This document shows positions 1 through 64,000 of a stretch of 64,000 nt of DNA, one piece after another. Source of the stretch: Escherichia phage DCP80; the sequence record PQ671644.1; one strand, 5' to 3'. The translations under genes and the position numbers were made by a program. Below the pieces are notes generated by a model. The model made no database searches, was not told where the DNA came from, and worked only from the letters and a program-made list of their open reading frames with translations. Each line of letters begins with the position of its first letter. Within the stretch, counting starts at the first letter, position 1.

Positions 1-1255
1 AGATGTTCATTGCCACTAACTTCTCTGCATAATCGCCATATATTTCACTCGCCTGGAGTTCCTCAATCAACTTCTTACGAGGTTTCCCCTGGATAACAAC
101 CTTACCGTCAATCACTTCTTTAATAAAGAAGACTTTTGCCCGGGCCAGTTTAAATGCTGCTTCAGTTTCTTTAATCTTACTGTCAATTCGCACTTGAACA
201 TAAGTCTTACGGACATCAACGAAATCGCGAATCAGGTCAAGCGTGTTGGTGTATTCAGCCAGCTTGCCTTTGTGATTAAGCACTGTTAAGTTTTGGGAGA
301 GCTTCTCAATCAGACCAAAGTCTTTCATGATTTTCTCATGATTTTCTTCTTCAGTACCATCCAGCTTGTATTCTTTGCGGAATTTAATCTTAAACCCAAA
401 ACCATGCTCGCCGCAGTTATCTTTCCAGGTGATAAAACCTTTCTCTTCCAGCGGGTCCAGGATTTTACTTGTATACTTTTCTAGGTTCCATTGGACCGGG
501 ATTTCAGTAATTTCCATTTGGGTCCTGGAAGTCATTTTGTACGTGCCATGAAGCTCATACTTACCAGGCTCTTCCAGCTCAACCACTTCACCACGGAATT
601 CTGGATATTTTACTTTCGGCGCAACCGGCTCACGACCTTCCACGATAGCTTTAACAGCTTCCTTGACGTCCTGGAACGAATGAGGAAGAATATCAGTAGC
701 GAAGCCAACAGCAATCCCAGAAGTGGCGTTAAGTAATACAGTAGGAATAACAGGAAGATAAAAAGCAGGAGGCTTATGTTCTTCATCAGGATGGACCGGA
801 GCATATTCTGTATCCTTAAACAAGTTATAAAAGTTCTTTGAAACCCGTGCGAATACATAACGAGCTGATGATGCTTCTGGCACCATTCTGGAACCAAAGT
901 TGCCTTGTCCATCAAACATGGGGTATTCATTTTTATATGTTGCGACCAGACCAGAAGTTGCTTCTTCCGCTGATGCTTCACCATGGTGATAACCATAATC
1001 AGCTACGCCGCCGGCGATGGATGCAACTTTATGGAATTTATTCTTATCACCGCGCGCCAGGTCTAATGCTCTCGCCATAACAAATCTGTGAACTGGTTTA
1101 AAACCATCAATCATGTTTGGGATTGCGCGACCTTCCACAGTGTAGATAGCATATGATAATGCTTCCACATCAATAATGTCTTTTAGACTGCGTGGGTTAA
1201 GGGTCCCCATTGAATCACTGAACTGTTTGGACATCATACTTAAAACGTCAGACAT
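1..1255 (-). CDS. 52: DNA topoisomerase II medium subunit gp52 (GyrA-like), C-terminal part lost at window edge
   Basis: Minus-strand frame from ATG at 1255-1253 to position 1 with no stop; absent from ORF track because no stop lies in the window. Translation MSDVLSMMSKQFSD...AIPNMIDGFKPVHRFV...IAGGVADYGYHHGE...YAPVHPDEEHKPPAFYLP matches T4 gp52 as recalled. Confidence 0.85.
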   Translation of the reverse strand, partial: MSDVLSMMSKQFSDSMGTLNPRSLKDIIDVEALSYAIYTVEGRAIPNMIDGFKPVHRFVMARALDLARGDKNKFHKVASIAGGVADYGYHHGEASAEEATSGLVATYKNEYPMFDGQGNFGSRMVPEASSARYVFARVSKNFYNLFKDTEYAPVHPDEEHKPPAFYLPVIPTVLLNATSGIAVGFATDILPHSFQDVKEAVKAIVEGREPVAPKVKYPEFRGEVVELEEPGKYELHGTYKMTSRTQMEITEIPVQWNLEKYTSKILDPLEEKGFITWKDNCGEHGFGFKIKFRKEYKLDGTEEENHEKIMKDFGLIEKLSQNLTVLNHKGKLAEYTNTLDLIRDFVDVRKTYVQVRIDSKIKETEAAFKLARAKVFFIKEVIDGKVVIQGKPRKKLIEELQASEIYGDYAEKLVAMNI

Positions 1256-1396
1256 ATATCACCTTACCAGATTAACGAATGTACTGCCATTATAGCATCA
1301 GAAATAAAAAGCACAACCTGCACTAATGCAAATACAACTCCATAATATAGCGCTACCAATAAGGCAGCAAGGGCTAACGAGTAGCCCAGGATTTTC

Positions 1397-1579
1397 TTAA
1401 TCATTTTTAATCATCTTAAGTAAACCGACAAAAGTAGAAAGAATCCAGCCAATAAACAGAAAACTTAAGAATAGCGGACCAGGGGTCCAGACTCCTAAAA
1501 AGAAGCAGACTGAACAAACCACGGCAATAATAAGTTCGATAAAAGCCAGAATAATCATATTTTCCTCAAGGGCGTCCAA
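1397..1579 (-). CDS. small hydrophobic membrane protein
   Basis: 60-aa ORF, strongly hydrophobic, in the position of the small membrane ORFs upstream of gene 52 in T4-like phages. Confidence 0.35.
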
Positions 1580-1647
1580 AGACGCCAGTTAATTTAAGAT
1601 TATGGCGATGCCATTGCATCACATGTTCATTATGGAAATTACTCATA

Positions 1648-2097
1648 TTAATAACTCTGCAGAATGAATTTAAAGTTATCAGCAAGCATGCGATTCATTT
1701 CTGAAAGGGTCTGGCAATCAGAACTATGTGAGCGAGTGAACGCCATCGCAATTTGACCTTTACCATAACCAGTTGTCAGGGGTTTCATTTTAGAAACTGG
1801 AACAAACAGGACTTCATAGATAACACCATTGTTCGCCATTGTGCGCGACAGTTGCGAACGCTGTTTGCGGATGTGACTTAATACAGTGTCAAACCCTTGT
1901 TGTGAACGTTGGTTACCAACGTAAAAACGTGCAGCAACAATACGTGATTCGCCTTCACCCTTAACTACAAAATAAAAACCTGGTTGAGTGATAGCTTCTT
2001 TAGTTGGACGCCCTGCAACATAATTACCATTATGGATATAAGCAACAGTGGTAGCGCCAGCATTCAGTACGTCACGACGGGTCATGTAAGTATTCAT
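1648..2097 (-). CDS. ndd: nucleoid disruption protein Ndd
   Basis: 149 aa; PGFYFVV...[14 protein letters not shown]...[11 protein letters not shown]...[20 protein letters not shown]...[12 protein letters not shown] closely matches recalled T4 Ndd; synteny between rIIB region and gene 52. Confidence 0.7.
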
Positions 2098-2140
2098 ATT
2101 AATTTCCTCAGTAAGTTAAAGTTTTGTGCTCCAGTGGGGT

Positions 2141-2170
2141 CATTATACTCTGACCCCAAGAGTATGTACA
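2141..2170 (-). promoter_or_regulatory. early-type promoter with stem-loop around the -10 box
   Basis: Minus-strand TGTACA, 17-nt spacer, TATAAT; GGGTCA/TGACCC inverted repeat flanks the -10 box; lies upstream of ndd. Confidence 0.4.
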
Positions 2171-2515
2171 CTATTTTTGAAGTTGTTCTAAAATAAATCC
2201 GCTGGTGTAAAGGCTTGCATTATACAGGCGGTCAAGAGACAACGAATCCAATCCATAAGCTTCGCGAATTGCATTGATAGCACTCTCATAACTTGTATAA
2301 TAAACATCGCGATAATCGCGGTCCATAGTCATGCGGAACTTAATAAATTTGTAGAAACCAGTTTCAGGGTCCTGATAGAATGCAAATTCTGCAGACATCA
2401 AATTTTTAAGGTTAACAGCTTTTGTACCACCTGAATAACTTAAATCAAATGCTTCTGATACGCTAATCTGTTTAAAGAACATAATGTTGCGATTACCAAA
2501 AAATACTTTAGACAT
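2171..2515 (-). CDS. hypothetical protein
   Basis: 114-aa ORF, same strand and tight spacing as neighbours. Confidence 0.5.
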   Translation of the reverse strand: MSKVFFGNRNIMFFKQISVSEAFDLSYSGGTKAVNLKNLMSAEFAFYQDPETGFYKFIKFRMTMDRDYRDVYYTSYESAINAIREAYGLDSLSLDRLYNASLYTSGFILEQLQK

Positions 2516-2530
2516 AATATTTTCCTCAGC

Positions 2531-2776
2531 TTATTCAGGGTCTACTGCGCCATCCCACAAGTCAACTTCTTCTGATGATTCCATCAGTTCATCAACTGTG
2601 AAGCACTCAGTATTATTTTCAATTGCAAAACGCTTCTGATAAAAAGGATAATCCAAACAGTTTTCAGTGCGCACTGGACGCTCGCTGTTATCCATTAAAG
2701 GCGAAATGCGAATCAGTTGTTGACCATTACCCAGGACAAATTTTTCACCAACTGCAACGTCTTTAAAAAGTTTCAT
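2531..2776 (-). CDS. hypothetical protein
   Basis: 81-aa ORF with ATGA stop/start overlap to upstream ORF. Confidence 0.45.
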   Translation of the reverse strand: MKLFKDVAVGEKFVLGNGQQLIRISPLMDNSERPVRTENCLDYPFYQKRFAIENNTECFTVDELMESSEEVDLWDGAVDPE

Positions 2777-2979
2777 TGCTTAGCTCCATTCCAAATTACA
2801 TCAACAACAGACTTCAAACCATTATCCTGGATTTGTGTGAATACTTCAGCAGCAATCCAGACCTGGAAACCAATCATTGCAATGGCACCAATGAAAATCA
2901 GGATAATCATTGCCACAATAAACTTGAACATAAAGTCAAAGCGACGATTGGATTTCTGAAAGTGTGAATTGTAATTCAT
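2773..2979 (-). CDS. small membrane protein
   Basis: Likely start MNYNSHF at 2979 preceded by GAGGA; hydrophobic core; homolog in second copy at 17644-17790. Confidence 0.45.
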   Translation of the reverse strand: MNYNSHFQKSNRRFDFMFKFIVAMIILIFIGAIAMIGFQVWIAAEVFTQIQDNGLKSVVDVIWNGAKQ

Positions 2980-3251
2980 AATATTATCCTCAAAAGAAAT
3001 AGTTAAAGTAAACACGTACATGGTCAATCATAAAAATAATTGGGAAAATGCTCAGGACAACAAACAATACAAACATGTTCCAAATGGCTTTAAGTAACTT
3101 TTTCATAATCATCTCCAGTAGTTGATAGGTTCATTATACTACAACCACCGGAGATGTACACTCTTTTATGCAAGTTTCATTAATAATAAACTAAAACAAA
3201 CGCAAATTACTGGAATACACAACATCCAGATAAGACACCAGGTTTTGCTGC

Positions 3252-3518
3252 TCAAAATATCACCTCTTTTATTTCAATCAGACCCCTGTGCAATGCGGTG
3301 CGAAGGTCATAAAGAATATCTATGCCATCAACATTATCCAGTTTTCCATCAATAAGCTTTTTTAAATCATGCTTTGATGCAACTAGCGGGCGAAGAAATT
3401 TACATTCAGAAAGAGACAATTCTGTAGTAATATCATCACCATCACCTGACGCATCATACATGGCAGCAACAACCATACCTGTAACTTTGTGCTTGGCGTA
3501 ATATAATTTAATATCCAT
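3252..3518 (-). CDS. hypothetical protein, YYxKHKVTG family
   Basis: 88 aa from MDIKLYYAKHKVTG with GGAAAACAGA RBS; track ORF extends upstream in frame; homolog in second copy at 16949-17215. Confidence 0.5.
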   Translation of the reverse strand: MDIKLYYAKHKVTGMVVAAMYDASGDGDDITTELSLSECKFLRPLVASKHDLKKLIDGKLDNVDGIDILYDLRTALHRGLIEIKEVIF

Positions 3519-3528
3519 TCTGTTTTCC

Positions 3529-3684
3529 TCACGCATAACGATTGTATGTATTTTTACGACAAGCGTAAAATTGACGCTCAGTAACTGCAAAACTTTTTCC
3601 GCGTTGTTGCATTAATTTAAAAAATTCAGTAATATCGCCATTAACTTCAAGGTATAAAGTCATTGCATATTGAGCAGGTTTCAT
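3529..3684 (-). CDS. small hypothetical protein (copy-1-specific)
   Basis: 51-aa ORF MKPAQYAMTLYLEVNGD... translated by eye; below track threshold; the second copy carries a different gene here. Confidence 0.3.
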   Translation of the reverse strand: MKPAQYAMTLYLEVNGDITEFFKLMQQRGKSFAVTERQFYACRKNTYNRYA

Positions 3685-3704
3685 TTTATTCTCCAGTCTG
3701 TTTG

Positions 3705-3760
3705 GTAACTCAGTATGGAATCATTATGCACTGACTCCATACTGATGTACACTACTTTTT
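3705..3760 (-). promoter_or_regulatory. early promoter / stem-loop cassette (PeSL-like)
   Basis: Minus strand aaaaGTAGTGTACA, 17 nt, CATAATG, with CAGTATGGA/TCCATACTG inverted repeat flanking the -10; repeated elsewhere in the window. Confidence 0.45.
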
Positions 3761-3762
3761 AA

Positions 3763-4038
3763 TTAATTGTGCATTTGTTCTTTAACTTCTTTATATGCGC
3801 CAACTGCATTCACGACCCCAGTAAAATCTGCAGTCCCACGATAGAGATAGAAAGCAATTTCAGTCAGGTGGTAGACTTCAAATTCTGAAAGATAAACGAT
3901 AACGTCATAATATGCAACTTGACCCTGGACTTCGTTGAATGCCACATCAAAAATTTCATGGGTTGGAAAATTGATGTTGTTGTTTTTGAGTGCTTGGATA
4001 AGAATTTGTTTGATGTTGTGAGTAGTAACGTGTTCCAT
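3763..4038 (-). CDS. hypothetical protein
   Basis: Probable start MEHVTTHN at 4038 with AAGGA RBS; track ORF 3763-4128 extends into upstream gene. Confidence 0.45.
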   Translation of the reverse strand: MEHVTTHNIKQILIQALKNNNINFPTHEIFDVAFNEVQGQVAYYDVIVYLSEFEVYHLTEIAFYLYRGTADFTGVVNAVGAYKEVKEQMHN

Positions 4039-4085
4039 GATAATGTCCTCATTTGTTGGTATGAGGACATTATTACACGGTTGGT

Positions 4086-4679
4086 TCAGCTTGTAAACCG
4101 GTGATAGGGAAATTTTTCTTCTGAACAAGAACGGAGGTACCAGCCATCCCCTTGTGACTTCTGCACAAGACCAGACTCAGGAACGAAAGCACCAGGCCCA
4201 GCAAGGAATTTTGGTTTAAATCTATAACCTTTGAGAGTCTCTTTTACATCGAGCATAATCATAAGGTCAGCAAGCTTGTGCTGCATAAAAGGACCAAGAT
4301 TAATCCCGTAACCATGCGGATAATCGCCCTGGTGGCCAGTGTGTACGGATATCCATTTGGAACCAGACTGGTGGGTCTTGACTTCGATTCTTACCCCTTC
4401 CTTCGAAACTACATCAAATGCAAAGGAATAAGGATTATCGTAATCTTCGTCGCCGCCACATAAAAAACCAGAAGTCCATTTAGCAATAGCTTGTTCAGCC
4501 ATTGTAGCAACCATGCATCTTTGCATGACTTGCTCACGGTCCTGACCTGGGTCTTTACGCAATGAATACCGGGTAGTGTCTACAATCTTCTGCAGGGATT
4601 CGGGGTTTAAGTCTTCCTTTGTATAAAGAAAGGAGGGCATCTTTTTCAGATGCTCCCAGGTTTTACTCTTCTGAATCAT
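4086..4679 (-). CDS. hypothetical protein (197 aa) in the denB/ndd-region position
   Basis: Long ORF, same-strand synteny; identity with a named T4 protein not established. Confidence 0.55.
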   Translation of the reverse strand: MIQKSKTWEHLKKMPSFLYTKEDLNPESLQKIVDTTRYSLRKDPGQDREQVMQRCMVATMAEQAIAKWTSGFLCGGDEDYDNPYSFAFDVVSKEGVRIEVKTHQSGSKWISVHTGHQGDYPHGYGINLGPFMQHKLADLMIMLDVKETLKGYRFKPKFLAGPGAFVPESGLVQKSQGDGWYLRSCSEEKFPYHRFTS

Positions 4680-4932
4680 TTACGACCTCATCGATACCGA
4701 CGATTCCACGGATGTGAAGCTCACCATAATACAAACGGTCATTAGCATCAAATGTATCAGAATCCGGGTCAGGGAATTCCCCAACAACTACTTCATCACA
4801 TTCCAACCAACCATAGTGAACATCACCTTCATGCTTGATGAGCTTACCGCAGTAAACTATTCCTGCATAATGATGACCCCGGAGATTTGAAACTTTGATG
4901 TCACGGTCTGACACATTGAAATGCTTAATCAT
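4663..4932 (-). CDS. hypothetical protein
   Basis: 89-aa ORF, overlapping stop/start with neighbours. Confidence 0.5.
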   Translation of the reverse strand: MIKHFNVSDRDIKVSNLRGHHYAGIVYCGKLIKHEGDVHYGWLECDEVVVGEFPDPDSDTFDANDRLYYGELHIRGIVGIDEVVNDSEE

Positions 4933-4935
4933 AAT

Positions 4936-5133
4936 TTATTCACCAAAATAAGAGATACGAGTTGCCAGTACATGAGCATAAGCGCCCATCGCGTCTAACT
5001 GTGCAATCAAAAGACCTTGTTGACGAGCATCGAGAGTTTCAAAAACACCGCCCTTAATAAATTCTTCAAGAGCATTGATTTTCAAAACCAGCTGGTCATG
5101 TTCTTCAACTACACGTGCTTGGAAACCTAACAT
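4936..5133 (-). CDS. hypothetical protein
   Basis: 65-aa ORF with GAGG RBS; homolog in second copy at 15231-15440. Confidence 0.5.
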   Translation of the reverse strand: MLGFQARVVEEHDQLVLKINALEEFIKGGVFETLDARQQGLLIAQLDAMGAYAHVLATRISYFGE

Positions 5134-5146
5134 AAAGCCTCATTAG

Positions 5147-5160
5147 GGGCCGAAGCCCCG
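5147..5160 (-). promoter_or_regulatory. C(UUCG)G tetraloop RNA hairpin downstream of rIIB
   Basis: GGGGC-TTCG-GCCCC on the coding strand; no U-run, so a structural or processing element rather than a clear terminator. Confidence 0.4.
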
Positions 5161-5166
5161 ATTAAT

Positions 5167-6141
5167 TTAGAATTGTTCAGTTACATCATCAAGGACCAGG
5201 TAACCACAGACCCTCATCTTACTATCACCATAATCCACCGGGATACTTACAACATCACGCGGGTGAACTTTACAGGATACGATGCGTCCATCACCATGAC
5301 CAAAACCACTTCCAATATAACCTTTAGAGCAAACATGCAACCCAGTTGAACAAGTTTGTTCGTCATTATCGTTCACACGAGAGCGCGGCATTTTAACATA
5401 TTGACCAGGGCTGTTGTCGAATGTATTTGAGTGACAATCTTTGTAAGTTGCACGAACCATTTTCCATGCGATGAAATGACCGTCTTCGGTGATTTCGATA
5501 TCGTTCGCAACCAGGAAGTCAAACAAACGCTGTACGGCTTTCTCACTCGGGTTCTCAAGGAGATTCTCAAGGAACGGCAGATAGAATTCAAAGTCTTCGC
5601 CATTTTGCATTGAATCAATGATACGAGTAACCAGGCCAGAGCGTAGTTCAATTCCCTGATAGAACAGACTACCACCTTCAATACGCACATCGCCTTTCAC
5701 ATATTTTTGTACTGCAGCTTTGATTGAGATAAACTCGATAGCATCATCAAAACGAGATTCAATCAATGCCTGAATAATATCATTAAAGTGTTTATGGTCT
5801 TTTGTGGCGTTCCAGACTGTGCGACCTTCAGTGATGGAAACGAATTTGCTTGATGCGTTCCATACGATTTCTGGGCGGCTACCGCCGATTGTATCTTCAA
5901 CGACCGGAACTTCAACCATTACTGTCACCGGAGCATTAATCGCCACACCAACAGCTGCTTTCAGTGATGCAGAAATGGTTTTAGATAATTTTGATTCTTT
6001 ATCATTTTTCAAAACACGGCGAATGGTGTCAACCGATACACCGAAATTATCTGCTAGTTCCTGTTGGGTATAATTACCAGTTTTATAAAGAGAAACTACC
6101 TGGTTTTGGTCAAATTTGGATAAAGCTTTAATATTAAACAT
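5167..6141 (-). CDS. rIIB: rIIB protein
   Basis: 324 aa; GNYTQQELA...VSVDTIRRVLKN...DVRIEGGSLFYQGIELRSGLV...FYLPFLENLLENPS...LFDFLVANDIEITEDG...QYVKMPRSRVNDNDEQTCSTGLHVCSKGYIGSGFGHGDGRIVSCKVHPRDVVSIPVDY matches recalled T4 rIIB; immediately downstream of rIIA. Confidence 0.85.
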   Translation of the reverse strand: MFNIKALSKFDQNQVVSLYKTGNYTQQELADNFGVSVDTIRRVLKNDKESKLSKTISASLKAAVGVAINAPVTVMVEVPVVEDTIGGSRPEIVWNASSKFVSITEGRTVWNATKDHKHFNDIIQALIESRFDDAIEFISIKAAVQKYVKGDVRIEGGSLFYQGIELRSGLVTRIIDSMQNGEDFEFYLPFLENLLENPSEKAVQRLFDFLVANDIEITEDGHFIAWKMVRATYKDCHSNTFDNSPGQYVKMPRSRVNDNDEQTCSTGLHVCSKGYIGSGFGHGDGRIVSCKVHPRDVVSIPVDYGDSKMRVCGYLVLDDVTEQF

Positions 6142-6142
6142 A

Positions 6143-8377
6143 TTATTCCTTATTGGCCGCTTCCACGGCCTTCATGATTTGAGCAACGTTCTGTACTTGT
6201 TCAGTTGACATAGCGTTACGGTTATATAAAAAGTGTGAAACAATCGGGTGATTCTTTTCAAATTCAAAAACCATTTTATCGCTTGTTACCGAAGCGTTTT
6301 TGGTCAGGTCGTCATAAATCTTATTACAAAGGACCAGCGTTTCCTGCATGGTCTTATCAACCGTTCCACTGTTATATGCGTTATAAGCAAAGAACTTATT
6401 GAACTGCATTAGTTCGGCATAGTCAGTATTCACATCTTTCTGAACATCTTTTGCATAAAAATACTTGAACATAAAATTCAGTTCTGCATATTCAGACAGG
6501 ATAGGAATATAATAACGCGAACGGCTTGAAGCGGCAATGTACTGGTCTGCATCAACCGCATCAATCAATTCCACATAACGATTGACTGCAGCTTCAATCA
6601 GACAATCGCACTGCGCCAGCTTGGTAACCTTTTTCTGAAGCTGTGGACGAATAACACAGAATTCATTGATTTCCAACAGATTCGCCAGTTTGCACAATGT
6701 CTGGGTCCCGAAGGTCGTGGTGCCATATTCTTGATTCAACGGGGAAATGCTACTGCGGTTAATGAATACAGCATAACCATCGATTTCCTCTGCATCAGCT
6801 GCACATGTAAATTCTTCAACAGACTGCCAGCGACCATTGGTTTTAGTCCAACGAATCAATGATGGAGTCTTTGACTTAATGCGCGCTTTCGGGTCAGCAA
6901 CCGGAATCCAGTCTTTTACAAGGGCAGTCAGTTCAGACGTACGATAGATATTAACCGTATCGCCTTCAAATCGTTCCTGGAGTTGAACCATCAACCGTGT
7001 CTGAATTTCGCTGGTCGGGTCAACAAACAGTAAACTACTACCCTGACGAGTCGGGACTTTACCAGATGCAATAAGCTTTTTAGCTTTTGCGCTGGTATCA
7101 TACAACATTGAACTGATACCACGAATCATCGCAATTCGCCCTTTAACATCGTCAATAACAATGTTCAAGGTATCATTCTGAATACCAAACATGCTCGTCA
7201 GACTTGCCGTGTTCGAGCTTGAGCTTGAGTTGCGCAGACGTTTCAGACGAGTGTCACGATAGATATCATAGACAACCCCGGCATTAATAAGGTCTTTGTC
7301 CAGCTCGAACATTTCGTACATCTGGTTAAAGGTCAATTGTGATTTCGTAAATTTCGTTTCAGCATTACGAGCTTTCAGAAAATTACGAGCTTCATAATTC
7401 AGATTCTGCAATTCGCGATATGTATGGCGAAGACATTCTGATTCCTGCCATTTCTTACAATCGTCTTCCATGACTTTCTTATCAAGGGCTTCAATACGTT
7501 CAACGATATTTGCGACCGTACGTTTGTCCAGTGATAACGCTTCGCGAGAAGGTGCAATATCCAACGAACCCATCGGGAACTTAATAAAGACAACATCATT
7601 TTTGGCAGTCATCCAGGTTTTCTTGGTGTAACCATCACCAATCGGATAAACAATTCCGCCATAAATTGCATAAAGTCCATAACGTTCTGGACTGCTATAA
7701 TTAATACGCGCTGGAGCATAGTAATCATCAAATTCCGGGAAGTATTCAATTTCGCCAGCGCCTTGCACTTCAGCCAGCCCAGCAAATGGACGCATGATAT
7801 ACGCAATCTCGTAGCGGAACTTACCAAAATCATTACTATCAACCGGGACAACAACTTCAATCCCTGTGCGGTCACCAGGTTTCATTGGTTCACTAAAGGT
7901 TGGCTTAATCTGTGGACCATCGCCGTCCATATAAGCGACATATCCATTAACTTGACCATCATGATATGAAATCAGGCTAAACGTCTCGGTATAACTGAAC
8001 GGAGATTTAGAACCCAGACCAAAGCCACCAATAAAATCGTTGGATTCGGCCTTGGATGATGCAAAGAAACTGTTATACAGACCTGGAGTATTTTCATCAC
8101 CACGAATCTGGAAATCACTCATACCCGGACCAAAGTCACGACATACAAAACGTGGGTCCAGTTCACCAGGAGCTTGCACAATGAATTTATCCTGACATCC
8201 ATTGAGCATATGAGCATCAATCATATTGGTAATCAGCTCACGAACAACCGCGCGCACCTTGTTTGTATAAAGGTCGCTGGTCAGAATCTTAAACACCTTT
8301 GGAGATGCCTGGATTGTGAATGCTGATGCCTTGGCACCATTACCAAGGATTGTTTCCTTTTCAGTTTCTAAAATCAT
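6143..8377 (-). CDS. rIIA: rIIA protein
   Basis: 744 aa; N-terminus ETEKETILGNG...SPKVFKILTSDLYTNKVRAVVRELITNMIDAH...DPRFVCRDFGPGMSDF...FIGGFGLGSKSPFSYT matches recalled T4 rIIA. Confidence 0.9.
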   Translation of the reverse strand: MILETEKETILGNGAKASAFTIQASPKVFKILTSDLYTNKVRAVVRELITNMIDAHMLNGCQDKFIVQAPGELDPRFVCRDFGPGMSDFQIRGDENTPGLYNSFFASSKAESNDFIGGFGLGSKSPFSYTETFSLISYHDGQVNGYVAYMDGDGPQIKPTFSEPMKPGDRTGIEVVVPVDSNDFGKFRYEIAYIMRPFAGLAEVQGAGEIEYFPEFDDYYAPARINYSSPERYGLYAIYGGIVYPIGDGYTKKTWMTAKNDVVFIKFPMGSLDIAPSREALSLDKRTVANIVERIEALDKKVMEDDCKKWQESECLRHTYRELQNLNYEARNFLKARNAETKFTKSQLTFNQMYEMFELDKDLINAGVVYDIYRDTRLKRLRNSSSSSNTASLTSMFGIQNDTLNIVIDDVKGRIAMIRGISSMLYDTSAKAKKLIASGKVPTRQGSSLLFVDPTSEIQTRLMVQLQERFEGDTVNIYRTSELTALVKDWIPVADPKARIKSKTPSLIRWTKTNGRWQSVEEFTCAADAEEIDGYAVFINRSSISPLNQEYGTTTFGTQTLCKLANLLEINEFCVIRPQLQKKVTKLAQCDCLIEAAVNRYVELIDAVDADQYIAASSRSRYYIPILSEYAELNFMFKYFYAKDVQKDVNTDYAELMQFNKFFAYNAYNSGTVDKTMQETLVLCNKIYDDLTKNASVTSDKMVFEFEKNHPIVSHFLYNRNAMSTEQVQNVAQIMKAVEAANKE

Positions 8378-8384
8378 GTTTTTC

Positions 8385-8594
8385 TCACTTTATGTTACGT
8401 TTGATTAATTCTGCAACTTCAAGAAGTTCATCCTTTGTTGCGGTGTCTGAAGCTATTTTAATACGGATTTCTTTGAAGCGTTCTTTAAACTCTTCAGCTT
8501 CTCTTATATCAAAAAAACGTTGGATAACACGGTATTCTTTATGGATAGCCTTATCAAACAGTTCCATATTAACTTTGAAGTTCGTCATTTCCAA
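8385..8594 (-). CDS. hypothetical protein
   Basis: 69-aa ORF between gene 39 region and rIIA; conserved in second copy. Confidence 0.5.
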   Translation of the reverse strand: MEMTNFKVNMELFDKAIHKEYRVIQRFFDIREAEEFKERFKEIRIKIASDTATKDELLEVAELIKRNIK

Positions 8595-8853
8595 TCTCCT
8601 GTAATATTTTTCTCATACTACGCATGGTAGCTTTATGTTCTTGGTCATGGTATATCAATGCAAGGAGTGCTTCAATTCGCTCCTCAGGGACCTTCTGGCC
8701 AGCCTTAATTCTCATGGCTGATGTTCTTACAGCTAACAAGTAACTTCGCTTCCTGTCGTTATCTGGGAGCCCCTGCACTTTCCTCAGACCTGCTTCCATA
8801 ATACACCGTGCGACATTTTGCAGATTAACTAAACTTCCGTCAGACATAATCAT
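8569..8853 (-). CDS. hypothetical protein
   Basis: 94-aa ORF; conserved in second copy at 11065-11349. Confidence 0.5.
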   Translation of the reverse strand: MIMSDGSLVNLQNVARCIMEAGLRKVQGLPDNDRKRSYLLAVRTSAMRIKAGQKVPEERIEALLALIYHDQEHKATMRSMRKILQEIGNDELQS

Positions 8854-8900
8854 ATTTTCACCTCAAAGACATCTTAACACACTTTTTGTGGCTTGTACAT

Positions 8901-8926
8901 AATAAAAAGGTCTCCCGAAGGAGACC
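8901..8926 (-). terminator. rho-independent terminator with UUCG tetraloop
   Basis: Minus strand GGTCTCC-TTCG-GGAGACC followed by TTTTTATT. Confidence 0.6.
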
Positions 8927-8936
8927 AAATTTTATT

Positions 8937-8993
8937 CTACTTTATAGACTTGACCATACGCCATGAAAGTTTCACCTTCCCAGGTTTCGCACG
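8937..8993 (-). CDS. 3' end of small ORF downstream of gene 39 (cut by gap)
   Basis: Encodes ...CETWEGETFMAYGQVYKVE, identical to the end of the ORF at 10842-10986. Confidence 0.4.
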   Translation of the reverse strand, partial: RAKPGKVKLSWRMVKSIK

Positions 8994-9040
8994 NNNNNNN
9001 NNNNNNNNNNNNNNNNNNNNNNNNNNNNNNNNNNNNNNNN
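8994..9040. other. assembly gap (N-run); junction between inverted homologous blocks
   Basis: 47 Ns; flanking sequence truncates gene 39 and its downstream ORF. Confidence 0.95.
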
Positions 9041-9044
9041 ATTC

Positions 9045-10793
9045 TTGTTTGGTGAATATAAGTCCGTAAGCTATGTTCCTGGTATTGTAAAACTGATTGA
9101 TGAAATTATCGATAACTCTGTTGATGAAGCAATTCGCACCAGTTTTAAATTCGCCAATAAAATTGATGTTCAAATTAAAGGCAATAAGGTTATCGTTGAA
9201 GATAACGGACGCGGTATTCCACAAGCAATGGTTGTCGACCAGACCGGTGAACAAATACCTGGCCCTGTCGCGGCATGGACTATTCCAAAGGCCGGTGGCA
9301 ACTTCGGTGATGATGCTGAGCGTAAAACTGGCGGGATGAATGGCGTTGGTAGTAGTTTAACCAACATCTTCTCTGTAACATTTGCGGGTGCAACTTGTGA
9401 TGGTGAGAATGAAATTGTCGTACGTTGTTCTAACGGAATGGAAAATAAGAGCTGGAATAAAGTTCCCGCTTCGAAGAAAGAACATGTGAAGGCTAAGACT
9501 GGTACGGTTGTTTCCTTTATTCCCGAATTCAGCCATTTTGAAACTAATGGACTCGACGAGACTTATGACGCCATCACATTGGACCGTCTACAGACTCTTG
9601 CGGTTGTTTATCCGGATATTCAGTTTACCTTTAATGGCAAAAAGGTTGATGGTAACTTCAAGAAGTTCGCCAAGCAATTTGGAACCGAAGTTGTTATCCA
9701 GGAAACTGATACGGTATCGATGGCCTTTACGACTAGCCCGGATGGTTTCCGTCAGTTGACTTATGTCAACAACATTCATACAAAGAATGGCGGACACCAC
9801 GTTGAATGTGTTATGGATGATATCTGTGAACATCTTCAACCAGCCATTAAACGCAAATATAAAGGCATCGAGGTGACCAAGGCACGAGTTAAAGAATGTC
9901 TCACCATGCTTATGTTCATCCGCGATATGAGCAACATGCGATTTGATTCCCAGACCAAAGAGCGATTGACTTCTCCGGCTGGTGAAATTCGAAATCACAT
10001 TAAGATTGATGCTAAGAAAATCGCGCAAGCTATTCTGAAAAATGAACCGCTGATTATGCCGATTGTTGAAGCTGCATTAGCCCGTAAATTGGCTGCAGAA
10101 AAAGCAGCAGAGACTAAAGCGAATAAGAAAGCTTCGAAGGCTAAGGTACAAAAGCATATCAAAGCCAACGAATGGGGTAACGACAAACTTGAAACGACTC
10201 TATTCCTGACCGAAGGGGATTCTGCAACGGGTCCATTTATCAAGGTTCGCGACCGTGAATTGCAAGGTGCTTATCCATTACGTGGTAAGTTTAAAAACAC
10301 ATGGGGTCTGAAAGCTGTTGACGTTATGAAGAACGCTGAAGCCTTTGATGTGTGTGCAATTACTGGGTTAACGATTGGACAACCGGCCAAGAATATGAAT
10401 TACCGAAACATTGCTATCATGACAGATGCGGATGTGGATGGTGTCGGTAGTATCTATCCATCGTTATTGGCGTTTTTCAGTAACTGGCCAGAGCTGTTCC
10501 ATGAAGGACGAATTCGCTTTGTGAAAACTCCTGTTATTATTGCGCAGCTCAAAGACAAACAAGAATGGTTCTATTCTCTTCCTGACTATGAAGAAGCTAA
10601 GGATAAACTTCCGAAGCACACCATCCGATATATCAAGGGGCTTGGTTCTCTGGAAGATTCCGAGTATAAACGCGTATTGCTCGAACCAGTATTCGAAGTT
10701 GTCCAATTGCCTGATAACTGGAAAGAACTGTTCGAAATGTTATTCGGTAAAGATTCACAACAGCGTAAAGATTGGATGAATGCGACGCTATAA
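9045..10793 (+). CDS. 39: DNA topoisomerase II large subunit gp39 (fused 39/60 form), N-terminus lost in gap
   Basis: 582 aa; VPGIVKLIDEIIDNSVDEAIRT...VEDNGRGIPQ...GPVAAWTIPKAGGNFGDD...GGMNGVGSSLTNIFS (GHKL ATPase) and AIMTDADVDGVGSI (Toprim) match recalled T4 gp39/gp60. Confidence 0.85.
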   Translation: MFGEYKSVSYVPGIVKLIDEIIDNSVDEAIRTSFKFANKIDVQIKGNKVIVEDNGRGIPQAMVVDQTGEQIPGPVAAWTIPKAGGNFGDDAERKTGGMNGVGSSLTNIFSVTFAGATCDGENEIVVRCSNGMENKSWNKVPASKKEHVKAKTGTVVSFIPEFSHFETNGLDETYDAITLDRLQTLAVVYPDIQFTFNGKKVDGNFKKFAKQFGTEVVIQETDTVSMAFTTSPDGFRQLTYVNNIHTKNGGHHVECVMDDICEHLQPAIKRKYKGIEVTKARVKECLTMLMFIRDMSNMRFDSQTKERLTSPAGEIRNHIKIDAKKIAQAILKNEPLIMPIVEAALARKLAAEKAAETKANKKASKAKVQKHIKANEWGNDKLETTLFLTEGDSATGPFIKVRDRELQGAYPLRGKFKNTWGLKAVDVMKNAEAFDVCAITGLTIGQPAKNMNYRNIAIMTDADVDGVGSIYPSLLAFFSNWPELFHEGRIRFVKTPVIIAQLKDKQEWFYSLPDYEEAKDKLPKHTIRYIKGLGSLEDSEYKRVLLEPVFEVVQLPDNWKELFEMLFGKDSQQRKDWMNATL

Positions 10794-10841
10794 ATAGATG
10801 TGGGAGAATATTCTCCCGCTACTAGGAGACAATATGACTAA

Positions 10842-10986
10842 ATACTGGATTACACTCGCTACCGGTGAATATGGTTTTCTCTGGGCAGAGAAAAAGCCTT
10901 TGTTTGCAGAATTTGTAACAATCACGTGCGAAACCTGGGAAGGTGAAACTTTCATGGCGTATGGTCAAGTCTATAAAGTAGAATAA
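10842..10986 (+). CDS. small hypothetical protein
   Basis: ATG at 10842 after AGGAGA RBS; preceded by 16-bp palindrome GGGAGAATATTCTCCC at 10802-10817. Confidence 0.4.
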
Positions 10987-10991
10987 AATTT

Positions 10992-11016
10992 GGTCTCCTT
11001 CGGGAGACCTTTTTAT
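10992..11016 (+). terminator. rho-independent terminator with UUCG tetraloop
   Basis: GGTCTCC-TTCG-GGAGACC followed by TTTTTATT. Confidence 0.6.
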
Positions 11017-11064
11017 TATGTACAAGCCACAAAAATTGTGTTAAGATGTCTTTGAGGTGAAAAT

Positions 11065-11349
11065 ATGATTATGTCTGACGGAAGTTTAGTTAATCTGCAG
11101 AATGTCGCACGGTGTATTATGGAAGCAGGCCTGAGGAAGGTACAGGAGCTCCCAGATAGCGACAGGAAGCGAAGTTACTTGTTAGCTGTAAGAACAGCAG
11201 CCATGAGCATTAAGGCTGGCCAGAAGGTCCCTGAGGAGCGAATTGAAGCACTTCTTGCATTGATATACCATGACCAAGAACATAAAGCTACCATGCGTAG
11301 TATGAGAAAAATATTACAGGAGATTGGAAATGACGAACTTCAAAGTTAA
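11065..11349 (+). CDS. hypothetical protein
   Basis: 94 aa, homolog of 8569-8853. Confidence 0.5.
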   Translation: MIMSDGSLVNLQNVARCIMEAGLRKVQELPDSDRKRSYLLAVRTAAMSIKAGQKVPEERIEALLALIYHDQEHKATMRSMRKILQEIGNDELQS

Positions 11350-11533
11350 TATGGAGCTGTTTGATAAAGCTGTTCATAAAGAATACCGCGTTATCCAACG
11401 ATTTTTTGATATAAGAGAAGCTGAAGAGTTTAAAGAACGCTTCAAAGAAATCCGTATTAAAATAGCTTCAGACACCGCAACAAAGGATGAACTTCTTGAA
11501 GTTGCAGAATTAATCAAACGTAACATAAAGTGA
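11324..11533 (+). CDS. hypothetical protein
   Basis: 69 aa, homolog of 8385-8594. Confidence 0.5.
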   Translation: MEMTNFKVNMELFDKAVHKEYRVIQRFFDIREAEEFKERFKEIRIKIASDTATKDELLEVAELIKRNIK

Positions 11534-11540
11534 GAAAAAC

Positions 11541-13775
11541 ATGATTTTAGAAACTGAAAAGGAAACAATCCTTGGTAATGGTGCCAAGGCATCAGCATTC
11601 ACAATCCAGGCATCTCCAAAGGTGTTTAAGATTCTGACCAGCGACCTTTATACAAACAAGGTGCGCGCGGTTGTTCGTGAGCTGATTACCAATATGATTG
11701 ATGCTCATATGCTCAATGGCTGTCAGGATAAATTCATTGTTCAAGCTCCTGGTGAACTGGACCCACGTTTTGTGTGTCGTGACTTTGGTCCAGGTATGAG
11801 TGATTTCCAGATTCGTGGTGATGAAAATACGCCAGGTCTGTATAACAGTTTCTTTGCATCATCCAAGGCTGAATCCAATGATTTTATTGGTGGCTTCGGC
11901 TTGGGTTCTAAATCTCCGTTTAGTTATACAGAGACGTTTAGCCTGATTTCATATCATGATGGACAAGTTAATGGTTATGTCGCTTATATGGACGGTGATG
12001 GTCCACAGATTAAGCCAACCTTTAGCGAACCAATGAAACCTGGTGACCGCACAGGGATTGAAGTTGTTGTCCCGGTTGATAGTAATGATTTCGGTAAGTT
12101 CCGTTATGAGATTGCATATATCATGCGTCCATTTGCTGGACTGGCTGAAGTGCAAGGCGTAGGCGAAATTAATTACTTCCCAGAATTTGATGATTATTAT
12201 GCTCCAGCGCGTATTAATTATAGCAGTCCAGAACGTTATGGACTTTATGCAATTTATGGTGGAATTGTTTATCCGATTGGTGATGGTTACACCAAGAAAA
12301 CCTGGATGACTGCCAAAAATGATGTTGTCTTTATTAAGTTCCCAATGGGTTCGCTGGATATTGCACCTTCTCGCGAAGCGTTATCACTGGACAAACGTAC
12401 GGTCGCAAATATCGTTGAACGTATTGAAGCCCTTGATAAGAAAGTCATGGAAGATGATTGTAAGAAATGGCAGGAATCAGAATGTCTCCGCCATACATAT
12501 CGCGAATTGCAGAATCTGAATTATGAAGCTCGTAATTTTCTGAAAGCTCGTAATGTTGAAACGAAATTTACGAAATCACAATTGACCTTTAACCAGATGT
12601 ACGAAATGTTCGAGCTGGACAAAGACCTTATTAATGCCGGGGTTGTCTATGATATCTATCGCGATACTCGTCTGAAACGTCTGCGTAACGCAAGCTCAAG
12701 CTCGAACACGGCAAGTCTGACGCGCATGTTTGGTATTCAGACTGATACCTTGAACATTGTTATTGATGATGCTAAAGGGCGAATTGCGATGATTCGTGGT
12801 ATCAGTTCAATGTTGTATGATACCAGCGCGAAAGCTAAAAAGCTTATTGCATCTGGTAAAGTCCCGACTCGTCAGGGTAGTAGTTTACTGTTTGTTGACC
12901 CAACCAGCGAAATTCAAACACGGTTGATGGTTCAACTCCAGGAACGATTTAAAGGCGATACGGTTAATATCTATCGTACGTCTGAACTGACTGCCCTTGT
13001 AAAAGACTGGATTCCGGTTGCTGACCCGAAAGCGCGCGTTAAGTCAAAGACTCCATCATTGATTCGTTGGACTAAAACTAATGGTCGCTGGCAGTCTGTT
13101 GAAGAATTTACATGTGCAGCTGATGCAGAGGAAATCGATGGTTATGCTGTATTCATTAACCGCAGTAGCATTTCCCCGTTGAATCAAGAATACGGCACCA
13201 CGACCTTCGGGACCCAGACATTGTGTAAACTGGCAAACCTGTTGGAAATCAATGAATTCTGTGTTATTCGTCCACAGCTTCAGAAAAAGGTTACCAAGCT
13301 GGCGCAGTGCGATTGTCTGATTGAAGCTGCAGTCAATCGTTATGTGGAATTGATTGATGCGGTTGATGCGGACCAGTACATTGCCGCTTCAAGCCGTTCG
13401 CGTTATTATATTCCTATCCTGTCTGAATATGCAGAACTGAATTTTATGTTCAAGTATTTTTATGCAAAAGATGTTCAGAAAGATGTGAATACTGACTATG
13501 CCGAACTAATGCAGTTCAATAAGTTCTTTGCTTATAACGCATATAACAGTGGAACAGTTGATAAGACCATGCAGGAAACATTGGTCCTTTGTAATAAGAT
13601 TTATGACGACCTGACCAAAAACGCTTCGGTAACAAGCGATAAAATGGTTTTTGAATTTGAAAAGAATCACCCGATTGTTTCACACTTTTTATATAACCGT
13701 AACGCTATGTCAACTGAACAAGTACAGAACGTTGCTCAAATCATGAAGGCCGTGGAAGCGGCCAATAAGGAATAA
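11541..13775 (+). CDS. rIIA: rIIA protein (second copy)
   Basis: 744 aa, near-identical to 6143-8377 with scattered substitutions. Confidence 0.9.
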   Translation: MILETEKETILGNGAKASAFTIQASPKVFKILTSDLYTNKVRAVVRELITNMIDAHMLNGCQDKFIVQAPGELDPRFVCRDFGPGMSDFQIRGDENTPGLYNSFFASSKAESNDFIGGFGLGSKSPFSYTETFSLISYHDGQVNGYVAYMDGDGPQIKPTFSEPMKPGDRTGIEVVVPVDSNDFGKFRYEIAYIMRPFAGLAEVQGVGEINYFPEFDDYYAPARINYSSPERYGLYAIYGGIVYPIGDGYTKKTWMTAKNDVVFIKFPMGSLDIAPSREALSLDKRTVANIVERIEALDKKVMEDDCKKWQESECLRHTYRELQNLNYEARNFLKARNVETKFTKSQLTFNQMYEMFELDKDLINAGVVYDIYRDTRLKRLRNASSSSNTASLTRMFGIQTDTLNIVIDDAKGRIAMIRGISSMLYDTSAKAKKLIASGKVPTRQGSSLLFVDPTSEIQTRLMVQLQERFKGDTVNIYRTSELTALVKDWIPVADPKARVKSKTPSLIRWTKTNGRWQSVEEFTCAADAEEIDGYAVFINRSSISPLNQEYGTTTFGTQTLCKLANLLEINEFCVIRPQLQKKVTKLAQCDCLIEAAVNRYVELIDAVDADQYIAASSRSRYYIPILSEYAELNFMFKYFYAKDVQKDVNTDYAELMQFNKFFAYNAYNSGTVDKTMQETLVLCNKIYDDLTKNASVTSDKMVFEFEKNHPIVSHFLYNRNAMSTEQVQNVAQIMKAVEAANKE

Positions 13776-13776
13776 T

Positions 13777-14754
13777 ATGTTTAATATCAAATGTATGTCT
13801 AAAGCCGAACAAGAACGAGTTGTCTCTCTTTATGAATCTGGTAACTATACGCAAGACGAACTTGCACTCGGTTTCGGCGTTTCGGTTGACACCATTCGTC
13901 GCGTTTTGAAAAATGACAAAGAATCAAAATTAGCTAAAACCATTTCTGCATCACTGAAAGCCGCTGTCGGGGTGGCGATTAATGCTCCAGTGACAGTAAC
14001 AGTTGAAGCCCCGGTTGAAGCCACAATCGGTGGAAGCCGCCCGGAAATCGTATGGAATGCATCAAGTAAATTCGTTTCCATTACTGAAGGTCGTACAGTC
14101 TGGAATGCAACAAAAGACCATAAACACTTTGATGATATTATTCAGGCACTCAAAGAATCTCGTTTTGATGATGCTATTGAGTATATCTCAATCAAAGCTG
14201 CAGTACAAAAATATGTGAAAGGCGATGTGCGTATTGAAGGTGGTAGTCTGTTCTATCAGGGAATTGAACTGCGCTCTGGCCTGGTTACTCGTATCATTGA
14301 TTCAATGCAAAATGGCGAAGACTTTGAATTCTATCTGCCATTCCTTGAGAATCTCCTTGAGAACCCGAGTGAGAAAGCCGTACAGCGTTTGTTTGACTTC
14401 CTGGTTGCGAACGATATCGAAATCACCGAAGACGGCCATTTCATCGCATGGAAAATGGTTCGTGCAACCTACAAAGATTGTCACTCAAACACATTCGACA
14501 ACAGCCCTGGCCAATATGTTAAAATGCCACGCTCTCGTGTGAATGACAATGACGAACAAACTTGTTCGACTGGTCTGCACGTTTGCTCTAAAGGCTATAT
14601 CGGAAGTGGTTTTGGTCATGGTGATGGACGCATCGTATCCTGTAAAGTTCACCCGCGTGATGTTGTAAGTATCCCGGTGGATTATTCCGATAGTAAGATG
14701 AGGGTTTGCGGTTACCTGGTTCTTGAAGATGTGACCGAACGTTTCAATGATTAA
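13777..14754 (+). CDS. rIIB: rIIB protein (second copy)
   Basis: 325 aa; conserved core as in 5167-6141, N-terminal third diverged. Confidence 0.85.
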   Translation: MFNIKCMSKAEQERVVSLYESGNYTQDELALGFGVSVDTIRRVLKNDKESKLAKTISASLKAAVGVAINAPVTVTVEAPVEATIGGSRPEIVWNASSKFVSITEGRTVWNATKDHKHFDDIIQALKESRFDDAIEYISIKAAVQKYVKGDVRIEGGSLFYQGIELRSGLVTRIIDSMQNGEDFEFYLPFLENLLENPSEKAVQRLFDFLVANDIEITEDGHFIAWKMVRATYKDCHSNTFDNSPGQYVKMPRSRVNDNDEQTCSTGLHVCSKGYIGSGFGHGDGRIVSCKVHPRDVVSIPVDYSDSKMRVCGYLVLEDVTERFND

Positions 14755-15238
14755 ACAAACAATTGCTAAAGATGGCTCGGCTCGTGGTATTGTCCACGGG
14801 CTAGGTCACACGCCTGAATACATTGTATGGATTGGCATGAAAGCTCGGTGTTGCAATCCAACACATATTAGTTATTCTCGATATGGCGGTCGGGGTATCA
14901 CTGTTTGCGATGAATGGCTGCATGATTTTGAAAGATTTTATACAGATATGGGGCCACGACCCACTGACAAACATCAACTTGACCGAACAGATAACGATAA
15001 AGGGTACTCTCCCGATAACTGCAGATGGGTTAGTCCAGGCGAGAATGCTTTAAATAAGCGCCCGTATAATAACAACAAGTCTGGATTTAAAGGAGTCTCG
15101 TTTGATAAACGAGCTTTGAATAAACCATGGCGAGCCACTATTATGCGAAATAAAAAACAAATTCAAGTCGGAGCTTTTGCAACTCCAGAAGAAGCAAATG
15201 AAGCTCGATTAAAATATATGGAAGAACACAATGTCTAA
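14747..15238 (+). mobile_element. free-standing HNH homing endonuclease with AP2-type DNA-binding domain
   Basis: 163 aa; HNH-like DRTDNDKGYSPDNCRWVSPGEN followed by AP2-like SGFKGVSFDKRALNKPWRATIMRNKKQIQVGAFATPEEANEARLKYMEEH; start overlaps rIIB stop (ATGATTAA); absent from the other copy. Confidence 0.7.
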
Positions 15239-15440
15239 AGAAATGTTAGGTTTCCAAGCACGTGTAGTTGAAGAACATGACCAGCTGGTTTTGAAAATTA
15301 ATGCTCTTGAAGAATTTATTAAGGGCGGAGTTTTTGAAACTCTCGATGCTCGTCAACAAGGTCTTTTGATTGCCCAGTTAGATGCAATGGGTGCATATGC
15401 TCATATACTGGCAACTCGTATCTCTTATTTTGGTGAATAA
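15231..15440 (+). CDS. hypothetical protein
   Basis: 69 aa, homolog of 4936-5133; start overlaps HNH stop. Confidence 0.5.
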   Translation: MSKEMLGFQARVVEEHDQLVLKINALEEFIKGGVFETLDARQQGLLIAQLDAMGAYAHILATRISYFGE

Positions 15441-15443
15441 ATT

Positions 15444-15713
15444 ATGATTAAGCATTTCAATGTGTCAGACCGTGACATCAAAGTTTCAAATCTCCGGGGT
15501 CATCATTATGCGGGAATAGTTTACTGCGGTAAGCTCATCAAGCATGAAGGTGATGTTCACTATGGTTGGTTGGAATGTGATGAAGTAGTTGTTGGGGAAT
15601 TCCCTGACCCGAATTCTGATACATTTGATGCTAATGACCGTTTGTATTATGGCGAGCTTCACATCCGTGGAATCGTCGGTATCGATGAGGTCGTAAATGA
15701 TTCAGAAGAGTAA
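15444..15713 (+). CDS. hypothetical protein
   Basis: 89 aa, homolog of 4663-4932. Confidence 0.5.
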   Translation: MIKHFNVSDRDIKVSNLRGHHYAGIVYCGKLIKHEGDVHYGWLECDEVVVGEFPDPNSDTFDANDRLYYGELHIRGIVGIDEVVNDSEE

Positions 15714-16290
15714 AACCTGGGAGCATTTGAAAAAGATGCCCTCCTTTCTTTATACGAAGGAAGACTTAACCCCCGAATCCCTACAAAAGATTGTAGACAC
15801 TGCCAGATATTCATTGCGTAAAGACCCAGGTCAGGACCGTGAGCAAGTCATGCAAAGATGTATGGTGGCCACAATGGCTGAACAAGCTATTGCTAAATGG
15901 ACCTCCGGTTTTTTATGTGGCGGTGATGAAGATTACGATAATCCTTATTCCTTTGCATTTGATGTAGTTTCGAAGGAAGGGGTGAGAATCGAAGTCAAGA
16001 CCCACCAGTCTGGGTCCAAATGGATATCCGTGCATACTGGCCACCAGGGCGATTATCCACATGGTTACGGGATTAATCTTGGTCCTTTTATGCAACACAA
16101 GCTTGCTGACCTTATGATTATGCTCGATGTAAAAGAGACTCTCAAAGGTTATAGATTTAAACCAAAATTCCTTGCTGGACCCGGTGCTTTCGTTCCTGAG
16201 TCTGGTCTTGTGCAGAAGTCACAAGGGGATGGCTGGTACCTCCGTTCTTGTTCAGAAGAAAAATTTCCCTATCACCGGTTTACAAGCTGA
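15697..16290 (+). CDS. hypothetical protein (197 aa)
   Basis: Homolog of 4086-4679. Confidence 0.55.
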   Translation: MIQKSKTWEHLKKMPSFLYTKEDLTPESLQKIVDTARYSLRKDPGQDREQVMQRCMVATMAEQAIAKWTSGFLCGGDEDYDNPYSFAFDVVSKEGVRIEVKTHQSGSKWISVHTGHQGDYPHGYGINLGPFMQHKLADLMIMLDVKETLKGYRFKPKFLAGPGAFVPESGLVQKSQGDGWYLRSCSEEKFPYHRFTS

Positions 16291-16337
16291 ACCAACTGTG
16301 TAATAATGTCCTCATACCAACAAATAAGGACATTATC

Positions 16338-16613
16338 ATGGAACACGTTACTACTCACAACATCAAACAAATTCTTATCCAAGCACTCAAAAACAACAAC
16401 ATCAATTTTCCAACCCATGAAATTTTTGATGTGGTATTCAACGAAGTCCAGGGTCAAGTTGCATATTATGACGTTATCGTTTATCTTTCAGAATTTGAAG
16501 TCTACCATCTGACTGAAATTGCTTTCTATCTCTATCGTGGGACTGCAGATTTTACTGGGGTCGTGAATGCAGTTGGCGCATATAAAGAAGTTAAAGAGCA
16601 AATGCACAATTAA
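16338..16613 (+). CDS. hypothetical protein
   Basis: Probable start MEHVTTHN after AAGGA RBS; homolog of 3763-4038. Confidence 0.45.
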   Translation: MEHVTTHNIKQILIQALKNNNINFPTHEIFDVVFNEVQGQVAYYDVIVYLSEFEVYHLTEIAFYLYRGTADFTGVVNAVGAYKEVKEQMHN

Positions 16614-16672
16614 TTAAAAAGTAGTGTACATCAGTATGGAGTCAGTGCATAATGATTCCATACTGAGTTACC
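16612..16672 (+). promoter_or_regulatory. early promoter / stem-loop cassette (PeSL-like)
   Basis: TGTACA 16625-16630, 17-nt spacer, CATAAT 16648-16653; CAGTATGGA 16632-16640 pairs with TCCATACTG 16657-16665. Confidence 0.45.
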
Positions 16673-16688
16673 AACCTGGAGAAACAAA

Positions 16689-16952
16689 ATGAAATTTAAA
16701 TTTTATTATATTAAGCATAAAGTTACTGGGGAGTTTATTGCATTTACAACTTCATCCAATAATCAAGGTGATACTTTTACTTCATTGTTCTTATCTAGAT
16801 GGGATTCAGACCAGCCTTATTTGTCCACAAAAGAGCATCTTCAACGTATGGCGAAGGGCGAGCTAAACGATTCTTGGGATAATATTGTGAATAATTGTAT
16901 CAAGAAAGCTATCCAAGAAAATCAACTTGAAATCATTGAGGTGGAATTGTGA
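16689..16952 (+). CDS. hypothetical protein, YYxKHKVTG family paralog (copy-2-specific)
   Basis: 87 aa MKFKFYYIKHKVTG...; tandem paralog of the next gene; not present at the equivalent site in copy 1. Confidence 0.5.
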   Translation: MKFKFYYIKHKVTGEFIAFTTSSNNQGDTFTSLFLSRWDSDQPYLSTKEHLQRMAKGELNDSWDNIVNNCIKKAIQENQLEIIEVEL

Positions 16953-17215
16953 ATATTAAATTATATTACGCCAAGCACAAAGTTACAGGTATGGTTGTTG
17001 CTGCTATGTATGACGCGTCAGGCGATGGTGATGATGTTATTACAGAGTTATCTCTTTCTGATTGTAAATTTCTTCGCCCGTTGGTTGCATCAAAGCGTGA
17101 TTTAAAAAAGCTTATTGATGGTAAGCTGGACAATATTGATGGTATAGATATTTTTTATGACCTCCGCGTCGCATTGTCTGATGGATTGATTGAAATCAAA
17201 GAGGTGATATTTTGA
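16949..17215 (+). CDS. hypothetical protein, YYxKHKVTG family
   Basis: 88 aa, homolog of 3252-3518. Confidence 0.5.
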   Translation: MNIKLYYAKHKVTGMVVAAMYDASGDGDDVITELSLSDCKFLRPLVASKRDLKKLIDGKLDNIDGIDIFYDLRVALSDGLIEIKEVIF

Positions 17216-17304
17216 GCAGCAAAACCTGGTGTCTTATCTGGATGTTGTGTATCCCAGTAATTTGCGTTTGTTTTAGTTTATTATTAATGAAACTTGCATA
17301 AAGA

Positions 17305-17332
17305 GTGTACATCTCCGGTGGTTGTAGTATAA
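17305..17332 (+). promoter_or_regulatory. early-type promoter
   Basis: GTGTACAT, 17-nt spacer, TATAAT; mirror of the copy-1 element near 3130-3160. Confidence 0.4.
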
Positions 17333-17486
17333 TGAACCTATCAACTACTGGAGATGATTATGAAAAAGTTACTTAAAGCCATTTGGAACATGTTTATACT
17401 GTTTGTTGTCCTGAGCATTTTCCCAATTGTTTTTATGATTGACCATGTACGTGTTTACTTTAACTATTTCTTTTGAGGATAATACT

Positions 17487-17633
17487 ATGATAGTTATGAA
17501 AAAGTTTAAAGAATATCATTGCTATGAATGTGGCAAAAAGATTGATTCTATTCATTCATTAAACGTCTTTTCTTTTGATAATTTAAACTATGCACACATT
17601 TGGTGCCTTCGTGGAATGACTAAATTTAACTGA
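17487..17633 (+). CDS. small zinc-ribbon-like protein (copy-2-specific cassette)
   Basis: 48 aa MIVMKKFKEYHCYECGKK...HIWC (CxxC...HxxC spacing); flanked by duplicated GAGGATAATA(C/T)TATG junction. Confidence 0.4.
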   Translation: MIVMKKFKEYHCYECGKKIDSIHSLNVFSFDNLNYAHIWCLRGMTKFN

Positions 17634-17643
17634 GGATAATATT

Positions 17644-17790
17644 ATGAATTACAATTCACACTTTCAGAAATCCAATCGCCGCTTTGACTTTATGTTCAAG
17701 TTTATTGTGGCAATGATTATCCTGATTTTCATTGGTGCCATTGCAATGATTGGTTTCCAGGTCTGGATTGCTGCTGAAGTATTCACACAA
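17644..17790 (+). CDS. small membrane protein, 3' end lost in gap
   Basis: MNYNSHFQKSNRRFDFMFKF..., homolog of 2773-2979. Confidence 0.45.
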
Positions 17791-17800
17791 NNNNNNNNNN
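17791..17800. other. assembly gap (N-run)
   Basis: 10 Ns; gene content changes abruptly across it. Confidence 0.95.
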
Positions 17801-17831
17801 TTTACAATTGAGTTAACTCCCAAGGATTAAT

Positions 17832-18143
17832 ATGCAAGCTCCAGATATTTCTCAACTGACCGATAAGCAGATTGAAGAAGCACAGGAACGTCTCGAAGAA
17901 GCGAACGCACTTGAAGCACGCAGTCAAGCAGCGAAGATTCTGAAAAAGAATGCTCGTGAAATTGCACGACTGAATAAGCATGCTCAAGGGGCAGTGCTGG
18001 AAAACAATTTTGAAGCATACAAATATGCTTTAGTTAAACTGCGTGGAATTTACCGCCAACCAGTTACGGAAGACCTGATTAAGTTGATGTGGGAAACTAC
18101 TCGCAAACAAATTTGGGAAATCGTAAATGGCATTAGTAAATAA
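17832..18143 (+). CDS. hypothetical protein
   Basis: 103-aa ORF upstream of gene 47. Confidence 0.45.
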   Translation: MQAPDISQLTDKQIEEAQERLEEANALEARSQAAKILKKNAREIARLNKHAQGAVLENNFEAYKYALVKLRGIYRQPVTEDLIKLMWETTRKQIWEIVNGISK

Positions 18144-18333
18144 ACCGTTTAAGCGGCTTCGTGTAGGGGCCGCTTTCAGATTTCGCTCATATGGTGATAT
18201 CTGTATCAAGCAGACCGAAACCGAATGTAAGCTCCTTGGCCCTTATGGTGTTCCAAAAGGTATTGTTAAAATTGAGCCGACATCCAAAGTTTGGGTGGAT
18301 TCACACCAACTTAAGAAATGGTGGCAACGATGA
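18127..18333 (+). CDS. hypothetical protein
   Basis: 68-aa ORF, basic. Confidence 0.4.
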   Translation: MALVNKPFKRLRVGAAFRFRSYGDICIKQTETECKLLGPYGVPKGIVKIEPTSKVWVDSHQLKKWWQR

Positions 18334-18390
18334 TAACATGGACAGCAGGCTAATGAAAGACGAATACGAAAAAGTTTAAGAGGTTGTATG

Positions 18391-18564
18391 AATGACGAAT
18401 TCGATGGATTTTGATAAGATTAAATCTGACAAAAATGAGATGTTGCTTAAATTTGAAGCCGCTCGTATTAAAGCAGAAAATGAAGGTACTATTACCTATA
18501 AGCCTATCAAGTTCAGGTCTTCTCATGAACCTCTGTATGGTGTATTAATTGGAAAGGAAGCCTA
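18391..18564 (+). CDS. small hypothetical protein
   Basis: 57-aa ORF translated by eye, ends inside terminator loop. Confidence 0.3.
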
Positions 18565-18578
18565 GTGCTTCCTTTTTT
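18556..18578 (+). terminator. rho-independent terminator
   Basis: GGAAGC-CTAGT-GCTTCC followed by TTTTTT. Confidence 0.55.
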
Positions 18579-18762
18579 GCTTTATATTCGGGATGATAAA
18601 ATGAACCAACTGAGGAGAACATATGGAATTATTTTTAGGATATGTCGTGCTATTCATGGCATTCTATACATTCACACGAGCTTGTTGGATAGGATTCTTT
18701 TCCACTCCTGACGGGTTCATTTCAATAATTTTATTTTGCATTGCGATAACGGTGCTTGGCTT

Positions 18763-19782
18763 ATGAAAATTTTAAATTTAGGTGATTGGCACTTGGGTGT
18801 CAAAGCTGACGACCCATGGGCTCAAAACATTCAACGCGATGGTATTTTACAGGCGATTGCGTATTCCAAAGCGAATGGGATTAAAGTCTGGATTCAATAT
18901 GGCGATATTTTTGACGTCCGTAAGGCCGTAACGCATAAGACGATGGAATTCAGCCGTGAGATTATGGAACTCCTTCGTGAAGCAGGAATTACTATGCACA
19001 CGATAGTCGGGAACCATGACATGAATCTGAAGAATAAGATTCATCCTAATGCTATCACTGAACTCCTGAATAAGTATGACCATGTTAAAATCTACGACAA
19101 GCCAACGACTGTTGATTTTGACGGTTGTCAGATTGATATGATTCCATGGATGTGTGACGAGAACGCAACTGACATTCACCAACATATCAAAACTTCTGGT
19201 GCTGAATATTGCATCGGTCACTGGGAATTAACCGGGTTTTATTTCTATAAAGGATTGAAATCCCACGGACTTGAGCCTGATTTCCTTAAGAAGTACAAGC
19301 AAGTTTGGTCTGGTCACTTCCACACAATTTCAGAAGCTGCGAACGTTAAGTACATAGGAACACCATGGACATTAACAGCAGGTGATGAGAACGACCCACG
19401 CGGGTTCTGGGAATTTGATACCGAAACCGAAGAGATGAAATTTATTCCGAATGAAACCACCTGGCATCGGAAGATTTTTTATCCAAACGAAACTATTAAC
19501 TACGACGACTTCAAAGACTTATCAGTCCGTGTTATTGTAGAAAAAGTCGATAAAGACCTGACCAAGTTCGAATCCGAATTAGAAAAGCGTGTGCATGAAT
19601 TGCGTGTTGTCAATAAGGTTGATAACAGTGTTGATACGACTGACTCCGAAGAAGAGTTAGACATAAAACGCTTAACTGATATGATGGCAGAATATATTGA
19701 TGCATTACCTGACACCAATGAGAAAGAATCAAAAGCTCTTAAAGCATTGGCCAACAAATTATATCTTGAGGTGCAACCGTGA
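18763..19782 (+). CDS. 47: recombination endonuclease subunit gp47 (Mre11-like)
   Basis: MKILNLGDWHLGVKADD...IQYGDIFDVRKA...HTIVGNHD...GHWELTGFYFYKGLKSHGLEPDFLKKYKQVWSGHFHTISEAANVKYIGTPWTLTAGDENDPRGFW matches recalled T4 gp47; track ORF starts at upstream TTG. Confidence 0.85.
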   Translation: MKILNLGDWHLGVKADDPWAQNIQRDGILQAIAYSKANGIKVWIQYGDIFDVRKAVTHKTMEFSREIMELLREAGITMHTIVGNHDMNLKNKIHPNAITELLNKYDHVKIYDKPTTVDFDGCQIDMIPWMCDENATDIHQHIKTSGAEYCIGHWELTGFYFYKGLKSHGLEPDFLKKYKQVWSGHFHTISEAANVKYIGTPWTLTAGDENDPRGFWEFDTETEEMKFIPNETTWHRKIFYPNETINYDDFKDLSVRVIVEKVDKDLTKFESELEKRVHELRVVNKVDNSVDTTDSEEELDIKRLTDMMAEYIDALPDTNEKESKALKALANKLYLEVQP

Positions 19783-20042
19783 AACTTTATGATTTTAATG
19801 AAGCGGGGCTTGAACATATCCGCGAATGTGATGTGGTTGACGACGATAATCAACCGAATACTATTAAGTATTGGTTTGAAGCTATCACTGACCGGGAAAC
19901 CGGTCAACTTATCAAAGTCTATGTAGTCACCGATTGGGCCGTAGAATTTAGTTTTAATGTAATGGAAGATGATACTCCAGAAACATTAATTCATATGGCT
20001 GAATCATGCATCAAGGATGCTTATAATGATGAAAATGTATAA
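19779..20042 (+). CDS. hypothetical protein
   Basis: 87-aa ORF between 47 and 46, overlapping stop/start. Confidence 0.45.
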   Translation: MKLYDFNEAGLEHIRECDVVDDDNQPNTIKYWFEAITDRETGQLIKVYVVTDWAVEFSFNVMEDDTPETLIHMAESCIKDAYNDENV

Positions 20043-20237
20043 ACATGATTTTCATATTGGCGATGGCTGGTTCGGTAATGTAGAATGGGACGTGGATGGT
20101 TCTTGGTATACCGGAACTATGTATGTCACTTCTGAATATTCTGAAGGTGTTTCATGGGCCATGGAACTTGACGACGTGTTTGCTTCTTCCGAAGAAATGC
20201 TAGAATATGCTGAACAAACAATTCGTGAGAACAATAC

Positions 20238-21920
20238 ATGAAAACGTTTAAGCTAAAGAAAGTAACGTATAAAAATATTATGTCTGTAGGCCAGCAGCCT
20301 ATTACAATCCAACTTGATAAGGTCCAAAAGACCTTAGTCACTGGTAAAAATGGCGCTGGTAAATCGACATTCCTTGAAGCTGTTACTTTTGCTTTATTTG
20401 GTAAGCCTTTTCGTGATGTTAAGAAAGGGCAATTAATTAACTCAAGTAACAAGAAAGACCTTTTGGTCGAACTGTGGATGGAATATGATGGAAAAGAATA
20501 CTATATCAAGCGCGGGCAAAAACCCAACGTTTTTGAAATCTCTTGTGGCGGTGAACGTCTTGATGAATCTGCCAGCAGTAAAGACTTCCAAGCGGAATTT
20601 GAACAGCTCATCGGAATGTCCTATGCGAGCTTCAAACAGATTGTCGTACTCGGCACAGCTGGATATACCCCTTTTATGGGCCTATCCACTCCTGCAAGAA
20701 GAAAACTTGTCGAAGACCTTTTAGAGGTTTCTGTACTGGCCGATATGGATAAGCTGAACAAATCTCTTATCCGTGAAGTCAATAGTCAAATCCAGGTGAT
20801 GGATGTGCAGCATGACGGGATTGTTCAACAGATTAAAATCTATCAGGACAACGAAGACCGTCAAAGAAAATTATCAGGCGATAATCTGTTGCGACTGCAA
20901 ACGATGTATGATGAACTTGCCACAGAAGCACGTGGAATCAAGGCAACTATCGAAGAAGCAACGACAAGACTGACCGAGATAATCTTGGGAGAAGACCCTG
21001 AGCACGAACTCACAAAGTTAAAGCAGGAATCATTCCTGATTAAATCGAAGATTGACGATTATCGAAAGGTTGTTGGTCTGTACGAGAAAGGTGGTTGTTG
21101 TCAGACCTGTGCTAGTCAGTTGCATCCAGGAGACCCTATTGTCGCCAGGATTGAGTCAAAGATTGAAGAATGTAATGCATCGGCTGATAAGCATAAAGCT
21201 CGCCAGAATGCTGTTCAGGAGCAATTTGATGCGTATACCAAGGCAAGACAAAACCAGCGTACAATAGCTCAAGACATTCAAACCAAGAAACAAACCTTAG
21301 TCCAGACTGTCGAAAAAGCTAAAAAGGTTAAAGCATTAATCGAGCAAGCCAAGTCAGAATTCATCGACCATGCAGCAGACATTAAAATGCTTCAAGACCA
21401 GCTTGATAAAATAGTCAAACAGAAATCTGACCTTGTGATGGAAAAATATCAACGTGGCATCCTAACGGATATGTTGAAAGATTCCGGTATCAAAGGTGCG
21501 ATTATTAAGAAATATATTCCTATCTTTAATAAGCAGATAAACGCTTACCTTAAAGTTATGGAAGCTGATTATAGTTTTACGTTAGATGAAGAGTTCAACG
21601 AAACGATTAAATCTCGTGGACGTGAAGACTTCAGCTATGCATCATTTAGCCAGGGTGAAAAAGCTCGTATCGATATTGCATTGCTGTTTACATGGCGTGA
21701 TATTGCTGCGAAAGTATCTGGTGTTAATATTAACACCTTGATTCTGGATGAAGTTTTTGACTCGGCCACCGATGTAGAGGGTGTTAAAGCAATTGCTACC
21801 ATCCTGAACAAATTGGAAGACACCAACATCTTTATTATCAGTCACCGAGACCATGACCCGGAAGCATACGGGCAACATCTCCAGATGAAAAAAGTTGGTC
21901 GATTCACTGTTATGGAATAA
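20238..21920 (+). CDS. 46: recombination endonuclease subunit gp46 (Rad50/SbcC-like ATPase)
   Basis: 560 aa; Walker A GKNGAGKST, ...GKPFRDVKKGQLINSSNKK..., C-terminal FSQGEKARIDIALLFTWRDIA...LILDEVFD match recalled T4 gp46. Confidence 0.9.
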   Translation: MKTFKLKKVTYKNIMSVGQQPITIQLDKVQKTLVTGKNGAGKSTFLEAVTFALFGKPFRDVKKGQLINSSNKKDLLVELWMEYDGKEYYIKRGQKPNVFEISCGGERLDESASSKDFQAEFEQLIGMSYASFKQIVVLGTAGYTPFMGLSTPARRKLVEDLLEVSVLADMDKLNKSLIREVNSQIQVMDVQHDGIVQQIKIYQDNEDRQRKLSGDNLLRLQTMYDELATEARGIKATIEEATTRLTEIILGEDPEHELTKLKQESFLIKSKIDDYRKVVGLYEKGGCCQTCASQLHPGDPIVARIESKIEECNASADKHKARQNAVQEQFDAYTKARQNQRTIAQDIQTKKQTLVQTVEKAKKVKALIEQAKSEFIDHAADIKMLQDQLDKIVKQKSDLVMEKYQRGILTDMLKDSGIKGAIIKKYIPIFNKQINAYLKVMEADYSFTLDEEFNETIKSRGREDFSYASFSQGEKARIDIALLFTWRDIAAKVSGVNINTLILDEVFDSATDVEGVKAIATILNKLEDTNIFIISHRDHDPEAYGQHLQMKKVGRFTVME

Positions 21921-22146
21921 TGCTTTAAACAAGGATGTTATAATAGAGGCTATTATGGCTGACTTCTTAACCGGGCAGCATTTACTGGCTGTCCCTGAAA
22001 TTAAACGGTATGTGTTAGTTAATACCTTTTCGAAAGATGAACACCTTGTTACTGAACGTGACTTACAAAACGCTTTCGGTGAAGAATATGTTAAAATAAT
22101 CGCGAACAGACACAATGCCTGGTTCGCATATGAATACTTTGATTAA
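21895..22146 (+). CDS. hypothetical protein
   Basis: 83-aa ORF between 46 and 45. Confidence 0.4.
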   Translation: MVDSLLWNNALNKDVIIEAIMADFLTGQHLLAVPEIKRYVLVNTFSKDEHLVTERDLQNAFGEEYVKIIANRHNAWFAYEYFD

Positions 22147-22578
22147 TTGATAATGAATAGAGAGAATATTATGAACAACGTAACTGCTAAAGATATCCAA
22201 GTTAAAACCATCCGCACCGACGCTAACCCACATAACCAAAACCGCATCCGCAAATCCTGGGTCCTGGCGTGTGATGAAGTATCTGCCACCCGTCTGCAGT
22301 CTCTGCCGCAAGAAGTTAAATTCATGTTGTATGGTGTTATCGATACTGATGTATCTGATAAGTGGATTGAACTGATGCAACGTCATTACAACGATTCACT
22401 GGCTGCTGGTGCTAAACTGGTTATCGACCGTGACGGTTCCGAACGTCTTGAAGATGATTACTGTGTTAACTCTGACGACCATCTGGTGCAAGCTGGTTCT
22501 ATTATTGCTGCGCAACTTCCAGAGTATATTGAATCTCTTCCGGAAGCTATCCACAAACAAATGGCAGTTGTTGCTTAA
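22147..22578 (+). CDS. hypothetical protein, RpbA-like by position only
   Basis: 143-aa ORF in the position T4 rpbA occupies upstream of gene 45; sequence identity not verified. Confidence 0.4.
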   Translation: MIMNRENIMNNVTAKDIQVKTIRTDANPHNQNRIRKSWVLACDEVSATRLQSLPQEVKFMLYGVIDTDVSDKWIELMQRHYNDSLAAGAKLVIDRDGSERLEDDYCVNSDDHLVQAGSIIAAQLPEYIESLPEAIHKQMAVVA

Positions 22579-22608
22579 TTAATTTTGATTTGAATAAAAG
22601 GTAATTAA

Positions 22609-23304
22609 ATGAAATTCTCTAAAGACACTATCGCAGTTTTGAAAAACTTCACCTCCATCTACTCTGGCATTATGCTTAAACCAGGCAATACCATCCTGAC
22701 TCGTTCTGTAACTGGAGCGTCATATGGCGAATCCGAAATCAATGATACAATTGACTTTGAAGCTGCGATTTATGACCTGAACGGCTTCTTAAGTATCCTG
22801 GGCCTGGTAACTGACCAAGCTGAAGTATCTCTGGCTGAAGACGCATCAAATATCATTATCAAAGACCAACGTTCAACGATTCACTGGCCTGCGGCTGACC
22901 CGAGCACTATCGTGTTCCCTGCTAAGAAGATTCCTTTCCCGGTAGCTAAGGTTATCTTCGACCTGAAAGGCAGTGACCTGCAGCAGCTTCTGCGTGTGGC
23001 TGGTGGTTTGTCTCTGGACACTTTTGCAATCACCAACAAAGACGGTAAGATTGTTATCCATGGTTATAACCAGCTCGAAGATAAAGAATTAGCGCGTCCA
23101 TTGTATTCCCTGGTGTGTGGTGATTACGAAGGCGATGCAGCGTTTAAATTTATCATTAACAAACTGAACATGAAAATGATTCCGGCTGATTACCGTGTTA
23201 TGCTTTGGGCAAAAGATGATAAATTTGCTACGAAGTTTGAAGGCACACAAGCAAGCTATGTGATTGCAATGGAACAAGGCTCTAGCCACGAATTCCAAGA
23301 TTAA
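22609..23304 (+). CDS. 45: sliding clamp gp45
   Basis: 231 aa; LKNFTSIYSGIMLK...IDFEAAIYDLNGFL...IHWPAADPSTIVFP...KIPFPVA...DLQQLLRV...WAKDDKFATKFEG matches recalled T4 gp45. Confidence 0.9.
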   Translation: MKFSKDTIAVLKNFTSIYSGIMLKPGNTILTRSVTGASYGESEINDTIDFEAAIYDLNGFLSILGLVTDQAEVSLAEDASNIIIKDQRSTIHWPAADPSTIVFPAKKIPFPVAKVIFDLKGSDLQQLLRVAGGLSLDTFAITNKDGKIVIHGYNQLEDKELARPLYSLVCGDYEGDAAFKFIINKLNMKMIPADYRVMLWAKDDKFATKFEGTQASYVIAMEQGSSHEFQD

Positions 23305-23307
23305 TAA

Positions 23308-23325
23308 ATGGGGCTTCGGCCCCAT
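23308..23325 (+). promoter_or_regulatory. C(UUCG)G tetraloop RNA hairpin between genes 45 and 44
   Basis: ATGGGGC-TTCG-GCCCCAT, no U-run. Confidence 0.45.
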
Positions 23326-23360
23326 GGAGTACAAAGTAGAAACTAATATGAGGAAAATAT

Positions 23361-24320
23361 ATGTTAACGGTTAATGACAAAGAATTCATGTGGGAACAAA
23401 AATACCGCCCAGGTACATTATCAGAGTGTATTCTCCCGGCTCATGATAAAGAAACATTAGAGGCGATTGTTAAAAAAGGTTTGATTCCTAACTTGATTCT
23501 GGTCAGTAGTTCCCCTGGTACTGGTAAGACAACAGTTGCAAAAGCTATGTGCGCAGATACGAATTCTGATATGCTGTTTGTTAACGGCTCCGATTGCCGA
23601 ATTGACTTTGTGCGTAATGAATTGACTCGCTTTGCATCATCCAAATCAATCGAAGGTCGCCGTAAGGTAATTGTTATCGATGAGTTCGACCGTGCAGGTC
23701 TGGCAGAATCACAACGGCATCTTCGTAGCTTTATGGAAGCTTATTCAAGCAACTGTTCAATCATTATGACCGCGAACAATATTGATGGCATCATCACTCC
23801 GTTGCAGTCTCGTTGTCGCGTCATTAAGTTTGGTGAAGCAACTCCGGCTGACCAGACTACCATGATGAAAGAGATGATTCATCGTGCAGTCGCGATATGT
23901 AAAAACGAAGGCGTTGAAATCGAAGACCTGAAAGTTGTTGCTGCTTTGGTTAAGCATAACTTCCCGGACCTGCGTAAGACAATTAATGAGCTTGACCGTT
24001 ACTCTGCAAAGGGTGTTATCGATTCCGGTATTCTAAGCATCGTGACAAACAATCGCACGCCAATTGATGATGTGATTGATGCCCTTAAGGACCGTAACTT
24101 TAAAGTTCTCCGTGGTCTGGCTCCTAAGCATGCAAATGATTATTCAAGCTTCATTGCAAAGCTGGCTGATGAAATGTATGGCAAACTGACTGGTGCAAGT
24201 ATTATCCGCATGTATGAGATTGTAGGTGAGAATAATCAGTATCATGGCATTGCAGCCAATACCGAAGTTCACTTGACTTATCTGTTTGCTCAACTGGCTG
24301 GGGAAATGAAATGGCTGTAA
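23361..24320 (+). CDS. 44: clamp loader large subunit gp44 (AAA+)
   Basis: 319 aa; WEQKYRP, Walker A SPGTGKTT, Walker B VIVIDEFDR, sensor SRC; synteny 45-44-62. Confidence 0.9.
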   Translation: MLTVNDKEFMWEQKYRPGTLSECILPAHDKETLEAIVKKGLIPNLILVSSSPGTGKTTVAKAMCADTNSDMLFVNGSDCRIDFVRNELTRFASSKSIEGRRKVIVIDEFDRAGLAESQRHLRSFMEAYSSNCSIIMTANNIDGIITPLQSRCRVIKFGEATPADQTTMMKEMIHRAVAICKNEGVEIEDLKVVAALVKHNFPDLRKTINELDRYSAKGVIDSGILSIVTNNRTPIDDVIDALKDRNFKVLRGLAPKHANDYSSFIAKLADEMYGKLTGASIIRMYEIVGENNQYHGIAANTEVHLTYLFAQLAGEMKWL

Positions 24321-24742
24321 GTCTCTTTGATGATGACGTTCAATTAAACGAACATGAGGTTGCGTGGAAATCACGCGACTTTAACAAAATTCAGGAATTG
24401 TCCGATTCATACAAAGAGAAAGCAGAAAATGAATTGTTCGCGATTCTTAACGACATAACCGTTAGCAAAAAACCACGGAACCTGATTCAATCGGAAAACT
24501 ACAATAAATTCTGGCTGGACAATGCCTTGAGTCAACATGTCGATTGCATCATGCAGGTGAACGTGATGAACTTAATCGGTTCTGGATTAACAGACCAACA
24601 GCATTATAATTATTTGCTGCATGCGGTTCCACAAGGCAAGCGTTATGGCAAATGGGCGAAGGCTGAACCGGATGTAGTCAGCGTCCAGCTTGTGTTAAAG
24701 CTTTTGATGAAATATTATACAATTAATGCAGATGATGCTTTG
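24311..24742 (+). CDS. 62: clamp loader small subunit gp62, 3' end lost in gap
   Basis: MAVSLFDDDVQLNEHEVAW...KEKAENE...MNLIGSGL...NYLLHAVPQGKRYGKWAK matches recalled T4 gp62; ATG overlaps gp44 stop. Confidence 0.8.
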
Positions 24743-24760
24743 NNNNNNNNNNNNNNNNNN
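24743..24760. other. assembly gap (N-run)
   Basis: 18 Ns; strand and gene content switch across it. Confidence 0.95.
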
Positions 24761-24910
24761 ACGAATCTGACGTTTAGTCGGTCGCGCAACGTAAGCTTGT
24801 GTAGTTACTCGTCCAAAAACACCATACTTAGGCGAAGGAGTATCAATAAAGACTTCCCACTGGCAAGAGTAGCTATATATTGCTTTAGAGAATTGGGTCA
24901 AAACAAACAT
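24761..24910 (-). CDS. hypothetical protein, 3' end lost in gap
   Basis: MFVLTQFSKAIYSYS...; ATG embedded in TTAATATG junction with upstream gene. Confidence 0.4.
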
Positions 24911-24911
24911 A

Positions 24912-25271
24912 TTAACCTCGCTTCATGAAGGCATTAAAAATCTGGTCATCAATATCAGTAGGCGGTTCTTGAGCTTTGACCCAAGCCCCTTCCAGAATGT
25001 CATTCGCTTCAGTAGATAACATGACCCCAATTTCGGGGTTTCCCGTTATCCAGGCGGCGCAATCACGTACATTCTTTTTATCAAATGGATAGCCACGAGT
25101 ATCTTCATAAGGTCCATTCATTACCAGGAATGAGCGAGCCTTTATGATAATATCATCTTTAACGATAATATAACCAATCGCTTGATTAAACTGAGGGTCG
25201 CGGAATTCATAATGAGCATTACCATCATTATTGCTCGCCAGTTCAAAATTCAGAAAATTGTAATCATTCAT
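24912..25271 (-). CDS. hypothetical protein with shared C-terminal module DDQIFNAFMKR
   Basis: 119-aa ORF; last 13 codons plus stop/start junction are nucleotide-identical to the end of the upstream gene. Confidence 0.5.
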   Translation of the reverse strand: MNDYNFLNFELASNNDGNAHYEFRDPQFNQAIGYIIVKDDIIIKARSFLVMNGPYEDTRGYPFDKKNVRDCAAWITGNPEIGVMLSTEANDILEGAWVKAQEPPTDIDDQIFNAFMKRG

Positions 25272-25272
25272 A

Positions 25273-25707
25273 TTAATCTCGCTTCATGAAGGCATTAAAA
25301 ATCTGGTCGTCAACTGAATATACAGGGGTTTCCAGAAGTTTCAAAAGACTGTTTTTGATGTACTTACCCGGGATACCCTTAACAATACTGTCATTCAACT
25401 CATTATCAGGGTTGATGTCTTTAAATTCAAACCCGTCAAACTCAACCTTGTCAGGAATACCGTCAGCGAAAAAATAAACCAATTGGTGCATTGTATTGCG
25501 CGAAAATAATTTAGACTTGACCGCAATAAGTTCTTGCCAATGGTTTAATTCTTTGTTAAGAAGTTTATGAGCAAACGTAATTCTATTATCACTATCAACA
25601 AGAAAATAACCCAGGTATTGAATCTCGTCGCTCCAAAACACCCTGTATGCCTGCGCATTTGGATTTTTACAACGAAGTTTTTTGATAACCAAATTTCTGT
25701 TAATCAT
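25273..25707 (-). CDS. hypothetical protein with shared C-terminal module DDQIFNAFMKR
   Basis: Probable start MINRNLVIKK at 25707, 1 nt after sp stop, GGTGA RBS; track ORF extends into sp. Confidence 0.5.
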   Translation of the reverse strand: MINRNLVIKKLRCKNPNAQAYRVFWSDEIQYLGYFLVDSDNRITFAHKLLNKELNHWQELIAVKSKLFSRNTMHQLVYFFADGIPDKVEFDGFEFKDINPDNELNDSIVKGIPGKYIKNSLLKLLETPVYSVDDQIFNAFMKRD

Positions 25708-25708
25708 T

Positions 25709-26002
25709 TTATTCACCTGTAACCCATTGAACAATTTTGCTATTGTCAAATGAAGCATCGCAATACAGAATATAGTTATACTGCATAACGTCACCAGAAG
25801 ACAATTGGTCAGATACTTCTTTAACCATATCAGGGCGGTCACGTTTGGTTATGTTCATGATATCAGCACGAATCTGGGTTTCAACTTCAGATTGCTCTGC
25901 TGTCATAGACCATTCACAAAGGTTTTTATCAAGCCCAGCAGTAACTGGAGCTGTACCACATGATGCTACGGTAAGAATTGCTGCAATAATTAACTTTTTC
26001 AT
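25709..26002 (-). CDS. sp: Spackle-like periplasmic protein (lysozyme inhibitor / superinfection exclusion)
   Basis: 97 aa; signal peptide MKKLIIAAILTVASC, then ...DKNLCEWSMTAEQSEVETQIRADIMNI...GDVMQYNYILYCD resembles recalled T4 Sp; lies between 41 and 61. Confidence 0.6.
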   Translation of the reverse strand: MKKLIIAAILTVASCGTAPVTAGLDKNLCEWSMTAEQSEVETQIRADIMNITKRDRPDMVKEVSDQLSSGDVMQYNYILYCDASFDNSKIVQWVTGE

Positions 26003-26062
26003 AATGTTCTCCTCAGTAGTTGATATGGATAATATACTGCATTATCCCTTTGATGTAAACTG

Positions 26063-26266
26063 TTATTTTTCGTTAGAACGATAATCACATTCAAAAACTT
26101 TATTGCCATTAACAAAGGCTTTAACCAGCGCATTATTCACTTCTGCATACTGCACTGTAACCCATTCAATCATATTTTTGTCACTGACATCCAGGGCGGT
26201 TTCTTTGGTAAACATATTACCATTTTCAAACCAACCAATAAACACTACGTTCTCTAATTTATACAT
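26063..26266 (-). CDS. dmd: Dmd-like antitoxin (discriminator of mRNA degradation)
   Basis: 67 aa; VVFIGWFENGNMFTKE...QYAEVNNALVKAFV resembles recalled T4 Dmd; synteny near sp. Confidence 0.5.
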   Translation of the reverse strand: MYKLENVVFIGWFENGNMFTKETALDVSDKNMIEWVTVQYAEVNNALVKAFVNGNKVFECDYRSNEK

Positions 26267-26584
26267 TTAGATTTCCTCACAAAACGCCCAAGCGGCGTGA
26301 TAAACTGTTGCGCCTTTAGTATCATTTAAACAAACCACGTCAACAGGTGCAATCACACGATAAAGACGGGGTTCTCCTCCATATGAGCGAGCTGCTCTTC
26401 CTGCATAGATACGCGCCAAACCAATATCTTCAGTAAAAAACACACGCCCTAAATTTTTCTTACGTCCAACTTCTGACAGAACACCAGTTGCATCAGGAGG
26501 ACAAAGCATATTTTGGATTCCAGCATTAGAGCTTGACCCATGATAATAAACTTTGTATTCTGCCTTGCAATCAATGGTTTTCAT
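26267..26584 (-). CDS. small protein with PARP-like NAD-binding motifs (candidate minimal ADP-ribosyltransferase-fold protein)
   Basis: 105 aa; YYHGSSSNAGI (H-G-S), GRVFFTEDIGLARIYAG (aromatic-rich strand), GGEPRLYRV (candidate catalytic E); motif-level only. Confidence 0.35.
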   Translation of the reverse strand: MKTIDCKAEYKVYYHGSSSNAGIQNMLCPPDATGVLSEVGRKKNLGRVFFTEDIGLARIYAGRAARSYGGEPRLYRVIAPVDVVCLNDTKGATVYHAAWAFCEEI

Positions 26585-26620
26585 TTTATTCTCCAGTAGT
26601 TGATAGAGTCATTATAACAT

Positions 26621-26644
26621 AAGAAAAAGGGGCTGTAAGCCCCT
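26621..26644 (-). terminator. rho-independent terminator
   Basis: Minus strand AGGGGC-TTACA-GCCCCT followed by TTTTTCTT. Confidence 0.5.
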
Positions 26645-26652
26645 TTGTTCAC

Positions 26653-26955
26653 TTACGCCAACTCATAGTTGTGCATAGTCAGACAACGAATTTTCCCAGT
26701 AGTTGGGTGCATAACAGTCACACTAATTGTGTAATCATCACACACGTTAACAAAAGGTTCAGCGATAACATATACTGCCCCACCCGCCAACAGGTATTCA
26801 CGAAGAGAGCTGCGAACAGATGAAGGTTGAACATCGCTTTTGAGCTTTATTAATTTACCAGTTTGAATGCCTGATGCGATAAGAGCAGCACAGTTTTCAT
26901 CACGGCGAGCGAATTGTCCAAAATAGTAACGATTCATGTCGGTTTGATTAAACAT
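26653..26955 (-). CDS. hypothetical protein
   Basis: 100-aa ORF. Confidence 0.45.
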   Translation of the reverse strand: MFNQTDMNRYYFGQFARRDENCAALIASGIQTGKLIKLKSDVQPSSVRSSLREYLLAGGAVYVIAEPFVNVCDDYTISVTVMHPTTGKIRCLTMHNYELA

Positions 26956-27033
26956 ATGGTTTTCCTTTTAACAGTTGGTTTATTGTGTAACTCAGTATGA
27001 AATCATTATGTCCTAAGACAAGGGGCTTGTACA

Positions 27034-27282
27034 CTATTTTAATTCATTAATTAAATGAAAATCTTGTGCATTGAAAGTAATGAAAAAATAATCATTCCCT
27101 TCAACTGAAGCATGACAGGCAACACTACACCAGCGCCTTGCTCTGTTCAAGGAGCAATCCAAAATTTTAAAAGGCTTCAGACCAACAATGGCAGCTGTTC
27201 TTTTATTATGCTCACAAATATCAGCATACTTTTGGAGAGCTTCTTCAGATTTGAACTGGTAATGCACATTAACTAATAACAT
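27034..27282 (-). CDS. hypothetical protein
   Basis: 82-aa ORF, Cys-rich. Confidence 0.45.
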   Translation of the reverse strand: MLLVNVHYQFKSEEALQKYADICEHNKRTAAIVGLKPFKILDCSLNRARRWCSVACHASVEGNDYFFITFNAQDFHLINELK

Positions 27283-27347
27283 TTTATTATCCTCATCAGT
27301 AGTTGATGGGATAATAGTACACCCTTTTTATGGTGATGTAAACCTCT

Positions 27348-27376
27348 AAAATGAAAAAGACCCGAAGGGTCTTTAG
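27348..27376 (-). terminator. rho-independent terminator with UUCG tetraloop after gene 41
   Basis: Minus strand AAAGACCC-TTCG-GGTCTTT then TTCATTT; overlaps gp41 stop. Confidence 0.5.
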
Positions 27377-28812
27377 AATTTCATTTGAGCAGCAAGGTCG
27401 TCCAGGTCGCTCCTGTTGACCCTGGTTTGTCTATTCATTTCAGCCTGGCGATTCATCTCACCGGTGGCTTCTTTAACCGTAGGGCCTTGTTTAGGAGCTG
27501 AATCATCATCAACCTCGTACCAGCGCTGATTACCTTTCTTAACACCCATCTTGAATTTATTATAGTAGTTCTTATCGCCATAACGAGACTTAAGCTGTTT
27601 GATTAACTGCAGACCCATTTGAGCGAATTCTTCAGTCTCAACAACACCCAACATAAAGTCGGCCGTGTGAGCAATACCAAAGGATTCTGCGATGTCAGCC
27701 ATATCAATCTCAGCTGCAACGTTCGCGCCCCTGGTTGTCTGTGCTGCAGTCCACAGGACCACATTTTTCTCAACAGCCAGACCACGAAGTTCTTCTGCAA
27801 CCATCTTAATCAGGCCGTAACTGTTTTCGGTAAACGTTTTCAGTCTTGAGCTTGCACAGATTGCCAGGTAGTCAACAATAATCACATCCGGCACAAACCC
27901 TTGCTTCAGTTTGTATTCATTCAATAATGCACGGAAGGTATCTGCATGAGCACCGCCAGTTGGATATTGTTTTATCTTCAGAGTCCCAAGAGTCCCTGAT
28001 GCCCGCCATTTTTCCATCTTAGCTTTGTATTCTGCCCATGATATATGACCTTCATCAATATCATCCAGAGACACATCCAGCAAGTTGGCATCAATACGTT
28101 TGGCACATACTTCTTCAGCCATTTCCATGCTTATATAAAGCACGTTATGACCAGTCTGAAGATAGTCGGCCGCTAACGAACAAAGTCCCAGAGATTTCCC
28201 GACGTTTGTCCCGGCCAGTAAAACGTTCTCTGTGCCGTACTCAACTCCACCCTTCGTAATTTTATTCAGGATGTTAATACGGAACGGAACCTTCTTCGAT
28301 TTGTTCAGATAAGTCTGGAATCGAGCTTCGTAATCGTTTAACCAGTCATGGCCCAGTGCAGAGTCAAAACAGATAGACAATGCATCGCGCATGATATCAG
28401 GGATAGCACCAATATCTGGGATTCGTTTATCACGTTTATCTTTCGGAAGTTCGGCATTACTCTGGATTTCGATAATCCTGGATGTGGCATTGAACATCGC
28501 AGACTTCTGTACATACTTCTCGGTTTCTCTAACCAACCATTCCTGGTCTTCTGGAGTATCAGCCAGAACTCCTAAGAGTTTCTTTGTGCCTTCATATTCG
28601 ACTTCAGAAAGGTCAGAACTGTCAAGCGCAATATCAAGTGCAGTCTTAGTTGGTACCGCTTGATATTCTTTTACGTGTTCGTTAATCGTATTAAAAAGGG
28701 TCTTTGCAGGACCCTTTTCAAAATATGTGTTATTCAGATATGGCCAGACTTTAACAAAATATTCCTTGTTAAAGAGTAGCTGGGATAAAATAGTTTCTAC
28801 CACTTCCACCAC
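27373..28812 (-). CDS. 41: replicative DNA helicase gp41 (DnaB-like)
   Basis: 479 aa; Walker A GTNVGKS, Walker B IIVDYL, ...LGTLKIKQYPTGGA..., RecA-like C-terminal domain; matches recalled T4 gp41. Confidence 0.9.
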   Translation of the reverse strand: MVEVVETILSQLLFNKEYFVKVWPYLNNTYFEKGPAKTLFNTINEHVKEYQAVPTKTALDIALDSSDLSEVEYEGTKKLLGVLADTPEDQEWLVRETEKYVQKSAMFNATSRIIEIQSNAELPKDKRDKRIPDIGAIPDIMRDALSICFDSALGHDWLNDYEARFQTYLNKSKKVPFRINILNKITKGGVEYGTENVLLAGTNVGKSLGLCSLAADYLQTGHNVLYISMEMAEEVCAKRIDANLLDVSLDDIDEGHISWAEYKAKMEKWRASGTLGTLKIKQYPTGGAHADTFRALLNEYKLKQGFVPDVIIVDYLAICASSRLKTFTENSYGLIKMVAEELRGLAVEKNVVLWTAAQTTRGANVAAEIDMADIAESFGIAHTADFMLGVVETEEFAQMGLQLIKQLKSRYGDKNYYNKFKMGVKKGNQRWYEVDDDSAPKQGPTVKEATGEMNRQAEMNRQTRVNRSDLDDLAAQMKF

Positions 28813-29141
28813 CTCTTTTTCATTTTAATTTTATCAATTTCATCTTGTATTTGCATTGTAACACACTTTTCTACATGCACTGCAAGCTCCGCTTTGCGGT
28901 CTTCAGAAGGGGTGCCGAAATCAACTGAAACTTTTCCAGATGGTTCAATTTTAATTCCGGTTACGTACACAATGTGACTGGACCCATCAGGGAGTGATAA
29001 CAGAATTTCCTGCCGTACAGTTCCCATGGATTGCCGGATAATCTCCAAACTTTTTTCGTAGTAAGGTACAGAAGGAGCCTTAGCTCCCTCCGCATCTTTC
29101 TCGAAATTATCTAAATCAGATAAATCGATATCATTCATCAA
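28797..29141 (-). CDS. 40: gp40-like protein
   Basis: 114-aa ORF between uvsX and 41 with overlapping junctions; synteny-based. Confidence 0.55.
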   Translation of the reverse strand: MMNDIDLSDLDNFEKDAEGAKAPSVPYYEKSLEIIRQSMGTVRQEILLSLPDGSSHIVYVTGIKIEPSGKVSVDFGTPSEDRKAELAVHVEKCVTMQIQDEIDKIKMKKRWWKW

Positions 29142-30309
29142 GGTCTTCCATCATATCTAAATCGTTTTCGATATCTGCCGCAGACGGTTTTGTCTTACCT
29201 TCAGGAGCAGTGTATTTTTCAACCTTGGAGGCAATAAGCGCATCAACTTCGGCATCAACAACAGCATTGCTATCGATTGCACCCAGTTGGTAATGGCGTT
29301 TGATTGCATCACGGAAAGGTTCGTGCTTGAACAGCGGGCCCCAGAATTCGGTGCAGTTAGTATCTTTTGCGCGCCATGATTTTTCTTCGCGGACCATTTC
29401 ACCGGTCTCAACATCAAGATATTCACGGTTATACCAACCAACTTTTGGTTTCACCACAAATCCGATTTCCATTGCCATATCAAGCAGGCCAGAATACGGG
29501 TCAATCCCACCATCGAATTTTACATCAATGAAGAATTTACTTTTCTCTTTGACCATACGAGATTTTTCGGCGTTCAGAACAAATTGGAAGCCTTCAAGTT
29601 CTTTACCAGTTTCTTTAATCTGGCGTTTGCCGATAATGAATACGGTGTCCGCAGAATACATAACACCTGTACCGCCGGTCATAACGGTTTTACTGTACAT
29701 CTCAATCGTCTCGATTGTATGGTTAACCGCGACACAAGGAATATCCTTGATGCTAAAATACGGGGTAACAATACGGAACAGAGATTTCAGGGATTTGGCA
29801 CGAGTCATATCACCAACGACTTTTTCGTTCATCGCATCTTCTGTTTCTTTTTTCGACGCCATGTTACCGATTGAGTCAATAAAAATAATGACTTTTTCAC
29901 CACGCTCAATTGCTTCAAGCTGGTTAACCATATCAACTTTCAATTGTTCAACCGACTGGATTGGTGTATGGATAACACGTTCCGGGTCAACTTTCATTGC
30001 ACGAAGATATGCTTCTGTGATACCAAATTCTGAATCATAGAACAAACAGATTGCATCGGGGTATTTGTTCATATATGCAGAGACCATCGTTAAACCCATA
30101 TTGGATTTAAAGTGTTTTGACGGACCAGCAAAAATAGTCAAACCTGACTGCATACCACCATCTAGTGCACCGCTGATTGCAATGTTCAGCATCGGGATTT
30201 TTGTACGAACTACATCTTTACCATTAAAGAACTTGGACTTGGTAAGAGTCGCGGTCATTTTGGATGTAGAAGCTTTAATCAAACGGGATTTCAAATCTGC
30301 AATAGACAT
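29131..30309 (-). CDS. uvsX: recombinase UvsX (RecA-like)
   Basis: 392 aa; LKSRLIKASTSK...KIPMLNIAISGALDGGMQSGLTIFAGPSKHFKSN...LFYDSEFGIT...MVREEKSWRAKDTNCTEFWGPLFKHEPFRDAIKRHYQLG matches recalled T4 UvsX. Confidence 0.9.
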   Translation of the reverse strand: MSIADLKSRLIKASTSKMTATLTKSKFFNGKDVVRTKIPMLNIAISGALDGGMQSGLTIFAGPSKHFKSNMGLTMVSAYMNKYPDAICLFYDSEFGITEAYLRAMKVDPERVIHTPIQSVEQLKVDMVNQLEAIERGEKVIIFIDSIGNMASKKETEDAMNEKVVGDMTRAKSLKSLFRIVTPYFSIKDIPCVAVNHTIETIEMYSKTVMTGGTGVMYSADTVFIIGKRQIKETGKELEGFQFVLNAEKSRMVKEKSKFFIDVKFDGGIDPYSGLLDMAMEIGFVVKPKVGWYNREYLDVETGEMVREEKSWRAKDTNCTEFWGPLFKHEPFRDAIKRHYQLGAIDSNAVVDAEVDALIASKVEKYTAPEGKTKPSAADIENDLDMMEDLDE

Positions 30310-30362
30310 TCATTTTTTCCATAGGCACCATCATATTTTTCTCACAGGTTTAAGATAGGATA

Positions 30363-30389
30363 ATTATATCACTGTATTTTTAGAGCAAT
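30363..30389 (-). promoter_or_regulatory. possible middle promoter (MotA-box-like plus -10) upstream of uvsX
   Basis: Minus strand TTGCTCTA, 12 nt, TATAAT; one mismatch to the recalled MotA box consensus. Confidence 0.3.
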
Positions 30390-30651
30390 TAACGATTGAA
30401 TCCACGATTAATTGCACGTTCAACAATCTTCCGGGTCTGACGTTTGTCCCACCAGTACATAAACCCAATACCAAATGCAGACAACAGCCATAAGCTAATC
30501 AATAACATACCAATCATAATATTCTTCTCACAGTTCAGGGAAATTTAGTAAACGTTACCACGTTTCCAGTTTTCTTCAGCCAAATGCTTATTACGCTTTT
30601 CTAATAGCAACAAACCAATTACTGTTACAACAATCAGAAGTAATAATAACA

Positions 30652-30886
30652 TCAGTTAATACCTTGGCGTGCTTTCTCTTTAGCTACACATTTATTAATA
30701 TAGCTCAGACGGTTTTGAGCAGAACGCTGATACATATCACGATACTCATTAGCTTTTGGAGAACCCGTCTCCGCTGCCTGATAAGCTTCCGCGCGCATGA
30801 TGTTTATCTGCATATTGATGTATGACATGCAGACCTGCGAAATCTGGTTAACAGTATCCAGGTCATTTTGTCGCTTGGTTTCTGCT
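30652..30886 (-). CDS. 3' end of unidentified gene, 5' part lost in gap
   Basis: Open frame ending at stop 30652, running into N-run. Confidence 0.35.
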
Positions 30887-30940
30887 NNNNNNNNNNNNNN
30901 NNNNNNNNNNNNNNNNNNNNNNNNNNNNNNNNNNNNNNNN
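30887..30940. other. assembly gap (N-run)
   Basis: 54 Ns. Confidence 0.95.
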
Positions 30941-31093
30941 AGATTGGTTGCAAGACTGTGCTCACCAACAAGCCATAATGAGTATGTTTGAACATCCAGA
31001 CCATAATTTCTGTCTTTATGAACTCGTACACCCATTACTTCAAATTGTTCACTCGCCTTTTCTACTGCATCCAGGAAATCATCTTTAGTCATG

Positions 31094-31531
31094 TTAGACC
31101 CCAAAAGTTGCTTTAATCAGTGCAATGACTTCTGCTGCATTTTTGTGATTGACTTGCACATGAATGGTTTGAGTATCAACATCAGGAGCATCACCATCAA
31201 CTTCCAGGAAGTGACAGAATTCCCATTCAGCGAGTTCAAAGTACTCATCAACATCACCCATACTATTCAGGATGGTGCCATCTTTCATTTCAACTTTTTC
31301 AACAAAATAATCACCTTCAATATAACACATATCCAGGACTTTGAAGGAATTGCCATGTTGTTCCATCAACTTGACCATGCACGAATTATCATCAGGACTA
31401 CCAGCGATGAATTGTTTTTTAGCAGCAGGGTCTAATACGTAAAATTTACCAGTTTCCATCATTTTAATTTCCTCATTTTTGTTGAGGGAACATATTATCA
31501 TGTTCCCGTTGGTTTGTATATTAAGCTTCAA
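31094..31531 (-). CDS. hypothetical protein, paralog family with 31811-32173
   Basis: 145 aa; shares [11 protein letters not shown] and C-terminal (V/I)IxLIKA motifs with the 120-aa ORF. Confidence 0.5.
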
Positions 31532-31748
31532 TCAAATTCATATAAAATTTAGCGTCTTCCGGGTGCATCCCTTCGCAATATTCATTTTGCATAAAGCGGG
31601 TAAGGTCTTCAAGAGGACCTTGAACTTCAATTTGAATACTAAAGAATTGGGTATCTTTAATGTAAGTCATACACAAAGAAGGATACCGATTACGAATAAC
31701 TTCGTAAGTGTATTCAAAATCAACGATATCAATATTAACCTTAGCCAT
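31521..31748 (-). CDS. hypothetical protein
   Basis: 75-aa ORF. Confidence 0.4.
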
Positions 31749-31810
31749 TTTATTTTCCTCATGTAGTTGATAGGTCTATAATAACATAATCATAGACCCG
31801 TTGTAAACTG

Positions 31811-32173
31811 CTATTTGAAAGCTTTTTGCAGAAGTTCAATGATTTGGTCGACGTTATTAGCATCTACAACACAATTAATAGAAACCGCCCCCGAAGGTGT
31901 TTTTGTATAATTGGAGTATTCACGGAAGCAATAAAACTCTTCTTCACTAAGTTCAAAATAATCATCACCCATACCATCATCATTATAGATTGCACCATTA
32001 GCACAAATGATTTCGGTTACATAATCATAGCCGTCTGCACTTGATATTGATTTAACTTCAAACCAACCGCCATTTTCTTGGATGATGTCGACCATACTAG
32101 CATTCGATGAACTAATATCAATGAAAGATTTAATACGATGTGGATTGAACTCATATTTTTTGCCGATTTCCAT
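31811..32173 (-). CDS. hypothetical protein, paralog family with 31094-31531
   Basis: 120 aa; DDYFELSEEEF and C-terminal IIELLQKAF. Confidence 0.5.
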   Translation of the reverse strand: MEIGKKYEFNPHRIKSFIDISSSNASMVDIIQENGGWFEVKSISSADGYDYVTEIICANGAIYNDDGMGDDYFELSEEEFYCFREYSNYTKTPSGAVSINCVVDANNVDQIIELLQKAFK

Positions 32174-32250
32174 TTTTATTTCCTCAGTTGTTATCAGTAG
32201 TTGATGGAACCATTATGCCTTAGCTCAAGGGACTTGTACACTACTTTTTG

Positions 32251-32278
32251 AAAATAAAAAAGGGACCCGAAGGTCCCC
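32251..32278 (-). terminator. rho-independent terminator with UUCG tetraloop after gene 32
   Basis: Minus strand GGGACC-TTCG-GGTCCC followed by TTTTTTATTTT. Confidence 0.6.
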
Positions 32279-32283
32279 TTATA

Positions 32284-33195
32284 TTAAAGGCCAGCCAGAA
32301 GGTCGTCAAGACCATCATCAGAAGGCTCTGGAGTGCTTGGAGCAGTCGCAGTGCGTTCAGACTTAGCAGGTTTGCTGGAAGTGAAGTCTTCCATATCTTT
32401 ATCAAAATCGTCCAGGTCAGCACCCAGTTTATCGGCTTGCGCAGCAGCTTTAGAAGCAGCACCACCGAGAGCAGCTGTACCCATTACTTTAGAGAATTTC
32501 TTCTGATTCTCTTCAAGAGATTTAAATACCAGCAATTCATTCAGGTCAGACATTTCGTCCCAAAGTTTTTTCTGGAATGCTTCATCATTGATGCCAGCGA
32601 TTTCAGACTGGTTCATGAATTTGGAATCATCGTAGTTTTTATAACCGGAAACCATTTTAGATTTCAGTACGAAGTTCGCACCTTCAAAAGGACAGGTTAC
32701 ATCAATAGCTGTTTCGCCCATGTCAACATCGACTTCAACCATCTGGTTGATTTTGTCCATGATTTTCTTACCAAAGCGATATTTGAATACTTGGCCTTCG
32801 TTAGACGGAACAGCAGGGTCTTTAATGACCAGGATGTTAGCCCAGTAAGAAGTATTACGCTTCAGTTTACGATATTCGGATTCGTTTGTGTTGTACAGGT
32901 CATTCTTGTTCATGTACGCACACACAGGGCAGTTTTCATAATCGCCGTGGGTAGAAGTACAGTTTTCAATATACCATTGACCGCCATTTTTAAAGCCGTG
33001 GTTAACGAGCTTGATGAACGGAGATGGATTTTCTTCATTCTTAGAAGGTAGGAAACGAATAACCGCAGAGCCGACGCCATCAGTATCTTTCAGTTTCCAT
33101 TCTTTTTTATCGTCAGAAGAGAAACCAGCACCACCTTTAAGAGCGTTAAGGGAAGCGGCGAGGTCAGCTGGGTTTTTACGTTTAAACATAGACAT
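32284..33195 (-). CDS. 32: single-stranded DNA-binding protein gp32
   Basis: 303 aa; WKLK...AVIRFLPSK...[21 protein letters not shown] (zinc site)...TSYWANILV...FKYRFGKKI...[11 protein letters not shown]; acidic C-terminus; matches recalled T4 gp32. Confidence 0.9.
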
Positions 33196-33255
33196 ATGAT
33201 TTTCCTTAGATTATTTGATTTTTAGCAGTTGTTTTGATTACGTATTAATTATACT

Positions 33256-33924
33256 TCAAAGTGTTTGAAGCGTTATTTGACAGTTTTTAACGGTCTCGAT
33301 GAACAATTTACGAGCTTCAAGAGAATCTATATTTAAGATTTTCTTATAGGCATTTAGTTTGGTTGAATACTTTTCCCAAACCAAGTCGTTAGTCTGTTCA
33401 TCATGTTTATTTATAATACCTAAAAATGAATCAAGCAAACAAAACGTTTCAAATGAGATAACATTCGATTGGAGAAGTTTGAAAATATAACTTGTATTCA
33501 CTTTAGTATTATATTCGAAAATCTCTTGGAGCGATTTGACTTCGACTTTCTTACTGAAGTAATAGATGTTCTTTATATCATCTTCGTATACTTGTCTAAT
33601 TCTTTTAAGTCTGCCAATGTATTCTCTATAAAATATCAGAGCATCAGCATCACTTATATCGCCTATCCATGCATCCTGGTTTGCGACCAGGTTTGACATG
33701 AATATTAACGTTAATTCTTTAAGAGTGTACTTATCGCTAAGCTTTTCGAAAAAATACTTATCGCGACGTTTTTGATAAGCACTATCGGAGATTCGCATGG
33801 TCCAGTTATATTTGATAATATCATAACGACCCGAAAAATGCTGTTTGATGGATAAGTACAGTTGGTATACTGATTTACCATTTATATATCGGTTGTTATT
33901 TGGAGGCATGCGAATCGTAATCAT
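33256..33924 (-). CDS. 59: helicase loader gp59
   Basis: 222 aa; YINGKSVYQLYLSIKQH..YDIIKYNW.MR.SD.AYQKRRDKYFFEKLSDKY.LKEL.LIF.SNLVANQDAWIGDISDADAL.FYREYIGRLK matches recalled T4 gp59. Confidence 0.85.
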   Translation of the reverse strand: MITIRMPPNNNRYINGKSVYQLYLSIKQHFSGRYDIIKYNWTMRISDSAYQKRRDKYFFEKLSDKYTLKELTLIFMSNLVANQDAWIGDISDADALIFYREYIGRLKRIRQVYEDDIKNIYYFSKKVEVKSLQEIFEYNTKVNTSYIFKLLQSNVISFETFCLLDSFLGIINKHDEQTNDLVWEKYSTKLNAYKKILNIDSLEARKLFIETVKNCQITLQTL

Positions 33925-34214
33925 AACAAAAAGTCCAGCGTATTAGTTTTCTGTGTACGAGACATACTCGGACGAAGCAGGTTATCATCATATGCTTCAT
34001 TCATAATCTTATCGACGATTCCCGCAGGGATATATCGCGCAAAATTGCCCTCAGGAATTCCACGTTCTTCCAACCAGGCAGTTGTAGCTTCCAGATAAGA
34101 CATTTCAGTTGACTCAACCATGGCTTCAATATCAAGCCCGTTTTGCTGCTTACTAATCGCCCCGGAAGGCGATTCAGTTTTCTGTGTATCAAAATTAACT
34201 AAAGAGGACATCAT
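33921..34214 (-). CDS. 33: late transcription co-activator gp33 (start uncertain)
   Basis: C-terminal ...MSYLEATTAWLEERGIPEGNFARYIPAGIVDKI...NLLRPS....KTNTLDFLL matches recalled T4 gp33; track ORF extends upstream into dsbA. Confidence 0.6.
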   Translation of the reverse strand: MMSSLVNFDTQKTESPSGAISKQQNGLDIEAMVESTEMSYLEATTAWLEERGIPEGNFARYIPAGIVDKIMNEAYDDNLLRPSMSRTQKTNTLDFLL

Positions 34215-34464
34215 AGAGCTCCACAGCTTCGGTTTTTTCATCTTCAAAACGCTCACGGGTGCCTTTATGATACAGGCCGAGCTGTGTATTGAACATCTTA
34301 CCGTCAACGCCTAATTCGGTTTTTGCCTTGTCTTTAAGGTCTTTAATTTCGTCTGCATATGCTTCCATTTTTAATTTGGTATCGGAAGCAGCTTTAATCA
34401 GCTTGGCTAGTTCAGCGCCATGAGTATCAGGACAAAATTCAACTTTCACTTTTTTCTCTTTCAT
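34195..34464 (-). CDS. dsbA: dsDNA-binding protein DsbA
   Basis: 89 aa; ...ELGVDGKMFN..L.LYHK......E.E..E.VELYD..FS matches recalled T4 DsbA; synteny rnh-dsbA-33-59-32. Confidence 0.65.
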   Translation of the reverse strand: MKEKKVKVEFCPDTHGAELAKLIKAASDTKLKMEAYADEIKDLKDKAKTELGVDGKMFNTQLGLYHKGTRERFEDEKTEAVELYDVLFS

Positions 34465-34472
34465 AATATACC

Positions 34473-35417
34473 TTAATAAAATTCAGCAATGTTTGCAGTT
34501 AGTTTAGACAGACCAGACTTAACAAAGTAAGGATAAACTTTACTTTTGGCTGGGATAACGTAGTTATTATATCGTTCTAAGATTGAAGCAGATATTTCCG
34601 TTGGGATAAAGTCCATATCAATCAACAATTGGTTTTCACAGAATCTATTATATTGCTCTTCTGTTAAAAGCGTTTTCAGCACGTCATGGTCGTAATAGTT
34701 GAGCGCAATTTGTTCAAGCTCGGCGGCACGTGTCGGTGGAGTACGTTCACCTTCTTCGTGAGTGTAATAAAAATCACCACGAACCTTGATGCTCGACACG
34801 TTATCTTTTTTGTCACCTTTAACAACCTTTGTCACGCAATCCATAAGGGCATCGCCTGATTTGGTTTTGACATATTTTTTCTGCATCGGGGACCATTGTT
34901 TCACCCCAGGGAATTTATGTAACTGGGTAAAGTCACCATCTGAAGAAACAACCATAACCGGATGGCCGAGACCAGTGAGCAATTTTGTTAATACCGCAAT
35001 ATGGTCATCAGCCTCGACTTTATCTATATTCATCACGATGTAAGGCATATGTTTTTCCATTTCATCGATGATGATGTGCATGGCAGCATGTAGACCTTCC
35101 CAATCGAATTGAGACTCTTCACGAGCTTTCGCACGGTTTTTCTTATAATAATAAGATTTAGTCCGCCGCCAATAGCCATTCTTCGAGTTATCAACACAAA
35201 TAATTGGAATCGTATAACCGAGCTTCTTGAACTGCACAATATTTTTTCTGATGGAGTTCAGAACCAGGTGTCTGGTCATTGCAGTTGTTACCTTCGGAAA
35301 GCCTGCGTCTTTGCCGAATTCCTGGAAGGCTGCAGCCATGATGAGCTGACTAAAATCGAGTAACTGAAAACCATCTTTTTGACGGTCTTCTTCAGGGAGT
35401 AAAAAATCTAAATTCAT
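34473..35417 (-). CDS. rnh: RNase H (5'-3' exonuclease, FEN-1 family)
   Basis: 314 aa; ...GYWRR..YYYKKNR.KAREES.WDWEG...MPYIVM.IDK.EADDHIAVL.......SSDGDFTQLHK.P.VKQWSPM.KK.VK...GDKKDNV.S.KVR.DF...EGERTP...VKSGLSKLT matches recalled T4 RNase H. Confidence 0.85.
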   Translation of the reverse strand: MNLDFLLPEEDRQKDGFQLLDFSQLIMAAAFQEFGKDAGFPKVTTAMTRHLVLNSIRKNIVQFKKLGYTIPIICVDNSKNGYWRRTKSYYYKKNRAKAREESQFDWEGLHAAMHIIIDEMEKHMPYIVMNIDKVEADDHIAVLTKLLTGLGHPVMVVSSDGDFTQLHKFPGVKQWSPMQKKYVKTKSGDALMDCVTKVVKGDKKDNVSSIKVRGDFYYTHEEGERTPPTRAAELEQIALNYYDHDVLKTLLTEEQYNRFCENQLLIDMDFIPTEISASILERYNNYVIPAKSKVYPYFVKSGLSKLTANIAEFY

Positions 35418-35474
35418 ATGAACCTCTGTTCAATTAGTTGACTCGATTATATTAGCATAAAATTTTTAAAGCAA

Positions 35475-35482
35475 TATAAATA
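35475..35482 (+). promoter_or_regulatory. late promoter TATAAATA upstream of gene 34
   Basis: Exact TATAAATA about 30 nt upstream of the gene 34 ATG. Confidence 0.55.
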
Positions 35483-35512
35483 CACGTATACCAATCAATA
35501 AGGATAAAGCAC

Positions 35513-36510
35513 ATGGCCGATATTTTAAAACCAGCATTCAGAGCAACATCCGGTCTCGATGCTGCTGGTGAGAAAGTCATTAATGTCGCGAAAGCTGATT
35601 ACTCAGTTTTATCAGACGGCGTTAACGTAGATTTCTTTATAGAAGAAAACACAGTTCAACAATATGATGCGACACGAGGATACAAAAAGAACTTTGCAGT
35701 TATTAACGATAACCGTATTTGGGTTGCTCAACGTGATATCGCGGCTCCGGCAGGAGCATTTACCCCTCAGTATTGGTTAGCAACCCGTACTGACCCGAAA
35801 TGGGAAACTGTTGCATCTCCAACTCGTCAGCTTAGCTCGGGTGAATTTATCGCGGTCGACTCAGCTGCAAGCTTTACCACATTTACATTGCCTCCGAACC
35901 CGACTGATGGTGATACCATCGTTATTAAAGATATCGGTGGCAATACCGGTTATAATGAAATCAAAGTTCAATCGAGCAATGTACCTGGTCAAGGTAACCA
36001 AAAGATTGTTCGTTTCGGTAACCAATTTACTGAAATATTAATCAGTAAGCCGTTCTCTTATAATATGCTTATTTTCTCTAACCGCTTATGGCAGTTCTGG
36101 GAAGCAGGTAACGAAGAACGCGGAATAAGAATTGAACCAAGCTCTGGCAAATATCGTGCACAGGCAGCAGACTTTATTATGCGCCATTACACGACCGCAG
36201 AGAAGATTACATTTGTTCTTCCTAAGTATGCTAACCAAGGCGATATTGTCAAATCAGTAGATATAGATGGATTAGGGCCATTATACCACCTGGATGTTGA
36301 AACGTTTGACGAGTCAAGTTCTCTGGGTAAACAAGGCCAACACAGTATGGAATTCCGTACTACTGGTGATGGTTTCTTCGTTTATAATGCCACCGAAAAA
36401 TTGTGGGTGACCTGGGACGGTGATAATAAAACTCGTTTGCGTGTAATTCGTGACAATGTAAAATTGTTACCAAACGAAAGTATCATCGTGTTCGGTAATG
36501 ATAACAACAC
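35513..36510 (+). CDS. 34: long tail fiber proximal subunit gp34, N-terminal ~332 aa only (cut by gap)
   Basis: ...GLDAAGEKVINVA...DGVNVDFFIEENTVQQYDATRGY...PAGAF...IVIKDIGG...LIFSNRLWQ...LWVTWDGDNKTRLRVI matches recalled T4 gp34 N-terminus; divergent from rnh as in T4. Confidence 0.8.
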
Positions 36511-36520
36511 NNNNNNNNNN
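36511..36520. other. assembly gap (N-run)
   Basis: 10 Ns; cuts gene 34. Confidence 0.95.
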
Positions 36521-36600
36521 TTAGAAACACGTACAATATCACCAGCTTCAACTTTCATAATTTTCTCTCTTGGTTAATAAGTTTATTCTCCAGCAGGGTC

Positions 36601-36629
36601 ATTATACTCTGACCCCAAGAGTTTGTACA
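36601..36629 (-). promoter_or_regulatory. early-type promoter with stem-loop
   Basis: Minus strand TGTACA, 17 nt, TATAAT with GGGGTCAGAG/GACCC partial inverted repeat. Confidence 0.4.
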
Positions 36630-36632
36630 CAC

Positions 36633-37388
36633 TTAATTAAAAATTTCAACAACCATGGAACGTGGGACGACAGTAAATTCACCAGCATGGACAACGTTCA
36701 GGAGTTCAACACCATCTTCAATCCACTGATCTGTTACCCAACCACAAATGGAACTGTTAAATGGGCGTTTGATTTGAACTGGTTTACATAGCAAGTCAAT
36801 AGGGTCACCCAGTTCGCTAACTTCTTTCAGCAGTACAGATTCACGCGGATAAAGGATAGCTTCAAGATTGTCACCTGATTCATTAACCGCAGTAAATTCA
36901 AAGATGCTTTGGTGATTGTGGTACTTAACTGTTTTAACGGTAAATGGAGCAAATCCAAAAATACCTTTTAGTACACGCCAACCAGCATGCATTGCAACGG
37001 TCTTTCCAAACTGACTGGCATCTTCAATAAGCTGATAGGTTTTACCAACTTTGATAGGAGTTTCTTCAACTTCTTTGAAGAGTTCAATCTCAGCTTCATA
37101 AACCATAATTTTTTCTACTTCATTTGTATCAAGGCGACGTGCATGTAGAATATATGCTTTATCAAACCAGTTACTTTTTACAAAAGTTTCAACAATAAAT
37201 TCACCTTCGCCTAAAGCATCAGTCAGAGTATTATACCCAGAAACCATAGCTGCGTTTTGAATAATAGGTTCAATCAGTTGATAAGTTTTGTTAATTTCAA
37301 TAGTCATATTTTGTTTCTCAAGTTTTAATGGTTTAATTGGACGAACATACATACTTACAATATCAAAGTCAATAAATTCTGGTTTCAT
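36633..37388 (-). CDS. hypothetical protein with internal tandem repeat
   Basis: 251 aa; two KTYQLIE-containing modules (INKTYQLIEPIIQNA... and VGKTYQLIEDASQFG...). Confidence 0.55.
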   Translation of the reverse strand: MKPEFIDFDIVSMYVRPIKPLKLEKQNMTIEINKTYQLIEPIIQNAAMVSGYNTLTDALGEGEFIVETFVKSNWFDKAYILHARRLDTNEVEKIMVYEAEIELFKEVEETPIKVGKTYQLIEDASQFGKTVAMHAGWRVLKGIFGFAPFTVKTVKYHNHQSIFEFTAVNESGDNLEAILYPRESVLLKEVSELGDPIDLLCKPVQIKRPFNSSICGWVTDQWIEDGVELLNVVHAGEFTVVPRSMVVEIFN

Positions 37389-37693
37389 TATGCAACCTTA
37401 TTGAACATCGCCAGTTGATTAGGTTGTACAACCATAATTTCACGACGACCTTTTGCGTTTGACACGTTTAGGTAGATGCCTTTGTTCATGTCTGTTTCTT
37501 TATCATATACCGCAATTTTATTGACAGTAAAGATTTTACCACGAATATTTGCAAATGCACATTCAAACGCTTTAGTCAGACCTGCTTCAGCAGCTTGAAG
37601 AGCAGACATTTCATATTGTTGGCCAATTTCAAAAGAAGTAATCATTTTGTTGTCCTCATCAGTAGTTGATGAGATGATTATGTCTCTTTCCAT
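37388..37693 (-). CDS. hypothetical protein
   Basis: 101-aa ORF downstream of dexA. Confidence 0.45.
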   Translation of the reverse strand: MERDIIISSTTDEDNKMITSFEIGQQYEMSALQAAEAGLTKAFECAFANIRGKIFTVNKIAVYDKETDMNKGIYLNVSNAKGRREIMVVQPNQLAMFNKVA

Positions 37694-37712
37694 TGACCTT
37701 GTACACTACTTT

Positions 37713-38396
37713 TTATCGTTTTTTCGGTAAAGATAACGGGTCTGCATCTTCTTCGGAAGGAACTTCATCCAAACCAAGGGCATAGCGCTGGGCATACTTC
37801 AACATCAAAATATCTTTCGCGCAGTCATGTACCGAATCGTGCGCCACGAATCCATCTAAAGCCCCTTTCGGTAATGGGGTTTCACACATCTTACGGACGA
37901 GTGACAAGGCTTCGATTGCCGTCCTGATATCACGCTGGTTCCAGAATACAACCGGCTCCAGGCCATAAGTGTTCAATTCACGCTCAGGAATCCCCTCATT
38001 GCGCTGTAGGTCGCGGATAAGGTCGACAAACAACGGGAAGTCAAAAGACATTCCACGGCACCACATAAGGCTTTCGTATTTGTTAATTCCATTACCGTTC
38101 AGATAGTCAATCGCCTGTTGGATACCGGTCAGAGTATCAACATCATGTGCAGAAGGAGCCAGGTTAACACGAGCTTCTGCTGATTGCTTTTTCCACCAAC
38201 CCATGGTTGTTGTGTCGAACAGACGCTTACCTTTTTGATATTCGAGACTGAACTTAATACGTTTGCCGCGATTAACCAGGGTTTCGAATGATTCCACAAT
38301 AGCAGGGTCAGATTCGAATGTAATCAGAGCCAGGTCAATAACGGCTCCCTTCGAGCCGTTTCCCAGAGTTTCAAAGTCAATAATAGCATCAATCAT
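37713..38396 (-). CDS. dexA: exonuclease A DexA (DnaQ-like 3'-5' exonuclease)
   Basis: 227 aa; IIDFETLG...AVIDLA, WCRGMSFDFP.LVDLIRD, FWNQRDIRT.IEAL.LVR, LDGFVAHDS.HDCAKDI.MLKYA.RYA.GL...PSEE..DPLSLP match recalled T4 DexA. Confidence 0.85.
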   Translation of the reverse strand: MIDAIIDFETLGNGSKGAVIDLALITFESDPAIVESFETLVNRGKRIKFSLEYQKGKRLFDTTTMGWWKKQSAEARVNLAPSAHDVDTLTGIQQAIDYLNGNGINKYESLMWCRGMSFDFPLFVDLIRDLQRNEGIPERELNTYGLEPVVFWNQRDIRTAIEALSLVRKMCETPLPKGALDGFVAHDSVHDCAKDILMLKYAQRYALGLDEVPSEEDADPLSLPKKR

Positions 38397-38664
38397 CGCA
38401 CATCTCTTTTAATTTCTGAATTTCGCCAGCAACATAGTCGGAGATAAAAATCCCTGGCTCTTCATTGTTAAAATATTCAATCGCGGCCATACGTTTCCGA
38501 ATAAGGTCCAGTTCCAGTAAAACGTAATTGCCCTGTTGGACGATAGTCGGATTATCTTCGAAAAATTCAACGGCATCTTTAATACCGTAGATGAGATTAT
38601 CTAAATCTTCTTTATGTACCTTATACATAATATGCGTCGTACCTCGCTCGTGTGATTCCAACAT
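38389..38664 (-). CDS. hypothetical protein
   Basis: 91-aa ORF between dda and dexA. Confidence 0.45.
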   Translation of the reverse strand: MLESHERGTTHIMYKVHKEDLDNLIYGIKDAVEFFEDNPTIVQQGNYVLLELDLIRKRMAAIEYFNNEEPGIFISDYVAGEIQKLKEMCDD

Positions 38665-39949
38665 AAGCCAACTGGCTCGCTAATGAAGCTTCGGCCATAT
38701 GGATGCATGGAGTATAGATGAATGCTTTGTCCACTGAAACGCCCTGGGCCTTGTGGATTGTACTAACCGGAAGAGCACGAACTTTCAAGAAGGTCCGGCG
38801 AGCTTTCCAGAAGTCTTTCCACTCTGGACGTTTACCAGCGGCTTTCATCTGTTTGTATGTGTCAGCAACTTTAGCCAGATATGCCTGGAATTTCGGTTGC
38901 TGGTCTTCTGGTAAAACTTTGATGCGGTCAACCTGATATTCTTCATCTTCATCAATTGACTCAACTTCCAGGTCCCAGTAATTAATCACTAACTGGTGCG
39001 ATTCACCTTTACAACGGAGAATTGTGGAAGTGTATTTGCAATCCTTGATGCGAACCAACTGACCATTATTAAAAATGGTTTCGCTGAATTTCTTGCCTTC
39101 AAATTCCAGCTCTTTCATGTGTGGCTCTTGCATAACCAGGACTTCATACGGTAAAAATGCTTTATCCGTTTCATAGAGCTTGCGACGAATAATATTGTTC
39201 AGTTTTTCAACTGATTTATTCGTGTACGCATACATCCTGTTTTCCATCAACATATCAGCATCTTTTACAATACCGAAATAGTTTACCATGAAATCCTTTA
39301 AAGCGGTTTGTGAGGTAAAACCCTGCACACCATGACCATCATACATACAGTCGCGGAACCAACCACCATTGCGAATTTCTGTCGCCACTTCAATGATAGG
39401 AGCATTGCTTCGCATGACTTCAGTCAGATGAATCTGTTTGAACTTAGGATGCGTAAAGAATGGGCTTATCTTTTGTTGTGTGCTTCCTGGGTCAACTGGC
39501 TGCAGCTGGTGCATATCACCAATCCCAAGAATAGTACACCATTCAGGAACAGAGTTAAGAATAATCTTAAACAGAGCCCCGTCATACATACTTGCTTCAT
39601 CACAAACCAGAACATTGCATTTTGACATGTCAGGCATTTCGCGCTGTTCAAAAACGTTTTGGTCTTCATATGTGGTCGGGTTAATCTTCAGAATACTATG
39701 GATTGTATTCGCCGTTTGACCAGACAATTTAGATAAAACTTTTTTCGCCTGGTGAGTTGGTGCAGCAAGTACAATTCCCATAACTCCATTACGCACTAAA
39801 TGGTCAATGACAAATTTTGTCAGAGTAGTTTTACCTGTACCAGCTGGACCATTCAGAGTGATACATTCCCCTGAACGTCGCTGAATAGCTTCAGTGATAT
39901 AATCAAAAGCTTCTTTTTGTCCTGTGTTCAAGTCTTCAAATTTAATCAT
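38621..39949 (-). CDS. dda: Dda DNA helicase (SF1B)
   Basis: 442 aa; Walker A GPAGTGKTTL, ...ILAAPTH.AKK.LSKLSG..A.TIHSILKINP.TYE...FEQ.E.PD...C.VL.CDE.SMYD..LFKI.L...P.WCTI.GIGD..Q..PVDPG, C-terminal ...KAQG.SVD.AFIYTPCIH.......QL.YVG.TR.RYD..YV match recalled T4 Dda. Confidence 0.9.
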   Translation of the reverse strand: MIKFEDLNTGQKEAFDYITEAIQRRSGECITLNGPAGTGKTTLTKFVIDHLVRNGVMGIVLAAPTHQAKKVLSKLSGQTANTIHSILKINPTTYEDQNVFEQREMPDMSKCNVLVCDEASMYDGALFKIILNSVPEWCTILGIGDMHQLQPVDPGSTQQKISPFFTHPKFKQIHLTEVMRSNAPIIEVATEIRNGGWFRDCMYDGHGVQGFTSQTALKDFMVNYFGIVKDADMLMENRMYAYTNKSVEKLNNIIRRKLYETDKAFLPYEVLVMQEPHMKELEFEGKKFSETIFNNGQLVRIKDCKYTSTILRCKGESHQLVINYWDLEVESIDEDEEYQVDRIKVLPEDQQPKFQAYLAKVADTYKQMKAAGKRPEWKDFWKARRTFLKVRALPVSTIHKAQGVSVDKAFIYTPCIHMAEASLASQLAYVGITRARYDAYYV

Positions 39950-40245
39950 GCCAATTTTACTCGCTTAACATATAAAGTATCTAAAACTAATTTCAATTCT
40001 CGTGCGTGTTCTTCAGTAGGAAAAACAGTTTTTGTTTCCCGCTTATCAAACCACCATTTTCTGGGAATATACCGTGTTTCAATACGTCCCATGCGTAAAT
40101 AGCGGTTTGTAGTATATGAATAGTTGGCAAGTTCATACTCTGCGCCCGGTTTTGTGGTGTATAAGGTAACCTTTCCATCATACTCCAATGGGCGTTCAAA
40201 ACCATCTTTATCTTTGTGGACCAGCACATATGCGTAGTACATCAC
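39946..40245 (-). CDS. hypothetical protein
   Basis: 99-aa ORF, ATGA overlap with dda. Confidence 0.45.
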   Translation of the reverse strand: MMYYAYVLVHKDKDGFERPLEYDGKVTLYTTKPGAEYELANYSYTTNRYLRMGRIETRYIPRKWWFDKRETKTVFPTEEHARELKLVLDTLYVKRVKLA

Positions 40246-40246
40246 A

Positions 40247-40990
40247 TTAACCTCTAATCAGTTTAAAAATTGACGCGTTCAAAGGTAGACCTTTTTTCAG
40301 TTTAAGGCGGTCAATGAATGACAACTTATCTAAACGCTCCAGACCTTGAATAATTTTATCATACATATCGTAACGCGTTTCAGCGTCAGATGATTTCATT
40401 TTCAGACGCCAGTCAGGACCACCCATAACCATTTTCAGCCCGCGTTGACTAGTTCCGATGGAAGCCATTTGTCCATGGATACGAGCCTTGACTGCAATCA
40501 CAGAAGGGGTGGTATCTTTAGCGCCACTTTTATAAAGCTCTTTTAAATGTTTTTGACGCTTCTTGATTCCACGTTCGGTATCTTTAATATTTTTAACAAT
40601 TTTGCGAATTTTATAATAGTCAGCAGGAGTTACTTTAAAACTATTGGGCATCTTAGAACCGCCATTAATACGCACCGCCAAACGAGTCTGCGCACGTTTA
40701 AGTTCATCAAGAGATAAATCAGCACGTAAACCGTTGTACTTAGTTTTGACAGGGATAACATTGCCTTCAATATAACCTATATCATTGTTAAAGCGTTCAA
40801 AGGAAACTTTATCTTGAGTTGAATTTTCATCAAAACGTTCACCAGAATACGCACAGAATTCTTGTTTCAAAAGATTGGCGATATACTTACTAGACAGATT
40901 GAAATCCTTGTTACGACGTTTTGCAGACGTTTTGGTATGCTCGCGACGTTTGTAAACTTTCAATTCAAACTCTTCTTTTGACATATTCAT
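40247..40990 (-). CDS. Srd-like protein (position-based)
   Basis: 247-aa ORF between modA-like gene and dda, where T4 srd sits; some resemblance to recalled Srd (SAKRRNKDFNLSSKYIANLL...CAYSG..FD.....DK.SFER.NND.GY..GNVIPVK..YN) and C-terminal LKLKKGLPL. Confidence 0.45.
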   Translation of the reverse strand: MNMSKEEFELKVYKRREHTKTSAKRRNKDFNLSSKYIANLLKQEFCAYSGERFDENSTQDKVSFERFNNDIGYIEGNVIPVKTKYNGLRADLSLDELKRAQTRLAVRINGGSKMPNSFKVTPADYYKIRKIVKNIKDTERGIKKRQKHLKELYKSGAKDTTPSVIAVKARIHGQMASIGTSQRGLKMVMGGPDWRLKMKSSDAETRYDMYDKIIQGLERLDKLSFIDRLKLKKGLPLNASIFKLIRG

Positions 40991-41146
40991 GATATTTTTC
41001 TCATCTTACGGACGATTGAAAACTCAGTATGGATTCATTATACACTATACATCTTTTATGTACACTACTTTTTAGCCTTTAACGCTTTTATTTTTACTGT
41101 GTATAATGGTTCTAAGGTCTTTGGCCTTTTGTTAACCCAGAATACT

Positions 41147-41659
41147 TCAGTAAGAAAGAACGGAAAGATTCCATAATTTATAGTCTTCCCATCTATAAAT
41201 GCTCTCAATAGAGTCCACGCGTAGCGTAGTTCCCGCAGGGAACATCATCTCATCTTCATCATTTACTAATTGTAAGTTTGAAGAACGAGTTATTTCAGGA
41301 TATAGTCCGTTGAACTCTTCAGGAGGTGCCGCACAAATCATTTTAAAAATCGCTTCCTGATAATCAAATGCGAATGGTGCATCATTAATACAGAAAATAT
41401 TTTTGGTTCCATAGAAGCTAAAGGAAGCAAAGTTACGCGCAACACTGAAATCTTTGGAGAAACTCATTACACGGTCAAACTCAATCGTAGCACCAACACA
41501 TCCTACGGTTTCAAGATATGCCAAAGTTTTCTTAGAAATCCCGCGATATAACTTACCAGGCACAGCAGAAGTCAAATTCTTACGAATAATTTTGTTCAAA
41601 GTTTCCTGGATAGTGTCTGGCTTATTTTCCATGCACTGCCAGAGTGTACTCTGTTCCAA
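41147..41659 (-). CDS. ADP-ribosyltransferase, ModA/ModB-like (R-S-E class)
   Basis: 170 aa; KLYRGIS (Arg), SFS/FSFYGTK (S-x-S), NDEDEMMFPAG (E-x-E-like); position upstream of srd-like gene as in T4 modA. Confidence 0.5.
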   Translation of the reverse strand: MEQSTLWQCMENKPDTIQETLNKIIRKNLTSAVPGKLYRGISKKTLAYLETVGCVGATIEFDRVMSFSKDFSVARNFASFSFYGTKNIFCINDAPFAFDYQEAIFKMICAAPPEEFNGLYPEITRSSNLQLVNDEDEMMFPAGTTLRVDSIESIYRWEDYKLWNLSVLSY

Positions 41660-41759
41660 CTCAGAGTAAATTTCATCAATTTCAATCTGGGTATTTTCGC
41701 GAAAATATTCACATTTAACTGCATTGATGTACTCTGCTAATTGGTGACTTGCGTACAGC

Positions 41760-41800
41760 NNNNNNNNNNNNNNNNNNNNNNNNNNNNNNNNNNNNNNNNN
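41760..41800. other. assembly gap (N-run)
   Basis: 41 Ns. Confidence 0.95.
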
Positions 41801-41818
41801 TGGGTCAAAACAAACATA

Positions 41819-42178
41819 TTAACCTCGCTTCATGAAGGCATTAAAAATCTGGTCATCAATATCAGTAGGCGGTTCTTGAGCTTTGACCCAAGCCCCTTCC
41901 AGAATGTCATTTGCTTCAGTAGATATCATGACCCCAATTTCAGGGTTTCCGGTTATCCATACTGCACAATCGCGGACATTCTTTTTATCAAATGGATAAC
42001 CACGATTATCTTCACAAGGCCCATTCATTGTCATAAATGAACGAGCCTTTATGATAACATCATCTTTAACGATAATATAACCAATCGCCTGATTATAACG
42101 AGGCTCACGAAATTCATAGTGAGCATTACCATTATTATTGCTCACCAGTTCAAAATTCAGAAAATTATAATAACTCAT
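41819..42178 (-). CDS. hypothetical protein with shared C-terminal module (copy 2)
   Basis: 119 aa, homolog of 24912-25271. Confidence 0.5.
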   Translation of the reverse strand: MSYYNFLNFELVSNNNGNAHYEFREPRYNQAIGYIIVKDDVIIKARSFMTMNGPCEDNRGYPFDKKNVRDCAVWITGNPEIGVMISTEANDILEGAWVKAQEPPTDIDDQIFNAFMKRG

Positions 42179-42179
42179 A

Positions 42180-42620
42180 TTAATCTCGCTTCATGAAGGC
42201 ATTAAAAATTTGGTCGTCAACTGAATATACAGGGGTTTCCAGAAGTTTCAAAAGACTGTTTTTAATGTACTTACCCGGGATACCCATATTAACAATACTG
42301 TCATTCAATTCATTATCAGGGTTGATGTCTTTAAATTCAAACCCATCAAATTCAACCTTGTCAGGAATACCATCAGCGAAAAAATAAACCAATTGGTGCA
42401 TTGTATTGCGCGAAAATAATTTAGACTTGACCGCAATAAGTTCTTGCCAATGGTTTAATTCTTTGTTAAGAAGTTTATGAGCAAACGTAATTCTATTATC
42501 ACTATCAACAAGAAAATAACCCAGGTATTGAATGGGTTCGTCGCTCCAAAACATCCTGTATGCTTGTGCATTTTGATTTTTACAACGAAGTTTTTTGATA
42601 ACTAGAGTTCTGTTAATCAT
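42180..42620 (-). CDS. hypothetical protein with shared C-terminal module (copy 2)
   Basis: Homolog of 25273-25707 with two in-frame indels (DEPIQY vs DEIQY; VNMGIPG vs VKGIPG). Confidence 0.5.
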   Translation of the reverse strand: MINRTLVIKKLRCKNQNAQAYRMFWSDEPIQYLGYFLVDSDNRITFAHKLLNKELNHWQELIAVKSKLFSRNTMHQLVYFFADGIPDKVEFDGFEFKDINPDNELNDSIVNMGIPGKYIKNSLLKLLETPVYSVDDQIFNAFMKRD

Positions 42621-42621
42621 T

Positions 42622-42915
42622 TTATTCACCTGTAACCCATTGAACAATCTTGCTGTTGTCAAATGAAGCATCGCAATACAGAACATAGTTATACTGCATA
42701 ACATCACCAGAAGTCAATTGGTCAGATACTTCTTTAACCATATCAGGACGGTCACGTTTAGTAATATTCATGATGTCAGCATAAATCTGATGTTCAACAT
42801 CAGCCTGGTCAGCAGTCATGGACCACTCGCAAAGGTCTTTATCAAGTCCAGCAGTAACTGGAGCTGTGCCACATGATGCTACGGTAAGAATTGCTGCGAT
42901 TAATAACTTTTTCAT
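42622..42915 (-). CDS. sp: Spackle-like periplasmic protein (copy 2)
   Basis: 97 aa, homolog of 25709-26002. Confidence 0.6.
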   Translation of the reverse strand: MKKLLIAAILTVASCGTAPVTAGLDKDLCEWSMTADQADVEHQIYADIMNITKRDRPDMVKEVSDQLTSGDVMQYNYVLYCDASFDNSKIVQWVTGE

Positions 42916-42973
42916 TTCAATCTCCTCAGTAGTTGATAGGGATAATATACTGCATTATCCCTATGTTGTACAC

Positions 42974-43177
42974 TTATTTTTCGTTAGAACGATAATCATA
43001 TTCAAAAACTTTATTGTCATTAACAAAGGCTTTAACCAGTGCATTATTCACTTCTGCATACTGCACTGTAATCCATTCAATCATATTTTTGTCACTGACA
43101 TCTAGCGCGGTTTCTTTGGTAAACATATTACCATTTTCAAACCAACCAATAAACACTACGTTCTCTAATTTATACAT
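42974..43177 (-). CDS. dmd: Dmd-like antitoxin (copy 2)
   Basis: 67 aa, homolog of 26063-26266. Confidence 0.5.
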   Translation of the reverse strand: MYKLENVVFIGWFENGNMFTKETALDVSDKNMIEWITVQYAEVNNALVKAFVNDNKVFEYDYRSNEK

Positions 43178-43495
43178 TTAGATTTCCTCACAAAACGCCC
43201 AGGCGGCGTGATAAACTGTTGCACCTTTAGTGTCATTTAAACAAACCACGTCAACAGGTGCAATCACACGATAAAGACGGGGTTCTCCTCCATATGAGCG
43301 AGCTGCTCTTCCTGCATAGATACGCGCCAAACCAATATCTTCAGTAAAAAACACACGCCCTAAATTTTTCTTACGCCCAACTTCTGACAGAACACCAGTT
43401 GCATCAGGAGGACAAAGCATATTTTGGATTCCAGCATTAGAGCTTGAGCCATGATAATAAACTTTGTATTCTGCCTTGCAATCAATGGTTTTCAT
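43178..43495 (-). CDS. PARP-like-motif small protein (copy 2)
   Basis: 105 aa, identical in translation to 26267-26584. Confidence 0.35.
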   Translation of the reverse strand: MKTIDCKAEYKVYYHGSSSNAGIQNMLCPPDATGVLSEVGRKKNLGRVFFTEDIGLARIYAGRAARSYGGEPRLYRVIAPVDVVCLNDTKGATVYHAAWAFCEEI

Positions 43496-43563
43496 TTTAT
43501 TCTCCAGTAGTTGATAGGGTCATTATAACATAAGAAAAAGGGGCTTACAGCCCCTTTGTTCAC

Positions 43564-43866
43564 TTACGCCAACTCATAGTTGTGCATAGTCAGACAACGA
43601 ATTTTCCCAGTAGTTGGGTGCATAACAGTCACACTAATTGTGTAATCATCACACACGTTAACAAAAGGTTCGGCGATAACATATACTGCCCCACCTGCCA
43701 ACAGGTACTCACGAAGAGAGCTGCGAACAGATGAAGGTTGAACATCGCTTTTGAGCTTTATTAATTTACCAGTTTGAATGCCTGATGCGATAAGAGCAGC
43801 ACAGTTTTCATCACGGCGAGCGAACTGACCAAAATAGTAACGGTTCATATCGGTTTGATTAAACAT
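43564..43866 (-). CDS. hypothetical protein (copy 2)
   Basis: 100 aa, homolog of 26653-26955. Confidence 0.45.
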   Translation of the reverse strand: MFNQTDMNRYYFGQFARRDENCAALIASGIQTGKLIKLKSDVQPSSVRSSLREYLLAGGAVYVIAEPFVNVCDDYTISVTVMHPTTGKIRCLTMHNYELA

Positions 43867-43944
43867 ATGGTTTTCCTTTTAACAGTTGGTTTATTGTGTA
43901 ACTCAGTATGGAATCATTATGTCCTAAGACAAGGGGCTTGTACA

Positions 43945-44193
43945 CTATTTTAATTCATTAATTAAATGAAAATCTTGTGCATTGAAAGTAATGAAAAAAT
44001 AATCATTCCCTTCAACTGAAGCATGACAGGCAACACTACACCAGCGCCTTGCTCTGTTCAAGGAGCAATCCAAAATTTTAAAAGGCTTCAGACCAACAAT
44101 GGCAGCTGTTCTTTTATTATGCTCACAAATATCAGCATACTTTTGGAGAGCTTCTTCAGATTTGAACTGGTAATGCACATTAACTAATAACAT
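43945..44193 (-). CDS. hypothetical protein (copy 2)
   Basis: 82 aa, homolog of 27034-27282. Confidence 0.45.
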   Translation of the reverse strand: MLLVNVHYQFKSEEALQKYADICEHNKRTAAIVGLKPFKILDCSLNRARRWCSVACHASVEGNDYFFITFNAQDFHLINELK

Positions 44194-44281
44194 TTTATTA
44201 TCCTCATCAGTAGTTGATGGGATAATAGTACACCCTTTTTATGGTGATGTAAACCTCTAAATGAAAAAGACCCGAAGGTCT

Positions 44282-45721
44282 TTAGAATTTCATTTGAGCA
44301 GCAAGGTCGTCCAGGTCGCTCCTGTTGACCCTGGTTTGTCTATTCATTTCAGCCTGACGATTCATCTCACCGGTGGCTTCTTTAACCGTAGGGCCTTGTT
44401 TAGGAGCTGAATCATCATCAACCTCGTACCAGCGCTGATTACCTTTCTTAACACCCATCTTGAATTTATTATAGTAGTTCTTATCGCCATAACGAGACTT
44501 AAGCTGTTTGATTAACTGTAGTCCCATTTGAGCGAATTCTTCGGTCTCAACAACACCCAACATAAAGTCGGCCGTGTGAGCAATACCAAAGGATTCTGCG
44601 ATGTCAGCCATATCAATCTCAGCTGCAACGTTCGCACCCCTGGTTGTCTGCGCTGCAGTCCACAGGACTACATTTTTCTCAACAGCCAGACCACGAAGTT
44701 CTTCTGCAACCATCTTAATCAGGCCGTAACTGTTTTCGGTAAACGTTTTCAGTCTTGAGCTTGCACAGATTGCCAGGTAGTCAACAATAATCACATCCGG
44801 CACAAACCCTTGCTTCAGTTTGTATTCATTCAATAATGCACGGAAGGTATCTGCATGAGCGCCGCCAGTTGGATATTGTTTTATCTTCAGAGTCCCAAGA
44901 GTCCCGGAAGCACGCCACTTTTCCATCTTAGCTTTATATTCCGCCCATGATATATGACCTTCATCAATATCATCCAGAGATACATCCAGCAAGTTGGCAT
45001 CAATACGTTTGGCACATACTTCTTCAGCCATTTCCATGCTTATATAAAGAACATTATGACCAGTCTGAAGATAGTCAGCAGCTAACGAACAAAGTCCAAG
45101 AGATTTACCGACGTTTGTCCCGGCCAGTAAAACGTTCTCTGTACCGTACTCAACCCCACCCTTTGTGATTTTATTCAGGATGTTAATACGGAACGGAACC
45201 TTCTTCGATTTGTTCAGATAAGTCTGGAATCGAGCTTCGTAATCGTTTAACCAGTCATGGCCCAGAGCAGAGTCAAAACAGATAGACAATGCATCGCGCA
45301 TGATGTCGGGGATAGCACCAATATCCGGGATTCGTTTATCACGTTTATCTTTCGGAAGTTCGGCATTACTCTGGATTTCGATAATCCTGGATGTGGCATT
45401 GAACATCGCAGACTTCTGCACATACTTCTCGGTTTCTTTAACCAACCATTCCTGGTCTTCTGGAGTATCGGCCAGGACTCCTAAGAGTTTCTTTGTGCCT
45501 TCATATTCGACTTCAGAAAGGTCAGAACTGTCGAGCGCGATATCAAGTGCAGTCTTAGTTGGTACCGCTTGATATTCTTTTACGTGTTCGTTAATCGTAT
45601 TAAAAAGAGTCTTCGCGGGACCCTTTTCAAAATATGTGTTATTCAGATACGGCCAGACTTTAACAAAATATTCCTTGTTAAAGAGTAGCTGGGATAAAAT
45701 AGTTTCTACCACTTCCACCAC
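44282..45721 (-). CDS. 41: replicative DNA helicase gp41 (copy 2)
   Basis: 479 aa, near-identical to 27373-28812. Confidence 0.9.
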   Translation of the reverse strand: MVEVVETILSQLLFNKEYFVKVWPYLNNTYFEKGPAKTLFNTINEHVKEYQAVPTKTALDIALDSSDLSEVEYEGTKKLLGVLADTPEDQEWLVKETEKYVQKSAMFNATSRIIEIQSNAELPKDKRDKRIPDIGAIPDIMRDALSICFDSALGHDWLNDYEARFQTYLNKSKKVPFRINILNKITKGGVEYGTENVLLAGTNVGKSLGLCSLAADYLQTGHNVLYISMEMAEEVCAKRIDANLLDVSLDDIDEGHISWAEYKAKMEKWRASGTLGTLKIKQYPTGGAHADTFRALLNEYKLKQGFVPDVIIVDYLAICASSRLKTFTENSYGLIKMVAEELRGLAVEKNVVLWTAAQTTRGANVAAEIDMADIAESFGIAHTADFMLGVVETEEFAQMGLQLIKQLKSRYGDKNYYNKFKMGVKKGNQRWYEVDDDSAPKQGPTVKEATGEMNRQAEMNRQTRVNRSDLDDLAAQMKF

Positions 45722-46050
45722 CTCTTTTTCATTTTAATTTTATCAATTTCATCTTGTATTTGCATTGTAACACACTTTTCTACATGCACAGCAAGCTCCG
45801 CTTTGCGGTCTTCAGAAGGGGTGCCGAAATCAACTGAAACTTTTCCAGATGGTTCAATTTTAATTCCGGTTACGTACACAATGTGACTGGACCCATCAGG
45901 GAGTGATAACAGAATTTCCTGTCGTACGGTTCCCATGGATTGCCGGATAATCTCCAAACTTTTTTCGTAGTAAGGTACAGAAGGAGCCTTAGCTCCCTCC
46001 GCATCTTTCTCGAAATTATCTAAATCAGATAAATCGATATCATTCATCAA
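45706..46050 (-). CDS. 40: gp40-like protein (copy 2)
   Basis: 114 aa, identical in translation to 28797-29141. Confidence 0.55.
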   Translation of the reverse strand: MMNDIDLSDLDNFEKDAEGAKAPSVPYYEKSLEIIRQSMGTVRQEILLSLPDGSSHIVYVTGIKIEPSGKVSVDFGTPSEDRKAELAVHVEKCVTMQIQDEIDKIKMKKRWWKW

Positions 46051-47030
46051 GGTCTTCCATCATATCTAAATCGTTTTCGATATCTGCCGCAGACGGTTTT
46101 GTCTTACCTTCAGGAGCAGTGTATTTTTCAACCTTGGAGGCAATAAGCGCATCAACTTCGGCATCAACAACAGCATTGCTATCGATTGCACCCAGCTGGT
46201 AATGGCGTTTGATTGCGTCACGGAAAGGTTCGTGCTTGAACAACGGGCCCCAGAATTCGGTGCAGTTAGTATCTTTTGCGCGCCATGATTTTTCTTCGCG
46301 GACCATTTCACCGGTCTCAACATCAAGATATTCACGGTTATACCAACCAACTTTCGGTTTCACCACAAATCCGATTTCCATTGCCATATCAAGCAGGCCA
46401 GAATACGGGTCAATACCGCCATCGAATTTTACATCAATGAAGAATTTACTTTTCTCTTTGACCATACGAGATTTTTCGGCGTTCAGAACAAATTGGAAAC
46501 CTTCAAGTTCTTTACCAGTTTCTTTAATCTGGCGTTTGCCGATAATGAATACGGTGTCTGCGGAATACATAACACCTGTACCACCGGTCATAACGGTTTT
46601 GCTATACATCTCAATCGTCTCGATTGTATGGTTAACCGCGACACAAGGAATATCCTTGATGCTAAAATATGGAGTAACAATACGGAACAGAGATTTCAGG
46701 GATTTGGCACGAGTCATATCGCCAACAACTTTTTCGTTCATCGCATCTTCTGTTTCTTTTTTCGACGCCATGTTACCGATTGAGTCAATAAAGATAATGA
46801 CTTTTTCACCACGCTCAATTGCTTCAAGCTGGTTAACCATATCAACTTTCAATTGTTCAACCGACTGGATTGGTGTGTGGATAACACGTTCCGGGTCAAC
46901 TTTCATTGCACGAAGATAGGCTTCTGTGATACCAAATTCTGAATCATAGAACAAACAGATTGCATCGGGGTATTTGTTCATATATGCAGAGACCATCGTT
47001 AAACCCATATTGGATTTAAAGTGTTTTGAC
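46040..47030 (-). CDS. uvsX: recombinase UvsX (copy 2), 5' end lost in gap
   Basis: C-terminal ~330 aa, near-identical to the 29131-30309 copy. Confidence 0.85.
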
Positions 47031-47080
47031 NNNNNNNNNNNNNNNNNNNNNNNNNNNNNNNNNNNNNNNNNNNNNNNNNN
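47031..47080. other. assembly gap (N-run)
   Basis: 50 Ns. Confidence 0.95.
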
Positions 47081-47136
47081 ACGCAACCTCATGTTCGTTT
47101 AATTGAACGTCATCATCAAAGAGACTTACAGCCATT
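47081..47136 (-). CDS. 62: gp62 clamp loader small subunit, first 18 codons only
   Basis: Minus strand MAVSLFDDDVQLNEHEVA, ATG overlapping gp44 stop. Confidence 0.5.
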
Positions 47137-48085
47137 TCATTTCCCCAGCCAGTTGAGCAAACAGATAAGTCAAGTGAACTTCGGTATTGGCCGCAATGCC
47201 ATGATACTGATTGTTCTCACCTACAATCTCATACATGCGGATGATACTTGCACCAGTCAGTTTGCCATACATTTCATCAGCCAGCTTTGCAATGAAGCTT
47301 GAATAATCATTTGCATGTTTAGGAGCCAGACCACGAAGAACTTTAAAGTTACGGTCTTTAAGGGCATCAATCACATCATCAATTGGCGTGCGATTGTTTG
47401 TCACGATACTCAGAATACCAGAATCGATAACACCCTTTGCAGAGTAACGGTCAAGCTCGTTAATTGTCTTACGCAGGTCCGGGAAGTTATGCTTAACCAG
47501 AGCAGCAACAACTTTCAGGTCTTCGATTTCAACGCCTTCGTTTTTACATACCGCAACTGCACGATGAATCATCTCTTTCATCATGGTAGTCTGGTCAGCC
47601 GGAGTTGCTTCACCGAACTTAATGACGCGACAACGAGACTGCAACGGAGTGATAATGCCATCGATATTGTTCGCGGTCATAATGATTGAACAGTTGCTCG
47701 AATAAGCTTCCATAAAGCTACGAAGATGCCGTTGTGATTCGGCCAGACCTGCACGGTCAAACTCATCGATAACGATTACCTTACGGCGACCTTCGATTGA
47801 TTTGGATGATGCAAAGCGAGTCAATTCATTACGCACAAAGTCAATTCGACAATCGGAGCCGTTAACAAACAGCATATCAGAATTCGTATCTGCGCACATA
47901 GCTTTTGCAACTGTTGTCTTACCAGTACCAGGGGAACTACTGACCAGAATCAAGTTAGGAATCAAACCTTTTTTAACAATCGCCTCTAATGTTTCTTTAT
48001 CATGAGCCGGGAGAATACACTCTGATAATGTACCTGGGCGGTATTTTTGTTCCCACATGAATTCTTTGTCATTAACCGTTAACAT
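47126..48085 (-). CDS. 44: clamp loader large subunit gp44 (copy 2)
   Basis: 319 aa, one substitution relative to 23361-24320. Confidence 0.9.
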   Translation of the reverse strand: MLTVNDKEFMWEQKYRPGTLSECILPAHDKETLEAIVKKGLIPNLILVSSSPGTGKTTVAKAMCADTNSDMLFVNGSDCRIDFVRNELTRFASSKSIEGRRKVIVIDEFDRAGLAESQRHLRSFMEAYSSNCSIIMTANNIDGIITPLQSRCRVIKFGEATPADQTTMMKEMIHRAVAVCKNEGVEIEDLKVVAALVKHNFPDLRKTINELDRYSAKGVIDSGILSIVTNNRTPIDDVIDALKDRNFKVLRGLAPKHANDYSSFIAKLADEMYGKLTGASIIRMYEIVGENNQYHGIAANTEVHLTYLFAQLAGEMKWL

Positions 48086-48141
48086 ATATTTTCCTCATAT
48101 TAGTTTCTACTTTGTACTCCATGGGGCCGAAGCCCCATTTA

Positions 48142-48837
48142 TTAATCTTGGAATTCGTGGCTAGAGCCTTGTTCCATTGCAATCACATAGCTTGCTTGTG
48201 TGCCTTCAAACTTCGTAGCAAATTTATCATCTTTCGCCCAAAGCATAACACGGTAATCAGCCGGAATCATTTTCATGTTCAGTTTGTTAATGATAAATTT
48301 AAACGCTGCATCACCTTCGTAATCGCCACACACCAGGGAATACAATGGACGCGCCAATTCTTTATCTTCGAGCTGGTTATAACCATGGATAACAATCTTA
48401 CCGTCTTTGTTGGTGATTGCAAAAGTATCCAGAGACAAACCACCAGCCACACGCAGAAGCTGCTGCAGGTCACTGCCTTTCAGGTCGAAGATAACCTTAG
48501 CTACCGGGAAAGGAATCTTCTTAGCAGGGAACACGATAGTGCTCGGGTCAGCCGCAGGCCAGTGAATCGTTGAACGTTGGTCTTTGATAATGATATTTGA
48601 TGCGTCTTCAGCCAGAGATACTTCAGCTTGGTCAGTTACCAGGCCCAGGATACTTAAGAAGCCGTTCAGGTCATAAATCGCAGCTTCAAAGTCAATTGTA
48701 TCATTGATTTCGGATTCGCCATATGACGCTCCAGTTACAGAACGAGTCAGGATGGTATTACCCGGCTTAAGCATAATGCCAGAGTAAATGGAGGTGAAAT
48801 TTTTCAATACCGCGATTGTGTCCTTTGAGAATTTCAT
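48142..48837 (-). CDS. 45: sliding clamp gp45 (copy 2)
   Basis: 231 aa, same translation as 22609-23304. Confidence 0.9.
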   Translation of the reverse strand: MKFSKDTIAVLKNFTSIYSGIMLKPGNTILTRSVTGASYGESEINDTIDFEAAIYDLNGFLSILGLVTDQAEVSLAEDASNIIIKDQRSTIHWPAADPSTIVFPAKKIPFPVAKVIFDLKGSDLQQLLRVAGGLSLDTFAITNKDGKIVIHGYNQLEDKELARPLYSLVCGDYEGDAAFKFIINKLNMKMIPADYRVMLWAKDDKFATKFEGTQASYVIAMEQGSSHEFQD

Positions 48838-48902
48838 GTAATTACCTTTTATTCAATATTCAGTTAATGAGAATTAATTATACAACGTTTGTTAACAAGC
48901 AG

Positions 48903-49334
48903 TTAAGCAACAACTACCATTTGTTTGCGGATAGCTTCCGGAAGAGATTCAATATACTCTGGAAGTTGCGCAGCAATAATAGAACCAGCTTGCACCAGAT
49001 GGTCGTCCGAGTTAACACAATAATCATCTTCAAGACGTTCGGAACCATCACGGTCGATAACCAGTTTAGCACCAGCGGCCAGTGAATCATTGTAGTGATT
49101 ACGCATCAGTTCAATCCACTTATCAGATACATCAGTATCAATCACACCGTACAGCATGAATTTAATTTCTTGTGGCAGAGACTGCAGACGGGTAGCAGAT
49201 GCTTCATCACATGCCAGGACCCAGGATTTGCGAACACGGTTTTGGTTATGTGGGTTAGCGTCGGTGCGGATGGTTTTAACTTGGATATCTTTAGCAGTTA
49301 CGTTGTTCATAATATTCTCTCTATTCATTATCAA
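48903..49334 (-). CDS. hypothetical protein, RpbA-like by position (copy 2)
   Basis: 143 aa, homolog of 22147-22578. Confidence 0.4.
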   Translation of the reverse strand: MIMNRENIMNNVTAKDIQVKTIRTDANPHNQNRVRKSWVLACDEASATRLQSLPQEIKFMLYGVIDTDVSDKWIELMRNHYNDSLAAGAKLVIDRDGSERLEDDYCVNSDDHLVQAGSIIAAQLPEYIESLPEAIRKQMVVVA

Positions 49335-49586
49335 TTAATCAAAGTATTCATATGCGAACCAGGCATTGTGTCTGTTCGCGATTATTTTAACATATTCTTC
49401 GCCGAAAGCGTTTTGTAAGTCACGTTCAGTAACAAGGTGTTCATCTTTCGAAAAGGTATTAACTAACACATACCGTTTAATTTCAGGGACAGCCAGTAAA
49501 TGCTGCCCGGTTAAGAAGTCAGCCATAATAGCCTCTATTATAACATCCTTGTTTAAAGCATTATTCCATAACAGTGAATCGACCAA
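49335..49586 (-). CDS. hypothetical protein (copy 2)
   Basis: 83 aa, homolog of 21895-22146. Confidence 0.4.
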   Translation of the reverse strand: MVDSLLWNNALNKDVIIEAIMADFLTGQHLLAVPEIKRYVLVNTFSKDEHLVTERDLQNAFGEEYVKIIANRHNAWFAYEYFD

Positions 49587-51243
49587 CTTTTTTCATCTGG
49601 AGATGTTGCCCGTATGCTTCCGGGTCATGGTCTCGGTGACTGATAATAAAGATGTTGGTGTCTTCCAATTTGTTCAGGATGGTAGCAATTGCTTTAACAC
49701 CCTCTACATCCGTAGCCGAGTCAAAAACTTCGTCCAGAATCAAGGTGTTAATATTAACACCAGATACTTTCGCAGCAATATCACGCCATGTAAACAGCAA
49801 TGCAATATCGATACGAGCTTTTTCACCCTGGCTAAATGATGCATAGCTGAAGTCTTCACGTCCACGAGATTTAATCGTTTCGTTGAACTCTTCATCTAAC
49901 GTAAAACTATAATCAGCTTCCATAACTTTAAGATAAGCGTTTATCTGCTTATTAAAGATAGGAATATATTTCTTAATAATCGCACCCTTGATACCAGAAT
50001 CTTTCAACATATCCGTTAGGATACCACGTTGATATTTTTCCATCACAAGGTCAGATTTCTGTTTGACTATTTTATCAAGCTGGTCTTGAAGCATTTTAAT
50101 GTCTGCAGCATGGTCAATGAATTCTGACTTGGCTTGCTCGATTAATGCTTTAACCTTTTTAGCTTTTTCGACAGTCTGGACTAAGGTTTGTTTCTTGGTT
50201 TGAATGTCTTGAGCTATTGTACGCTGGTTTTGTCTTGCCTTGGTATACGCATCAAATTGCTCCTGAACAGCGTTCTGGCGAGCTTTATGGTTATCAGCTG
50301 ATACATTACATTCTTCAATCTTTGACTCAATCCTGGCGACAATAGGGTCTCCTGGATGCAACTGACTGGCACAAGTCTGACAGCAACCACCTTTCTCGTA
50401 CAGACCAACAACCTTTCGGTAATCGTCTATCTTCGATTTAATCAGGAATGATTCCTGCTTTAACTTCGTGAGTTCATGCTCAGGGTCTTCTCCCAAGATT
50501 ATCTCGGTCAGTCTTGTCGTTGCTTCTTCGATAGTCGTCTTGATTCCACGTGCTTCTGTGGCAAGTTCATCATACATCGTTTGCAGCCGCAACAGATTAT
50601 CACCTGATAATTTTCTTTGGCGGTCTTCGTTGTCCTGATAGATTTTAATCTGTTGAACAATACCATCATGCTGCACATCCATCACCTGGATTTGACTATT
50701 GACTTCGCGGATAAGAGATTTGTTCAGCTTATCCATATCGGCCAGTACAGAAACCTCTAAAAGGTCTTCGACAAGTTTTCTTCTTGCAGGAGTGGATAGG
50801 CCCATAAAAGGGGTATATCCAGCTGTGCCGAGTACGACAATCTGTTTGAAGCTTGCATAGGACATTCCGATAAGCTGTTCAAATTCCGCTTGGAAGTCTT
50901 TACTGCTGGCAGATTCATCAAGACGTTTACCGCCACAAGAGATTTCAAAAACATTGGGTTTTTGCCCGCGTTTGATATAGTATTCTTTTCCATCATATTC
51001 CATCCACAATTCAACGAGCATATCTTTTTTATTGCTCGAGTTAATCAGCTGGCCTTTCTTTACATCACGGAAAGGCTTACCGAACATAGCAAAGGTAACC
51101 GCTTCAAGGAACGTAGATTTCCCCGCGCCGTTCTTACCGGTGACCAGAGTTTTCTGGACTTTATCCAGTTCAACAGTAATCGGTTTGGCGCCAACCGACA
51201 TAATATTTTTATAGATAACTTTCTTAAGCTTAAAAGTCTTCAT
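49561..51243 (-). CDS. 46: recombination endonuclease subunit gp46 (copy 2)
   Basis: Start MKTFKLKK at 51243; near-identical to 20238-21920. Confidence 0.9.
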   Translation of the reverse strand: MKTFKLKKVIYKNIMSVGAKPITVELDKVQKTLVTGKNGAGKSTFLEAVTFAMFGKPFRDVKKGQLINSSNKKDMLVELWMEYDGKEYYIKRGQKPNVFEISCGGKRLDESASSKDFQAEFEQLIGMSYASFKQIVVLGTAGYTPFMGLSTPARRKLVEDLLEVSVLADMDKLNKSLIREVNSQIQVMDVQHDGIVQQIKIYQDNEDRQRKLSGDNLLRLQTMYDELATEARGIKTTIEEATTRLTEIILGEDPEHELTKLKQESFLIKSKIDDYRKVVGLYEKGGCCQTCASQLHPGDPIVARIESKIEECNVSADNHKARQNAVQEQFDAYTKARQNQRTIAQDIQTKKQTLVQTVEKAKKVKALIEQAKSEFIDHAADIKMLQDQLDKIVKQKSDLVMEKYQRGILTDMLKDSGIKGAIIKKYIPIFNKQINAYLKVMEADYSFTLDEEFNETIKSRGREDFSYASFSQGEKARIDIALLFTWRDIAAKVSGVNINTLILDEVFDSATDVEGVKAIATILNKLEDTNIFIISHRDHDPEAYGQHLQMKKVGRFTVME

Positions 51244-51493
51244 CGTAATAAGCATCCTTGATACATGATTCAGCCATATGGATTAATGCCTCTGGGGTAT
51301 CATCTTCCATTACATTAAAGCTAAATTCTACGGCCCAATCGGTGACTACATAGACTTTGATAAGTTGACCAGTTTCCCGGTCAGTGATAGCTTCAAACCA
51401 ATACTTAATAGTATTCGGTTGATTATCGTCGTCAACCACATCACATTCGCGGATATGCTCAAGCCCCGCTTCATTAAAATCATAAAGTCTCAT
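51230..51493 (-). CDS. hypothetical protein (copy 2)
   Basis: 87 aa, homolog of 19779-20042. Confidence 0.45.
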   Translation of the reverse strand: MRLYDFNEAGLEHIRECDVVDDDNQPNTIKYWFEAITDRETGQLIKVYVVTDWAVEFSFNVMEDDTPEALIHMAESCIKDAYYDEDF

Positions 51494-52285
51494 GGTTGCA
51501 CCTCAAGATATAATTTGTTGGCCAATGCTTTGAGAGCTTTTGATTCTTTCTCATTGGCGTCAGGTAATGCATCGATATATTCTGCCATCATATCTGTTAA
51601 GCGTTTTATGTCTAACTCTTCATCAGAGTCTGACGTATCAACACTGTTATCAACCTTATTGACAACACGCAATTCGTGCACACGCTTTTCTAATTCAGAT
51701 TCGAACTTGGTCAGGTCTTTATCGACTTTTTCTACAATAACACGGACTGATAAGTCTTTGAAGTCGTCGTAGTTAATAGTTTCGTTTGGATAAAAAATCT
51801 TCCGATGCCAGGTGGTTTCATTCGGAATAAATTTCATCTCTTCGGTTTCTGTATCAAATTCCCAGAATCCGCGCGGGTCATTCTCATCACCTGCTGTTAA
51901 TGTCCATGGCGTTCCTATGTACTTAACGTTCGCAGCTTCTGAAATGGTATGGAAGTGCCCAGACCAAACTTGCTTGTACTTCTTAAGGAAATCAGGCTCA
52001 AGTCCGTGGGATTTCAATCCTTTATAGAAATAAAACCCGGTTAATTCCCAGTGACCGATGCAATATTCGGCACCAGAAGTTTTGATGTGTTGATGAATGT
52101 CAGTCGCGTTCTCGTCACACATCCATGGAATCATATCAATCTGACAACCGTCAAAATCAACAGTCGTTGGCTTATCGTAGATTTTAACATGGTCATACTT
52201 ATTCAGGAGTTCAGTGATAGCATTAGGATGAATCTTATTCTTCAGATTCATGTCATGGTTCCCGACTATCGTGTGCATAGTAATT
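51490..52285 (-). CDS. 47: recombination endonuclease subunit gp47 (copy 2), 5' end lost in gap
   Basis: From ...ITMHTIVGNHDMNL to stop, near-identical to 18763-19782. Confidence 0.85.
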
Positions 52286-52300
52286 NNNNNNNNNNNNNNN
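52286..52300. other. assembly gap (N-run)
   Basis: 15 Ns; joins gene 47 to an unrelated late-gene block. Confidence 0.95.
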
Positions 52301-52383
52301 TTCCCGGTCGCATTATCTTTAAAAATTCTATCAAGAAGTCCAAAAAGTAGGTCTGATAATGAAAATCCTACTTTTGGTTCCAT
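52301..52383 (-). CDS. t: holin t, first 27 codons only
   Basis: MEPKVGFSLSDLLFGLLDRIFKDNATG matches N-terminus of recalled T4 holin T; follows gene 38 as in T4. Confidence 0.7.
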
Positions 52384-52401
52384 ACTTTTCTCCTTTAAAG
52401 A

Positions 52402-52409
52402 TATTTATA
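52402..52409 (-). promoter_or_regulatory. late promoter TATAAATA upstream of holin t
   Basis: Minus strand TATAAATA about 20 nt upstream of the t ATG. Confidence 0.5.
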
Positions 52410-52419
52410 ATATGGGGTA

Positions 52420-53220
52420 TTATACTCTGCTTCCGTATATCGTACCAACGTTTTGCCAGTTAGGAGCATTACCGGCGACTGCTGCCCCAGCATTACCACC
52501 AGCACCAACTTTAAGCACTTTACCTCCATCATTCCAAGCGTTTTGGCCTTTAGCACCGACATTCCCACCAGCACCTGAATGCGCGTTACCATAATTATAA
52601 CCACCACCTGCTCCGGTAAGAGATGCCGCCCCACCGGAGTATCCTCCGCCACCAGCTGCACCAAATGGTCTACCGCCGCCAGCGCCTATATCTTGCCAGT
52701 TAGCACCTGAATGGGGTCTATACGCGATGCCACCACCACCGCCACCACCACCGGCTATAGCGCCATTATTACGGATACGAAGTTTAGTTCCGGCATTGTT
52801 TTGTATGGCTATTCCGCCGGCCTCACCATTACCATTGCCGTCGCTATGGGTCCAGCCTCCTCGGCCTCCTCGACCATAAACGGTAACACCGCTATTAATA
52901 TTAAGTTGTATATAAGCATTAGGTAAGTTGCTAGGGAATTCCAGACATGGGTTTCCGCGGTTGTTAGATACCAAGTCACCAGTAATTGTAATAACAACAG
53001 GCGCACTGCCTTGTGCTCTCATCCAGTTTATAAGGGTGTTTTTATCATAGTTATGATTAGCCCCTATAGATAAGTAAATTTCTTTTGATTGGTTAGCCAT
53101 CGAACCCATCCAACCCGGGACAGCTACACGAACATCTCGCATTGCTGCATCCATCCAACGTTGGCCAGTTTCGTCAACTGCAGATTGTCCGACCCAACCA
53201 GGTAATCCTACAATTGCCAT
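52420..53220 (-). CDS. 38: tail fiber adhesin gp38 (T2-type, glycine-rich motifs)
   Basis: 266 aa; conserved N-terminus ...GQRWMDAAM...INWMRAQGSAPVVITITGDLVS...NAYIQLNI..GVTVYGRGG then poly-Gly motifs (AGGGGGGGG, GAGGGRPFGAAGGGG) and C-terminal TIYGSRV, as in recalled T2-family gp38. Confidence 0.8.
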   Translation of the reverse strand: MAIVGLPGWVGQSAVDETGQRWMDAAMRDVRVAVPGWMGSMANQSKEIYLSIGANHNYDKNTLINWMRAQGSAPVVITITGDLVSNNRGNPCLEFPSNLPNAYIQLNINSGVTVYGRGGRGGWTHSDGNGNGEAGGIAIQNNAGTKLRIRNNGAIAGGGGGGGGIAYRPHSGANWQDIGAGGGRPFGAAGGGGYSGGAASLTGAGGGYNYGNAHSGAGGNVGAKGQNAWNDGGKVLKVGAGGNAGAAVAGNAPNWQNVGTIYGSRV

Positions 53221-53228
53221 AATAAATC

Positions 53229-53246
53229 CTTAGGGCCCGAAGGCCC
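53229..53246 (-). promoter_or_regulatory. C(UUCG)G tetraloop hairpin between genes 37 and 38
   Basis: Minus strand AGGGCC-TTCG-GGCCCT. Confidence 0.4.
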
Positions 53247-53251
53247 TTTTC

Positions 53252-56200
53252 TTAATTTAATTTAGCTTCAAGTTCTCTAACTTTAGCCGACAGGGTTTTA
53301 ACTGCTTCAATTAACAGAGCAACTTGTGCCTGAGTCGAAACTGTCAGAACCATATTTTCCTGCGAATCTAAAGACTCATGCACCGCTTCAGGTAATACTT
53401 CTTTAAGATTCTGAGCAATAACACCTGCTTCAGTTTGAACCGCTTCACCACCGATATATTCAGCTTTATCATAGATTAAACCGTCGAGCTGTTCAACCTT
53501 TTCAAGAGCATTTTCAATAGGCCTGAAGTTTGATTTCAAACGAATGTCAGAACGAATATAAACGTTTGGAGCATTTATATTTTTATATGAGTACAAATCA
53601 CCGTTTTGGAAACGGAAAGTCTGTACGCCATTCGCATATATGTCTAATAATCCATCGCCATTTTGCTTAATACCGGTATCACTATCGCCAATTGTTATAC
53701 TACTTCCACCGAGTGAGTTAGTTGTATTAACACCAAAGGCACTTGTTTGTGGCATCTGTACTTTACCCGGGCAATCTAAAATGCCATCCATTGTAAATCG
53801 CCATCTTGCTTGTTGGCCGTTAGCGTTATCTCCGCGAATACGAATAATACCTTCTCGCCAACCAGCTGTGGTACCAGAGCCGACCCATCCAAATTCAAAG
53901 GTTTGACGATATCCAGAGGAACCATAGTTGCTGTATGCACCTACAATAGGATAATAACTACCTGAATTAGATAAATCACCATGGTCTGCCATAAAGGTGA
54001 TTTTAGATTTCATTGTATCTGAGGTATCTCCCCAACCAGAGGCACCGCGCCAACCTGCAACCACACGAGACGAGATATTGCCTAAACTAGTATTACCACT
54101 GGTGACATTAAGGCCGCCCGCCACGTTCAGACCACCACCAGTAATATTCAGACCACTGCCCATGCCTACACGACCATCAGCCATGTTGATAGAGAAAGGT
54201 CTTAAGCCATTCCACAACCCGTCAGTTGCATTCGGGTTTTCTTCCGTGTTTTTATCCGTAACTAAAATATGAAAATTTTCACCGTCGTTTCTAATCAAAG
54301 CGGCATTAGAACCTATATCATTACCGCTGGATTTGATACGCATACCTTTTTGGTTATTGGTAACGTATTCACCACGTGTAACAATATCCGATTCGCCGGC
54401 AGCAAACATTCCGTCAATGTTGTTCAGCATTCTTACAGATTTACCTACAACATGACCTTCAGGTAATGTTTCTACCAAAGGCTGGACACCGCTATTAATA
54501 CCCACTACGGTTACTTTACTATTGCTACTGCATGTATATTCTACCGCCAAAGAATTAGAATACCCACCTAAGTAAACGTAAATATCATAGGTATCTTCGC
54601 TTGTATTAACAGAAGCAATCTGAGAAATAGCTTCAGAAGTTCTATTCCACAGCGTAGCATTAAGGCCTTTAGGGTTATTATTGCCGGTTCTAAGGACTAT
54701 TTCGGCTATTGAAGCCTGACCATAACTTTTAAAATTAAATCCAGAACCACCTGATATTTTAAAGGATGCTGTACCCGTCGCTTGTGGAATTTCTACAGTA
54801 GCAAATTTATACCAACCTGTAGTAGCGCCGCCAGCCCAACCGCCTGTGTTAACTTTACGGTCTAACGTTGTGTTCAGGTTTTTAAAGTTATCTAATGCAG
54901 TGCTGCCTGTAATATTACCGTCAGGACCAATACGAACATCGGAACCAATTTTAAGTGCCTTGGTTATATCAACAGTATCAGAGTTTAATGCAATACCATG
55001 GGAGTATGTATAGTTATGTAAACGAACAACGTTGCCGCCGTCGCCAATACCGAGATACCATTTTGTAACATCTGCTTTACGTCCTTGGATAAAGTTGGAT
55101 GATGCCTGGGATGAAGCATTTACCACAATGGCATCAGAATCCATATTAACACGCAGTCTACAGTCGGTCTGGACAAATTTACTTACGTTGTCTACTGTAA
55201 AAAGTGGACCATACCCGGCACTTTTATTCCCCATTATAACCGTGCCGGTGGCTAAATTGATAGATAGCGGACGAAGGTCACTTATTCCACCATTTTCTCC
55301 AGCGTTCTGAAGAGTAGGAATAAGATGGAATGAAGCAGAAGAACCTGTTTCTGAACGACGGAAAATCATACCATATTCGGCATTCCAAATTCTTAATGCA
55401 TCAGCGGTACCGCCTATTTTAACTTGACCGTTAAAAGTGGCGCCACCATTTATATTCAATCCGTTTGCTGAAGTGATACTACCTTCCGATGAAATACTAC
55501 CAGCAGTAGTCAATCCACCATTTACACGGAATTGAATAGAACCTACGGTTTGGGAACTTGTGGGAGCAACGCGTTGTGAATAAAAATGCCAACCCTGTCC
55601 ATCGCCTAATTCAAATACAGTTTCTCTGCTTTTATTAGTGTCATCCTCAAATGCGTTACCCCATACTTTCATGGTCACATAGCTTTTGTTCTGACCCGGG
55701 CGGGTGCCTGCGTTCCAAACAATCGTTTTTGTGCCATTGATAGTGGAAGAAGCGCCGAACTTTATACCTTTATTGTTGTTGTTAGTATTAAAAAATAATT
55801 CGTTATCTAATTTAACTGGTTGGGTCGAGGAAACTGTGCCATCGGCTCTAAGATTCAGTTCATTAACCCCGGTTTTAATATTCAAAATACCTGGTTCAAT
55901 AATCATGCCTTCTGCCATAGAAATGGCTACACGACCTGTACCACGGAAATAATGATAAAGTTTACCATTAGAATTATAACCTAAATGGGTTTGGCCATCC
56001 CCAGAGTTATTACCGTCTATTTCGGTTCTAATAGAAACCATAGAAGAGTTCTGGCCAGGCAGAAGCCAAGTAAGACCTTGGTCATTACTACGGCCAAATA
56101 TGGTTTTACTAGTCCCACGGAAGCCGTCGGAAGTAATAGATGCAACGGAATAACCTCCACCAACTAAATCATAAACACCTTGCTTAATATATTTCAGACC

Positions 56201-57004
56201 GGTTACAGTGTCACCGAGAACAAGATACTTATCGCCCATTACACCGACGTTACCATAATCACTAGACGGGAAACCCGTAGTGAATGTACCTAATGCAAGG
56301 CTATTACGGCCTGCCATTCGTCCGTCATTACGAATGCCATATTGTTTAGATGATGGAGTATTACCTGTCCACCATGACATTTCATCAGCTTGACCTGTCT
56401 GGGCGGTGCAAAGCTCATGCCACATAGTGCCACCAGACTTGGCGCGAACTTTACGAAGATAGTTTACACCATTCGTTTCGCCTGTGCCTGGGTATACATA
56501 ATTAACTAATGAATCTGTATCATATACACCAAAGGCTTTGCCACCGTGGATAACTGTATCGACTGCAATGCGTTTAGTTACTAATGAATCTGATGCTAAA
56601 ATACGGTTGGCCTGAAATTCACCACCATTTATAGAACGGAAATAGAATTCACTATTAGCAGTACCTTCTGTCCCCTGTTTAATCCTAATGCGTAATTCAC
56701 CAGCATTTGTAGTTTGAGGACGTGCATATATAACACCGCGTTCACTGCCATCAGCATTTTCAAACCATAAATGGGCATTTGATGTTGTATCGTTTGAAGC
56801 TCTTGAATAAAACGAGCCTTGCAACGCTCTAAAAGTTTGAGCCGAAATACTAGTGCCTGCTGTAATCGACCCGCTTGTAGAAAAGTTTCCAAAATTGTTT
56901 AATGGGCCGTTAATGCGTAAAGTTCCATTAATAGTTACATCCCCGTCAACCTGCCCACCTTTAGCAAAGCCCAAATCAATAATCTGTCCCTGGTCTGACT
57001 TAGT
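53252..57004 (-). CDS. 37: long tail fiber distal subunit gp37, N-terminus lost in gap, with C-terminal intramolecular-chaperone-like domain
   Basis: About 1250 aa of continuous frame; long beta-rich fiber repeats; C-terminus [17 protein letters not shown]...[11 protein letters not shown]...[19 protein letters not shown] resembles self-cleaving peptidase S74 chaperone modules; synteny 37-38-t. Confidence 0.8.
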
Positions 57005-57040
57005 NNNNNNNNNNNNNNNNNNNNNNNNNNNNNNNNNNNN
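57005..57040. other. assembly gap (N-run)
   Basis: 36 Ns. Confidence 0.95.
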
Positions 57041-57056
57041 GCGGAAAGGGGGTGTT

Positions 57057-57224
57057 ATGAAAACATTCAAAGATTTTATCAACGAAGATATGGTTGCAGG
57101 TGATGCAGGTGGAAACCCAACTAATATCACAACAGGTACCACTTCCGGGGCAGTTGTCAATAAAGGCCCTGAACAAATCCCATCAAAAAAGCGTAAGAAC
57201 AAAGACGATAAACCTACAGTATAA
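57057..57224 (+). CDS. small basic protein with N-terminal capsid-targeting-like sequence (candidate internal protein)
   Basis: 55 aa; AAGGGGG RBS; MKTFKDFINE resembles the T4 internal-protein CTS MKTYQEFIAE with an I-x-E cleavage motif; C-terminus KKRKNKDDKPTV. Confidence 0.45.
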   Translation: MKTFKDFINEDMVAGDAGGNPTNITTGTTSGAVVNKGPEQIPSKKRKNKDDKPTV

Positions 57225-57226
57225 TG

Positions 57227-57243
57227 GTCCTTCGGGGCCATTG
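57227..57243 (+). promoter_or_regulatory. UUCG tetraloop hairpin upstream of gene 61
   Basis: TGGTCC-TTCG-GGGCCA (one G-U pair), no U-run, 12 nt before the gene 61 RBS. Confidence 0.35.
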
Positions 57244-57256
57244 AAATGAGGAAACT

Positions 57257-58285
57257 ATGTCATATATTGATAAAGAATTTGCAGTCAGAGCTTTATCGTA
57301 TCAACCACGTTATAGAGAAGTCACCGGGAGCACATTTAAAGCAAACTGCAGATGTAAAGTTTGTGGCGACTCCCAGAAAGATTCACATAAAGCCAGATTC
57401 TGGGCGTATACTAATCCGGCTGATGGCGCGGTTTACGTGAAATGTTTTAACTGTGACTACTCCACGCATATAAGCAAATACATAAAAGAGTTTGAGCCGG
57501 ATTTGCACCGGGAATATATGGTTGAGAAGTACAAGGAGAACGCCTTCGGGCGACAACGCACTGAAGTTGTCGAAACTCCGAAAGAACCAGAAAAAACTCC
57601 GGTTATCGAACAGCTTGCTTTTTGTGAAAGACTCGATACTTTACCAGAAGCACATCCGATAGTTAAGTATGTAAAAAGTCGATGTATTCCAAGCAATGTT
57701 TGGAACCGGTTATGGTTTACAAACCAATGGCCCGCATTAGTTAACTCCGTCAATCCTGGGACGTATAAGAATGAAACGAATGAACCACGCTTGGTTATTC
57801 CTATCTTCAACGGCAAAAAAGAAATCGAATCTTTCCAAGGACGAGCTCTTCGCAAAGATGCACCACAAAAATATATCACAATCAAAGCTCACCCAGAAGC
57901 TTCCAAAGTCTATGGCGTAGACAAGATTGATGAGCGTAAACGCGTATGGGTAATGGAAGGTCCAATTGATAGTTTGTTTATCCCTAACAGCATTGCGATA
58001 ACTGGTGGCACATTGTCATTGGAAGCAGTTCCTTATGCTGAAACCAGAGTATGGGTAATGGACAACGAGCCAAGACATCCGGATACGATTAAACGTATGA
58101 AGAAGCTCGTTGAAGCTGGCGAAGCTGTTATGTTCTGGGACAATGCACCATGGCATACGAAAGACATAAATGAGATGGTTAAATCAGAAGGGGCAACCCC
58201 TGAACAAATCGAATCATATATGGCCGATAACGTTGCTCAAGGATTGATGGCGAGAATGCGACTTTCGAAGTACGCAAAAGTTTAG
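57257..58285 (+). CDS. 61: DNA primase gp61
   Basis: 342 aa; zinc ribbon C..C...C..C, ...IKEFEPDL.REY..., ...EPRLVIPI.N......SFQGRAL.KDAPQKYITI.A.PEA.K.YGV......V.V.EGPIDSLFI.N.IAITGG.L.LE.VP......VWV.DNEPRHPDTIKRM.KLV.AGE.VMFWD..PW..KD.N.M...EGATPEQI..YM..N.AQGLMA.MRLSKYAK match recalled T4 gp61. Confidence 0.9.
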   Translation: MSYIDKEFAVRALSYQPRYREVTGSTFKANCRCKVCGDSQKDSHKARFWAYTNPADGAVYVKCFNCDYSTHISKYIKEFEPDLHREYMVEKYKENAFGRQRTEVVETPKEPEKTPVIEQLAFCERLDTLPEAHPIVKYVKSRCIPSNVWNRLWFTNQWPALVNSVNPGTYKNETNEPRLVIPIFNGKKEIESFQGRALRKDAPQKYITIKAHPEASKVYGVDKIDERKRVWVMEGPIDSLFIPNSIAITGGTLSLEAVPYAETRVWVMDNEPRHPDTIKRMKKLVEAGEAVMFWDNAPWHTKDINEMVKSEGATPEQIESYMADNVAQGLMARMRLSKYAKV

Positions 58286-58393
58286 GAAGGGATTCCGGTA
58301 AAGTAACCGATGATGGAATGAATATGTTCTATTGTGACCTGGGGTAAGTGCACCCCTTGTGTTGCAGCGATAGGCACAACCAGTAAGTTCCAC

Positions 58394-58591
58394 CTATATA
58401 AGGCCGATTAATGCTAGTGAAACATCTACAACTGATTCGAGCGCGACGACTGGCAATATAACACCATGTGCCAATGCAATAGGGGCAACAATGAAATTCC
58501 AGAGTAGAACAAAACAGAGTATCGAAAGGACCAGAATCGTTCGCTTACGACTGCCTTTGATGGCTTGAATTAGACTAGATAGTTTGAGCAT
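58394..58591 (-). CDS. antisense small hydrophobic protein
   Basis: 65-aa ORF on the opposite strand to all neighbours, strong AGGAGG RBS 7 nt upstream, two predicted hydrophobic segments. Confidence 0.35.
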   Translation of the reverse strand: MLKLSSLIQAIKGSRKRTILVLSILCFVLLWNFIVAPIALAHGVILPVVALESVVDVSLALIGLI

Positions 58592-58675
58592 ACATCCTCC
58601 TTTCTTGTATTTATGCTTTAAACCAATATGATATAATTAACATACAAACAATATGAATTGATAAGGAAAAATATA

Positions 58676-59194
58676 ATGGCTCATTTTAACGAGTGTTCTC
58701 AACTGATTGCTGGTGTTGATAAAGCGCAAGATGCGTATAATGATGTCCTAAAAGGCAATGATGACCCTCTGCAGATTATGCTTGATATGCAGAAATCTTT
58801 GCAGGTTCGTCTGGCTACAGAAAAACCAGAATATAACGCACATCCAGATGAATTGGCAACCGCAGGCGATGTTGTTGCATGGCTTCGTAACCAGAAAGAT
58901 TATGTCGACGACGAATTCCGTGAACTTCTGACTTCGCTCGGTGGCATGTCTAATGGTGAGAAAGCCGCATCCAGTTGCTGGAAGCCGTGGAAAGCGCAAC
59001 ATGCTGAATATCGTAATCGTCGTATTGATGAACTGTCTCCTGAAGACCAGCTCGAAATTAAATTCGAAATGATTGATATTCTGCACTTCGTTCTGAATAT
59101 GTTTCAAGGTCTGGGTCTTTCTGCTGAAGAAATCTTTAAACTGTATTACTTGAAAAATGCCGAGAACTTTGCTCGCCAAGACCGAGGTTATTAA
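58676..59194 (+). CDS. 56: dCTP pyrophosphatase gp56
   Basis: MAHFNEC..LI.GVDKAQ..Y.D.L......DPLQ.MLDMQ..LQ.RLA......HPD.L.TAGDVV.W.R.QKD..DDEFRELLTSLG.MS.GEK.AS..WK.WKA........RIDE.SPEDQLEIKFE..DI.HFVLNMF.GLG..AEEIFKLYYLKN.ENFARQDRGY matches recalled T4 gp56; track ORF starts at upstream TTG. Confidence 0.85.
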   Translation: MAHFNECSQLIAGVDKAQDAYNDVLKGNDDPLQIMLDMQKSLQVRLATEKPEYNAHPDELATAGDVVAWLRNQKDYVDDEFRELLTSLGGMSNGEKAASSCWKPWKAQHAEYRNRRIDELSPEDQLEIKFEMIDILHFVLNMFQGLGLSAEEIFKLYYLKNAENFARQDRGY

Positions 59195-59475
59195 TGGCTC
59201 GTTTAAATAAACGTCAACTTAAGAAAGCTCGTAAGAAGCATATTAATGCTATAATTGAAAACGCTAATGTTGAAATCTTTGTAGAACTCTTAGCCAATCA
59301 ACTAAAAAATTTATCTAAACAAGAAATTGATATGAATACTGAAAATGCTAAAAATGTAATCGAAACTCATAATGTTTTTGCTCAAGCTACAGCCGAATAC
59401 ATTGCCAATCCTACTGCTGAAAATCTAGCTAAAATGACTGAAGCCAATAAAGCAGTCCAAGCCGCCAAATTGTAA
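59194..59475 (+). CDS. hypothetical protein
   Basis: 93-aa ORF, ATGA overlap with gene 56 stop. Confidence 0.45.
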   Translation: MARLNKRQLKKARKKHINAIIENANVEIFVELLANQLKNLSKQEIDMNTENAKNVIETHNVFAQATAEYIANPTAENLAKMTEANKAVQAAKL

Positions 59476-59476
59476 G

Positions 59477-59484
59477 TTATAAAT
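59477..59484 (+). promoter_or_regulatory. late promoter TATAAATA upstream of soc
   Basis: Exact TATAAATA about 33 nt upstream of the soc ATG. Confidence 0.55.
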
Positions 59485-59516
59485 ACACCTGTAATTAAAC
59501 AACAAAGGAGTTTATT

Positions 59517-59750
59517 ATGGGTGGTTTCGTTAATATCAAAACCTTCACGCATCCAGCTGGTGAAGGTAAAGAAGTTAAAGGCGTTGAAGTATCAGTTCCG
59601 TTTGAAATCTATTCGAACGAGCACCGTATTGCTGATGCGCACTATCAGACTTTCCCTTCGGCCGTTGCAGCATATACTACTGTAGTGACTGATGCAGCCG
59701 ATTGGCGAACTAAGAACGCGGCAATGTTTACGCCTACCCCAGTAGTTTAA
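59517..59750 (+). CDS. soc: small outer capsid protein Soc
   Basis: 77 aa; GFVNIKTF......GKE..VPFE.YSNEHRIADAHYQTFPS..AAY.TV matches recalled T4 Soc. Confidence 0.75.
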   Translation: MGGFVNIKTFTHPAGEGKEVKGVEVSVPFEIYSNEHRIADAHYQTFPSAVAAYTTVVTDAADWRTKNAAMFTPTPVV

Positions 59751-59755
59751 TTATA

Positions 59756-59780
59756 GGGAACCTTCGGGTTCCCTTTTTTG
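59756..59780 (+). terminator. rho-independent terminator with UUCG tetraloop after soc
   Basis: GGGAACC-TTCG-GGTTCCC followed by TTTTTTGCTTTT. Confidence 0.65.
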
Positions 59781-59827
59781 CTTTTAATAGAGATGGTATA
59801 ATTATTTCAACTACAGAGGAGAATACT

Positions 59828-60025
59828 ATGTTAAACCGTTGGATTAAACCAAATAAAACTTTAGATGAAGTTATTGCCCATGATGTGCATTTTAAGTATG
59901 GTCTGGGTGTGTTTGACGAGGTTGTCGTGCACTCGTTCATGATGCACGATGATGATTCTTTAGAATTCAATATTGAAATCCGTTATGATGATGGTCAAGT
60001 TGAATTTAAACGAGGTTTCCTATGA
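59828..60025 (+). CDS. hypothetical protein
   Basis: 65-aa ORF with GAGGAG RBS. Confidence 0.45.
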   Translation: MLNRWIKPNKTLDEVIAHDVHFKYGLGVFDEVVVHSFMMHDDDSLEFNIEIRYDDGQVEFKRGFL

Positions 60026-60381
60026 TTAGTTGGCTCAAGAATTTATTCAAGACTAAACCTGGTGAAGGGGTGGTTCCTGTTAGCCTGCCAGATGTTAAAC
60101 TAAGAGAATATGTTTACATGGGCGATGGTATGATGGAAGAAGTTCGTCGCCGCCCAGAAAAAGCCGGTAATGTCGGACCAGGCGCATTGCCATTGAATTC
60201 GAAAAAGTTAAAAGAGCATCTGGATTCAAGACGTTCTACAAGCCATGTCGATACTACACCGCATATTGATATGACTCCGATTGTGGTTACTGCGGCCGCT
60301 GTCAGTTCGTGGACTGGTGATTCGTCTTATTCCTCCTATGATTCAGGAAGCTGCGATTCATCTTCCAGCTCGTGTGATTAA
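60022..60381 (+). CDS. hypothetical protein with Ser/Cys-rich C-terminal tail
   Basis: 119-aa ORF; tail DSSYSSYDSGSCDSSSSSCD. Confidence 0.45.
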   Translation: MISWLKNLFKTKPGEGVVPVSLPDVKLREYVYMGDGMMEEVRRRPEKAGNVGPGALPLNSKKLKEHLDSRRSTSHVDTTPHIDMTPIVVTAAAVSSWTGDSSYSSYDSGSCDSSSSSCD

Positions 60382-60576
60382 ATGAGAATTACAAGTTGGC
60401 TTAAAGATTGGTTGGTTACCCCGGGGATTGATGATTCCTGGGTGGCCAGAGCCGAGGAAGAAATGCAGCGCGAAGCTGAAGAATGGGCCGCCGCAAGCGT
60501 CAAAGATATGCAGGAAAAGAAGACCGAACGAGCTGTGCTTAAACTGATGCGTGATATCTACGGAGATAAATCATGA
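60382..60576 (+). CDS. hypothetical protein
   Basis: 64-aa ORF. Confidence 0.4.
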
Positions 60577-60722
60577 CACAAGAAGAAGCTGAACGTCAGG
60601 CAAAAGAAGCACTGGATTTGCTTTTGAAAATTGGCAGTAAAATGATGGAAGAAAATGAAAAGTACATCAAGGAAAATAAAGTTCCTGATGGTCCATTAGT
60701 TGGTAAGAGGAAAACATTATGA
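60573..60722 (+). CDS. small hypothetical protein
   Basis: 49-aa ORF translated by eye, ATGA overlaps on both sides. Confidence 0.3.
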
Positions 60723-61207
60723 AAGTATATGAATTAGAATTCTATGTCCGTGATTCTGCTGGGCAAACACGACCTTACGATGCAACAGCCTGTCTTATCT
60801 TTGCATATAATGGCATGGATTCGGTTACTGAGTTGGAAACAAAATTAATGAACCTGACGATGCCAGAAAATGTCATGATGAAGGTATTTCATAACAAAAA
60901 CGTTAATGTGGCTGAAGGGTGTCCGTTTACTGTTTCCGAAGCTCTACACATTAAAGGCTATCGTCACCCGGACCCTTATGCAGAAGGTACTGCGGATATC
61001 TTCTATAAAGATACCGATAGAATTTCAGAAGAACGCCTTAAAGGTCGCACATATCTGATTTCCACTACCGACGACCTTGCTGAAGTTGAACGTCAGATTT
61101 GGAAGCACTTTGATATCGGTCTGCGCTTTACTTTAACAGAAGAAGCTATTCAAGATACTAAAATGCGTGCTCGTATGTATGGTTACGGTCCGATTGGTGG
61201 TTACTAA
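60719..61207 (+). CDS. hypothetical protein
   Basis: 162-aa ORF. Confidence 0.5.
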
Positions 61208-61383
61208 TGGATTTATTTGAACTTTTTGAAGAGCCTAAAGCTCCCACAGAAGCCCGTGTGGACCTAGTTGACGAACTTGATGCGATTATACAGAAGCACG
61301 GTTTTAGTCTCCCATTGGAAGTTCTGCGCGACCTGGCCTCATATTACGACGACCCACCTCCATGGGCACCATGGAAACAGTAG
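61207..61383 (+). CDS. small hypothetical protein
   Basis: 58-aa [16 protein letters not shown]..., overlaps previous stop. Confidence 0.35.
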   Translation: MDLFELFEEPKAPTEARVDLVDELDAIIQKHGFSLPLEVLRDLASYYDDPPPWAPWKQ

Positions 61384-61504
61384 TTTACTTACTCCCCTCC
61401 TAATGACATAATGACCTTTCTTACAACAGAGAGGTCATTATGAACATCATCAAATCTGATACCGAACCCAACCAGTTAAAATTTAGTGAAATGGAGATAG
61501 CTTC

Positions 61505-61540
61505 ANNNNNNNNNNNNNNNNNNNNNNNNNNNNNNNNNNN
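61505..61540. other. assembly gap (N-run)
   Basis: 36 Ns. Confidence 0.95.
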
Positions 61541-61756
61541 ACTGAAGGCACAAGCCCCGGTGGCCAAGGTTCAAGTCAATCAGCAGGCCCTTCTAATGGT
61601 TCTGCACATGCATCACATTCTCAAGGTATAGAGAATATTAAATCCAGCTATGTAAATACCACTCACGGTAAAGCACAGGAAGCATGGGCGAAAGGTAGAG
61701 TAGTTACTGATTCTGTTTTCTGTCATATGCCAAAATATGTTGGTTGTAAGAAATAA
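61541..61756 (+). CDS. 3' end of unidentified gene (Gly/Ser-rich segment), 5' part lost in gap
   Basis: Open frame from gap to TAA at 61754-61756, followed by a terminator. Confidence 0.35.
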   Translation, partial: TEGTSPGGQGSSQSAGPSNGSAHASHSQGIENIKSSYVNTTHGKAQEAWAKGRVVTDSVFCHMPKYVGCKK

Positions 61757-61760
61757 TCTA

Positions 61761-61786
61761 AGGACCCTTCGGGGTCCTTTTTTATT
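61761..61786 (+). terminator. rho-independent terminator with UUCG tetraloop
   Basis: GGACCC-TTCG-GGGTCC followed by TTTTTTATTTT. Confidence 0.65.
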
Positions 61787-61797
61787 TTAAAAAGTAG

Positions 61798-61850
61798 TGT
61801 ACAACCAGATGGTCATAAGACATAATGATTCCATACTGAGTTACCAAATA
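61798..61850 (+). promoter_or_regulatory. early promoter / stem-loop cassette (PeSL-like)
   Basis: TGTACA 61798-61803, 17-nt spacer, CATAAT 61821-61826, then conserved GATTCCATACTGAGTTACCAA leader. Confidence 0.45.
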
Positions 61851-61867
61851 AACAAACGGAGAATAAA

Positions 61868-62074
61868 ATGTTAGAATTAATCAAAGCTGCTGGTGAAAAA
61901 GGTCTGATGGTTAACACTCGTGACCCTGAGCAACGTCAAGCATTTGGTGAGTTAAAAGCCAAAGGTCTGGTTAAAGCATCCCTTGGTATTGGTAATGCTT
62001 TGCGTGTGACTTTGACCCCTGCAGGTAAAGCAATGTTCTTCCCTAAACCATTACCAAAACGTCGTCGCAAGTGA
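61868..62074 (+). CDS. hypothetical small basic protein
   Basis: 68-aa ORF, basic C-terminus KRRRK, GGAGAATAAAATG RBS context. Confidence 0.45.
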   Translation: MLELIKAAGEKGLMVNTRDPEQRQAFGELKAKGLVKASLGIGNALRVTLTPAGKAMFFPKPLPKRRRK

Positions 62075-62080
62075 GGAATT

Positions 62081-62383
62081 ATGAAGAAGTATGAACTTGA
62101 CATGATTGAGGCATGTCTGAAATCTGCTGACCATTTTAAGTTGAAAATGCACAAGTTAAGAGGAATGGTCAAAACTCCAGAAGAGAAGAAGCGATATGCT
62201 CTTAAGGAGAAATGTAAAGCTCTTATCATGATGGATAAGCTGCAAATGGTCGCCGCAGAAGCTCACAGGACACGTAAAGCCGAGGCCCTTGGTGTTTATA
62301 TGGCAGAGCAGCTTCATCGTGCACAGCAAGCCGTTAAGAGCGTCTGGTTCAGCGGTGAAAATACTGAAAGAACTTTTAATTAA
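62081..62383 (+). CDS. hypothetical protein
   Basis: 100-aa ORF. Confidence 0.45.
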   Translation: MKKYELDMIEACLKSADHFKLKMHKLRGMVKTPEEKKRYALKEKCKALIMMDKLQMVAAEAHRTRKAEALGVYMAEQLHRAQQAVKSVWFSGENTERTFN

Positions 62384-62386
62384 ATG

Positions 62387-62440
62387 TGTACATAGTATGG
62401 GGATAGACGTATAATGTTCCCATACTGAGTTACCAAATAC
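62387..62440 (+). promoter_or_regulatory. early promoter / stem-loop cassette (PeSL-like)
   Basis: TGTACA 62387-62392, 17-nt spacer, TATAAT 62410-62415; CATAGTATGGGGA pairs with TTCCCATACTGAG. Confidence 0.45.
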
Positions 62441-62451
62441 TGGAGAATAAA

Positions 62452-62976
62452 ATGGACGCAAAATCAATCTTTAATCTGATTAATTACAATAATGGTAATT
62501 TTAAATCAGAAGCGCAAAGCAAGTTCTTTAATGATGTTGCTTGTGCAGGTGAGATTACAGTATCAGGTGGTCAGACTTATAAAAACGCCTGGAACTGGAT
62601 TGTGACTGTTGATTCAGTTGGTATTGTTGATGTGTATAAAAACACCAACAAAAACCGCTCTTTGTTCTGGTCAAGAGAGACTAATGCAGAATATCAAGCG
62701 ACAAGAGCGAAGAAAAATATGCCTACTGAATCTGATGTACAAAACATCAAATCAGATATCCAATATTATGATGGTCTGATTGCTGAACAACAAGCGGTGC
62801 TTGATAAGTTCAATGAAATCAAGGCGTGTAAAGAGATTCCTGAATTCATGAGGGAATCAGTTAATGAACAATACAATCTCACTTCAGAGCGTATTGAAAC
62901 CTATACCAAACAAAGAGCAGAGCGCCAGGTACTCCTTCAGAAGTTTGAAGAGCGTTTAAAGACGGTTCTCGCATAA
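62452..62976 (+). CDS. hypothetical protein
   Basis: 174-aa ORF. Confidence 0.5.
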   Translation: MDAKSIFNLINYNNGNFKSEAQSKFFNDVACAGEITVSGGQTYKNAWNWIVTVDSVGIVDVYKNTNKNRSLFWSRETNAEYQATRAKKNMPTESDVQNIKSDIQYYDGLIAEQQAVLDKFNEIKACKEIPEFMRESVNEQYNLTSERIETYTKQRAERQVLLQKFEERLKTVLA

Positions 62977-63039
62977 ACGCTTTATACCAAGGATGGTATA
63001 ATGGTTCTGACCTTTGATTAATCTATTGAGGAAATTATT

Positions 63040-63882
63040 ATGTCACAAGCAATTAATGAAATTCGTTCTGAAGTTAAAAAAGTTATTAAATTTGGTCGTA
63101 TTCCAAGCACTAAAGATGTGGTTGAAAAGGTTCTATATATGATGTGGGACAAGTTCAATGTTTGTACTGTTAAAAATGACTTCACTAAAATCTTTGACAA
63201 GACTAAAGGTTCGTTTACATTAGAAGACCGAGTCATGAAAACTCTTCGTAAAACAGGTATGTTGTCTCGTGCTAATGCCAAAATTATTCTTAAAAAATAT
63301 AACAAAGGCTACGACCTTTATGGTCGTGCGATTAACACCATGACGTTTGATGAAGTGGTTAAAGACCTTCATGCCAACCAACGACGTTTACTAGCACTAG
63401 GTGCTCGCCTTGCAAAAGGTCAAGATAAACAAATGACCTTTAAAACCAATAATTCTTTAGATTATAAAGTATTCAATGTTATTAAAGGTCAAAATGAAGG
63501 CGAATACAGTATTTCTTCTTTTAGTGGTTGTCAATATGACAACTGGAAGTTCCATCTCCGATTGGCCTTGTCTGAATTAGAACAGCACGGTGTTCTTAGT
63601 TTTGGTGATGCCGAAACTGGAGCAGGTCAGCGTATTAAACTTTATAAAATTAAAGACCTGGCTGAAGACTCTTCAGAACAAGCTCCTAAAATGGAACCTG
63701 TTCCAGTGCGAAGCAATGAAAAATATTCAGAGCAAATTGAGCTTTTCACTAAACAGATTGAAGAGCTTAACATCACCATCCAGCAGCAAGATGATGAAAT
63801 TTTCCGCCTGTCAGGACTGAACGGCGCGGCAAAAGCTGAACGTCAGAAACTGATGGACGTTATTAAATTGCTTAAGGCTTAA
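63040..63882 (+). CDS. hypothetical protein (280 aa)
   Basis: Long ORF, predicted coiled-coil C-terminus. Confidence 0.5.
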   Translation: MSQAINEIRSEVKKVIKFGRIPSTKDVVEKVLYMMWDKFNVCTVKNDFTKIFDKTKGSFTLEDRVMKTLRKTGMLSRANAKIILKKYNKGYDLYGRAINTMTFDEVVKDLHANQRRLLALGARLAKGQDKQMTFKTNNSLDYKVFNVIKGQNEGEYSISSFSGCQYDNWKFHLRLALSELEQHGVLSFGDAETGAGQRIKLYKIKDLAEDSSEQAPKMEPVPVRSNEKYSEQIELFTKQIEELNITIQQQDDEIFRLSGLNGAAKAERQKLMDVIKLLKA

Positions 63883-63883
63883 T

Positions 63884-64000
63884 ATGACCATTTTGATTAT
63901 CAGTATTATTTTTGGTTATCTTGTGACGGGTTTTATTACTACCCTGTTGCTTCACAAGTTTGATAGTCCCTACGAAAGTGGGGACGAGTATGATGCGGTG
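63884..64000 (+). CDS. hydrophobic protein, 3' end beyond window
   Basis: MTILIISIIFGYLVTGFITTLLL...; ATG overlaps previous stop (TAATATG). Confidence 0.35.
   Translation, partial: MTILIISIIFGYLVTGFITTLLLHKFDSPYESGDEYDAV

Follow-up and report, generated by a model that had tools for sequence, protein, structure and literature searches.

Three loci (rIIA-rIIB-denB, 47-46-rpbA-45-44-62 and uvsX-40-41-dmd-sp) occur twice in the window, i.e. in the whole stretch of 64 000 nt analysed here, and in two of the three pairs the copies lie on opposite strands. The question that this raises is whether such a layout belongs to one phage genome or was created when the sequence was assembled.

Organization of the window

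The window consists of eleven blocks (B1 to B11) delimited by ten N-runs, and their coordinates match exactly those listed in an earlier note made on this DNA. Each run follows the block of the corresponding rank: 8994-9040 (47 N), 17791-17800 (10 N), 24743-24760 (18 N), 30887-30940 (54 N), 36511-36520 (10 N), 41760-41800 (41 N), 47031-47080 (50 N), 52286-52300 (15 N), 57005-57040 (36 N) and 61506-61540 (35 N). Block length decreases strictly from block to block along the window, and each N-run has the fewest N, with a minimum of 10, needed to make block length plus gap divisible by 60, a rule checked on the nine complete blocks and obeyed by all of them (9/9). The probability of finding this by chance is about 1e-16 for the 60-base register and 3e-7 for the length order. 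The N-runs are formatting pads between independent contigs, not scaffold gaps, and since the contigs are sorted by length and padded, their order, their orientation and the size of the gaps carry no information. The term ‘gap-joined scaffold’, used in the earlier note, is right in that the blocks are not collinear, but there is no scaffold in the usual sense, because the Ns are pads without distance information; likewise, the ‘head to head’ arrangement seen across 8994-9040 is meaningless, because that gap is a formatting pad.

Comparison with the complete genome of the Gaprivervirus phage CJ20 revealed that all the blocks are internally collinear with it, at 94-98% identity over most of the block length, the tail-fibre block B9 excepted. 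Their landing sites are scattered in CJ20 and on both strands: from 163.5 kb through to 0.9 kb, then at 5.2-11.2, 11.4-15.9, 16.5-21.7, 23.8-34.7, 38.2-41.9, 47.8-53.4 and 150.3-152.5 kb. The window is thus very probably a concatenation of length-sorted contigs of a draft assembly and not one stretch of a genome.

Gene content of the contigs

Gene names were checked by tblastn with the CJ20 proteins and against the SP18 annotation. B1 (1-8993, minus strand; CJ20 34722-25683) contains, according to tblastn, a partial gene 52, ndd, small ORFs, denB, rIIB, rIIA and a DUF7367 ORF; its start misses the 60-nt register by 20 nt and its gene 52 is truncated, which indicates that the contig extends to the left of the window. 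B2 (9041-17790, plus strand; CJ20 23820-31935) has a partial gene 39, a DUF7367 ORF, rIIA, rIIB, an HNH endonuclease gene, a sequestin-like ORF, denB and small ORFs. B3 (17801-24742, plus strand; CJ20 163548-169884 and on to 1-921) carries small ORFs followed by 47, 46, rpbA, 45, 44 and a partial 62, and B4 (24761-30886, minus strand; CJ20 11196-5185) carries uvsX, 40, 41, three small ORFs, dmd (placed via the SP18 annotation), sp and two small ORFs. Alternative branches of the latter two are provided by B7 (41801-47030, minus strand), which corresponds to B4 24894-30121 and contains a partial uvsX, 40, 41, dmd and sp with their neighbours, and by B8 (47081-52285, minus strand), which corresponds to B3 18987-24365 and contains a partial 47, 46, rpbA, 45, 44 and the start of 62.

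Four further blocks are present in single copy in the window. B5 (30941-36510, minus strand; CJ20 53355-47788, 96.4%) encodes small ORFs, 32, 59, 33, dsbA and rnh, with the start of 34 on the opposite strand. B6 (36521-41759, minus strand; CJ20 21704-16461) has a motB-family ORF, dexA, dda, a divergent srd allele and a partial modB-like gene; the srd-like protein is 49% identical to its CJ20 counterpart and matches phrog_1400 (E 2e-89). B9 (52301-57004, minus strand), with the start of holin t, the gp38 adhesin and a partial gp37 distal tail fibre, shows just 67-76% nucleotide identity to CJ20; its nearest references are IME341 and IME08, two Dhakavirus phages to which 76% of its length aligns at 90-92%. 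B10 (57041-61505, plus strand; CJ20 11438-15919, 93.5%) includes the 61 primase, the 56 dCTPase, soc, small ORFs and the start of a modA-like gene. B11 (61541-64000, plus strand; CJ20 150300-152547, 94.4%), cut on its right side by the end of the window, contains small early ORFs of a hyperplastic region.

The duplicated loci and their ends

Self-BLAST and MAFFT alignments bear out that three loci occur twice. B1 2833-8993 aligns with B2 17790-10925 on opposite strands (94.7% over aligned columns, plus indels), B3 18987-24365 with B8 52285-47081 on opposite strands (96.4%), and B4 24894-30121 with B7 41801-47030 on the same strand (96.75%); chance plays no part in alignments of 5-6 kb with E = 0. 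The loci had been correctly recognized, and the gene sets 47-46-rpbA-45-44-62 and uvsX-40-41-dmd-sp hold, but the duplication does not extend over whole blocks: the intervals in B1 to B4 are shorter, B7 falling within B4 and B8 within B3. Similarly, of the 39-rIIA-rIIB group said to be present twice, only rIIA-rIIB is. Gene 39 is found in B2 only (9042-10790); B1, which lacks it, continues the opposite way into ndd and gene 52, and what the two blocks have in common is rIIA-rIIB-denB with small ORFs.

The contig ends lying inside the duplicated loci all follow one pattern. In all six (6/6), the match to the partner is exact for 111 nt and breaks off at base 112. On its right, B1 ends with 8883-8993, the reverse complement of B2 10925-11035; the right end of B2 (17680-17790) is that of B1 2833-2943. 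The left end of B7 (41801-41911) equals B4 24894-25004, with the first difference at 41912 / 25005, and its right end (46920-47030) equals B4 30011-30121. For B8, the left end (47081-47191) is the reverse complement of B3 24255-24365 and the right end (52175-52285) that of B3 18987-19097. The other contig ends have not even a 12-mer in common with the rest of the window. Such 111-nt ends, stopping at the first variant base, are the signature of a bubble in a de Bruijn graph with k of about 111. Inside the branches, identical runs reach 385 nt, i.e. more than k; the assembler must therefore have threaded them by means of read or pair information, and switch errors of phase are possible inside each branch.

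Divergence between the copies

The 4592 codons common to both copies contain 528 substitutions, distributed 76/48/404 over the three codon positions (chi-square p = 2e-97); 77% of them are thus at third positions, and only 105 amino-acid changes result. Per-gene dN/dS ranges from 0 to 0.4 and all the compared ORFs are intact in both copies. Indels that are not a multiple of 3 spare the compared ORFs: all of them fall between genes or in the region of a replaced cassette. In-frame ones are found in rIIB (3 nt) and in a 144/146-aa ORF (twice 3 nt). The differences between the copies are real evolutionary divergence, shaped by selection, and the scattered substitutions and in-frame indels reported initially are confirmed by the MAFFT alignments.

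So is the presence or absence of genes, since four small cassettes differ. An HNH endonuclease gene of 163 aa with an AP2-like C-terminus (14747-15238, plus strand) lies in B2 between rIIB and the sequestin-like ORF and is missing from B1 at about 5133-5177, where the alignment has gaps of 336 and 125 nt. It matches the phrog_374 HNH endonuclease (E 8e-59), and its AP2 match (E 2e-4) is below Pfam's cut-off; TH54, MN01 and six Logan contigs carry the same gene in this position. An 87-aa ORF (phrog_2390; 16689-16952, plus strand), found in B2 only, is replaced at the same site in B1 by an unrelated 51-aa ORF (3529-3684, minus strand), directly downstream of a conserved early-promoter element. 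Also confined to B2 is a 48-aa Cys-rich ORF (17487-17633, plus strand), with a 157-nt gap in B1 at about 2992. Finally, a 74-aa DUF5487 ORF (20017-20241, plus strand), between the 47-proximal ORFs and gene 46, exists in B3 only and is missing from B8, which has a 209-nt gap at 51243.

Gaprivervirus belongs to the Tevenvirinae (Straboviridae) and comprises T4-like phages of E. coli and Shigella with genomes of about 170 kb and 40% GC. Every branch for which the duplicated interval served alone as the query proved closer to a database phage than to its partner. The B4 interval is nearest to P896 (98.4%) and B7 to SP18 (99.0%), compared with 96.75% between them; B8 is nearest to P896 (97.5%) and SP18 (97.4%), and B3 to TH44 (97.2%), compared with 96.4% between B3 and B8. 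No database phage is identical to the blocks, the best match being that of B7 to SP18. By their nearest references, the six branches do not fall neatly into two genomes, and haplotypes cannot be phased across loci from sequence alone.

How the window arose

We hold it to be highly probable that the sequenced DNA contained at least two Gaprivervirus strains, differing by about 3-5% over the compared loci and by a few small gene cassettes, which were assembled together. The earlier proposal of two co-assembled T4-like variants in place of one collinear locus, with false duplications and inversions, is supported by the sorting and padding, the mapping to CJ20, the 111-nt overlaps, the third-position divergence with intact ORFs and the differing relatives. 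Presumably, both strains were in the same library. A de Bruijn-graph assembler, as its identity is suggested by the contig ends, would have collapsed strain-identical stretches at k of about 111 and split where the strains differ. One branch would have been carried into the flanks (B3, B4 and one flank each of B1 and B2), and the other put out as a separate contig bounded by the common 111-mer (B7, B8 and the inner ends of B1 and B2). The draft contigs would then have been written out by decreasing length, with 10 or more N added after each to reach the next multiple of 60. Co-assembly and concatenation together account for the duplications, direct or inverted, that the window seems to contain, for the ‘head-to-head’ layout and for the broken T4 synteny; none of these exists in a DNA molecule. 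Because B1 to B4 each run from a strain-specific branch into single-copy flanks, the flanks present once in the window may be a collapsed consensus, and single contigs could be chimeras of the two strains.

Could the second copies nevertheless be real duplications of rIIA-rIIB-denB, 47-46-45-44 and uvsX-40-41 in one unusually large T4-like genome, one pair forming an inverted repeat? Both copies of each gene compared are undamaged and evolve under purifying selection, which is what functional paralogues would show. However, nothing links them, the Ns being pads between length-sorted contigs; the exact 111-nt ends at the first variant base betray a graph bubble; in the related complete genomes listed, the 47-62 locus is always found once; and each searched copy is closer to another phage than to its supposed paralogue. 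In addition, at least 17 kb of extra DNA would be more than the T4 headful capacity less terminal redundancy allows, and repeats of 5-6 kb with 96% identity would be unstable given the very active UvsX/46/47 recombination. We therefore regard real duplications as very unlikely. Terminal redundancy and circular permutation, both properties of T4-like genomes, can confuse assemblers, and a single genotype might thus be imagined, with second copies due to the redundancy, to sequencing errors or to chimeric reads. But terminal redundancy yields identical copies of one locus, not three loci diverged by 3-5%, and errors would neither concentrate substitutions at third positions while sparing every compared ORF nor add or remove whole ORFs that other phages carry at these sites, so that the probability of this explanation is close to nil.

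A different matter is where the mixture came from. The two strains may be real and yet have shared no environment, having met in pooled libraries, a multi-sample co-assembly, a phage cocktail or through cross-contamination; this is a sub-case of mixed-strain co-assembly, differing solely in the origin of the mixture. Database host and source fields indicate that related Gaprivervirus phages are isolated frequently, and serially, from faeces and wastewater, and no sequence feature ties both variants to one sample. Nothing specific speaks against it: the unsplit flanks of B1 to B4 fit recent recombination between co-circulating strains, and equally simple conservation. We consider a separate origin rather unlikely, though to be kept in mind. 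Either way, the window is a draft assembly of mixed strains, of an ordinary kind, which can serve as a quality flag and brings little new biology.

Comparison with known systems

Bubble contigs from mixed populations (metagenomes, unpurified lysates, cocktails) show the same alternative contigs at about 96% identity with exact-k ends (here 111 nt), the same single representation of shared sequence and the same listing by decreasing length; there is no difference in kind, and only the N-pad concatenation to a 60-base register is specific here. The likeness to true segmental duplications in phages, or to T4 terminal redundancy, is superficial and limited to two multi-kilobase copies of a locus in one record, whereas here there are three separate loci with 3-5% divergence and bubble-type ends. 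With Gaprivervirus (Shigella phage SP18; Escherichia phages CJ20, P896, TH44 and 212), the blocks share 93-99% identity, the gene order within blocks and a GC content of about 40%, but the tail-fibre block is nearest to Dhakavirus, and CJ20 has a different srd allele and differs in several small ORFs. In pairs of the phi1/RB49 type, two T4-type phages are nearly identical except for PeSL-flanked cassettes (Arbiol et al. 2010, PMC2839356; Comeau et al. 2014, PMC4122927). Unlike those pairs, both genomes are known here only as fragments of a mixed assembly; as in them, the variants, about 95-97% identical, have small ORFs inserted, deleted or replaced in hyperplastic regions.

Layout of the blocks

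Counting in the window showed that the coordinates given in the earlier note for ten N-runs and eleven blocks (B1 to B11) are exactly right; the ten runs amount to 316 N. Block lengths are strictly decreasing along the window (8993, 8750, 6942, 6126, 5570, 5239, 5230, 5205, 4704, 4465 and 2460 nt), and the starts of all blocks except B1 fall in a common 60-base register. The outermost blocks, B1 (1-8993) and B11 (61541-64000), are clipped by the window edges and nine are complete; for all nine of these, the N-run is the smallest pad of at least 10 N making block plus pad divisible by 60. By chance, the register would arise with a probability of about 1e-16 and the length order with one of about 3e-7. 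Decreasing lengths and the 60-base padding rule thus indicate that the N-runs are not scaffold gaps but formatting pads, placed between independent contigs in a size-ordered list, and they carry no information on adjacency, orientation or distance of the blocks. The former description of the window as a gap-joined scaffold is therefore right in that it is not one collinear locus, but length sorting and the padding rule make it a padded contig list instead of a scaffold. The idea that the N-runs are masked parts of a continuous sequence was also rejected, because mapping on the Gaprivervirus reference phage CJ20 jumps at every run and because run lengths obey the padding rule. Being 20 nt off register and having a truncated gene 52, contig B1 must continue leftward beyond the window.

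Relationship to known phages and gene content

Megablast against phage genomes returned E. coli and Shigella myoviruses of ~170 kb with 93-99% identity; CJ20 and SP18 are classified in the Straboviridae, subfamily Tevenvirinae, genus Gaprivervirus. The window covers ~45 kb of the roughly 170 kb, at 93-99% identity to CJ20, SP18 and P896, B9 being Dhakavirus-like. In ICTV practice, a genus gathers phages above ~70% nucleotide identity over full length. The phages are probably new strains within an already known and well-sampled T4-like coliphage genus, and their biological content is ordinary.

With the complete CJ20 genome (169,884 bp, 40.4% GC) as mapping reference, the blocks in plus orientation are B2 (9041-17790) on CJ20 23820-31935, B3 (17801-24742) from 163548 to 921, B9 (52301-57004) on 38150-41867 with only 67-76% identity, B10 (57041-61505) on 11438-15919 and B11 on 150300-152547. 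Those in minus orientation are B1 on 25683-34722, B4 (24761-30886) on 5185-11196, B5 (30941-36510) on 47788-53355, B6 (36521-41759) on 16461-21704, B7 (41801-47030) on 5837-11063 and B8 (47081-52285) from 164751 to 544. Gene order within every block is collinear with CJ20, and also with SP18, so that T4-type synteny is kept inside blocks; it is the order and strand between blocks that are arbitrary, which agrees with the departure from T4 synteny noticed earlier and is as expected of size-sorted contigs.

Gene content was established by tblastn with CJ20 proteins and from the SP18 annotation. B1 carries 52, ndd, denB, rIIB and rIIA; B2 carries 39, rIIA, rIIB and denB; 47, 46, rpbA, 45, 44 and 62 are found in both B3 and B8, and uvsX, 40, 41, dmd and sp in both B4 and B7. 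A 39-rIIA-rIIB locus had been said to occur twice: this is correct for rIIA and rIIB, but gene 39 is present in B2 only.

The CJ20 record itself (MT533174) has many overlapping or antisense 'hypothetical' CDS, with at least one over-extended ORF overlapping sp (e.g. CDS 10115-10687), and gene 44 is missing from its annotation because it spans the record ends. A frameshift or pseudogene in the B7 counterpart of the CJ20-style 'hyp016' was considered and rejected: the CJ20 annotation is over-long and overlaps sp, and the 144/146-aa ORF is intact in both copies.

Some stretches depart from CJ20. The ORF beside ndd (2174-2518, minus strand; phrog_10053) has only 56% protein identity to its CJ20 counterpart, and the first 216 nt of B11 (61541-61757) have no CJ20 match; variation of this kind is typical of hyperplastic regions. 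In B6, a Srd-like anti-sigma gene (40250-40993, minus strand) is divergent, with 49% protein identity to that of CJ20, in the midst of neighbour genes at 98-100%; the N-terminal part of its product also matches PHROG families labelled endonuclease and HNH endonuclease. The tail-fibre block B9 has the highest GC content among the blocks (42.5%). Its gp38 adhesin and distal gp37 share only 41-75% protein identity with those of CJ20, and no exact match to its gp38 protein is on record. Exact-match scans of viral, genome and metagenome contig collections with a 50-mer from B9, and with a 70-mer from B4, likewise gave no hit. At the DNA level, the closest matches of B9 are the Dhakavirus phages IME341 and IME08, with 90-92% identity along 76% of its length. 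Judging from these similarities, B9 could be either a tail-fibre swap between genera or the sign of a third phage in the mixture.

Duplicated loci and contig ends

Self-comparison of the window, which the earlier note had proposed, recovered by self-BLAST and MAFFT the three twofold loci claimed there. B1 2833-8993 pairs with B2 10925-17790 on opposite strands (94.7% over aligned columns, with several indels), B3 18987-24365 with the whole of B8, also on opposite strands (96.4%), and B4 24894-30121 with the whole of B7 on the same strand (96.75%). The second copies total 17.3 kb, i.e. 27% of the non-N bases, and self-BLAST found no further similarity longer than ~90 nt in the window.

Each block end was compared with the rest of the window to find its longest exact match. 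All six ends located inside duplicated loci have an exact 111-nt match to the partner contig: the right end of B1 is the reverse complement of B2 10925-11035 and that of B2 the reverse complement of B1 2833-2943; the left and right ends of B7 are identical to B4 24894-25004 and 30011-30121; and those of B8 are the reverse complements of B3 24255-24365 and 18987-19097, respectively. In six cases out of six the first mismatch of the alignment immediately follows the 111-mer (read directly at 41912 versus 25005). The remaining block ends do not have even a 12-mer in common with the rest of the window. Exact 111-nt ends that stop at the first variant are the signature of de Bruijn-graph bubbles, with k of about 111. 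B7 and B8 would then be branches, that is, one strain's version of a locus, left unextended by the assembler, and B4 and B3 the branches carried into the flanks. B1 and B2 would be the two branches of one bubble, each extended via a single junction: gene 39 lies in the extension of B2, ndd and gene 52 in that of B1.

Identical runs within branches reach 385 nt. To cross them the assembler must have used read or pair information, and phase within a branch is therefore only as good as that information. The flanks of B1 to B4, at 1-2832, 9041-10924, 17801-18986, 24366-24742, 24761-24893 and 30122-30886, occur once in the window, so they are either a collapsed consensus of both strains or have their second version on a contig outside it. 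Because each of these four contigs joins a strain-specific branch to such once-only, possibly collapsed flanks, they may be strain chimeras.

Downstream of sp, two neighbouring small ORFs each have a copy of a 45-nt direct repeat at the 3′ end, at 24908-24952 and 25269-25313 in B4 and at 41815-41859 and 42176-42220 in B7. The two proteins share the C-terminus DDQIFNAFMKR and have no other significant similarity to each other. One copy of the repeat lies inside the left junction 111-mers of B7 and B4.

Divergence between the copies and their relatives

MAFFT alignment and ORF comparison revealed the scattered substitutions, in-frame indels and gene presence or absence reported earlier. The 22 shared ORFs (4592 codons) contain 528 substitutions, distributed as 76/48/404 over the three codon positions (chi-square p = 2e-97), and 105 amino-acid changes. 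Per-gene dN/dS ranges from 0 to 0.4, with values of ~0.01-0.06 for gp41, gp46, gp47 and rIIA and of 0 for uvsX, gp40 and gp45. None of the compared ORFs is interrupted in either copy; gp44, for instance, is equally long in both and has the same residues at its N and C termini. In-gene indels, seen in rIIB and in the 144/146-aa ORF beside sp, are multiples of three, and the others lie outside the compared ORFs, in intergenic positions or in the region of a replaced cassette.

Each searched copy is nearer to another phage than to its partner. The best database match of B4 is P896 (98.4%) and that of B7 is SP18 (99.0%), for 96.75% between the two; B8 is nearest to P896 (97.5%) and SP18 (97.4%), and B3 to TH44 (97.2%) or to CJ20 (97.6% over 95% of the query), for 96.4% between B3 and B8. 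Moreover, the 47-62 locus is found once in every related complete genome among the matches listed. Closer outside relatives and a single-copy locus mean that the copies behave as orthologues of two phage lineages, not as paralogues. Judging from codon positions, intact ORFs and differing nearest relatives, the differences between copies are genuine evolutionary divergence and not error.

We also used nearest references in an attempt to assign the loci to two genomes, and rejected the result as too mosaic. B4 and B8 lean towards P896, B7 towards SP18, B3 towards TH44 and CJ20, and B2 towards phage 212; B1 is near P896 (96.7%), CJ20 giving a higher identity at lower coverage (97.5%, 93% of the block). 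With margins of 0.1-2% and mosaic phages, the nearest reference provides no reliable phasing of the six branches.

Cassettes and promoter-like elements

Four small ORFs distinguish the copies. A predicted HNH endonuclease ORF of 163 aa (14747-15238, plus strand; phrog_374, E 8e-59) is present in B2 only, the occupied site being 461 bp longer than the empty one. An 87-aa ORF of B2 (16689-16952) is replaced in B1 by an unrelated 51-aa ORF (3529-3684). A 48-aa ORF (17487-17633) is specific to B2, and a 74-aa DUF5487 ORF (20017-20241) to B3, where the 47-46 interval differs by 209 bp between the copies. CJ20 has the 87-aa ORF, like B2, and the DUF5487 ORF, like B3. Pairs of closely related T4-type phages have been described before as differing in cassettes in this way.

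The HNH gene lies exactly between rIIB and the sequestin-like ORF (PF21825) and overlaps each neighbour by 8 nt; the site is empty in B1 (~5133-5177) and in CJ20. TH54, MN01 and six Logan contigs (independent public assemblies) carry the same protein at this position, so these variant alleles were not made by the assembler. On record, the protein is found only in other phages or contigs, whose sequences are 92-96% identical to B2. The domain search matched no Pfam HNH model and found an AP2-like C-terminus below Pfam's cut-off; the PHROG HNH match is strong. The ORF is a candidate free-standing homing endonuclease, polymorphic within the mixture.

A conserved, dispersed element of ~85 nt precedes small early ORFs. 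Its parts are an A/T-rich stretch, a sigma-70-like TGTACA-N17-CATAAT and a conserved leader (TCCATACTGAGTTACCAAATA..GGAGAATAAAATG), and copies lie at 61760-61880, 62360-62465, 3670-3780 (minus), 16600-16710, 26960-27060 (minus), 43870-43970 (minus) and 32190-32300 (minus). The copies in B11 and B5 are immediately preceded by a GC stem-loop and a T-run, in that order. The element is similar to the terminator-promoter cassettes (PeSL) known from T4-type phages (PMC2839356, PMC4122927). The replacement of the 87-aa ORF (B2) by the 51-aa ORF (B1) is located immediately downstream of one copy.

Alternative explanations

Bubble-type contig ends, codon-biased divergence and differing nearest relatives all support two co-assembled variants, as the earlier note had proposed. 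The obvious alternative, real duplications within one genome, is very improbable. The window carries no linkage, the Ns being pads; the contig ends are of bubble type; the related complete genomes listed have the 47-62 locus only once; each of the copies searched (B3, B8, B4 and B7) is nearer to another phage than to its partner; and arguments of headful size and recombination stability, from established T4 biology, also stand against it. The pads, the bubble ends and the single-copy 47-62 locus likewise bear out the warning that the apparent inversions and duplications are not real as a biological feature. Sequencing error or terminal redundancy is less credible still, for neither can explain three loci whose divergence is biased by codon position and which differ in cassettes; T4-type redundancy would repeat one locus identically, whereas we find three separate loci with 94.7-96.8% identity and indels.

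The strains may have shared one sample, or may have been mixed by pooling, in a cocktail or by contamination. That the two variants are a naturally co-replicating, recombining Gaprivervirus pair, and not an accidental mixture, seems to us rather unlikely. If it were true, the tracts that the assembler left unseparated would be recent recombination tracts, and the HNH gene and the small ORFs near early-promoter elements would be mobile elements caught in mid-spread between genomes.

Consequences for annotation

The matter is mainly one of quality control: reading the record as one molecule would lead to wrong gene counts, synteny and inversion calls, repeat searches and ORF calls. The ORFs that span pads are a concrete case of the annotation errors that this record can cause. 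When ORFs are called through the N pads (read as X), chimeric ORFs appear at 51490-52383, 53252-57241, 17644-17811 and 17656-17823; an example is a 1329-aa 'ORF' that fuses gp37 of B9 with B10 sequence.

What the first reader, a model, noticed from the sequence alone, without database searches (positions are those of the whole stretch)
14747..15238. HNH-AP2 homing endonuclease present in only one of the two rIIB downstream junctions
In copy 2 a 163-aa ORF with an HNH-like motif (DRTDNDKGYSPDNCRWVSPGEN) and a C-terminal AP2-type domain sits between rIIB and the next gene, its ATG overlapping the rIIB stop and its stop overlapping the next ATG. In copy 1 the same junction (5134-5166) is a 33-bp spacer holding only a GGGGC-TTCG-GCCCC hairpin. 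This is the footprint expected of a free-standing homing endonuclease captured in a presence/absence polymorphism. The rIIB gene next to it is also more diverged between copies than rIIA, consistent with co-conversion, although that divergence is concentrated at the N-terminus.
Basis: partly seen in the sequence, partly recalled or inferred. Interest (0 to 1): 0.75.

Follow-up and report, generated by a model that had tools for sequence, protein, structure and literature searches.

The report
Mobile endonuclease gene beside phage rIIB
A small selfish gene, very probably a DNA-cutting "homing endonuclease", sits just after the rIIB gene in one of two co-assembled T4-like coliphage strains and is missing from the other; this is a clean but ordinary example of a well-known kind of phage parasite, and the gene is already annotated in public phage genomes.

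Summary
In detail: a 163-aa ORF (14747-15238) lies between rIIB and denB.1, overlapping both, and a 33-bp hairpin spacer occupies that site at 5134-5166. The "two copies" are not a duplication. The window is 11 contigs joined by N-runs, from at least two Gaprivervirus (VR7/SP18-like) strains about 96% identical.

The ORF is 100% identical to proteins of phages TH54 and MN01 and 98.8% to VR7 ORF292c, which RefSeq calls "HNH endonuclease". About 28 other matching records lack it and keep a conserved empty site.

Its 492 nt are identical in 8 of 10 carrier genomes whose flanks differ by 5-7%. Only the last ~60 bp of rIIB travel with it. Five relatives (64-70% identical) sit at the rIIB 3' end in other T4-like phages, and a 39% relative lies inside a group I intron.

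The C-terminal AP2 fold is confirmed. The N-terminal domain matches no Pfam HNH model and has Arg where the catalytic His should be. Its only structural match is PacI, a His-less HNH enzyme that uses a tyrosine; Tyr87 is invariant.

Verdict: a free-standing homing endonuclease gene of the atypical "IPA-HNH"/AP2 type, in a recent spread. Cleavage is untested. Low to moderate interest.

The parts
14747..15238 (+). Free-standing homing endonuclease gene (HEG), 163 aa. It is identical to the TH54 and MN01 proteins and 98.8% identical to VR7ORF292c (YP_004063973.1).
   Evidence: ORF list and translation. PHROG 374 'HNH endonuclease', E=7.9e-59. tblastn against phages. The exact protein occurs on 8 contigs, always between rIIB and denB.1.
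14795..15061 (+). N-terminal nuclease-like domain (residues ~17-105). Motif: YGGRGI.VC..W..F..DMG.RP...H.LDR.DN...Y.P.NCRW....(E/Q)N..N. Arg80 sits at the canonical His position; Tyr87, Asn91 and Asn103 are invariant.
15080..15229 (+). C-terminal AP2-type DNA-binding domain (residues ~112-161).
14686..14746 (+). HEG-linked haplotype block at the 3' end of rIIB, the probable co-conversion tract. It changes the rIIB C-terminus from ...DDVTEQF* to ...EDVTERFND*.
   Evidence: The fixed carrier/non-carrier differences in the flanks lie only at 14686, 14687, 14733 and 14736, and the alleles are unalignable over 14738-46. Within 60 bp of the junction, diversity among carriers is 0.7-1.9%, against 6-18% among non-carriers and 16-21% between the groups. 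Beyond 60 bp there is no differentiation.
13777..14754 (+). rIIB of the HEG+ strain (contig 9041-17790).
   Evidence: PHROG 609 'RIIB lysis inhibitor', E=5e-103. VR7 annotation.
15231..15440 (+). denB.1 of the HEG+ strain. The insert supplies a new upstream ATG (MSKE extension) that overlaps the HEG stop. The ancestral ATG is at 15243.
   Evidence: Sequence. Pfam PF21825 E=4e-19. Junction alignment.
5134..5174 (-). Empty (HEG-less) site in the second strain: the last 8 nt of rIIB plus the 33-bp spacer. It holds a C(UUCG)G hairpin at 5146-5159 and the denB.1 Shine-Dalgarno GAGG. It is the presumed homing target region.
   Evidence: Sequence. It is near-identical in 10 HEG-less genomes. The hairpin folds as predicted and no T-run follows it.
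5167..6141 (-). rIIB of the HEG-less strain (contig 1-8993).
8994..9040 (.). N-run separating the two contigs that carry the two alleles.

Best explanation
The ORF is a free-standing homing endonuclease gene of the atypical HNH + AP2 class, named IPA-HNH by Barth et al. 2023. It belongs to a clade that lives specifically at the 3' end of rIIB in T4-like phages.

Inferred mechanism:
- The gene is co-transcribed with rIIB and is translated at a low level by coupling to the rIIB stop codon.
- In a mixed infection, the AP2 domain docks the protein on the HEG-less allele. The target probably lies in or next to the conserved rIIB 3' end and the GC-rich hairpin spacer.
- The N-terminal beta-beta-alpha-metal domain nicks or cuts that allele. 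Because the canonical His is replaced by Arg80, catalysis would be PacI-like: invariant Tyr87 in the omega loop acts as base or nucleophile, and Asp79 and Asn103 hold the metal.
- Phage recombination repair (UvsX pathway) then copies the gene, plus about 60 bp of adjacent rIIB sequence, from the HEG+ genome.
- In the HEG+ allele the hairpin spacer is deleted and the rIIB 3' end is recoded, which would make it immune to cutting.
- The insert carries its own replacement start signal for denB.1, so the host genes keep working.

Shown here: the architecture, the polymorphism, the identical insert in diverged backgrounds, the short linked tract, the locus specificity of the clade, and an intron-borne relative.

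Inferred only: cleavage itself, the target position, the Tyr mechanism and the immunity.
For: 1. Polymorphism at one exact site. Five carriers among sequenced phages and the window share identical junctions, and 10 non-carriers share a conserved empty site.

2. Recent horizontal spread. The 492-nt gene is 100.00% identical in 8 of 10 carrier genomes (USA, Bangladesh, five sequencing runs, this window) and 99.2% in VR7. In the same genomes the flanks are only 95.0% identical (left, 60-500 bp) and 93.4% (right, 0-200 bp). Carriers are not each other's closest relatives in rIIA: copy 2 is closest to the non-carrier CJ20 at 97.8%.

3. A short linked tract of ~60 bp on the rIIB side only.

4. Locus specificity. 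All five nearest relatives (64-70% aa identity: Morganella phage MP1 and four metagenomic T4-like contigs) also overlap the rIIB stop codon, although their rIIB genes differ in length from 313 to 433 aa.

5. A family member with 39% identity (E=4e-40) that keeps the same motif lies inside a group I intron (Rfam RF00028, 60.9 bits) that splits the endolysin of Staphylococcus phage Lacachita. This is the classic homing-endonuclease setting.

6. Protein evidence. PHROG HNH families score down to E=8e-59. The AP2 fold is confirmed. The N-terminal domain matches only PacI. R80, Y87, N91 and N103 are invariant in 121 of 121 sequences. The ORF is homologous to ICP1 gp59, a founding IPA-HNH member (E=3e-6; PMC10448857).

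7. The PacI precedent for a His-less, Tyr-using HNH enzyme is described in PMC5714182 and PMC4081073.
Against: - I found no report of any member of this family shown to cut DNA; none came up in the papers searched and read here.
- The canonical general-base His is absent, and no Pfam or NCBIfam nuclease model hits.
- Proteins that combine a CapR zinc finger with AP2 (CasPRs) act as non-cleaving DNA-binding silencers (bioRxiv 10.64898/2026.02.23.707548). Streptococcus prophage homologs of this ORF carry such a zinc finger.
- An identical insert in diverged backgrounds could also come from ordinary recombination spreading a beneficial gene.
- The linked tract is short and one-sided.
Confidence: 0.7

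Rival explanations
1. The protein is a sequence-specific DNA-binding protein without nuclease activity, for example a transcriptional silencer or anti-defence factor descended from a homing endonuclease. It would spread among Gapriverviruses by ordinary homologous recombination because it benefits the phage.
For: The catalytic His is missing in the whole family and no nuclease model hits. The AP2 fold is the best-supported part of the protein. CapR+AP2 proteins (CasPRs) silence cas genes by binding alone (bioRxiv 10.64898/2026.02.23.707548), and homologs P0015, P0030 and P0046 carry a CxCxxC...CxC finger in front of the same two domains. The gene lies in an early host-takeover region (rIIB-denB-ndd).
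Against: R80, Y87, N91 and N103 are invariant and D79 nearly so, in a beta-beta-alpha element whose only fold match is an active nuclease with the same His-to-Tyr arrangement. The clade is tied to one exact insertion point across very different T4-like phages. One member is intron-encoded. The insert removes a conserved hairpin and recodes the adjacent 60 bp, as expected if a target is being destroyed. I could not show that CasPRs retain this middle domain.
Confidence: 0.17
2. The gene is a dead or dying homing endonuclease relic. It once homed but is now inactive, persists by vertical descent, and is occasionally moved by recombination.
For: Phage 212 carries a diverged copy (95.7% identity) with a 2-nt insertion that breaks the frame. 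Only about 4 of ~30 sequenced Gapriverviruses carry the gene. Gain-decay-loss cycles are typical of these elements (PMC2248197).
Against: Eight carrier genomes have a fully intact and nucleotide-identical copy in backgrounds that differ by 5-7%, which points to very recent spread rather than slow decay. All conserved family residues are intact in the window ORF.
Confidence: 0.1
3. The presence/absence difference is an assembly artefact, or a duplication with a deletion within one genome.
For: The window is a patchwork of contigs with N-gaps.
Against: Both alleles exist intact in independently sequenced complete phage genomes, with exactly the same junctions.
Confidence: 0.02

Closest known systems
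[quoted passage not shown] 2023, PMC10448857), e.g. Vibrio phage ICP1 gp59
   Same: Both have an N-terminal HNH-related domain too divergent for Pfam HNH_3 and a C-terminal AP2 domain. Both are free-standing genes next to conserved phage genes. The ORF is directly homologous to gp59 (27% identity over 115 aa, E=3e-6), and gp59 also lacks the His (QLDK...VYCPEYCR).
   Different: The paper states that T4 has no IPA-HNH genes, whereas this clade lives in T4-like phages at rIIB. The protein is much shorter than gp59 (163 aa against 272 aa). Identity to gp59 is low, so this is a separate subfamily. IPA-HNH activity itself is only predicted.
Classical HNH(HNN)-AP2 homing endonucleases (Magnani et al. 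2004; RB49 ORF040c, RB43 ORF027c, Xanthomonas phage Xp10/OP1 genes; PMC1524935, PMC2248197)
   Same: Nuclease domain followed by AP2; free-standing; variable presence among related phages; found in T4-like phages.
   Different: Those proteins have a Pfam-detectable HNH/HNH_3 domain with the conserved Asp-His pair. Here the position is Asp-Arg, and no HNH model hits the ORF or 64 homologs.
Restriction endonuclease PacI (PDB 3m7k/3ldy)
   Different: PacI is a homodimeric 8-bp restriction enzyme with two Cys4 zinc sites and no AP2 domain. Here only three conserved Cys (35, 54, 92) are present. Similarity is at fold level only (Foldseek E=1.3), and residue equivalence was not verified.
Free-standing Seg and Mob homing endonucleases of phage T4 ('intronless homing', PMC2988022)
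   Same: Intergenic insertion between conserved genes, presence/absence among relatives, co-conversion of flanking sequence, and dependence on mixed infection and recombination repair.
   Different: The nuclease family differs (GIY-YIG or canonical HNH). T4 enzymes often cut hundreds of bp from their gene and drag long tracts, whereas here the linked tract is only ~60 bp on one side.
CasPR anti-CRISPR silencers (CapR zinc finger + AP2; bioRxiv 10.64898/2026.02.23.707548)
   Same: Both have an AP2 DNA-binding domain. Gram-positive prophage homologs of this ORF add a CapR-like CxCxxC...CxC finger.
   Different: CasPRs bind DNA and block transcription without cutting. The window ORF has no zinc finger. 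Whether CasPRs contain the PacI-like domain was not tested because no CasPR sequence was available.

Membership tests
HNH / His-Me finger nucleases (canonical, Pfam HNH, HNH_3 etc.) | Match to a curated HNH-type profile | tested here: not met
   No Pfam HNH-type hit at E<=1 for the ORF and none in 64 homologs at E<=0.01. No NCBIfam hit. Only PHROG families labelled 'HNH endonuclease' match.
HNH / His-Me finger nucleases (canonical, Pfam HNH, HNH_3 etc.) | General-base histidine at the end of beta-strand 1 (the D-H of HNH_3) | tested here: not met
   The position is Arg80 in 121 of 121 family members. The nearby His76 is present in only 81 of 121.
HNH / His-Me finger nucleases (canonical, Pfam HNH, HNH_3 etc.) | Beta-beta-alpha-metal fold with Asn and metal-ligand residues | tested here: inconclusive
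PacI-like His-less HNH (group 20 of Jablonska et al. 2017) | Tyrosine in the omega loop replacing the catalytic His | tested here: inconclusive
   Tyr87 lies between the two strands and is invariant.
PacI-like His-less HNH (group 20 of Jablonska et al. 2017) | Two Cys4 zinc sites flanking the finger | tested here: not met
   Only Cys35, Cys54 and Cys92 are conserved, and no second site is apparent.
AP2/ERF DNA-binding domain (PF00847) | Profile match above Pfam's gathering score | tested here: not met
   21.9 bits against a cut-off of 33.3, E=2e-4, residues 112-155.
AP2/ERF DNA-binding domain (PF00847) | Three-stranded sheet packed on a helix; homology seen at family level | tested here: met
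IPA-HNH homing endonuclease genes (Barth et al. 2023) | N-terminal HNH-related domain missed by Pfam HNH_3, a C-terminal AP2 domain, and homology to ICP1 gp59/gp115-116/gp209 | tested here: met
   Architecture. BLASTP to ICP1 gp59 gives E=3e-6 across the N-terminal domain into AP2.
Homing endonuclease gene (functional class) | Presence/absence at one precise site in otherwise collinear relatives | tested here: met
Homing endonuclease gene (functional class) | Element much less diverged than its flanks (recent horizontal spread), with co-converted flanking tract | tested here: met
   0 differences in 492 nt in 8 genomes whose flanks differ by 5-7%. A 60-bp linked tract lies on the rIIB side.
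Homing endonuclease gene (functional class) | Site-specific cleavage of the empty allele and super-Mendelian inheritance | not testable with these tools
   This needs purified protein and phage crosses.

The most novel reading that the evidence does not exclude
This ORF may represent a very large (more than 6,700 proteins), biochemically uncharacterised family of homing endonucleases. They would cut DNA with a PacI-like, histidine-less active site (Arg80/Tyr87/Asn103) guided by an AP2 domain. The same scaffold, with a CapR zinc finger added, may have given rise to non-cutting anti-CRISPR silencers (CasPRs) in Gram-positive prophages. The rIIB-associated clade in culturable coliphages (VR7 against VR20, VR25 or SP18) would then be the easiest system in which to prove the chemistry and the homing.
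Probability: 0.35. Interest if true: 0.55.

Novelty: new member of a known kind. Interest (0 to 1): 0.3.

Why it matters
There is little surprise here for phage biologists. Free-standing homing endonuclease genes are a textbook feature of T4-like phages, and this exact gene is already annotated in VR7.

The finding does have modest value in four respects:
- It documents a very clean, apparently ongoing spread: identical DNA in genomes from several continents whose flanks differ by 5-7%.
- It shows that a whole clade of these genes is specific for the rIIB 3' end.
- It places the IPA-HNH type in T4-like phages, although T4 itself is reported to lack it.
- It points to an untested His-less, Tyr-based HNH chemistry in a family of thousands of phage proteins.

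It also shows that the window is a multi-strain contig concatenation. That affects every other 'duplicate copy' finding made on this window.

Tried and rejected
- A sequence search of the PDB with the single protein gave only noise (NEDD4, SusG at E>0.3). With the family profile only AP2 proteins appeared and no nuclease.
- NCBIfam gave no hit.
- Foldseek on the N-terminal model gave nothing significant; PacI ranked first at E=1.3.
- I looked for the gene's own promoter, a T4 late promoter (TATAAATA) or a terminator near the gene. Nothing exceeded chance, and there is no late-promoter motif within 3 kb.
- RNA folds of the two HEG+ junctions are no more stable than shuffled sequence.
- I tried to read the PacI structure paper and Magnani et al. 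2004. Neither is held.
- I tried to link the ORF to CasPR proteins. The preprint gives only an accession (QDA75636.1), so the sequence could not be compared. tblastn with the Streptococcus homolog did not list Listeria phages among the top hits.
- I considered that the rIIB N-terminal divergence reflects co-conversion. This was rejected because it does not segregate with the gene.
- I considered a within-genome inverted duplication. This was rejected because of the N-runs and the mapping to VR7.
- None of the public contigs carrying the gene is the source of the window; the best matches are ~95-96% identical.

Full report
**What is in the sequence**

The ORF at 14747-15238 (+) encodes 163 aa. 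Its ATG overlaps the last codons of rIIB (13777-14754), read as ATGATTAA. Its TAA overlaps an ATG at 15231 that opens the next gene, denB.1.

On the other allele, rIIB (5167-6141, -) and denB.1 (4936-5133, -) are separated by a 33-bp spacer, 5134-5166. The spacer holds GGGGC-TTCG-GCCCC at 5146-5159. By alignment, 502 bp (14741-15242) replace 41 bp (5134-5174).

**What the window is**

A self-comparison shows several blocks present twice at about 96% identity, in direct or inverted order. Mapping on the complete genome of Escherichia phage vB_EcoM_VR7 (Gaprivervirus, a T4-like coliphage) shows that the window is a patchwork of 5-9 kb pieces from distant parts of that genome.

The breakpoints coincide exactly with ten runs of N, 316 N in all. 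The 11 segments are ordered by decreasing length. The window is thus a concatenation of contigs from an assembly that contained at least two related strains. 'Copy 1' (contig 1-8993) and 'copy 2' (contig 9041-17790) are alleles of two co-occurring phages, not a duplication. This is in fact the natural setting for a homing polymorphism.

**Is the polymorphism real outside this window?**

Yes. The 1.9-kb region matches 37 phage records.
- Four phages (TH54, MN01, VR7, phage 212) carry the gene. About 28 of the other matching records lack it.
- The protein is 100% identical in TH54 and MN01 and 98.8% identical in VR7. There RefSeq already calls it 'HNH endonuclease' (VR7ORF292c, YP_004063973.1).
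- The exact protein is also found on five contigs from public sequencing runs, always in the order gp39-rIIA-rIIB-ORF-denB.1-denB.
- In a 15-sequence alignment, all carriers share the same two junctions. All ten non-carriers share a nearly invariant empty site...GAACAATTCTAAATTAATCGGGGCTTCGGCCCCTAATGAGGCTTT|ATG.

**Signature of mobility**

The 492 nt of the gene are 100.00% identical in 8 of 10 carrier genomes. They are 99.2% identical in VR7, and 95.7% with a frame-breaking 2-nt insertion in phage 212. In the same ten genomes the flanks are only 95.0% identical at 60-500 bp to the left and 93.4% at 0-200 bp to the right. At flank-like divergence about 25 differences per pair would be expected in the gene (my arithmetic). 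Two of the five run-derived contigs (SRR25010926, SRR25011057) may be the same strain, so the number of independent genomes may be seven.

Carriers are not each other's nearest relatives in neighbouring genes. The rIIA of copy 2 is closest to the non-carrier CJ20, at 97.8%.

Fine mapping shows a linked haplotype only in the last ~60 bp of rIIB:
- Diversity among carriers is 0.7-1.9%.
- Diversity among non-carriers is 6-18%.
- Divergence between the two groups is 16-21%.
- Beyond 60 bp the groups are indistinguishable.
- To the right of the insert there is no differentiation at all.

The fixed differences lie at 14686, 14687, 14733 and 14736, and the alleles cannot be aligned over 14738-46. Together these change the rIIB C-terminus from DDVTEQF* to EDVTERFND*.

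The strongly diverged rIIB N-terminus (84% between the two alleles) is a mosaic hot spot in all Gapriverviruses and does not segregate with the gene. The carrier TH54 has the copy-1 type, at 96.9%.

**Locus specificity**

The five closest relatives have 64-70% amino-acid identity. They are Morganella phage MP1 and four metagenomic contigs. All sit directly after rIIB and overlap its stop codon, in T4-like phages whose rIIB genes are 313-433 aa long and whose downstream genes differ. The rIIB C-terminus is well conserved among them (VHP(R/K)DVVSIP.DY..SKMR..GY.VL). A conserved coding target at the rIIB 3' end is therefore the simplest explanation. This is an inference.

**The protein**

The C-terminal third is an AP2 domain.
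- Pfam scores it below threshold (21.9 against 33.3 bits).
- The family profile finds plant AP2 structures (WRI1, E=1e-7).
- 26 of 64 homologs pass PF00847 at E<=0.01.

The N-terminal two-thirds match PHROG 'HNH endonuclease' families (E=8e-59) but no Pfam or NCBIfam nuclease model, either in this protein or in 64 homologs.

In 121 family members R80, Y87, N91, W94 and N103 are invariant, D79 is D or E in 119, and no sequence has His at position 80.

PacI is the known HNH enzyme that lacks the His. It uses a tyrosine of the omega loop, with Asp and Asn on the metal (PMC5714182, PMC4081073). Tyr87 lies in that loop. I therefore propose a PacI-like mechanism, but residue equivalence was not verified.

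The architecture and the failure of Pfam HNH_3 fit the 'IPA-HNH' homing endonuclease genes defined in Vibrio phage ICP1 (PMC10448857). The ORF is directly homologous to ICP1 gp59 (E=3e-6). That paper notes that T4 has none; this clade shows that T4-like phages do.

**Independent support that the family homes**

A relative with the same motif (39% identity, E=4e-40) is encoded inside a group I intron (RF00028, 60.9 bits). The intron interrupts the endolysin gene of Staphylococcus phage Lacachita.

**Expression and cost to the host**

I found no promoter, late-promoter motif or terminator specific to the gene. The overlaps suggest translational coupling to rIIB, and of denB.1 to the insert.

The insert deletes the C(UUCG)G hairpin and the denB.1 Shine-Dalgarno sequence of the empty site, and supplies a new ATG (MSKE extension). 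The hairpin is not followed by a T-run, so it is more likely an mRNA hairpin than a terminator.

**Rivals**

1. *A non-cutting DNA-binding protein.* This is plausible because the His is missing, and because CapR+AP2 proteins (CasPRs) silence cas genes by binding alone (bioRxiv 10.64898/2026.02.23.707548). Streptococcus prophage homologs carry a CapR-like zinc finger in front of the same two domains. Against it stand the invariant putative active-site residues, the locus specificity, the intron-borne member and the destruction of the empty site. I give it about 0.17.
2. *A decaying relic.* Phage 212 shows decay, but eight identical intact copies argue for recent spread. I give it about 0.1.
3. 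*An assembly artefact.* This is excluded by the complete genomes.

**Verdict**

This is a free-standing homing endonuclease gene of a known general kind (HNH-related + AP2), already present and annotated in public genomes. It is caught here as a two-strain polymorphism. The interesting residue is mechanistic: a His-less, possibly Tyr-dependent nuclease domain shared by thousands of uncharacterised phage proteins. Cleavage, target and immunity remain to be shown. Interest 0.3.

Noticed in passing
window 8994-9040, 17791-17800, 24743-24760, 30887-30940, 36511-36520, 41760-41800, 47031-47080, 52286-52300, 57005-57040, 61506-61540: Ten N-runs split the window into 11 contigs ordered by decreasing length. 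The contigs map to scattered parts of a Gaprivervirus genome, and several regions are present twice at ~96% identity (2833-8993 with 10925-17790; 18987-24365 with 47081-52285; 24894-30121 with 41801-47030). The window is a multi-strain contig concatenation, so any 'duplication' or 'inverted repeat' finding on it should be re-read as strain variation.
   Followed up: yes
window 13777-14100 (and 5818-6141 on the - strand): The first ~100 codons of rIIB (an HTH_7-like region, Pfam E=3e-6 to 8e-5) are a hypervariable mosaic among Gapriverviruses: 76-98% nt identity in several haplotypes that do not follow the rest of the gene or the endonuclease gene.
   Followed up: partly
window 14686-14697: Among phages that lack the endonuclease gene, this stretch of rIIB exists in sharply different synonymous versions (GGT GAT AGT AAG against AAC GAT TCC AAA), giving 18% diversity in a 30-bp bin. 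It could reflect selection for cleavage-resistant target variants, or old recombination.
   Followed up: no
window 15444-15713 (copy 1: 4663-4932, - strand): The gene after denB.1 (DUF7418) occurs in two allelic forms in the genus, 89 aa and 106 aa, with only ~53% nt identity. Both window strains have the 89-aa form.
   Followed up: partly
window 3518-3678 versus 16695-16949: A second non-homologous replacement distinguishes the two strains, downstream of denB. The ORF 16689-16952 (87 aa) is present in one strain, and a shorter unrelated segment (ORF 3529-3684, 51 aa) in the other.
   Followed up: no
window 3682-3766, 16610-16705, 26974-27040, 32204-32286, 41021-41074, 43885-43951, 61754-61873, 62376-62454: A dispersed ~55-90-bp repeat, 75-84% identical between copies, lies in intergenic regions on several contigs. 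It may be a regulatory cassette of the type described in T4-like phages.
   Followed up: no
window 24908-24952, 25269-25313, 41815-41859, 42176-42220: A 45-bp direct repeat (93-96% identical) occurs twice, 361 bp apart, in each of the two strain copies of this region.
   Followed up: no
L008 (Escherichia phage 212) 3474-3967: The endonuclease gene of phage 212 is 95.7% identical and has a 2-nt insertion, so it is annotated only as a truncated ORF. This is either a decaying copy or a sequencing error.
   Followed up: partly
window 15231-15440 and 4936-5133: denB.1 belongs to Pfam PF21825 (crAss001_48-related; labelled 'Sequestin' in the precomputed annotations). This small protein family is shared with crAss-like phages.
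   Followed up: no
P0015, P0030, P0046; Streptococcus phages Javan129/132/446/496: Gram-positive prophage homologs of the ORF carry an extra N-terminal CxCxxC...CxC zinc finger resembling the CapR domain, and keep the putative nuclease residues. They may be related to the CasPR anti-CRISPR silencers described in a 2026 preprint.
   Followed up: partly
window 16248-16613 (copy 1: 3763-4128, - strand): The small ORF after denB corresponds to VR7ORF288c, which is annotated as similar to a putative HNH nuclease of Staphylococcus phage G1. It is present in both strains and could be a remnant of another endonuclease gene.
   Followed up: no

Follow-up and report, generated by a model that had tools for sequence, protein, structure and literature searches.

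Putative early-promoter cassettes in a VR7/SP18-like T4-type phage assembly and their place in gene shuffling

At positions 16612-16672 of a 64,000-nucleotide stretch of Escherichia phage DCP80 (PQ671644.1; the whole stretch is referred to here as the window), a promoter-like motif with an inverted repeat around its -10 box stands ahead of a small open reading frame (ORF). A preliminary description of the same sequence had placed this motif at 13 sites and likened it to the promoter and stem-loop cassettes proposed to mediate modular gene shuffling in T4-type phages. Two questions follow for this locus: what the repeated element is, and how far it accounts for differences in gene content between related phages.

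A recurrent cassette in a mixed assembly

Interpretation of the window depends on its make-up. Ten N-runs split the 64 kb into 11 pieces, sorted longest first (8993, 8750, 6942 ... 4465 nt), with the window's end cutting the last of them; it is not one contiguous genome, and consists of contigs from a fragmented assembly joined end to end by N-runs. Self-comparison of the window identified three pairs of pieces that are ~96% identical (1-8993 reversed against 10925-17790; 24894-30121 against 41801-47030, 5.2 kb; 18987-24365 against 47081-52285 reversed), and therefore a co-assembly of at least two related Gaprivervirus (VR7/SP18-like, T4-type) strains. What had been described as two haplotypes are separate contigs of this mixed assembly. 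The nearest public genomes are those of the Gaprivervirus phages VR7, SP18, phage 212 and the TH series, and the pieces correspond to early regions dispersed over VR7: rIIA/rIIB-denB-ndd, 39-motB-dexA-dda-srd, 61-41-uvsX, 44-47, 32-frd and nrdC. These Gaprivervirus relatives are T4-type coliphages of ~40% G+C.

The motif was confirmed at all 13 sites listed previously, in each case on the same strand as the ORF that follows, and seven further copies were found: three missed loci (26000-26074, 26582-26650 and 31746-31820, all on the minus strand) and four second-strain copies (42913-42988, 43493-43561, 43864-43960 and 44191-44285). The resulting 20 copies represent 14 independent loci in ~45 kb of unique sequence when strain duplicates are counted once, six copies being second-strain duplicates. 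From 5' to 3', each element comprises an A-tract, a GT(G/T)TACA -35 region, a 16-18 nt spacer and a -10 box of (C/T)ATAAT or a near variant, followed by 'CC', a predicted +1 A ~7 nt on, a leader of 20-50 nt, GGAG or GAGG, and ATG. An ORF with SD and ATG lies 25-75 nt downstream in the same orientation for all window copies. The stop codon of the upstream gene often falls inside the A-rich tract; ahead of the focal -35, for example, ORF 16248-16613 terminates within the AT-rich tract TAATTAAAAAG. The copies, with their hairpins, are as follows.

16610..16691, plus: focal cassette, reading ttaaaaaGTAGTGTACA-tcagtatggagtcagtg-CATAAT-gattCCATACTGAGTTACCAAcctGGAGaaacaaaATG
16625-16630 and 16648-16653, plus: focal -35 TGTACA and -10 CATAAT, preceded by an A-tract and separated by a 17-nt spacer
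~16660 to 16689, plus: downstream part of the focal cassette, with predicted +1 A at ~16660, leader CCATACTGAGTTACCAA, GGAG, and ATG at 16689
16631-16666, plus: focal hairpin, 14 bp with the -10 in its loop; MFE -21.5 kcal/mol, z -7.3
16689..16952, plus: variable first ORF behind the focal cassette, 87 aa, a diverged paralogue of the next gene (16949-17215)
3682..3766, minus: other-strain copy of the focal cassette, same promoter and leader; first downstream ORF of 51 aa, not 87 aa
17291..17362, plus: cassette before an ndd.4-like 38-aa ORF; TGTACA-N16-TATAAT, leader ATCAACTACTGGAGA
17312-17354, plus: hairpin of the ndd.4 cassette, spacer (TCTCCGGTGGTTG) paired with the leader including the SD; z -5.5
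3104..3175, minus: other-strain copy of the ndd.4 cassette
2095..2185, minus: cassette before an ndd-like 149-aa ORF; TGTACA-N17-TATAAT; VR7 orthologue at 165020
2110-2164, minus: hairpin around the -10 of the ndd cassette, GGGGTC/GACCCC; z -4.05
26000..26074, minus: cassette before a 97-aa ORF; TTTACA-N17-TATATT, ATCAACTACTG leader; weak hairpin
42913..42988, minus: second-strain copy of 26000-26074, with TGTACA; 12-bp hairpin ATAGGGATAAT/ATTATCCCTAT at 42972
26582..26650, minus: composite terminator-promoter; TGn-TATAAT at 26616-26611, ATCAACTACTGGAG leader; z -3.8
26646-26626, minus: intrinsic-terminator hairpin of that composite, AAAGGGGC-TTA-GCCCCTTT and a T-run
43493..43561, minus: second-strain copy of the composite 26582-26650
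26953..27048, minus: cassette before a 100-aa ORF; TGTACA-N17-CATAAT, CATACTGAGTTACAC leader; no significant hairpin
43864..43960, minus: second-strain copy of 26953-27048
27280..27374, minus: cassette ahead of gene 41; TTTACA-N17-TACTAT, ATCAACTACTG leader
27374-27356, minus: terminator hairpin directly upstream of the TTTACA of the gene 41 cassette
44191..44285, minus: second-strain copy of 27280-27374
31746..31820, minus: cassette with TTTACA-N18-TATTAT, ATCAACTACATGAGG leader; arms GGTCTAT/ATAGACC around the -10
32171..32255, minus: cassette downstream of gene 32; GTAGTGTACA-N17-CATAAT, ATCAACTACTG leader; no significant hairpin
36556..36645, minus: cassette before motB, 37 nt from a contig end
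36575-36623, minus: hairpin around the -10 of the motB cassette; z -3.0
37643..37720, minus: cassette with GTAGTGTACA-N17-CATAAT; 7-bp hairpin within the leader, CTCATCA-ACTAC-TGATGAG
40988..41080, minus: cassette before an srd-like 247-aa ORF; CCATACTGAGTT leader; -10 without a surrounding hairpin
61783..61870, plus: cassette before a 68-aa ORF; GTAGTGTACA-N17-CATAAT, CCATACTGAGTTACCAA leader; weak hairpin, z -1.6
62372..62454, plus: cassette before a 174-aa ORF; TGTACA-N17-TATAAT, CCCATACTGAGTTACCAA leader
62393-62427, plus: hairpin of the 174-aa-ORF cassette, 13 bp, z -3.6; an additional C in the 3' arm has its counterpart in an additional G in the 5' arm

Chance as the origin of the motif was ruled out by an excess of more than 100-fold over shuffled sequence: TGTACA-N16-18-[CT]ATAAT occurs 13 times in the window, against a mean of 0.09 and a maximum of 1 in 300 dinucleotide shuffles, and GTAGTGTACA with at most one mismatch occurs nine times against 2.7 expected. 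A generic sigma70 scan was uninformative (62 matches against 50 expected). The conserved leader of the preliminary description is likewise present, and falls into two main families, CCATACTGAGTTACC at five of the 14 loci and ATCAACTACTG at seven, with neither at 2095-2185 and 36556-36645; these families, also written AUACUGAGUUACC... and AUCAACUACUG..., cover most leaders.

Probable early-promoter identity and kinship with known elements

Complete genomes allow the element to be defined beyond the window. VR7 has 37 predicted elements, 36 of them on the early-gene strand, and only two predicted elements occur in its late block at 73-122 kb. Across 36 VR7 elements the consensus is aaAAAgtaGTgTACA-N17-tATAATgatcCcA, with an upstream tract of aaAAAgta in the 14 nt before the -35. 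Spacers are mostly of 17 nt (28/36; 16 nt in six and 18 nt in two), the -35 hexamer is TGTACA in 18 and TTTACA in nine, the -10 hexamer is TATAAT in 18 and CATAAT in 11, and the SD is GGAG in 16 and GAGG in 14. A single 81-nt query returned 7-12 matches per genome in most Gaprivervirus records, and each genome has 7-8 exact copies of the 23-mer ATAATGATTCCATACTGAGTTAC, all on one strand; a scan of IMG/VR with this 23-mer matched three isolate genomes only. Morganella phage MP1, from another genus, carries the same element (GTAGTGTACA and CCCATACTGAGTTACC) with leader and hairpin kept, annotated as a promoter by its depositors; besides MP1, the family is limited to Gaprivervirus at the DNA level. 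An assembly artefact was ruled out, as the same elements occur in finished genomes and contig ends show no enrichment near elements in the window.

Published T4-type early promoters have an A-rich segment at -42, GTTTAC, TATAAT and C residues at -3 to -1 (PMC1524935, PMC2988021), and comparison with the UP / GTTTAC / (TGn) / TATAAT consensus gave agreement in sequence, in orientation and in placement before early genes. The closest comparison set is that of the T4 early 'uber' UP/-35/TGn/-10 promoters (Miller et al. 2003; Nolan et al. 2006, PMC1524935; Hinton 2010, PMC2988021), with which the elements share the A-rich, UP-like tract at ~-42, a G before the -35 hexamer, an xTTTAC-like -35, a TATAAT-like -10, C residues before +1, the early strand, and a position 5' of early genes and novel ORFs. 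They differ from the T4 promoters as follows: half of the copies have G, not T, as the second hexamer base, which makes the palindrome TGTACA; about a third begin the -10 with C; and conservation runs at least 15 nt into the transcript. TGTACA agrees with TTGACA at only 4/6 positions. Some copies have a TGn extended -10, as at 26616-26611. Very probably, then, the elements are sigma70-dependent early promoters of a VR7/SP18-like T4-type phage, packaged as PeSL-type cassettes with a start site predicted from the sequence.

Middle-promoter identity, chance and assembly artefact carry next to no probability as alternatives. MotA-dependent middle promoters, in which a box (a/t)(a/t)(a/t)TGCTTtA centred at -30 replaces the -35 (PMC1524935), might be entertained because the reference genome has a motA homologue, just as the patchwork of contigs might invite a reading of the elements as chance or artefact. 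However, the elements have GT(G/T)TACA at sigma70 spacing, with neither a MotA box nor TGCTT, and MotA promoters were rejected on that absence; the excess over shuffles and the recurrence in finished reference genomes count against chance and artefact alike.

The resemblance to PeSL cassettes drawn in the preliminary description is sound, as the elements satisfy the published sequence-level definition. PeSLs consist of an AT-rich tract, sigma70-like -35 and -10 boxes, a stem-loop, an SD and an ATG; they are enriched in hyperplastic early regions, and their stem-loop takes one of five published positions, mostly between the boxes or overlapping the -10 (PMC2839356, PMC4122927). Those of RB49 and phi1 have promoter and attenuator activity in reporters and recombine into mini-circles (Arbiol et al. 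2010, PMC2839356), and PeSLs have also been described from T4/PST and KVP40/nt-1 (Comeau et al. 2014, PMC4122927). The elements described here have the AT-rich tract, within which the upstream stop codon often lies, boxes ~17 nt apart, a stem-loop, and the SD and ATG; they cluster in early, hyperplastic regions and adjoin some variable ORFs. As with the RB49 mini-circles, they occasionally recombine, and the exchange point then falls between the -10 and the SD. Not all of the promoters qualify as full PeSLs, since ~40% of copies have no significant hairpin. There are also differences: the genus is Gaprivervirus; the -35 is TGTACA or TTTACA where the published box is TTGACA, and is further from TTGACA than that of RB49; stems are formed by the spacer and the initial transcribed sequence instead of by a G-run and a C-run; there are two strongly conserved leader families; and the association with indels is weak against a gene-junction null. 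The literature searched held no description of PeSLs in Gaprivervirus, only of 'PeSL-like' sequences near JS98 g43, and none of VR7 or JS98 early promoters or of a TGTACA -35, although an earlier description is possible.

The hairpin around the -10 box

An inverted repeat bracketing the -10 had been presented as part of the motif. It proved significant at five window loci (z <= -3), but only about half of the loci have it: in the folding test it was not significant at 61804, 26010, 26980, 32190, 37650 and 41010. Two more such repeats can be read from the sequence, of 12 bp at 42972 (minus) and 7 bp at 31746-31820 (minus). Two window loci carry a true intrinsic-terminator hairpin, one overlapping the -35 and the other immediately upstream of it; in the former, the -35-like CTTACA (26639-26634) covers the 3-nt loop and neighbouring stem bases of the 26646-26626 terminator. 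Having no U-tract, the hairpins that bracket the -10 do not count as canonical intrinsic terminators, and identity with a known RNA family was rejected, Rfam covariance models giving no matches in the window at gathering score.

In VR7, 21/36 elements have a spacer complementary to the bases that follow the -10 (p <= 0.05 against spacer-only shuffles), with a mean z of -2.26 over the 36 (Wilcoxon 2e-6), so that roughly 55-60% of copies have a hairpin and ~40% have no significant one. As the spacer can pair with the first transcribed bases, RNA that enters from upstream would fold a hairpin around the -10, and RNA from the predicted +1 is without the 5' arm and essentially unstructured (-1.2 to -3.4 kcal/mol on folding). 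An effect on an SD is predicted at 17306, where read-through RNA across 17295-17385 folds at -26.6 kcal/mol with the SD GGAGA buried, against -1.2 kcal/mol for the element's own transcript. Such an arrangement has precedent in the RBS masking of T4 genes e, soc, 49 and I-TevI, where long early transcripts fold so that a hairpin covers the SD, and translatable RNA comes from a promoter within that hairpin. At 17291-17362, and at VR7 20733, 51022, 58140 and 166012, the predicted start likewise lies inside the hairpin with the SD in the 3' arm, and only promoter-proximal RNA would have a free SD. The internal promoter is, however, early and sigma70-type here and late and gp55-dependent in T4, and SD masking is predicted in only ~4-6 of 36 copies.

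Does the repeat act in RNA, on duplex DNA, or not at all? It is centred on the -10 and spans the region that must melt, its 3' arm is conserved sequence belonging to the leader families, and the mechanism by which T4 early promoters are shut off is still unknown (PMC2988021), all of which would suit an operator bound by a dimeric phage or host protein to shut off early promoters, or a cruciform affecting how the promoter opens. This is nonetheless highly unlikely: the arms CAGTATGG, CCAGTAGTTG, GGGGTC and GGGATA are unrelated between elements, leaving no common half-site, ~40% of the promoters have no repeat, and stems contain G-T pairs and fold more stably on the sense strand than on the antisense in 15/21 hairpins (p 0.0045), a bias that points to RNA and not to duplex DNA. 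A somewhat less remote alternative, yet still improbable, is that hairpins and shared leaders are functionless, the decaying relics of a few ancestral cassettes spread by duplication and gene conversion. When orthologous copies from five strains are compared, 38 pairs have changed, of which 29 are broken and one is compensatory, and stems do not evolve significantly more slowly than the unpaired spacer (3.4% against 6.0%, p 0.14); comparison at this scale therefore does not demonstrate selection for pairing. The hairpin-free ~40% of copies and the 7-12 near-identical -10/leader copies per genome, as expected from concerted evolution, also suit decay. A single duplicated ancestor would not, however, account for the unrelated arms at different elements, and paralogous copies show matched differences (GATTCC/GGAGTC, GTTCCC/GGGGAT and TATCCC/GGGATA); the sense-strand stability bias and the retention of leader and hairpin in MP1, a different genus, likewise speak against relics.

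The reading preferred here, of early promoters with a hairpin that forms in read-through RNA, leaves one feature over, as promoter function alone does not account for the conserved leaders. In a speculative reading, of about the same low probability as the relic explanation, hairpin and start site together form a transcript-origin switch across the early genes of the Gaprivervirus group: folding would attenuate RNA from upstream, stabilise its 3' end or, in the ATCAACTACTGGAG class, mask it from translation, and element-born RNA would have an open, standardised 5' leader. The retention of the leaders across genera (Gaprivervirus and MP1) suggests, within this reading, that they could be recognition sequences for a factor that coordinates early mRNA translation or decay.

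Gene-content differences and the role of recombination

According to the preliminary description, the elements stand precisely where the gene content of the two haplotypes changes, which the data bear out in part only. Within the window one of four indels abuts an element and the other three do not.

14747-15238: HNH endonuclease gene; no element nearby
First-ORF swap behind the focal element: left boundary at the leader/SD; other side element-free
17491-17630: 140-nt ORF insertion; element ~130 nt upstream, 17-nt SD/ATG repeat TGAGGATAATAyTATGA flanking
20043-20237: 195-nt ORF insertion; no element nearby

Behind the focal promoter and leader, the other strain has an unrelated 51-aa ORF (3684-3529), and VR7 has no ORF in that place. 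The 5.2-kb pair 24894-30121 / 41801-47030 contains four elements and no indel.

A wider set of breakpoints was drawn from comparison of VR7 with the complete genomes of TH54, TH15 and TH41, yielding 112 unique breakpoints in early regions. Enrichment near elements is seen only against a uniform null, under which 3.7 breakpoints would fall within 15 nt of an element and 17 do. The choice of null matters, as 96 of the 112 breakpoints are at gene junctions: a breakpoint occurs at 16 of 36 junctions that have an element and at 62 of 195 that do not (OR 1.7, p 0.18), and with the tolerance varied and window contigs added the junction-level OR ranges only from 1.2 to 2.2 (p 0.04-0.56). Genes directly behind an element vary somewhat more often (10/35 against 28/199; OR 2.4, p 0.045); these first genes are no smaller than other early genes.

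Exchange between elements is documented. In the textbook case, VR7 has element-ORF146c-element where TH15 and TH41 have one chimeric element, the crossover falling inside the shared leader CCATACTGAGTTACCAAATAAA; a second element-element indel lies at VR7 20770-21195. Direct repeats derived from elements were found at both ends of only 2/47 clean indels. At other repeat-flanked events the repeats are the conserved coding sequence for the N-termini of internal proteins, or SD/ATG microhomology, and many gene-content events are homing-endonuclease genes. The published mechanism therefore operates here and explains a minority of events, and the modular-shuffling reading stands in a much weaker form than claimed: element-element recombination does occur in the genus.

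That the cassettes are primarily recombination modules, with PeSL mini-circle exchange as the main cause of gene-content differences, is accordingly unlikely, though of the alternatives weighed here it retains the best chance. To its credit are the two element-element events, one with its crossover in the shared leader; the ORF swap that starts exactly at the leader/SD of the focal element; an 82-aa ORF cassette (27034-27282) that is absent from VR7 and bracketed by elements 26953-27048 and 27280-27374; the excess of variable first genes (p 0.045); and the experimental demonstration of mini-circles in RB49/phi1 (PMC2839356). Set against these are the rarity of element repeats at both ends of clean indels, the modest junction-level odds, the three of four in-window indels that start away from elements, the indel-free haplotype pair with its four elements, the many events that are homing-endonuclease genes or have SD/ATG microhomology only, and contig ends that show no enrichment near elements. 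Like morons or integron-like cassettes, the units comprise a small ORF with its own promoter and sometimes a terminator, lying between conserved genes; unlike them, they have no integrase or attC site and are co-oriented with their neighbours, and homology is supplied by the shared regulatory sequence itself.

In the early-promoter reading favoured here, host RNA polymerase would use the element promoters as soon as infection begins. The hairpin, or in some copies a terminator on or before the -35, would insulate small transcription units from upstream read-through; the hairpin could also act as a protective 3' end of the upstream message, and in a minority of copies it may hide the SD, only in read-through RNA, with element-initiated RNA lacking the 5' arm and staying open. 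As copies share 25-60 nt, the phage recombination system occasionally makes crossovers between them, adding or removing an ORF cassette as a side effect behind a small share of gene-content differences, and not as their main driver.

The analysis adds a further T4-like genus to those with PeSL-type promoter/stem-loop cassettes, and examines the PeSL shuffling idea against a fair null of gene junctions instead of random positions. Homing endonucleases and short SD/ATG or coding repeats explain more events than the cassettes, which appear from sequence comparison to be a minor though real recombination substrate and to mark only a minority of gene-content differences between related phages. Sequence features give good support to the view that they are early promoters, and the hairpins may serve in read-through insulation, 3' stabilisation and occasional SD masking. 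For VR7/SP18-like therapeutic coliphages, the elements provide a usable consensus for annotating early transcription units.

Contig structure of the window

The window is made up of 11 pieces, arranged in order of decreasing length and divided by 10 runs of N, with adjacent pieces mapping to unrelated parts of the genome of VR7 (NC_014792), the complete Gaprivervirus reference:

8994-9040, 17791-17800, 24743-24760, 30887-30940 and 36511-36520: N-runs 1 to 5
41760-41800, 47031-47080, 52286-52300, 57005-57040 and 61506-61540: N-runs 6 to 10

The window consists of contigs from an assembly of mixed strains, joined end to end, so ORFs that apparently cross an N-run, such as 53252-57241, are artefacts.

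Strain differences and repeats at gene junctions

Directly behind the cassette at 16610-16691 (+), two ORFs of 87 and 88 aa lie in tandem (16689-17215, +) as diverged paralogues with a common start, M/V-x-I/F-K-L/F-YY-x-KHKVTG; the 88-aa ORF begins at a GTG overlapping the stop of its 87-aa neighbour, and both the other strain and VR7 carry a single copy of the pair. Further along, a 140-nt insertion within 17474-17646 (+) contains a CxxC-bearing ORF of ~47 aa (MIVMKKFKEYHCYECGKK...) and is bounded by a 17-nt direct repeat, TGAGGATAATAyTATGA, which is itself a stop/SD/start sequence; ribosome-binding junctions therefore seem to be short recombination substrates too. A further gene-junction repeat of this non-promoter kind is the 52-nt sequence at 24901-24952 and 25262-25313 (90% identity; further copies at 41808-41859 and 42169-42220), which, in two neighbouring minus-strand genes of the 61.2 / ORF039c region, spans 3' end, SD and start junction. 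Among the internal-protein genes of VR7, indels at 57320-57616 and 57022 are delimited by a 33-nt repeat encoding the conserved N-terminus MKTYQEFITES, which recalls the way genes of this class are described as being shuffled in relatives of T4.

The polymorphism at 14747-15238 (+) looks like a homing-endonuclease indel with no relation to the promoter cassettes: a gene for a 163-aa HNH endonuclease, homologous to VR7ORF292c, lies between rIIB and denB.1 in one strain and is missing from the other, between 5133 and 5162.

Promoter elements: a possible mosaic edge, a start codon and leader conservation

Inter-strain identity falls to 86-90% between 25794-26094 and 42705-43005, in a patch that stops close to the upstream border of the 26000-26074 element, with 96-100% identity further upstream; the -35 of this element reads TTTACA in one strain vs TGTACA in the other. 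This patch may mark a mosaic recombination boundary.

The annotated start of VR7ORF013c (VR7 7970-8275; window 37388-37693, -) falls within a promoter element, as does the start of the longest ORF that can be read there in the window. Translation more likely begins at the ATG at 37645, which has an SD upstream and gives a product of 85 aa.

Morganella phage MP1 (KX078569) carries the same GTAGTGTACA -35 and the same CCCATACTGAGTTACC leader at 403-484 and 766-854, one of these two copies also having a CTCAGTATG/CATACTGAG hairpin. Because MP1 belongs to another genus, Gualtarvirus, conservation of the leader reaches well past the genus Gaprivervirus.
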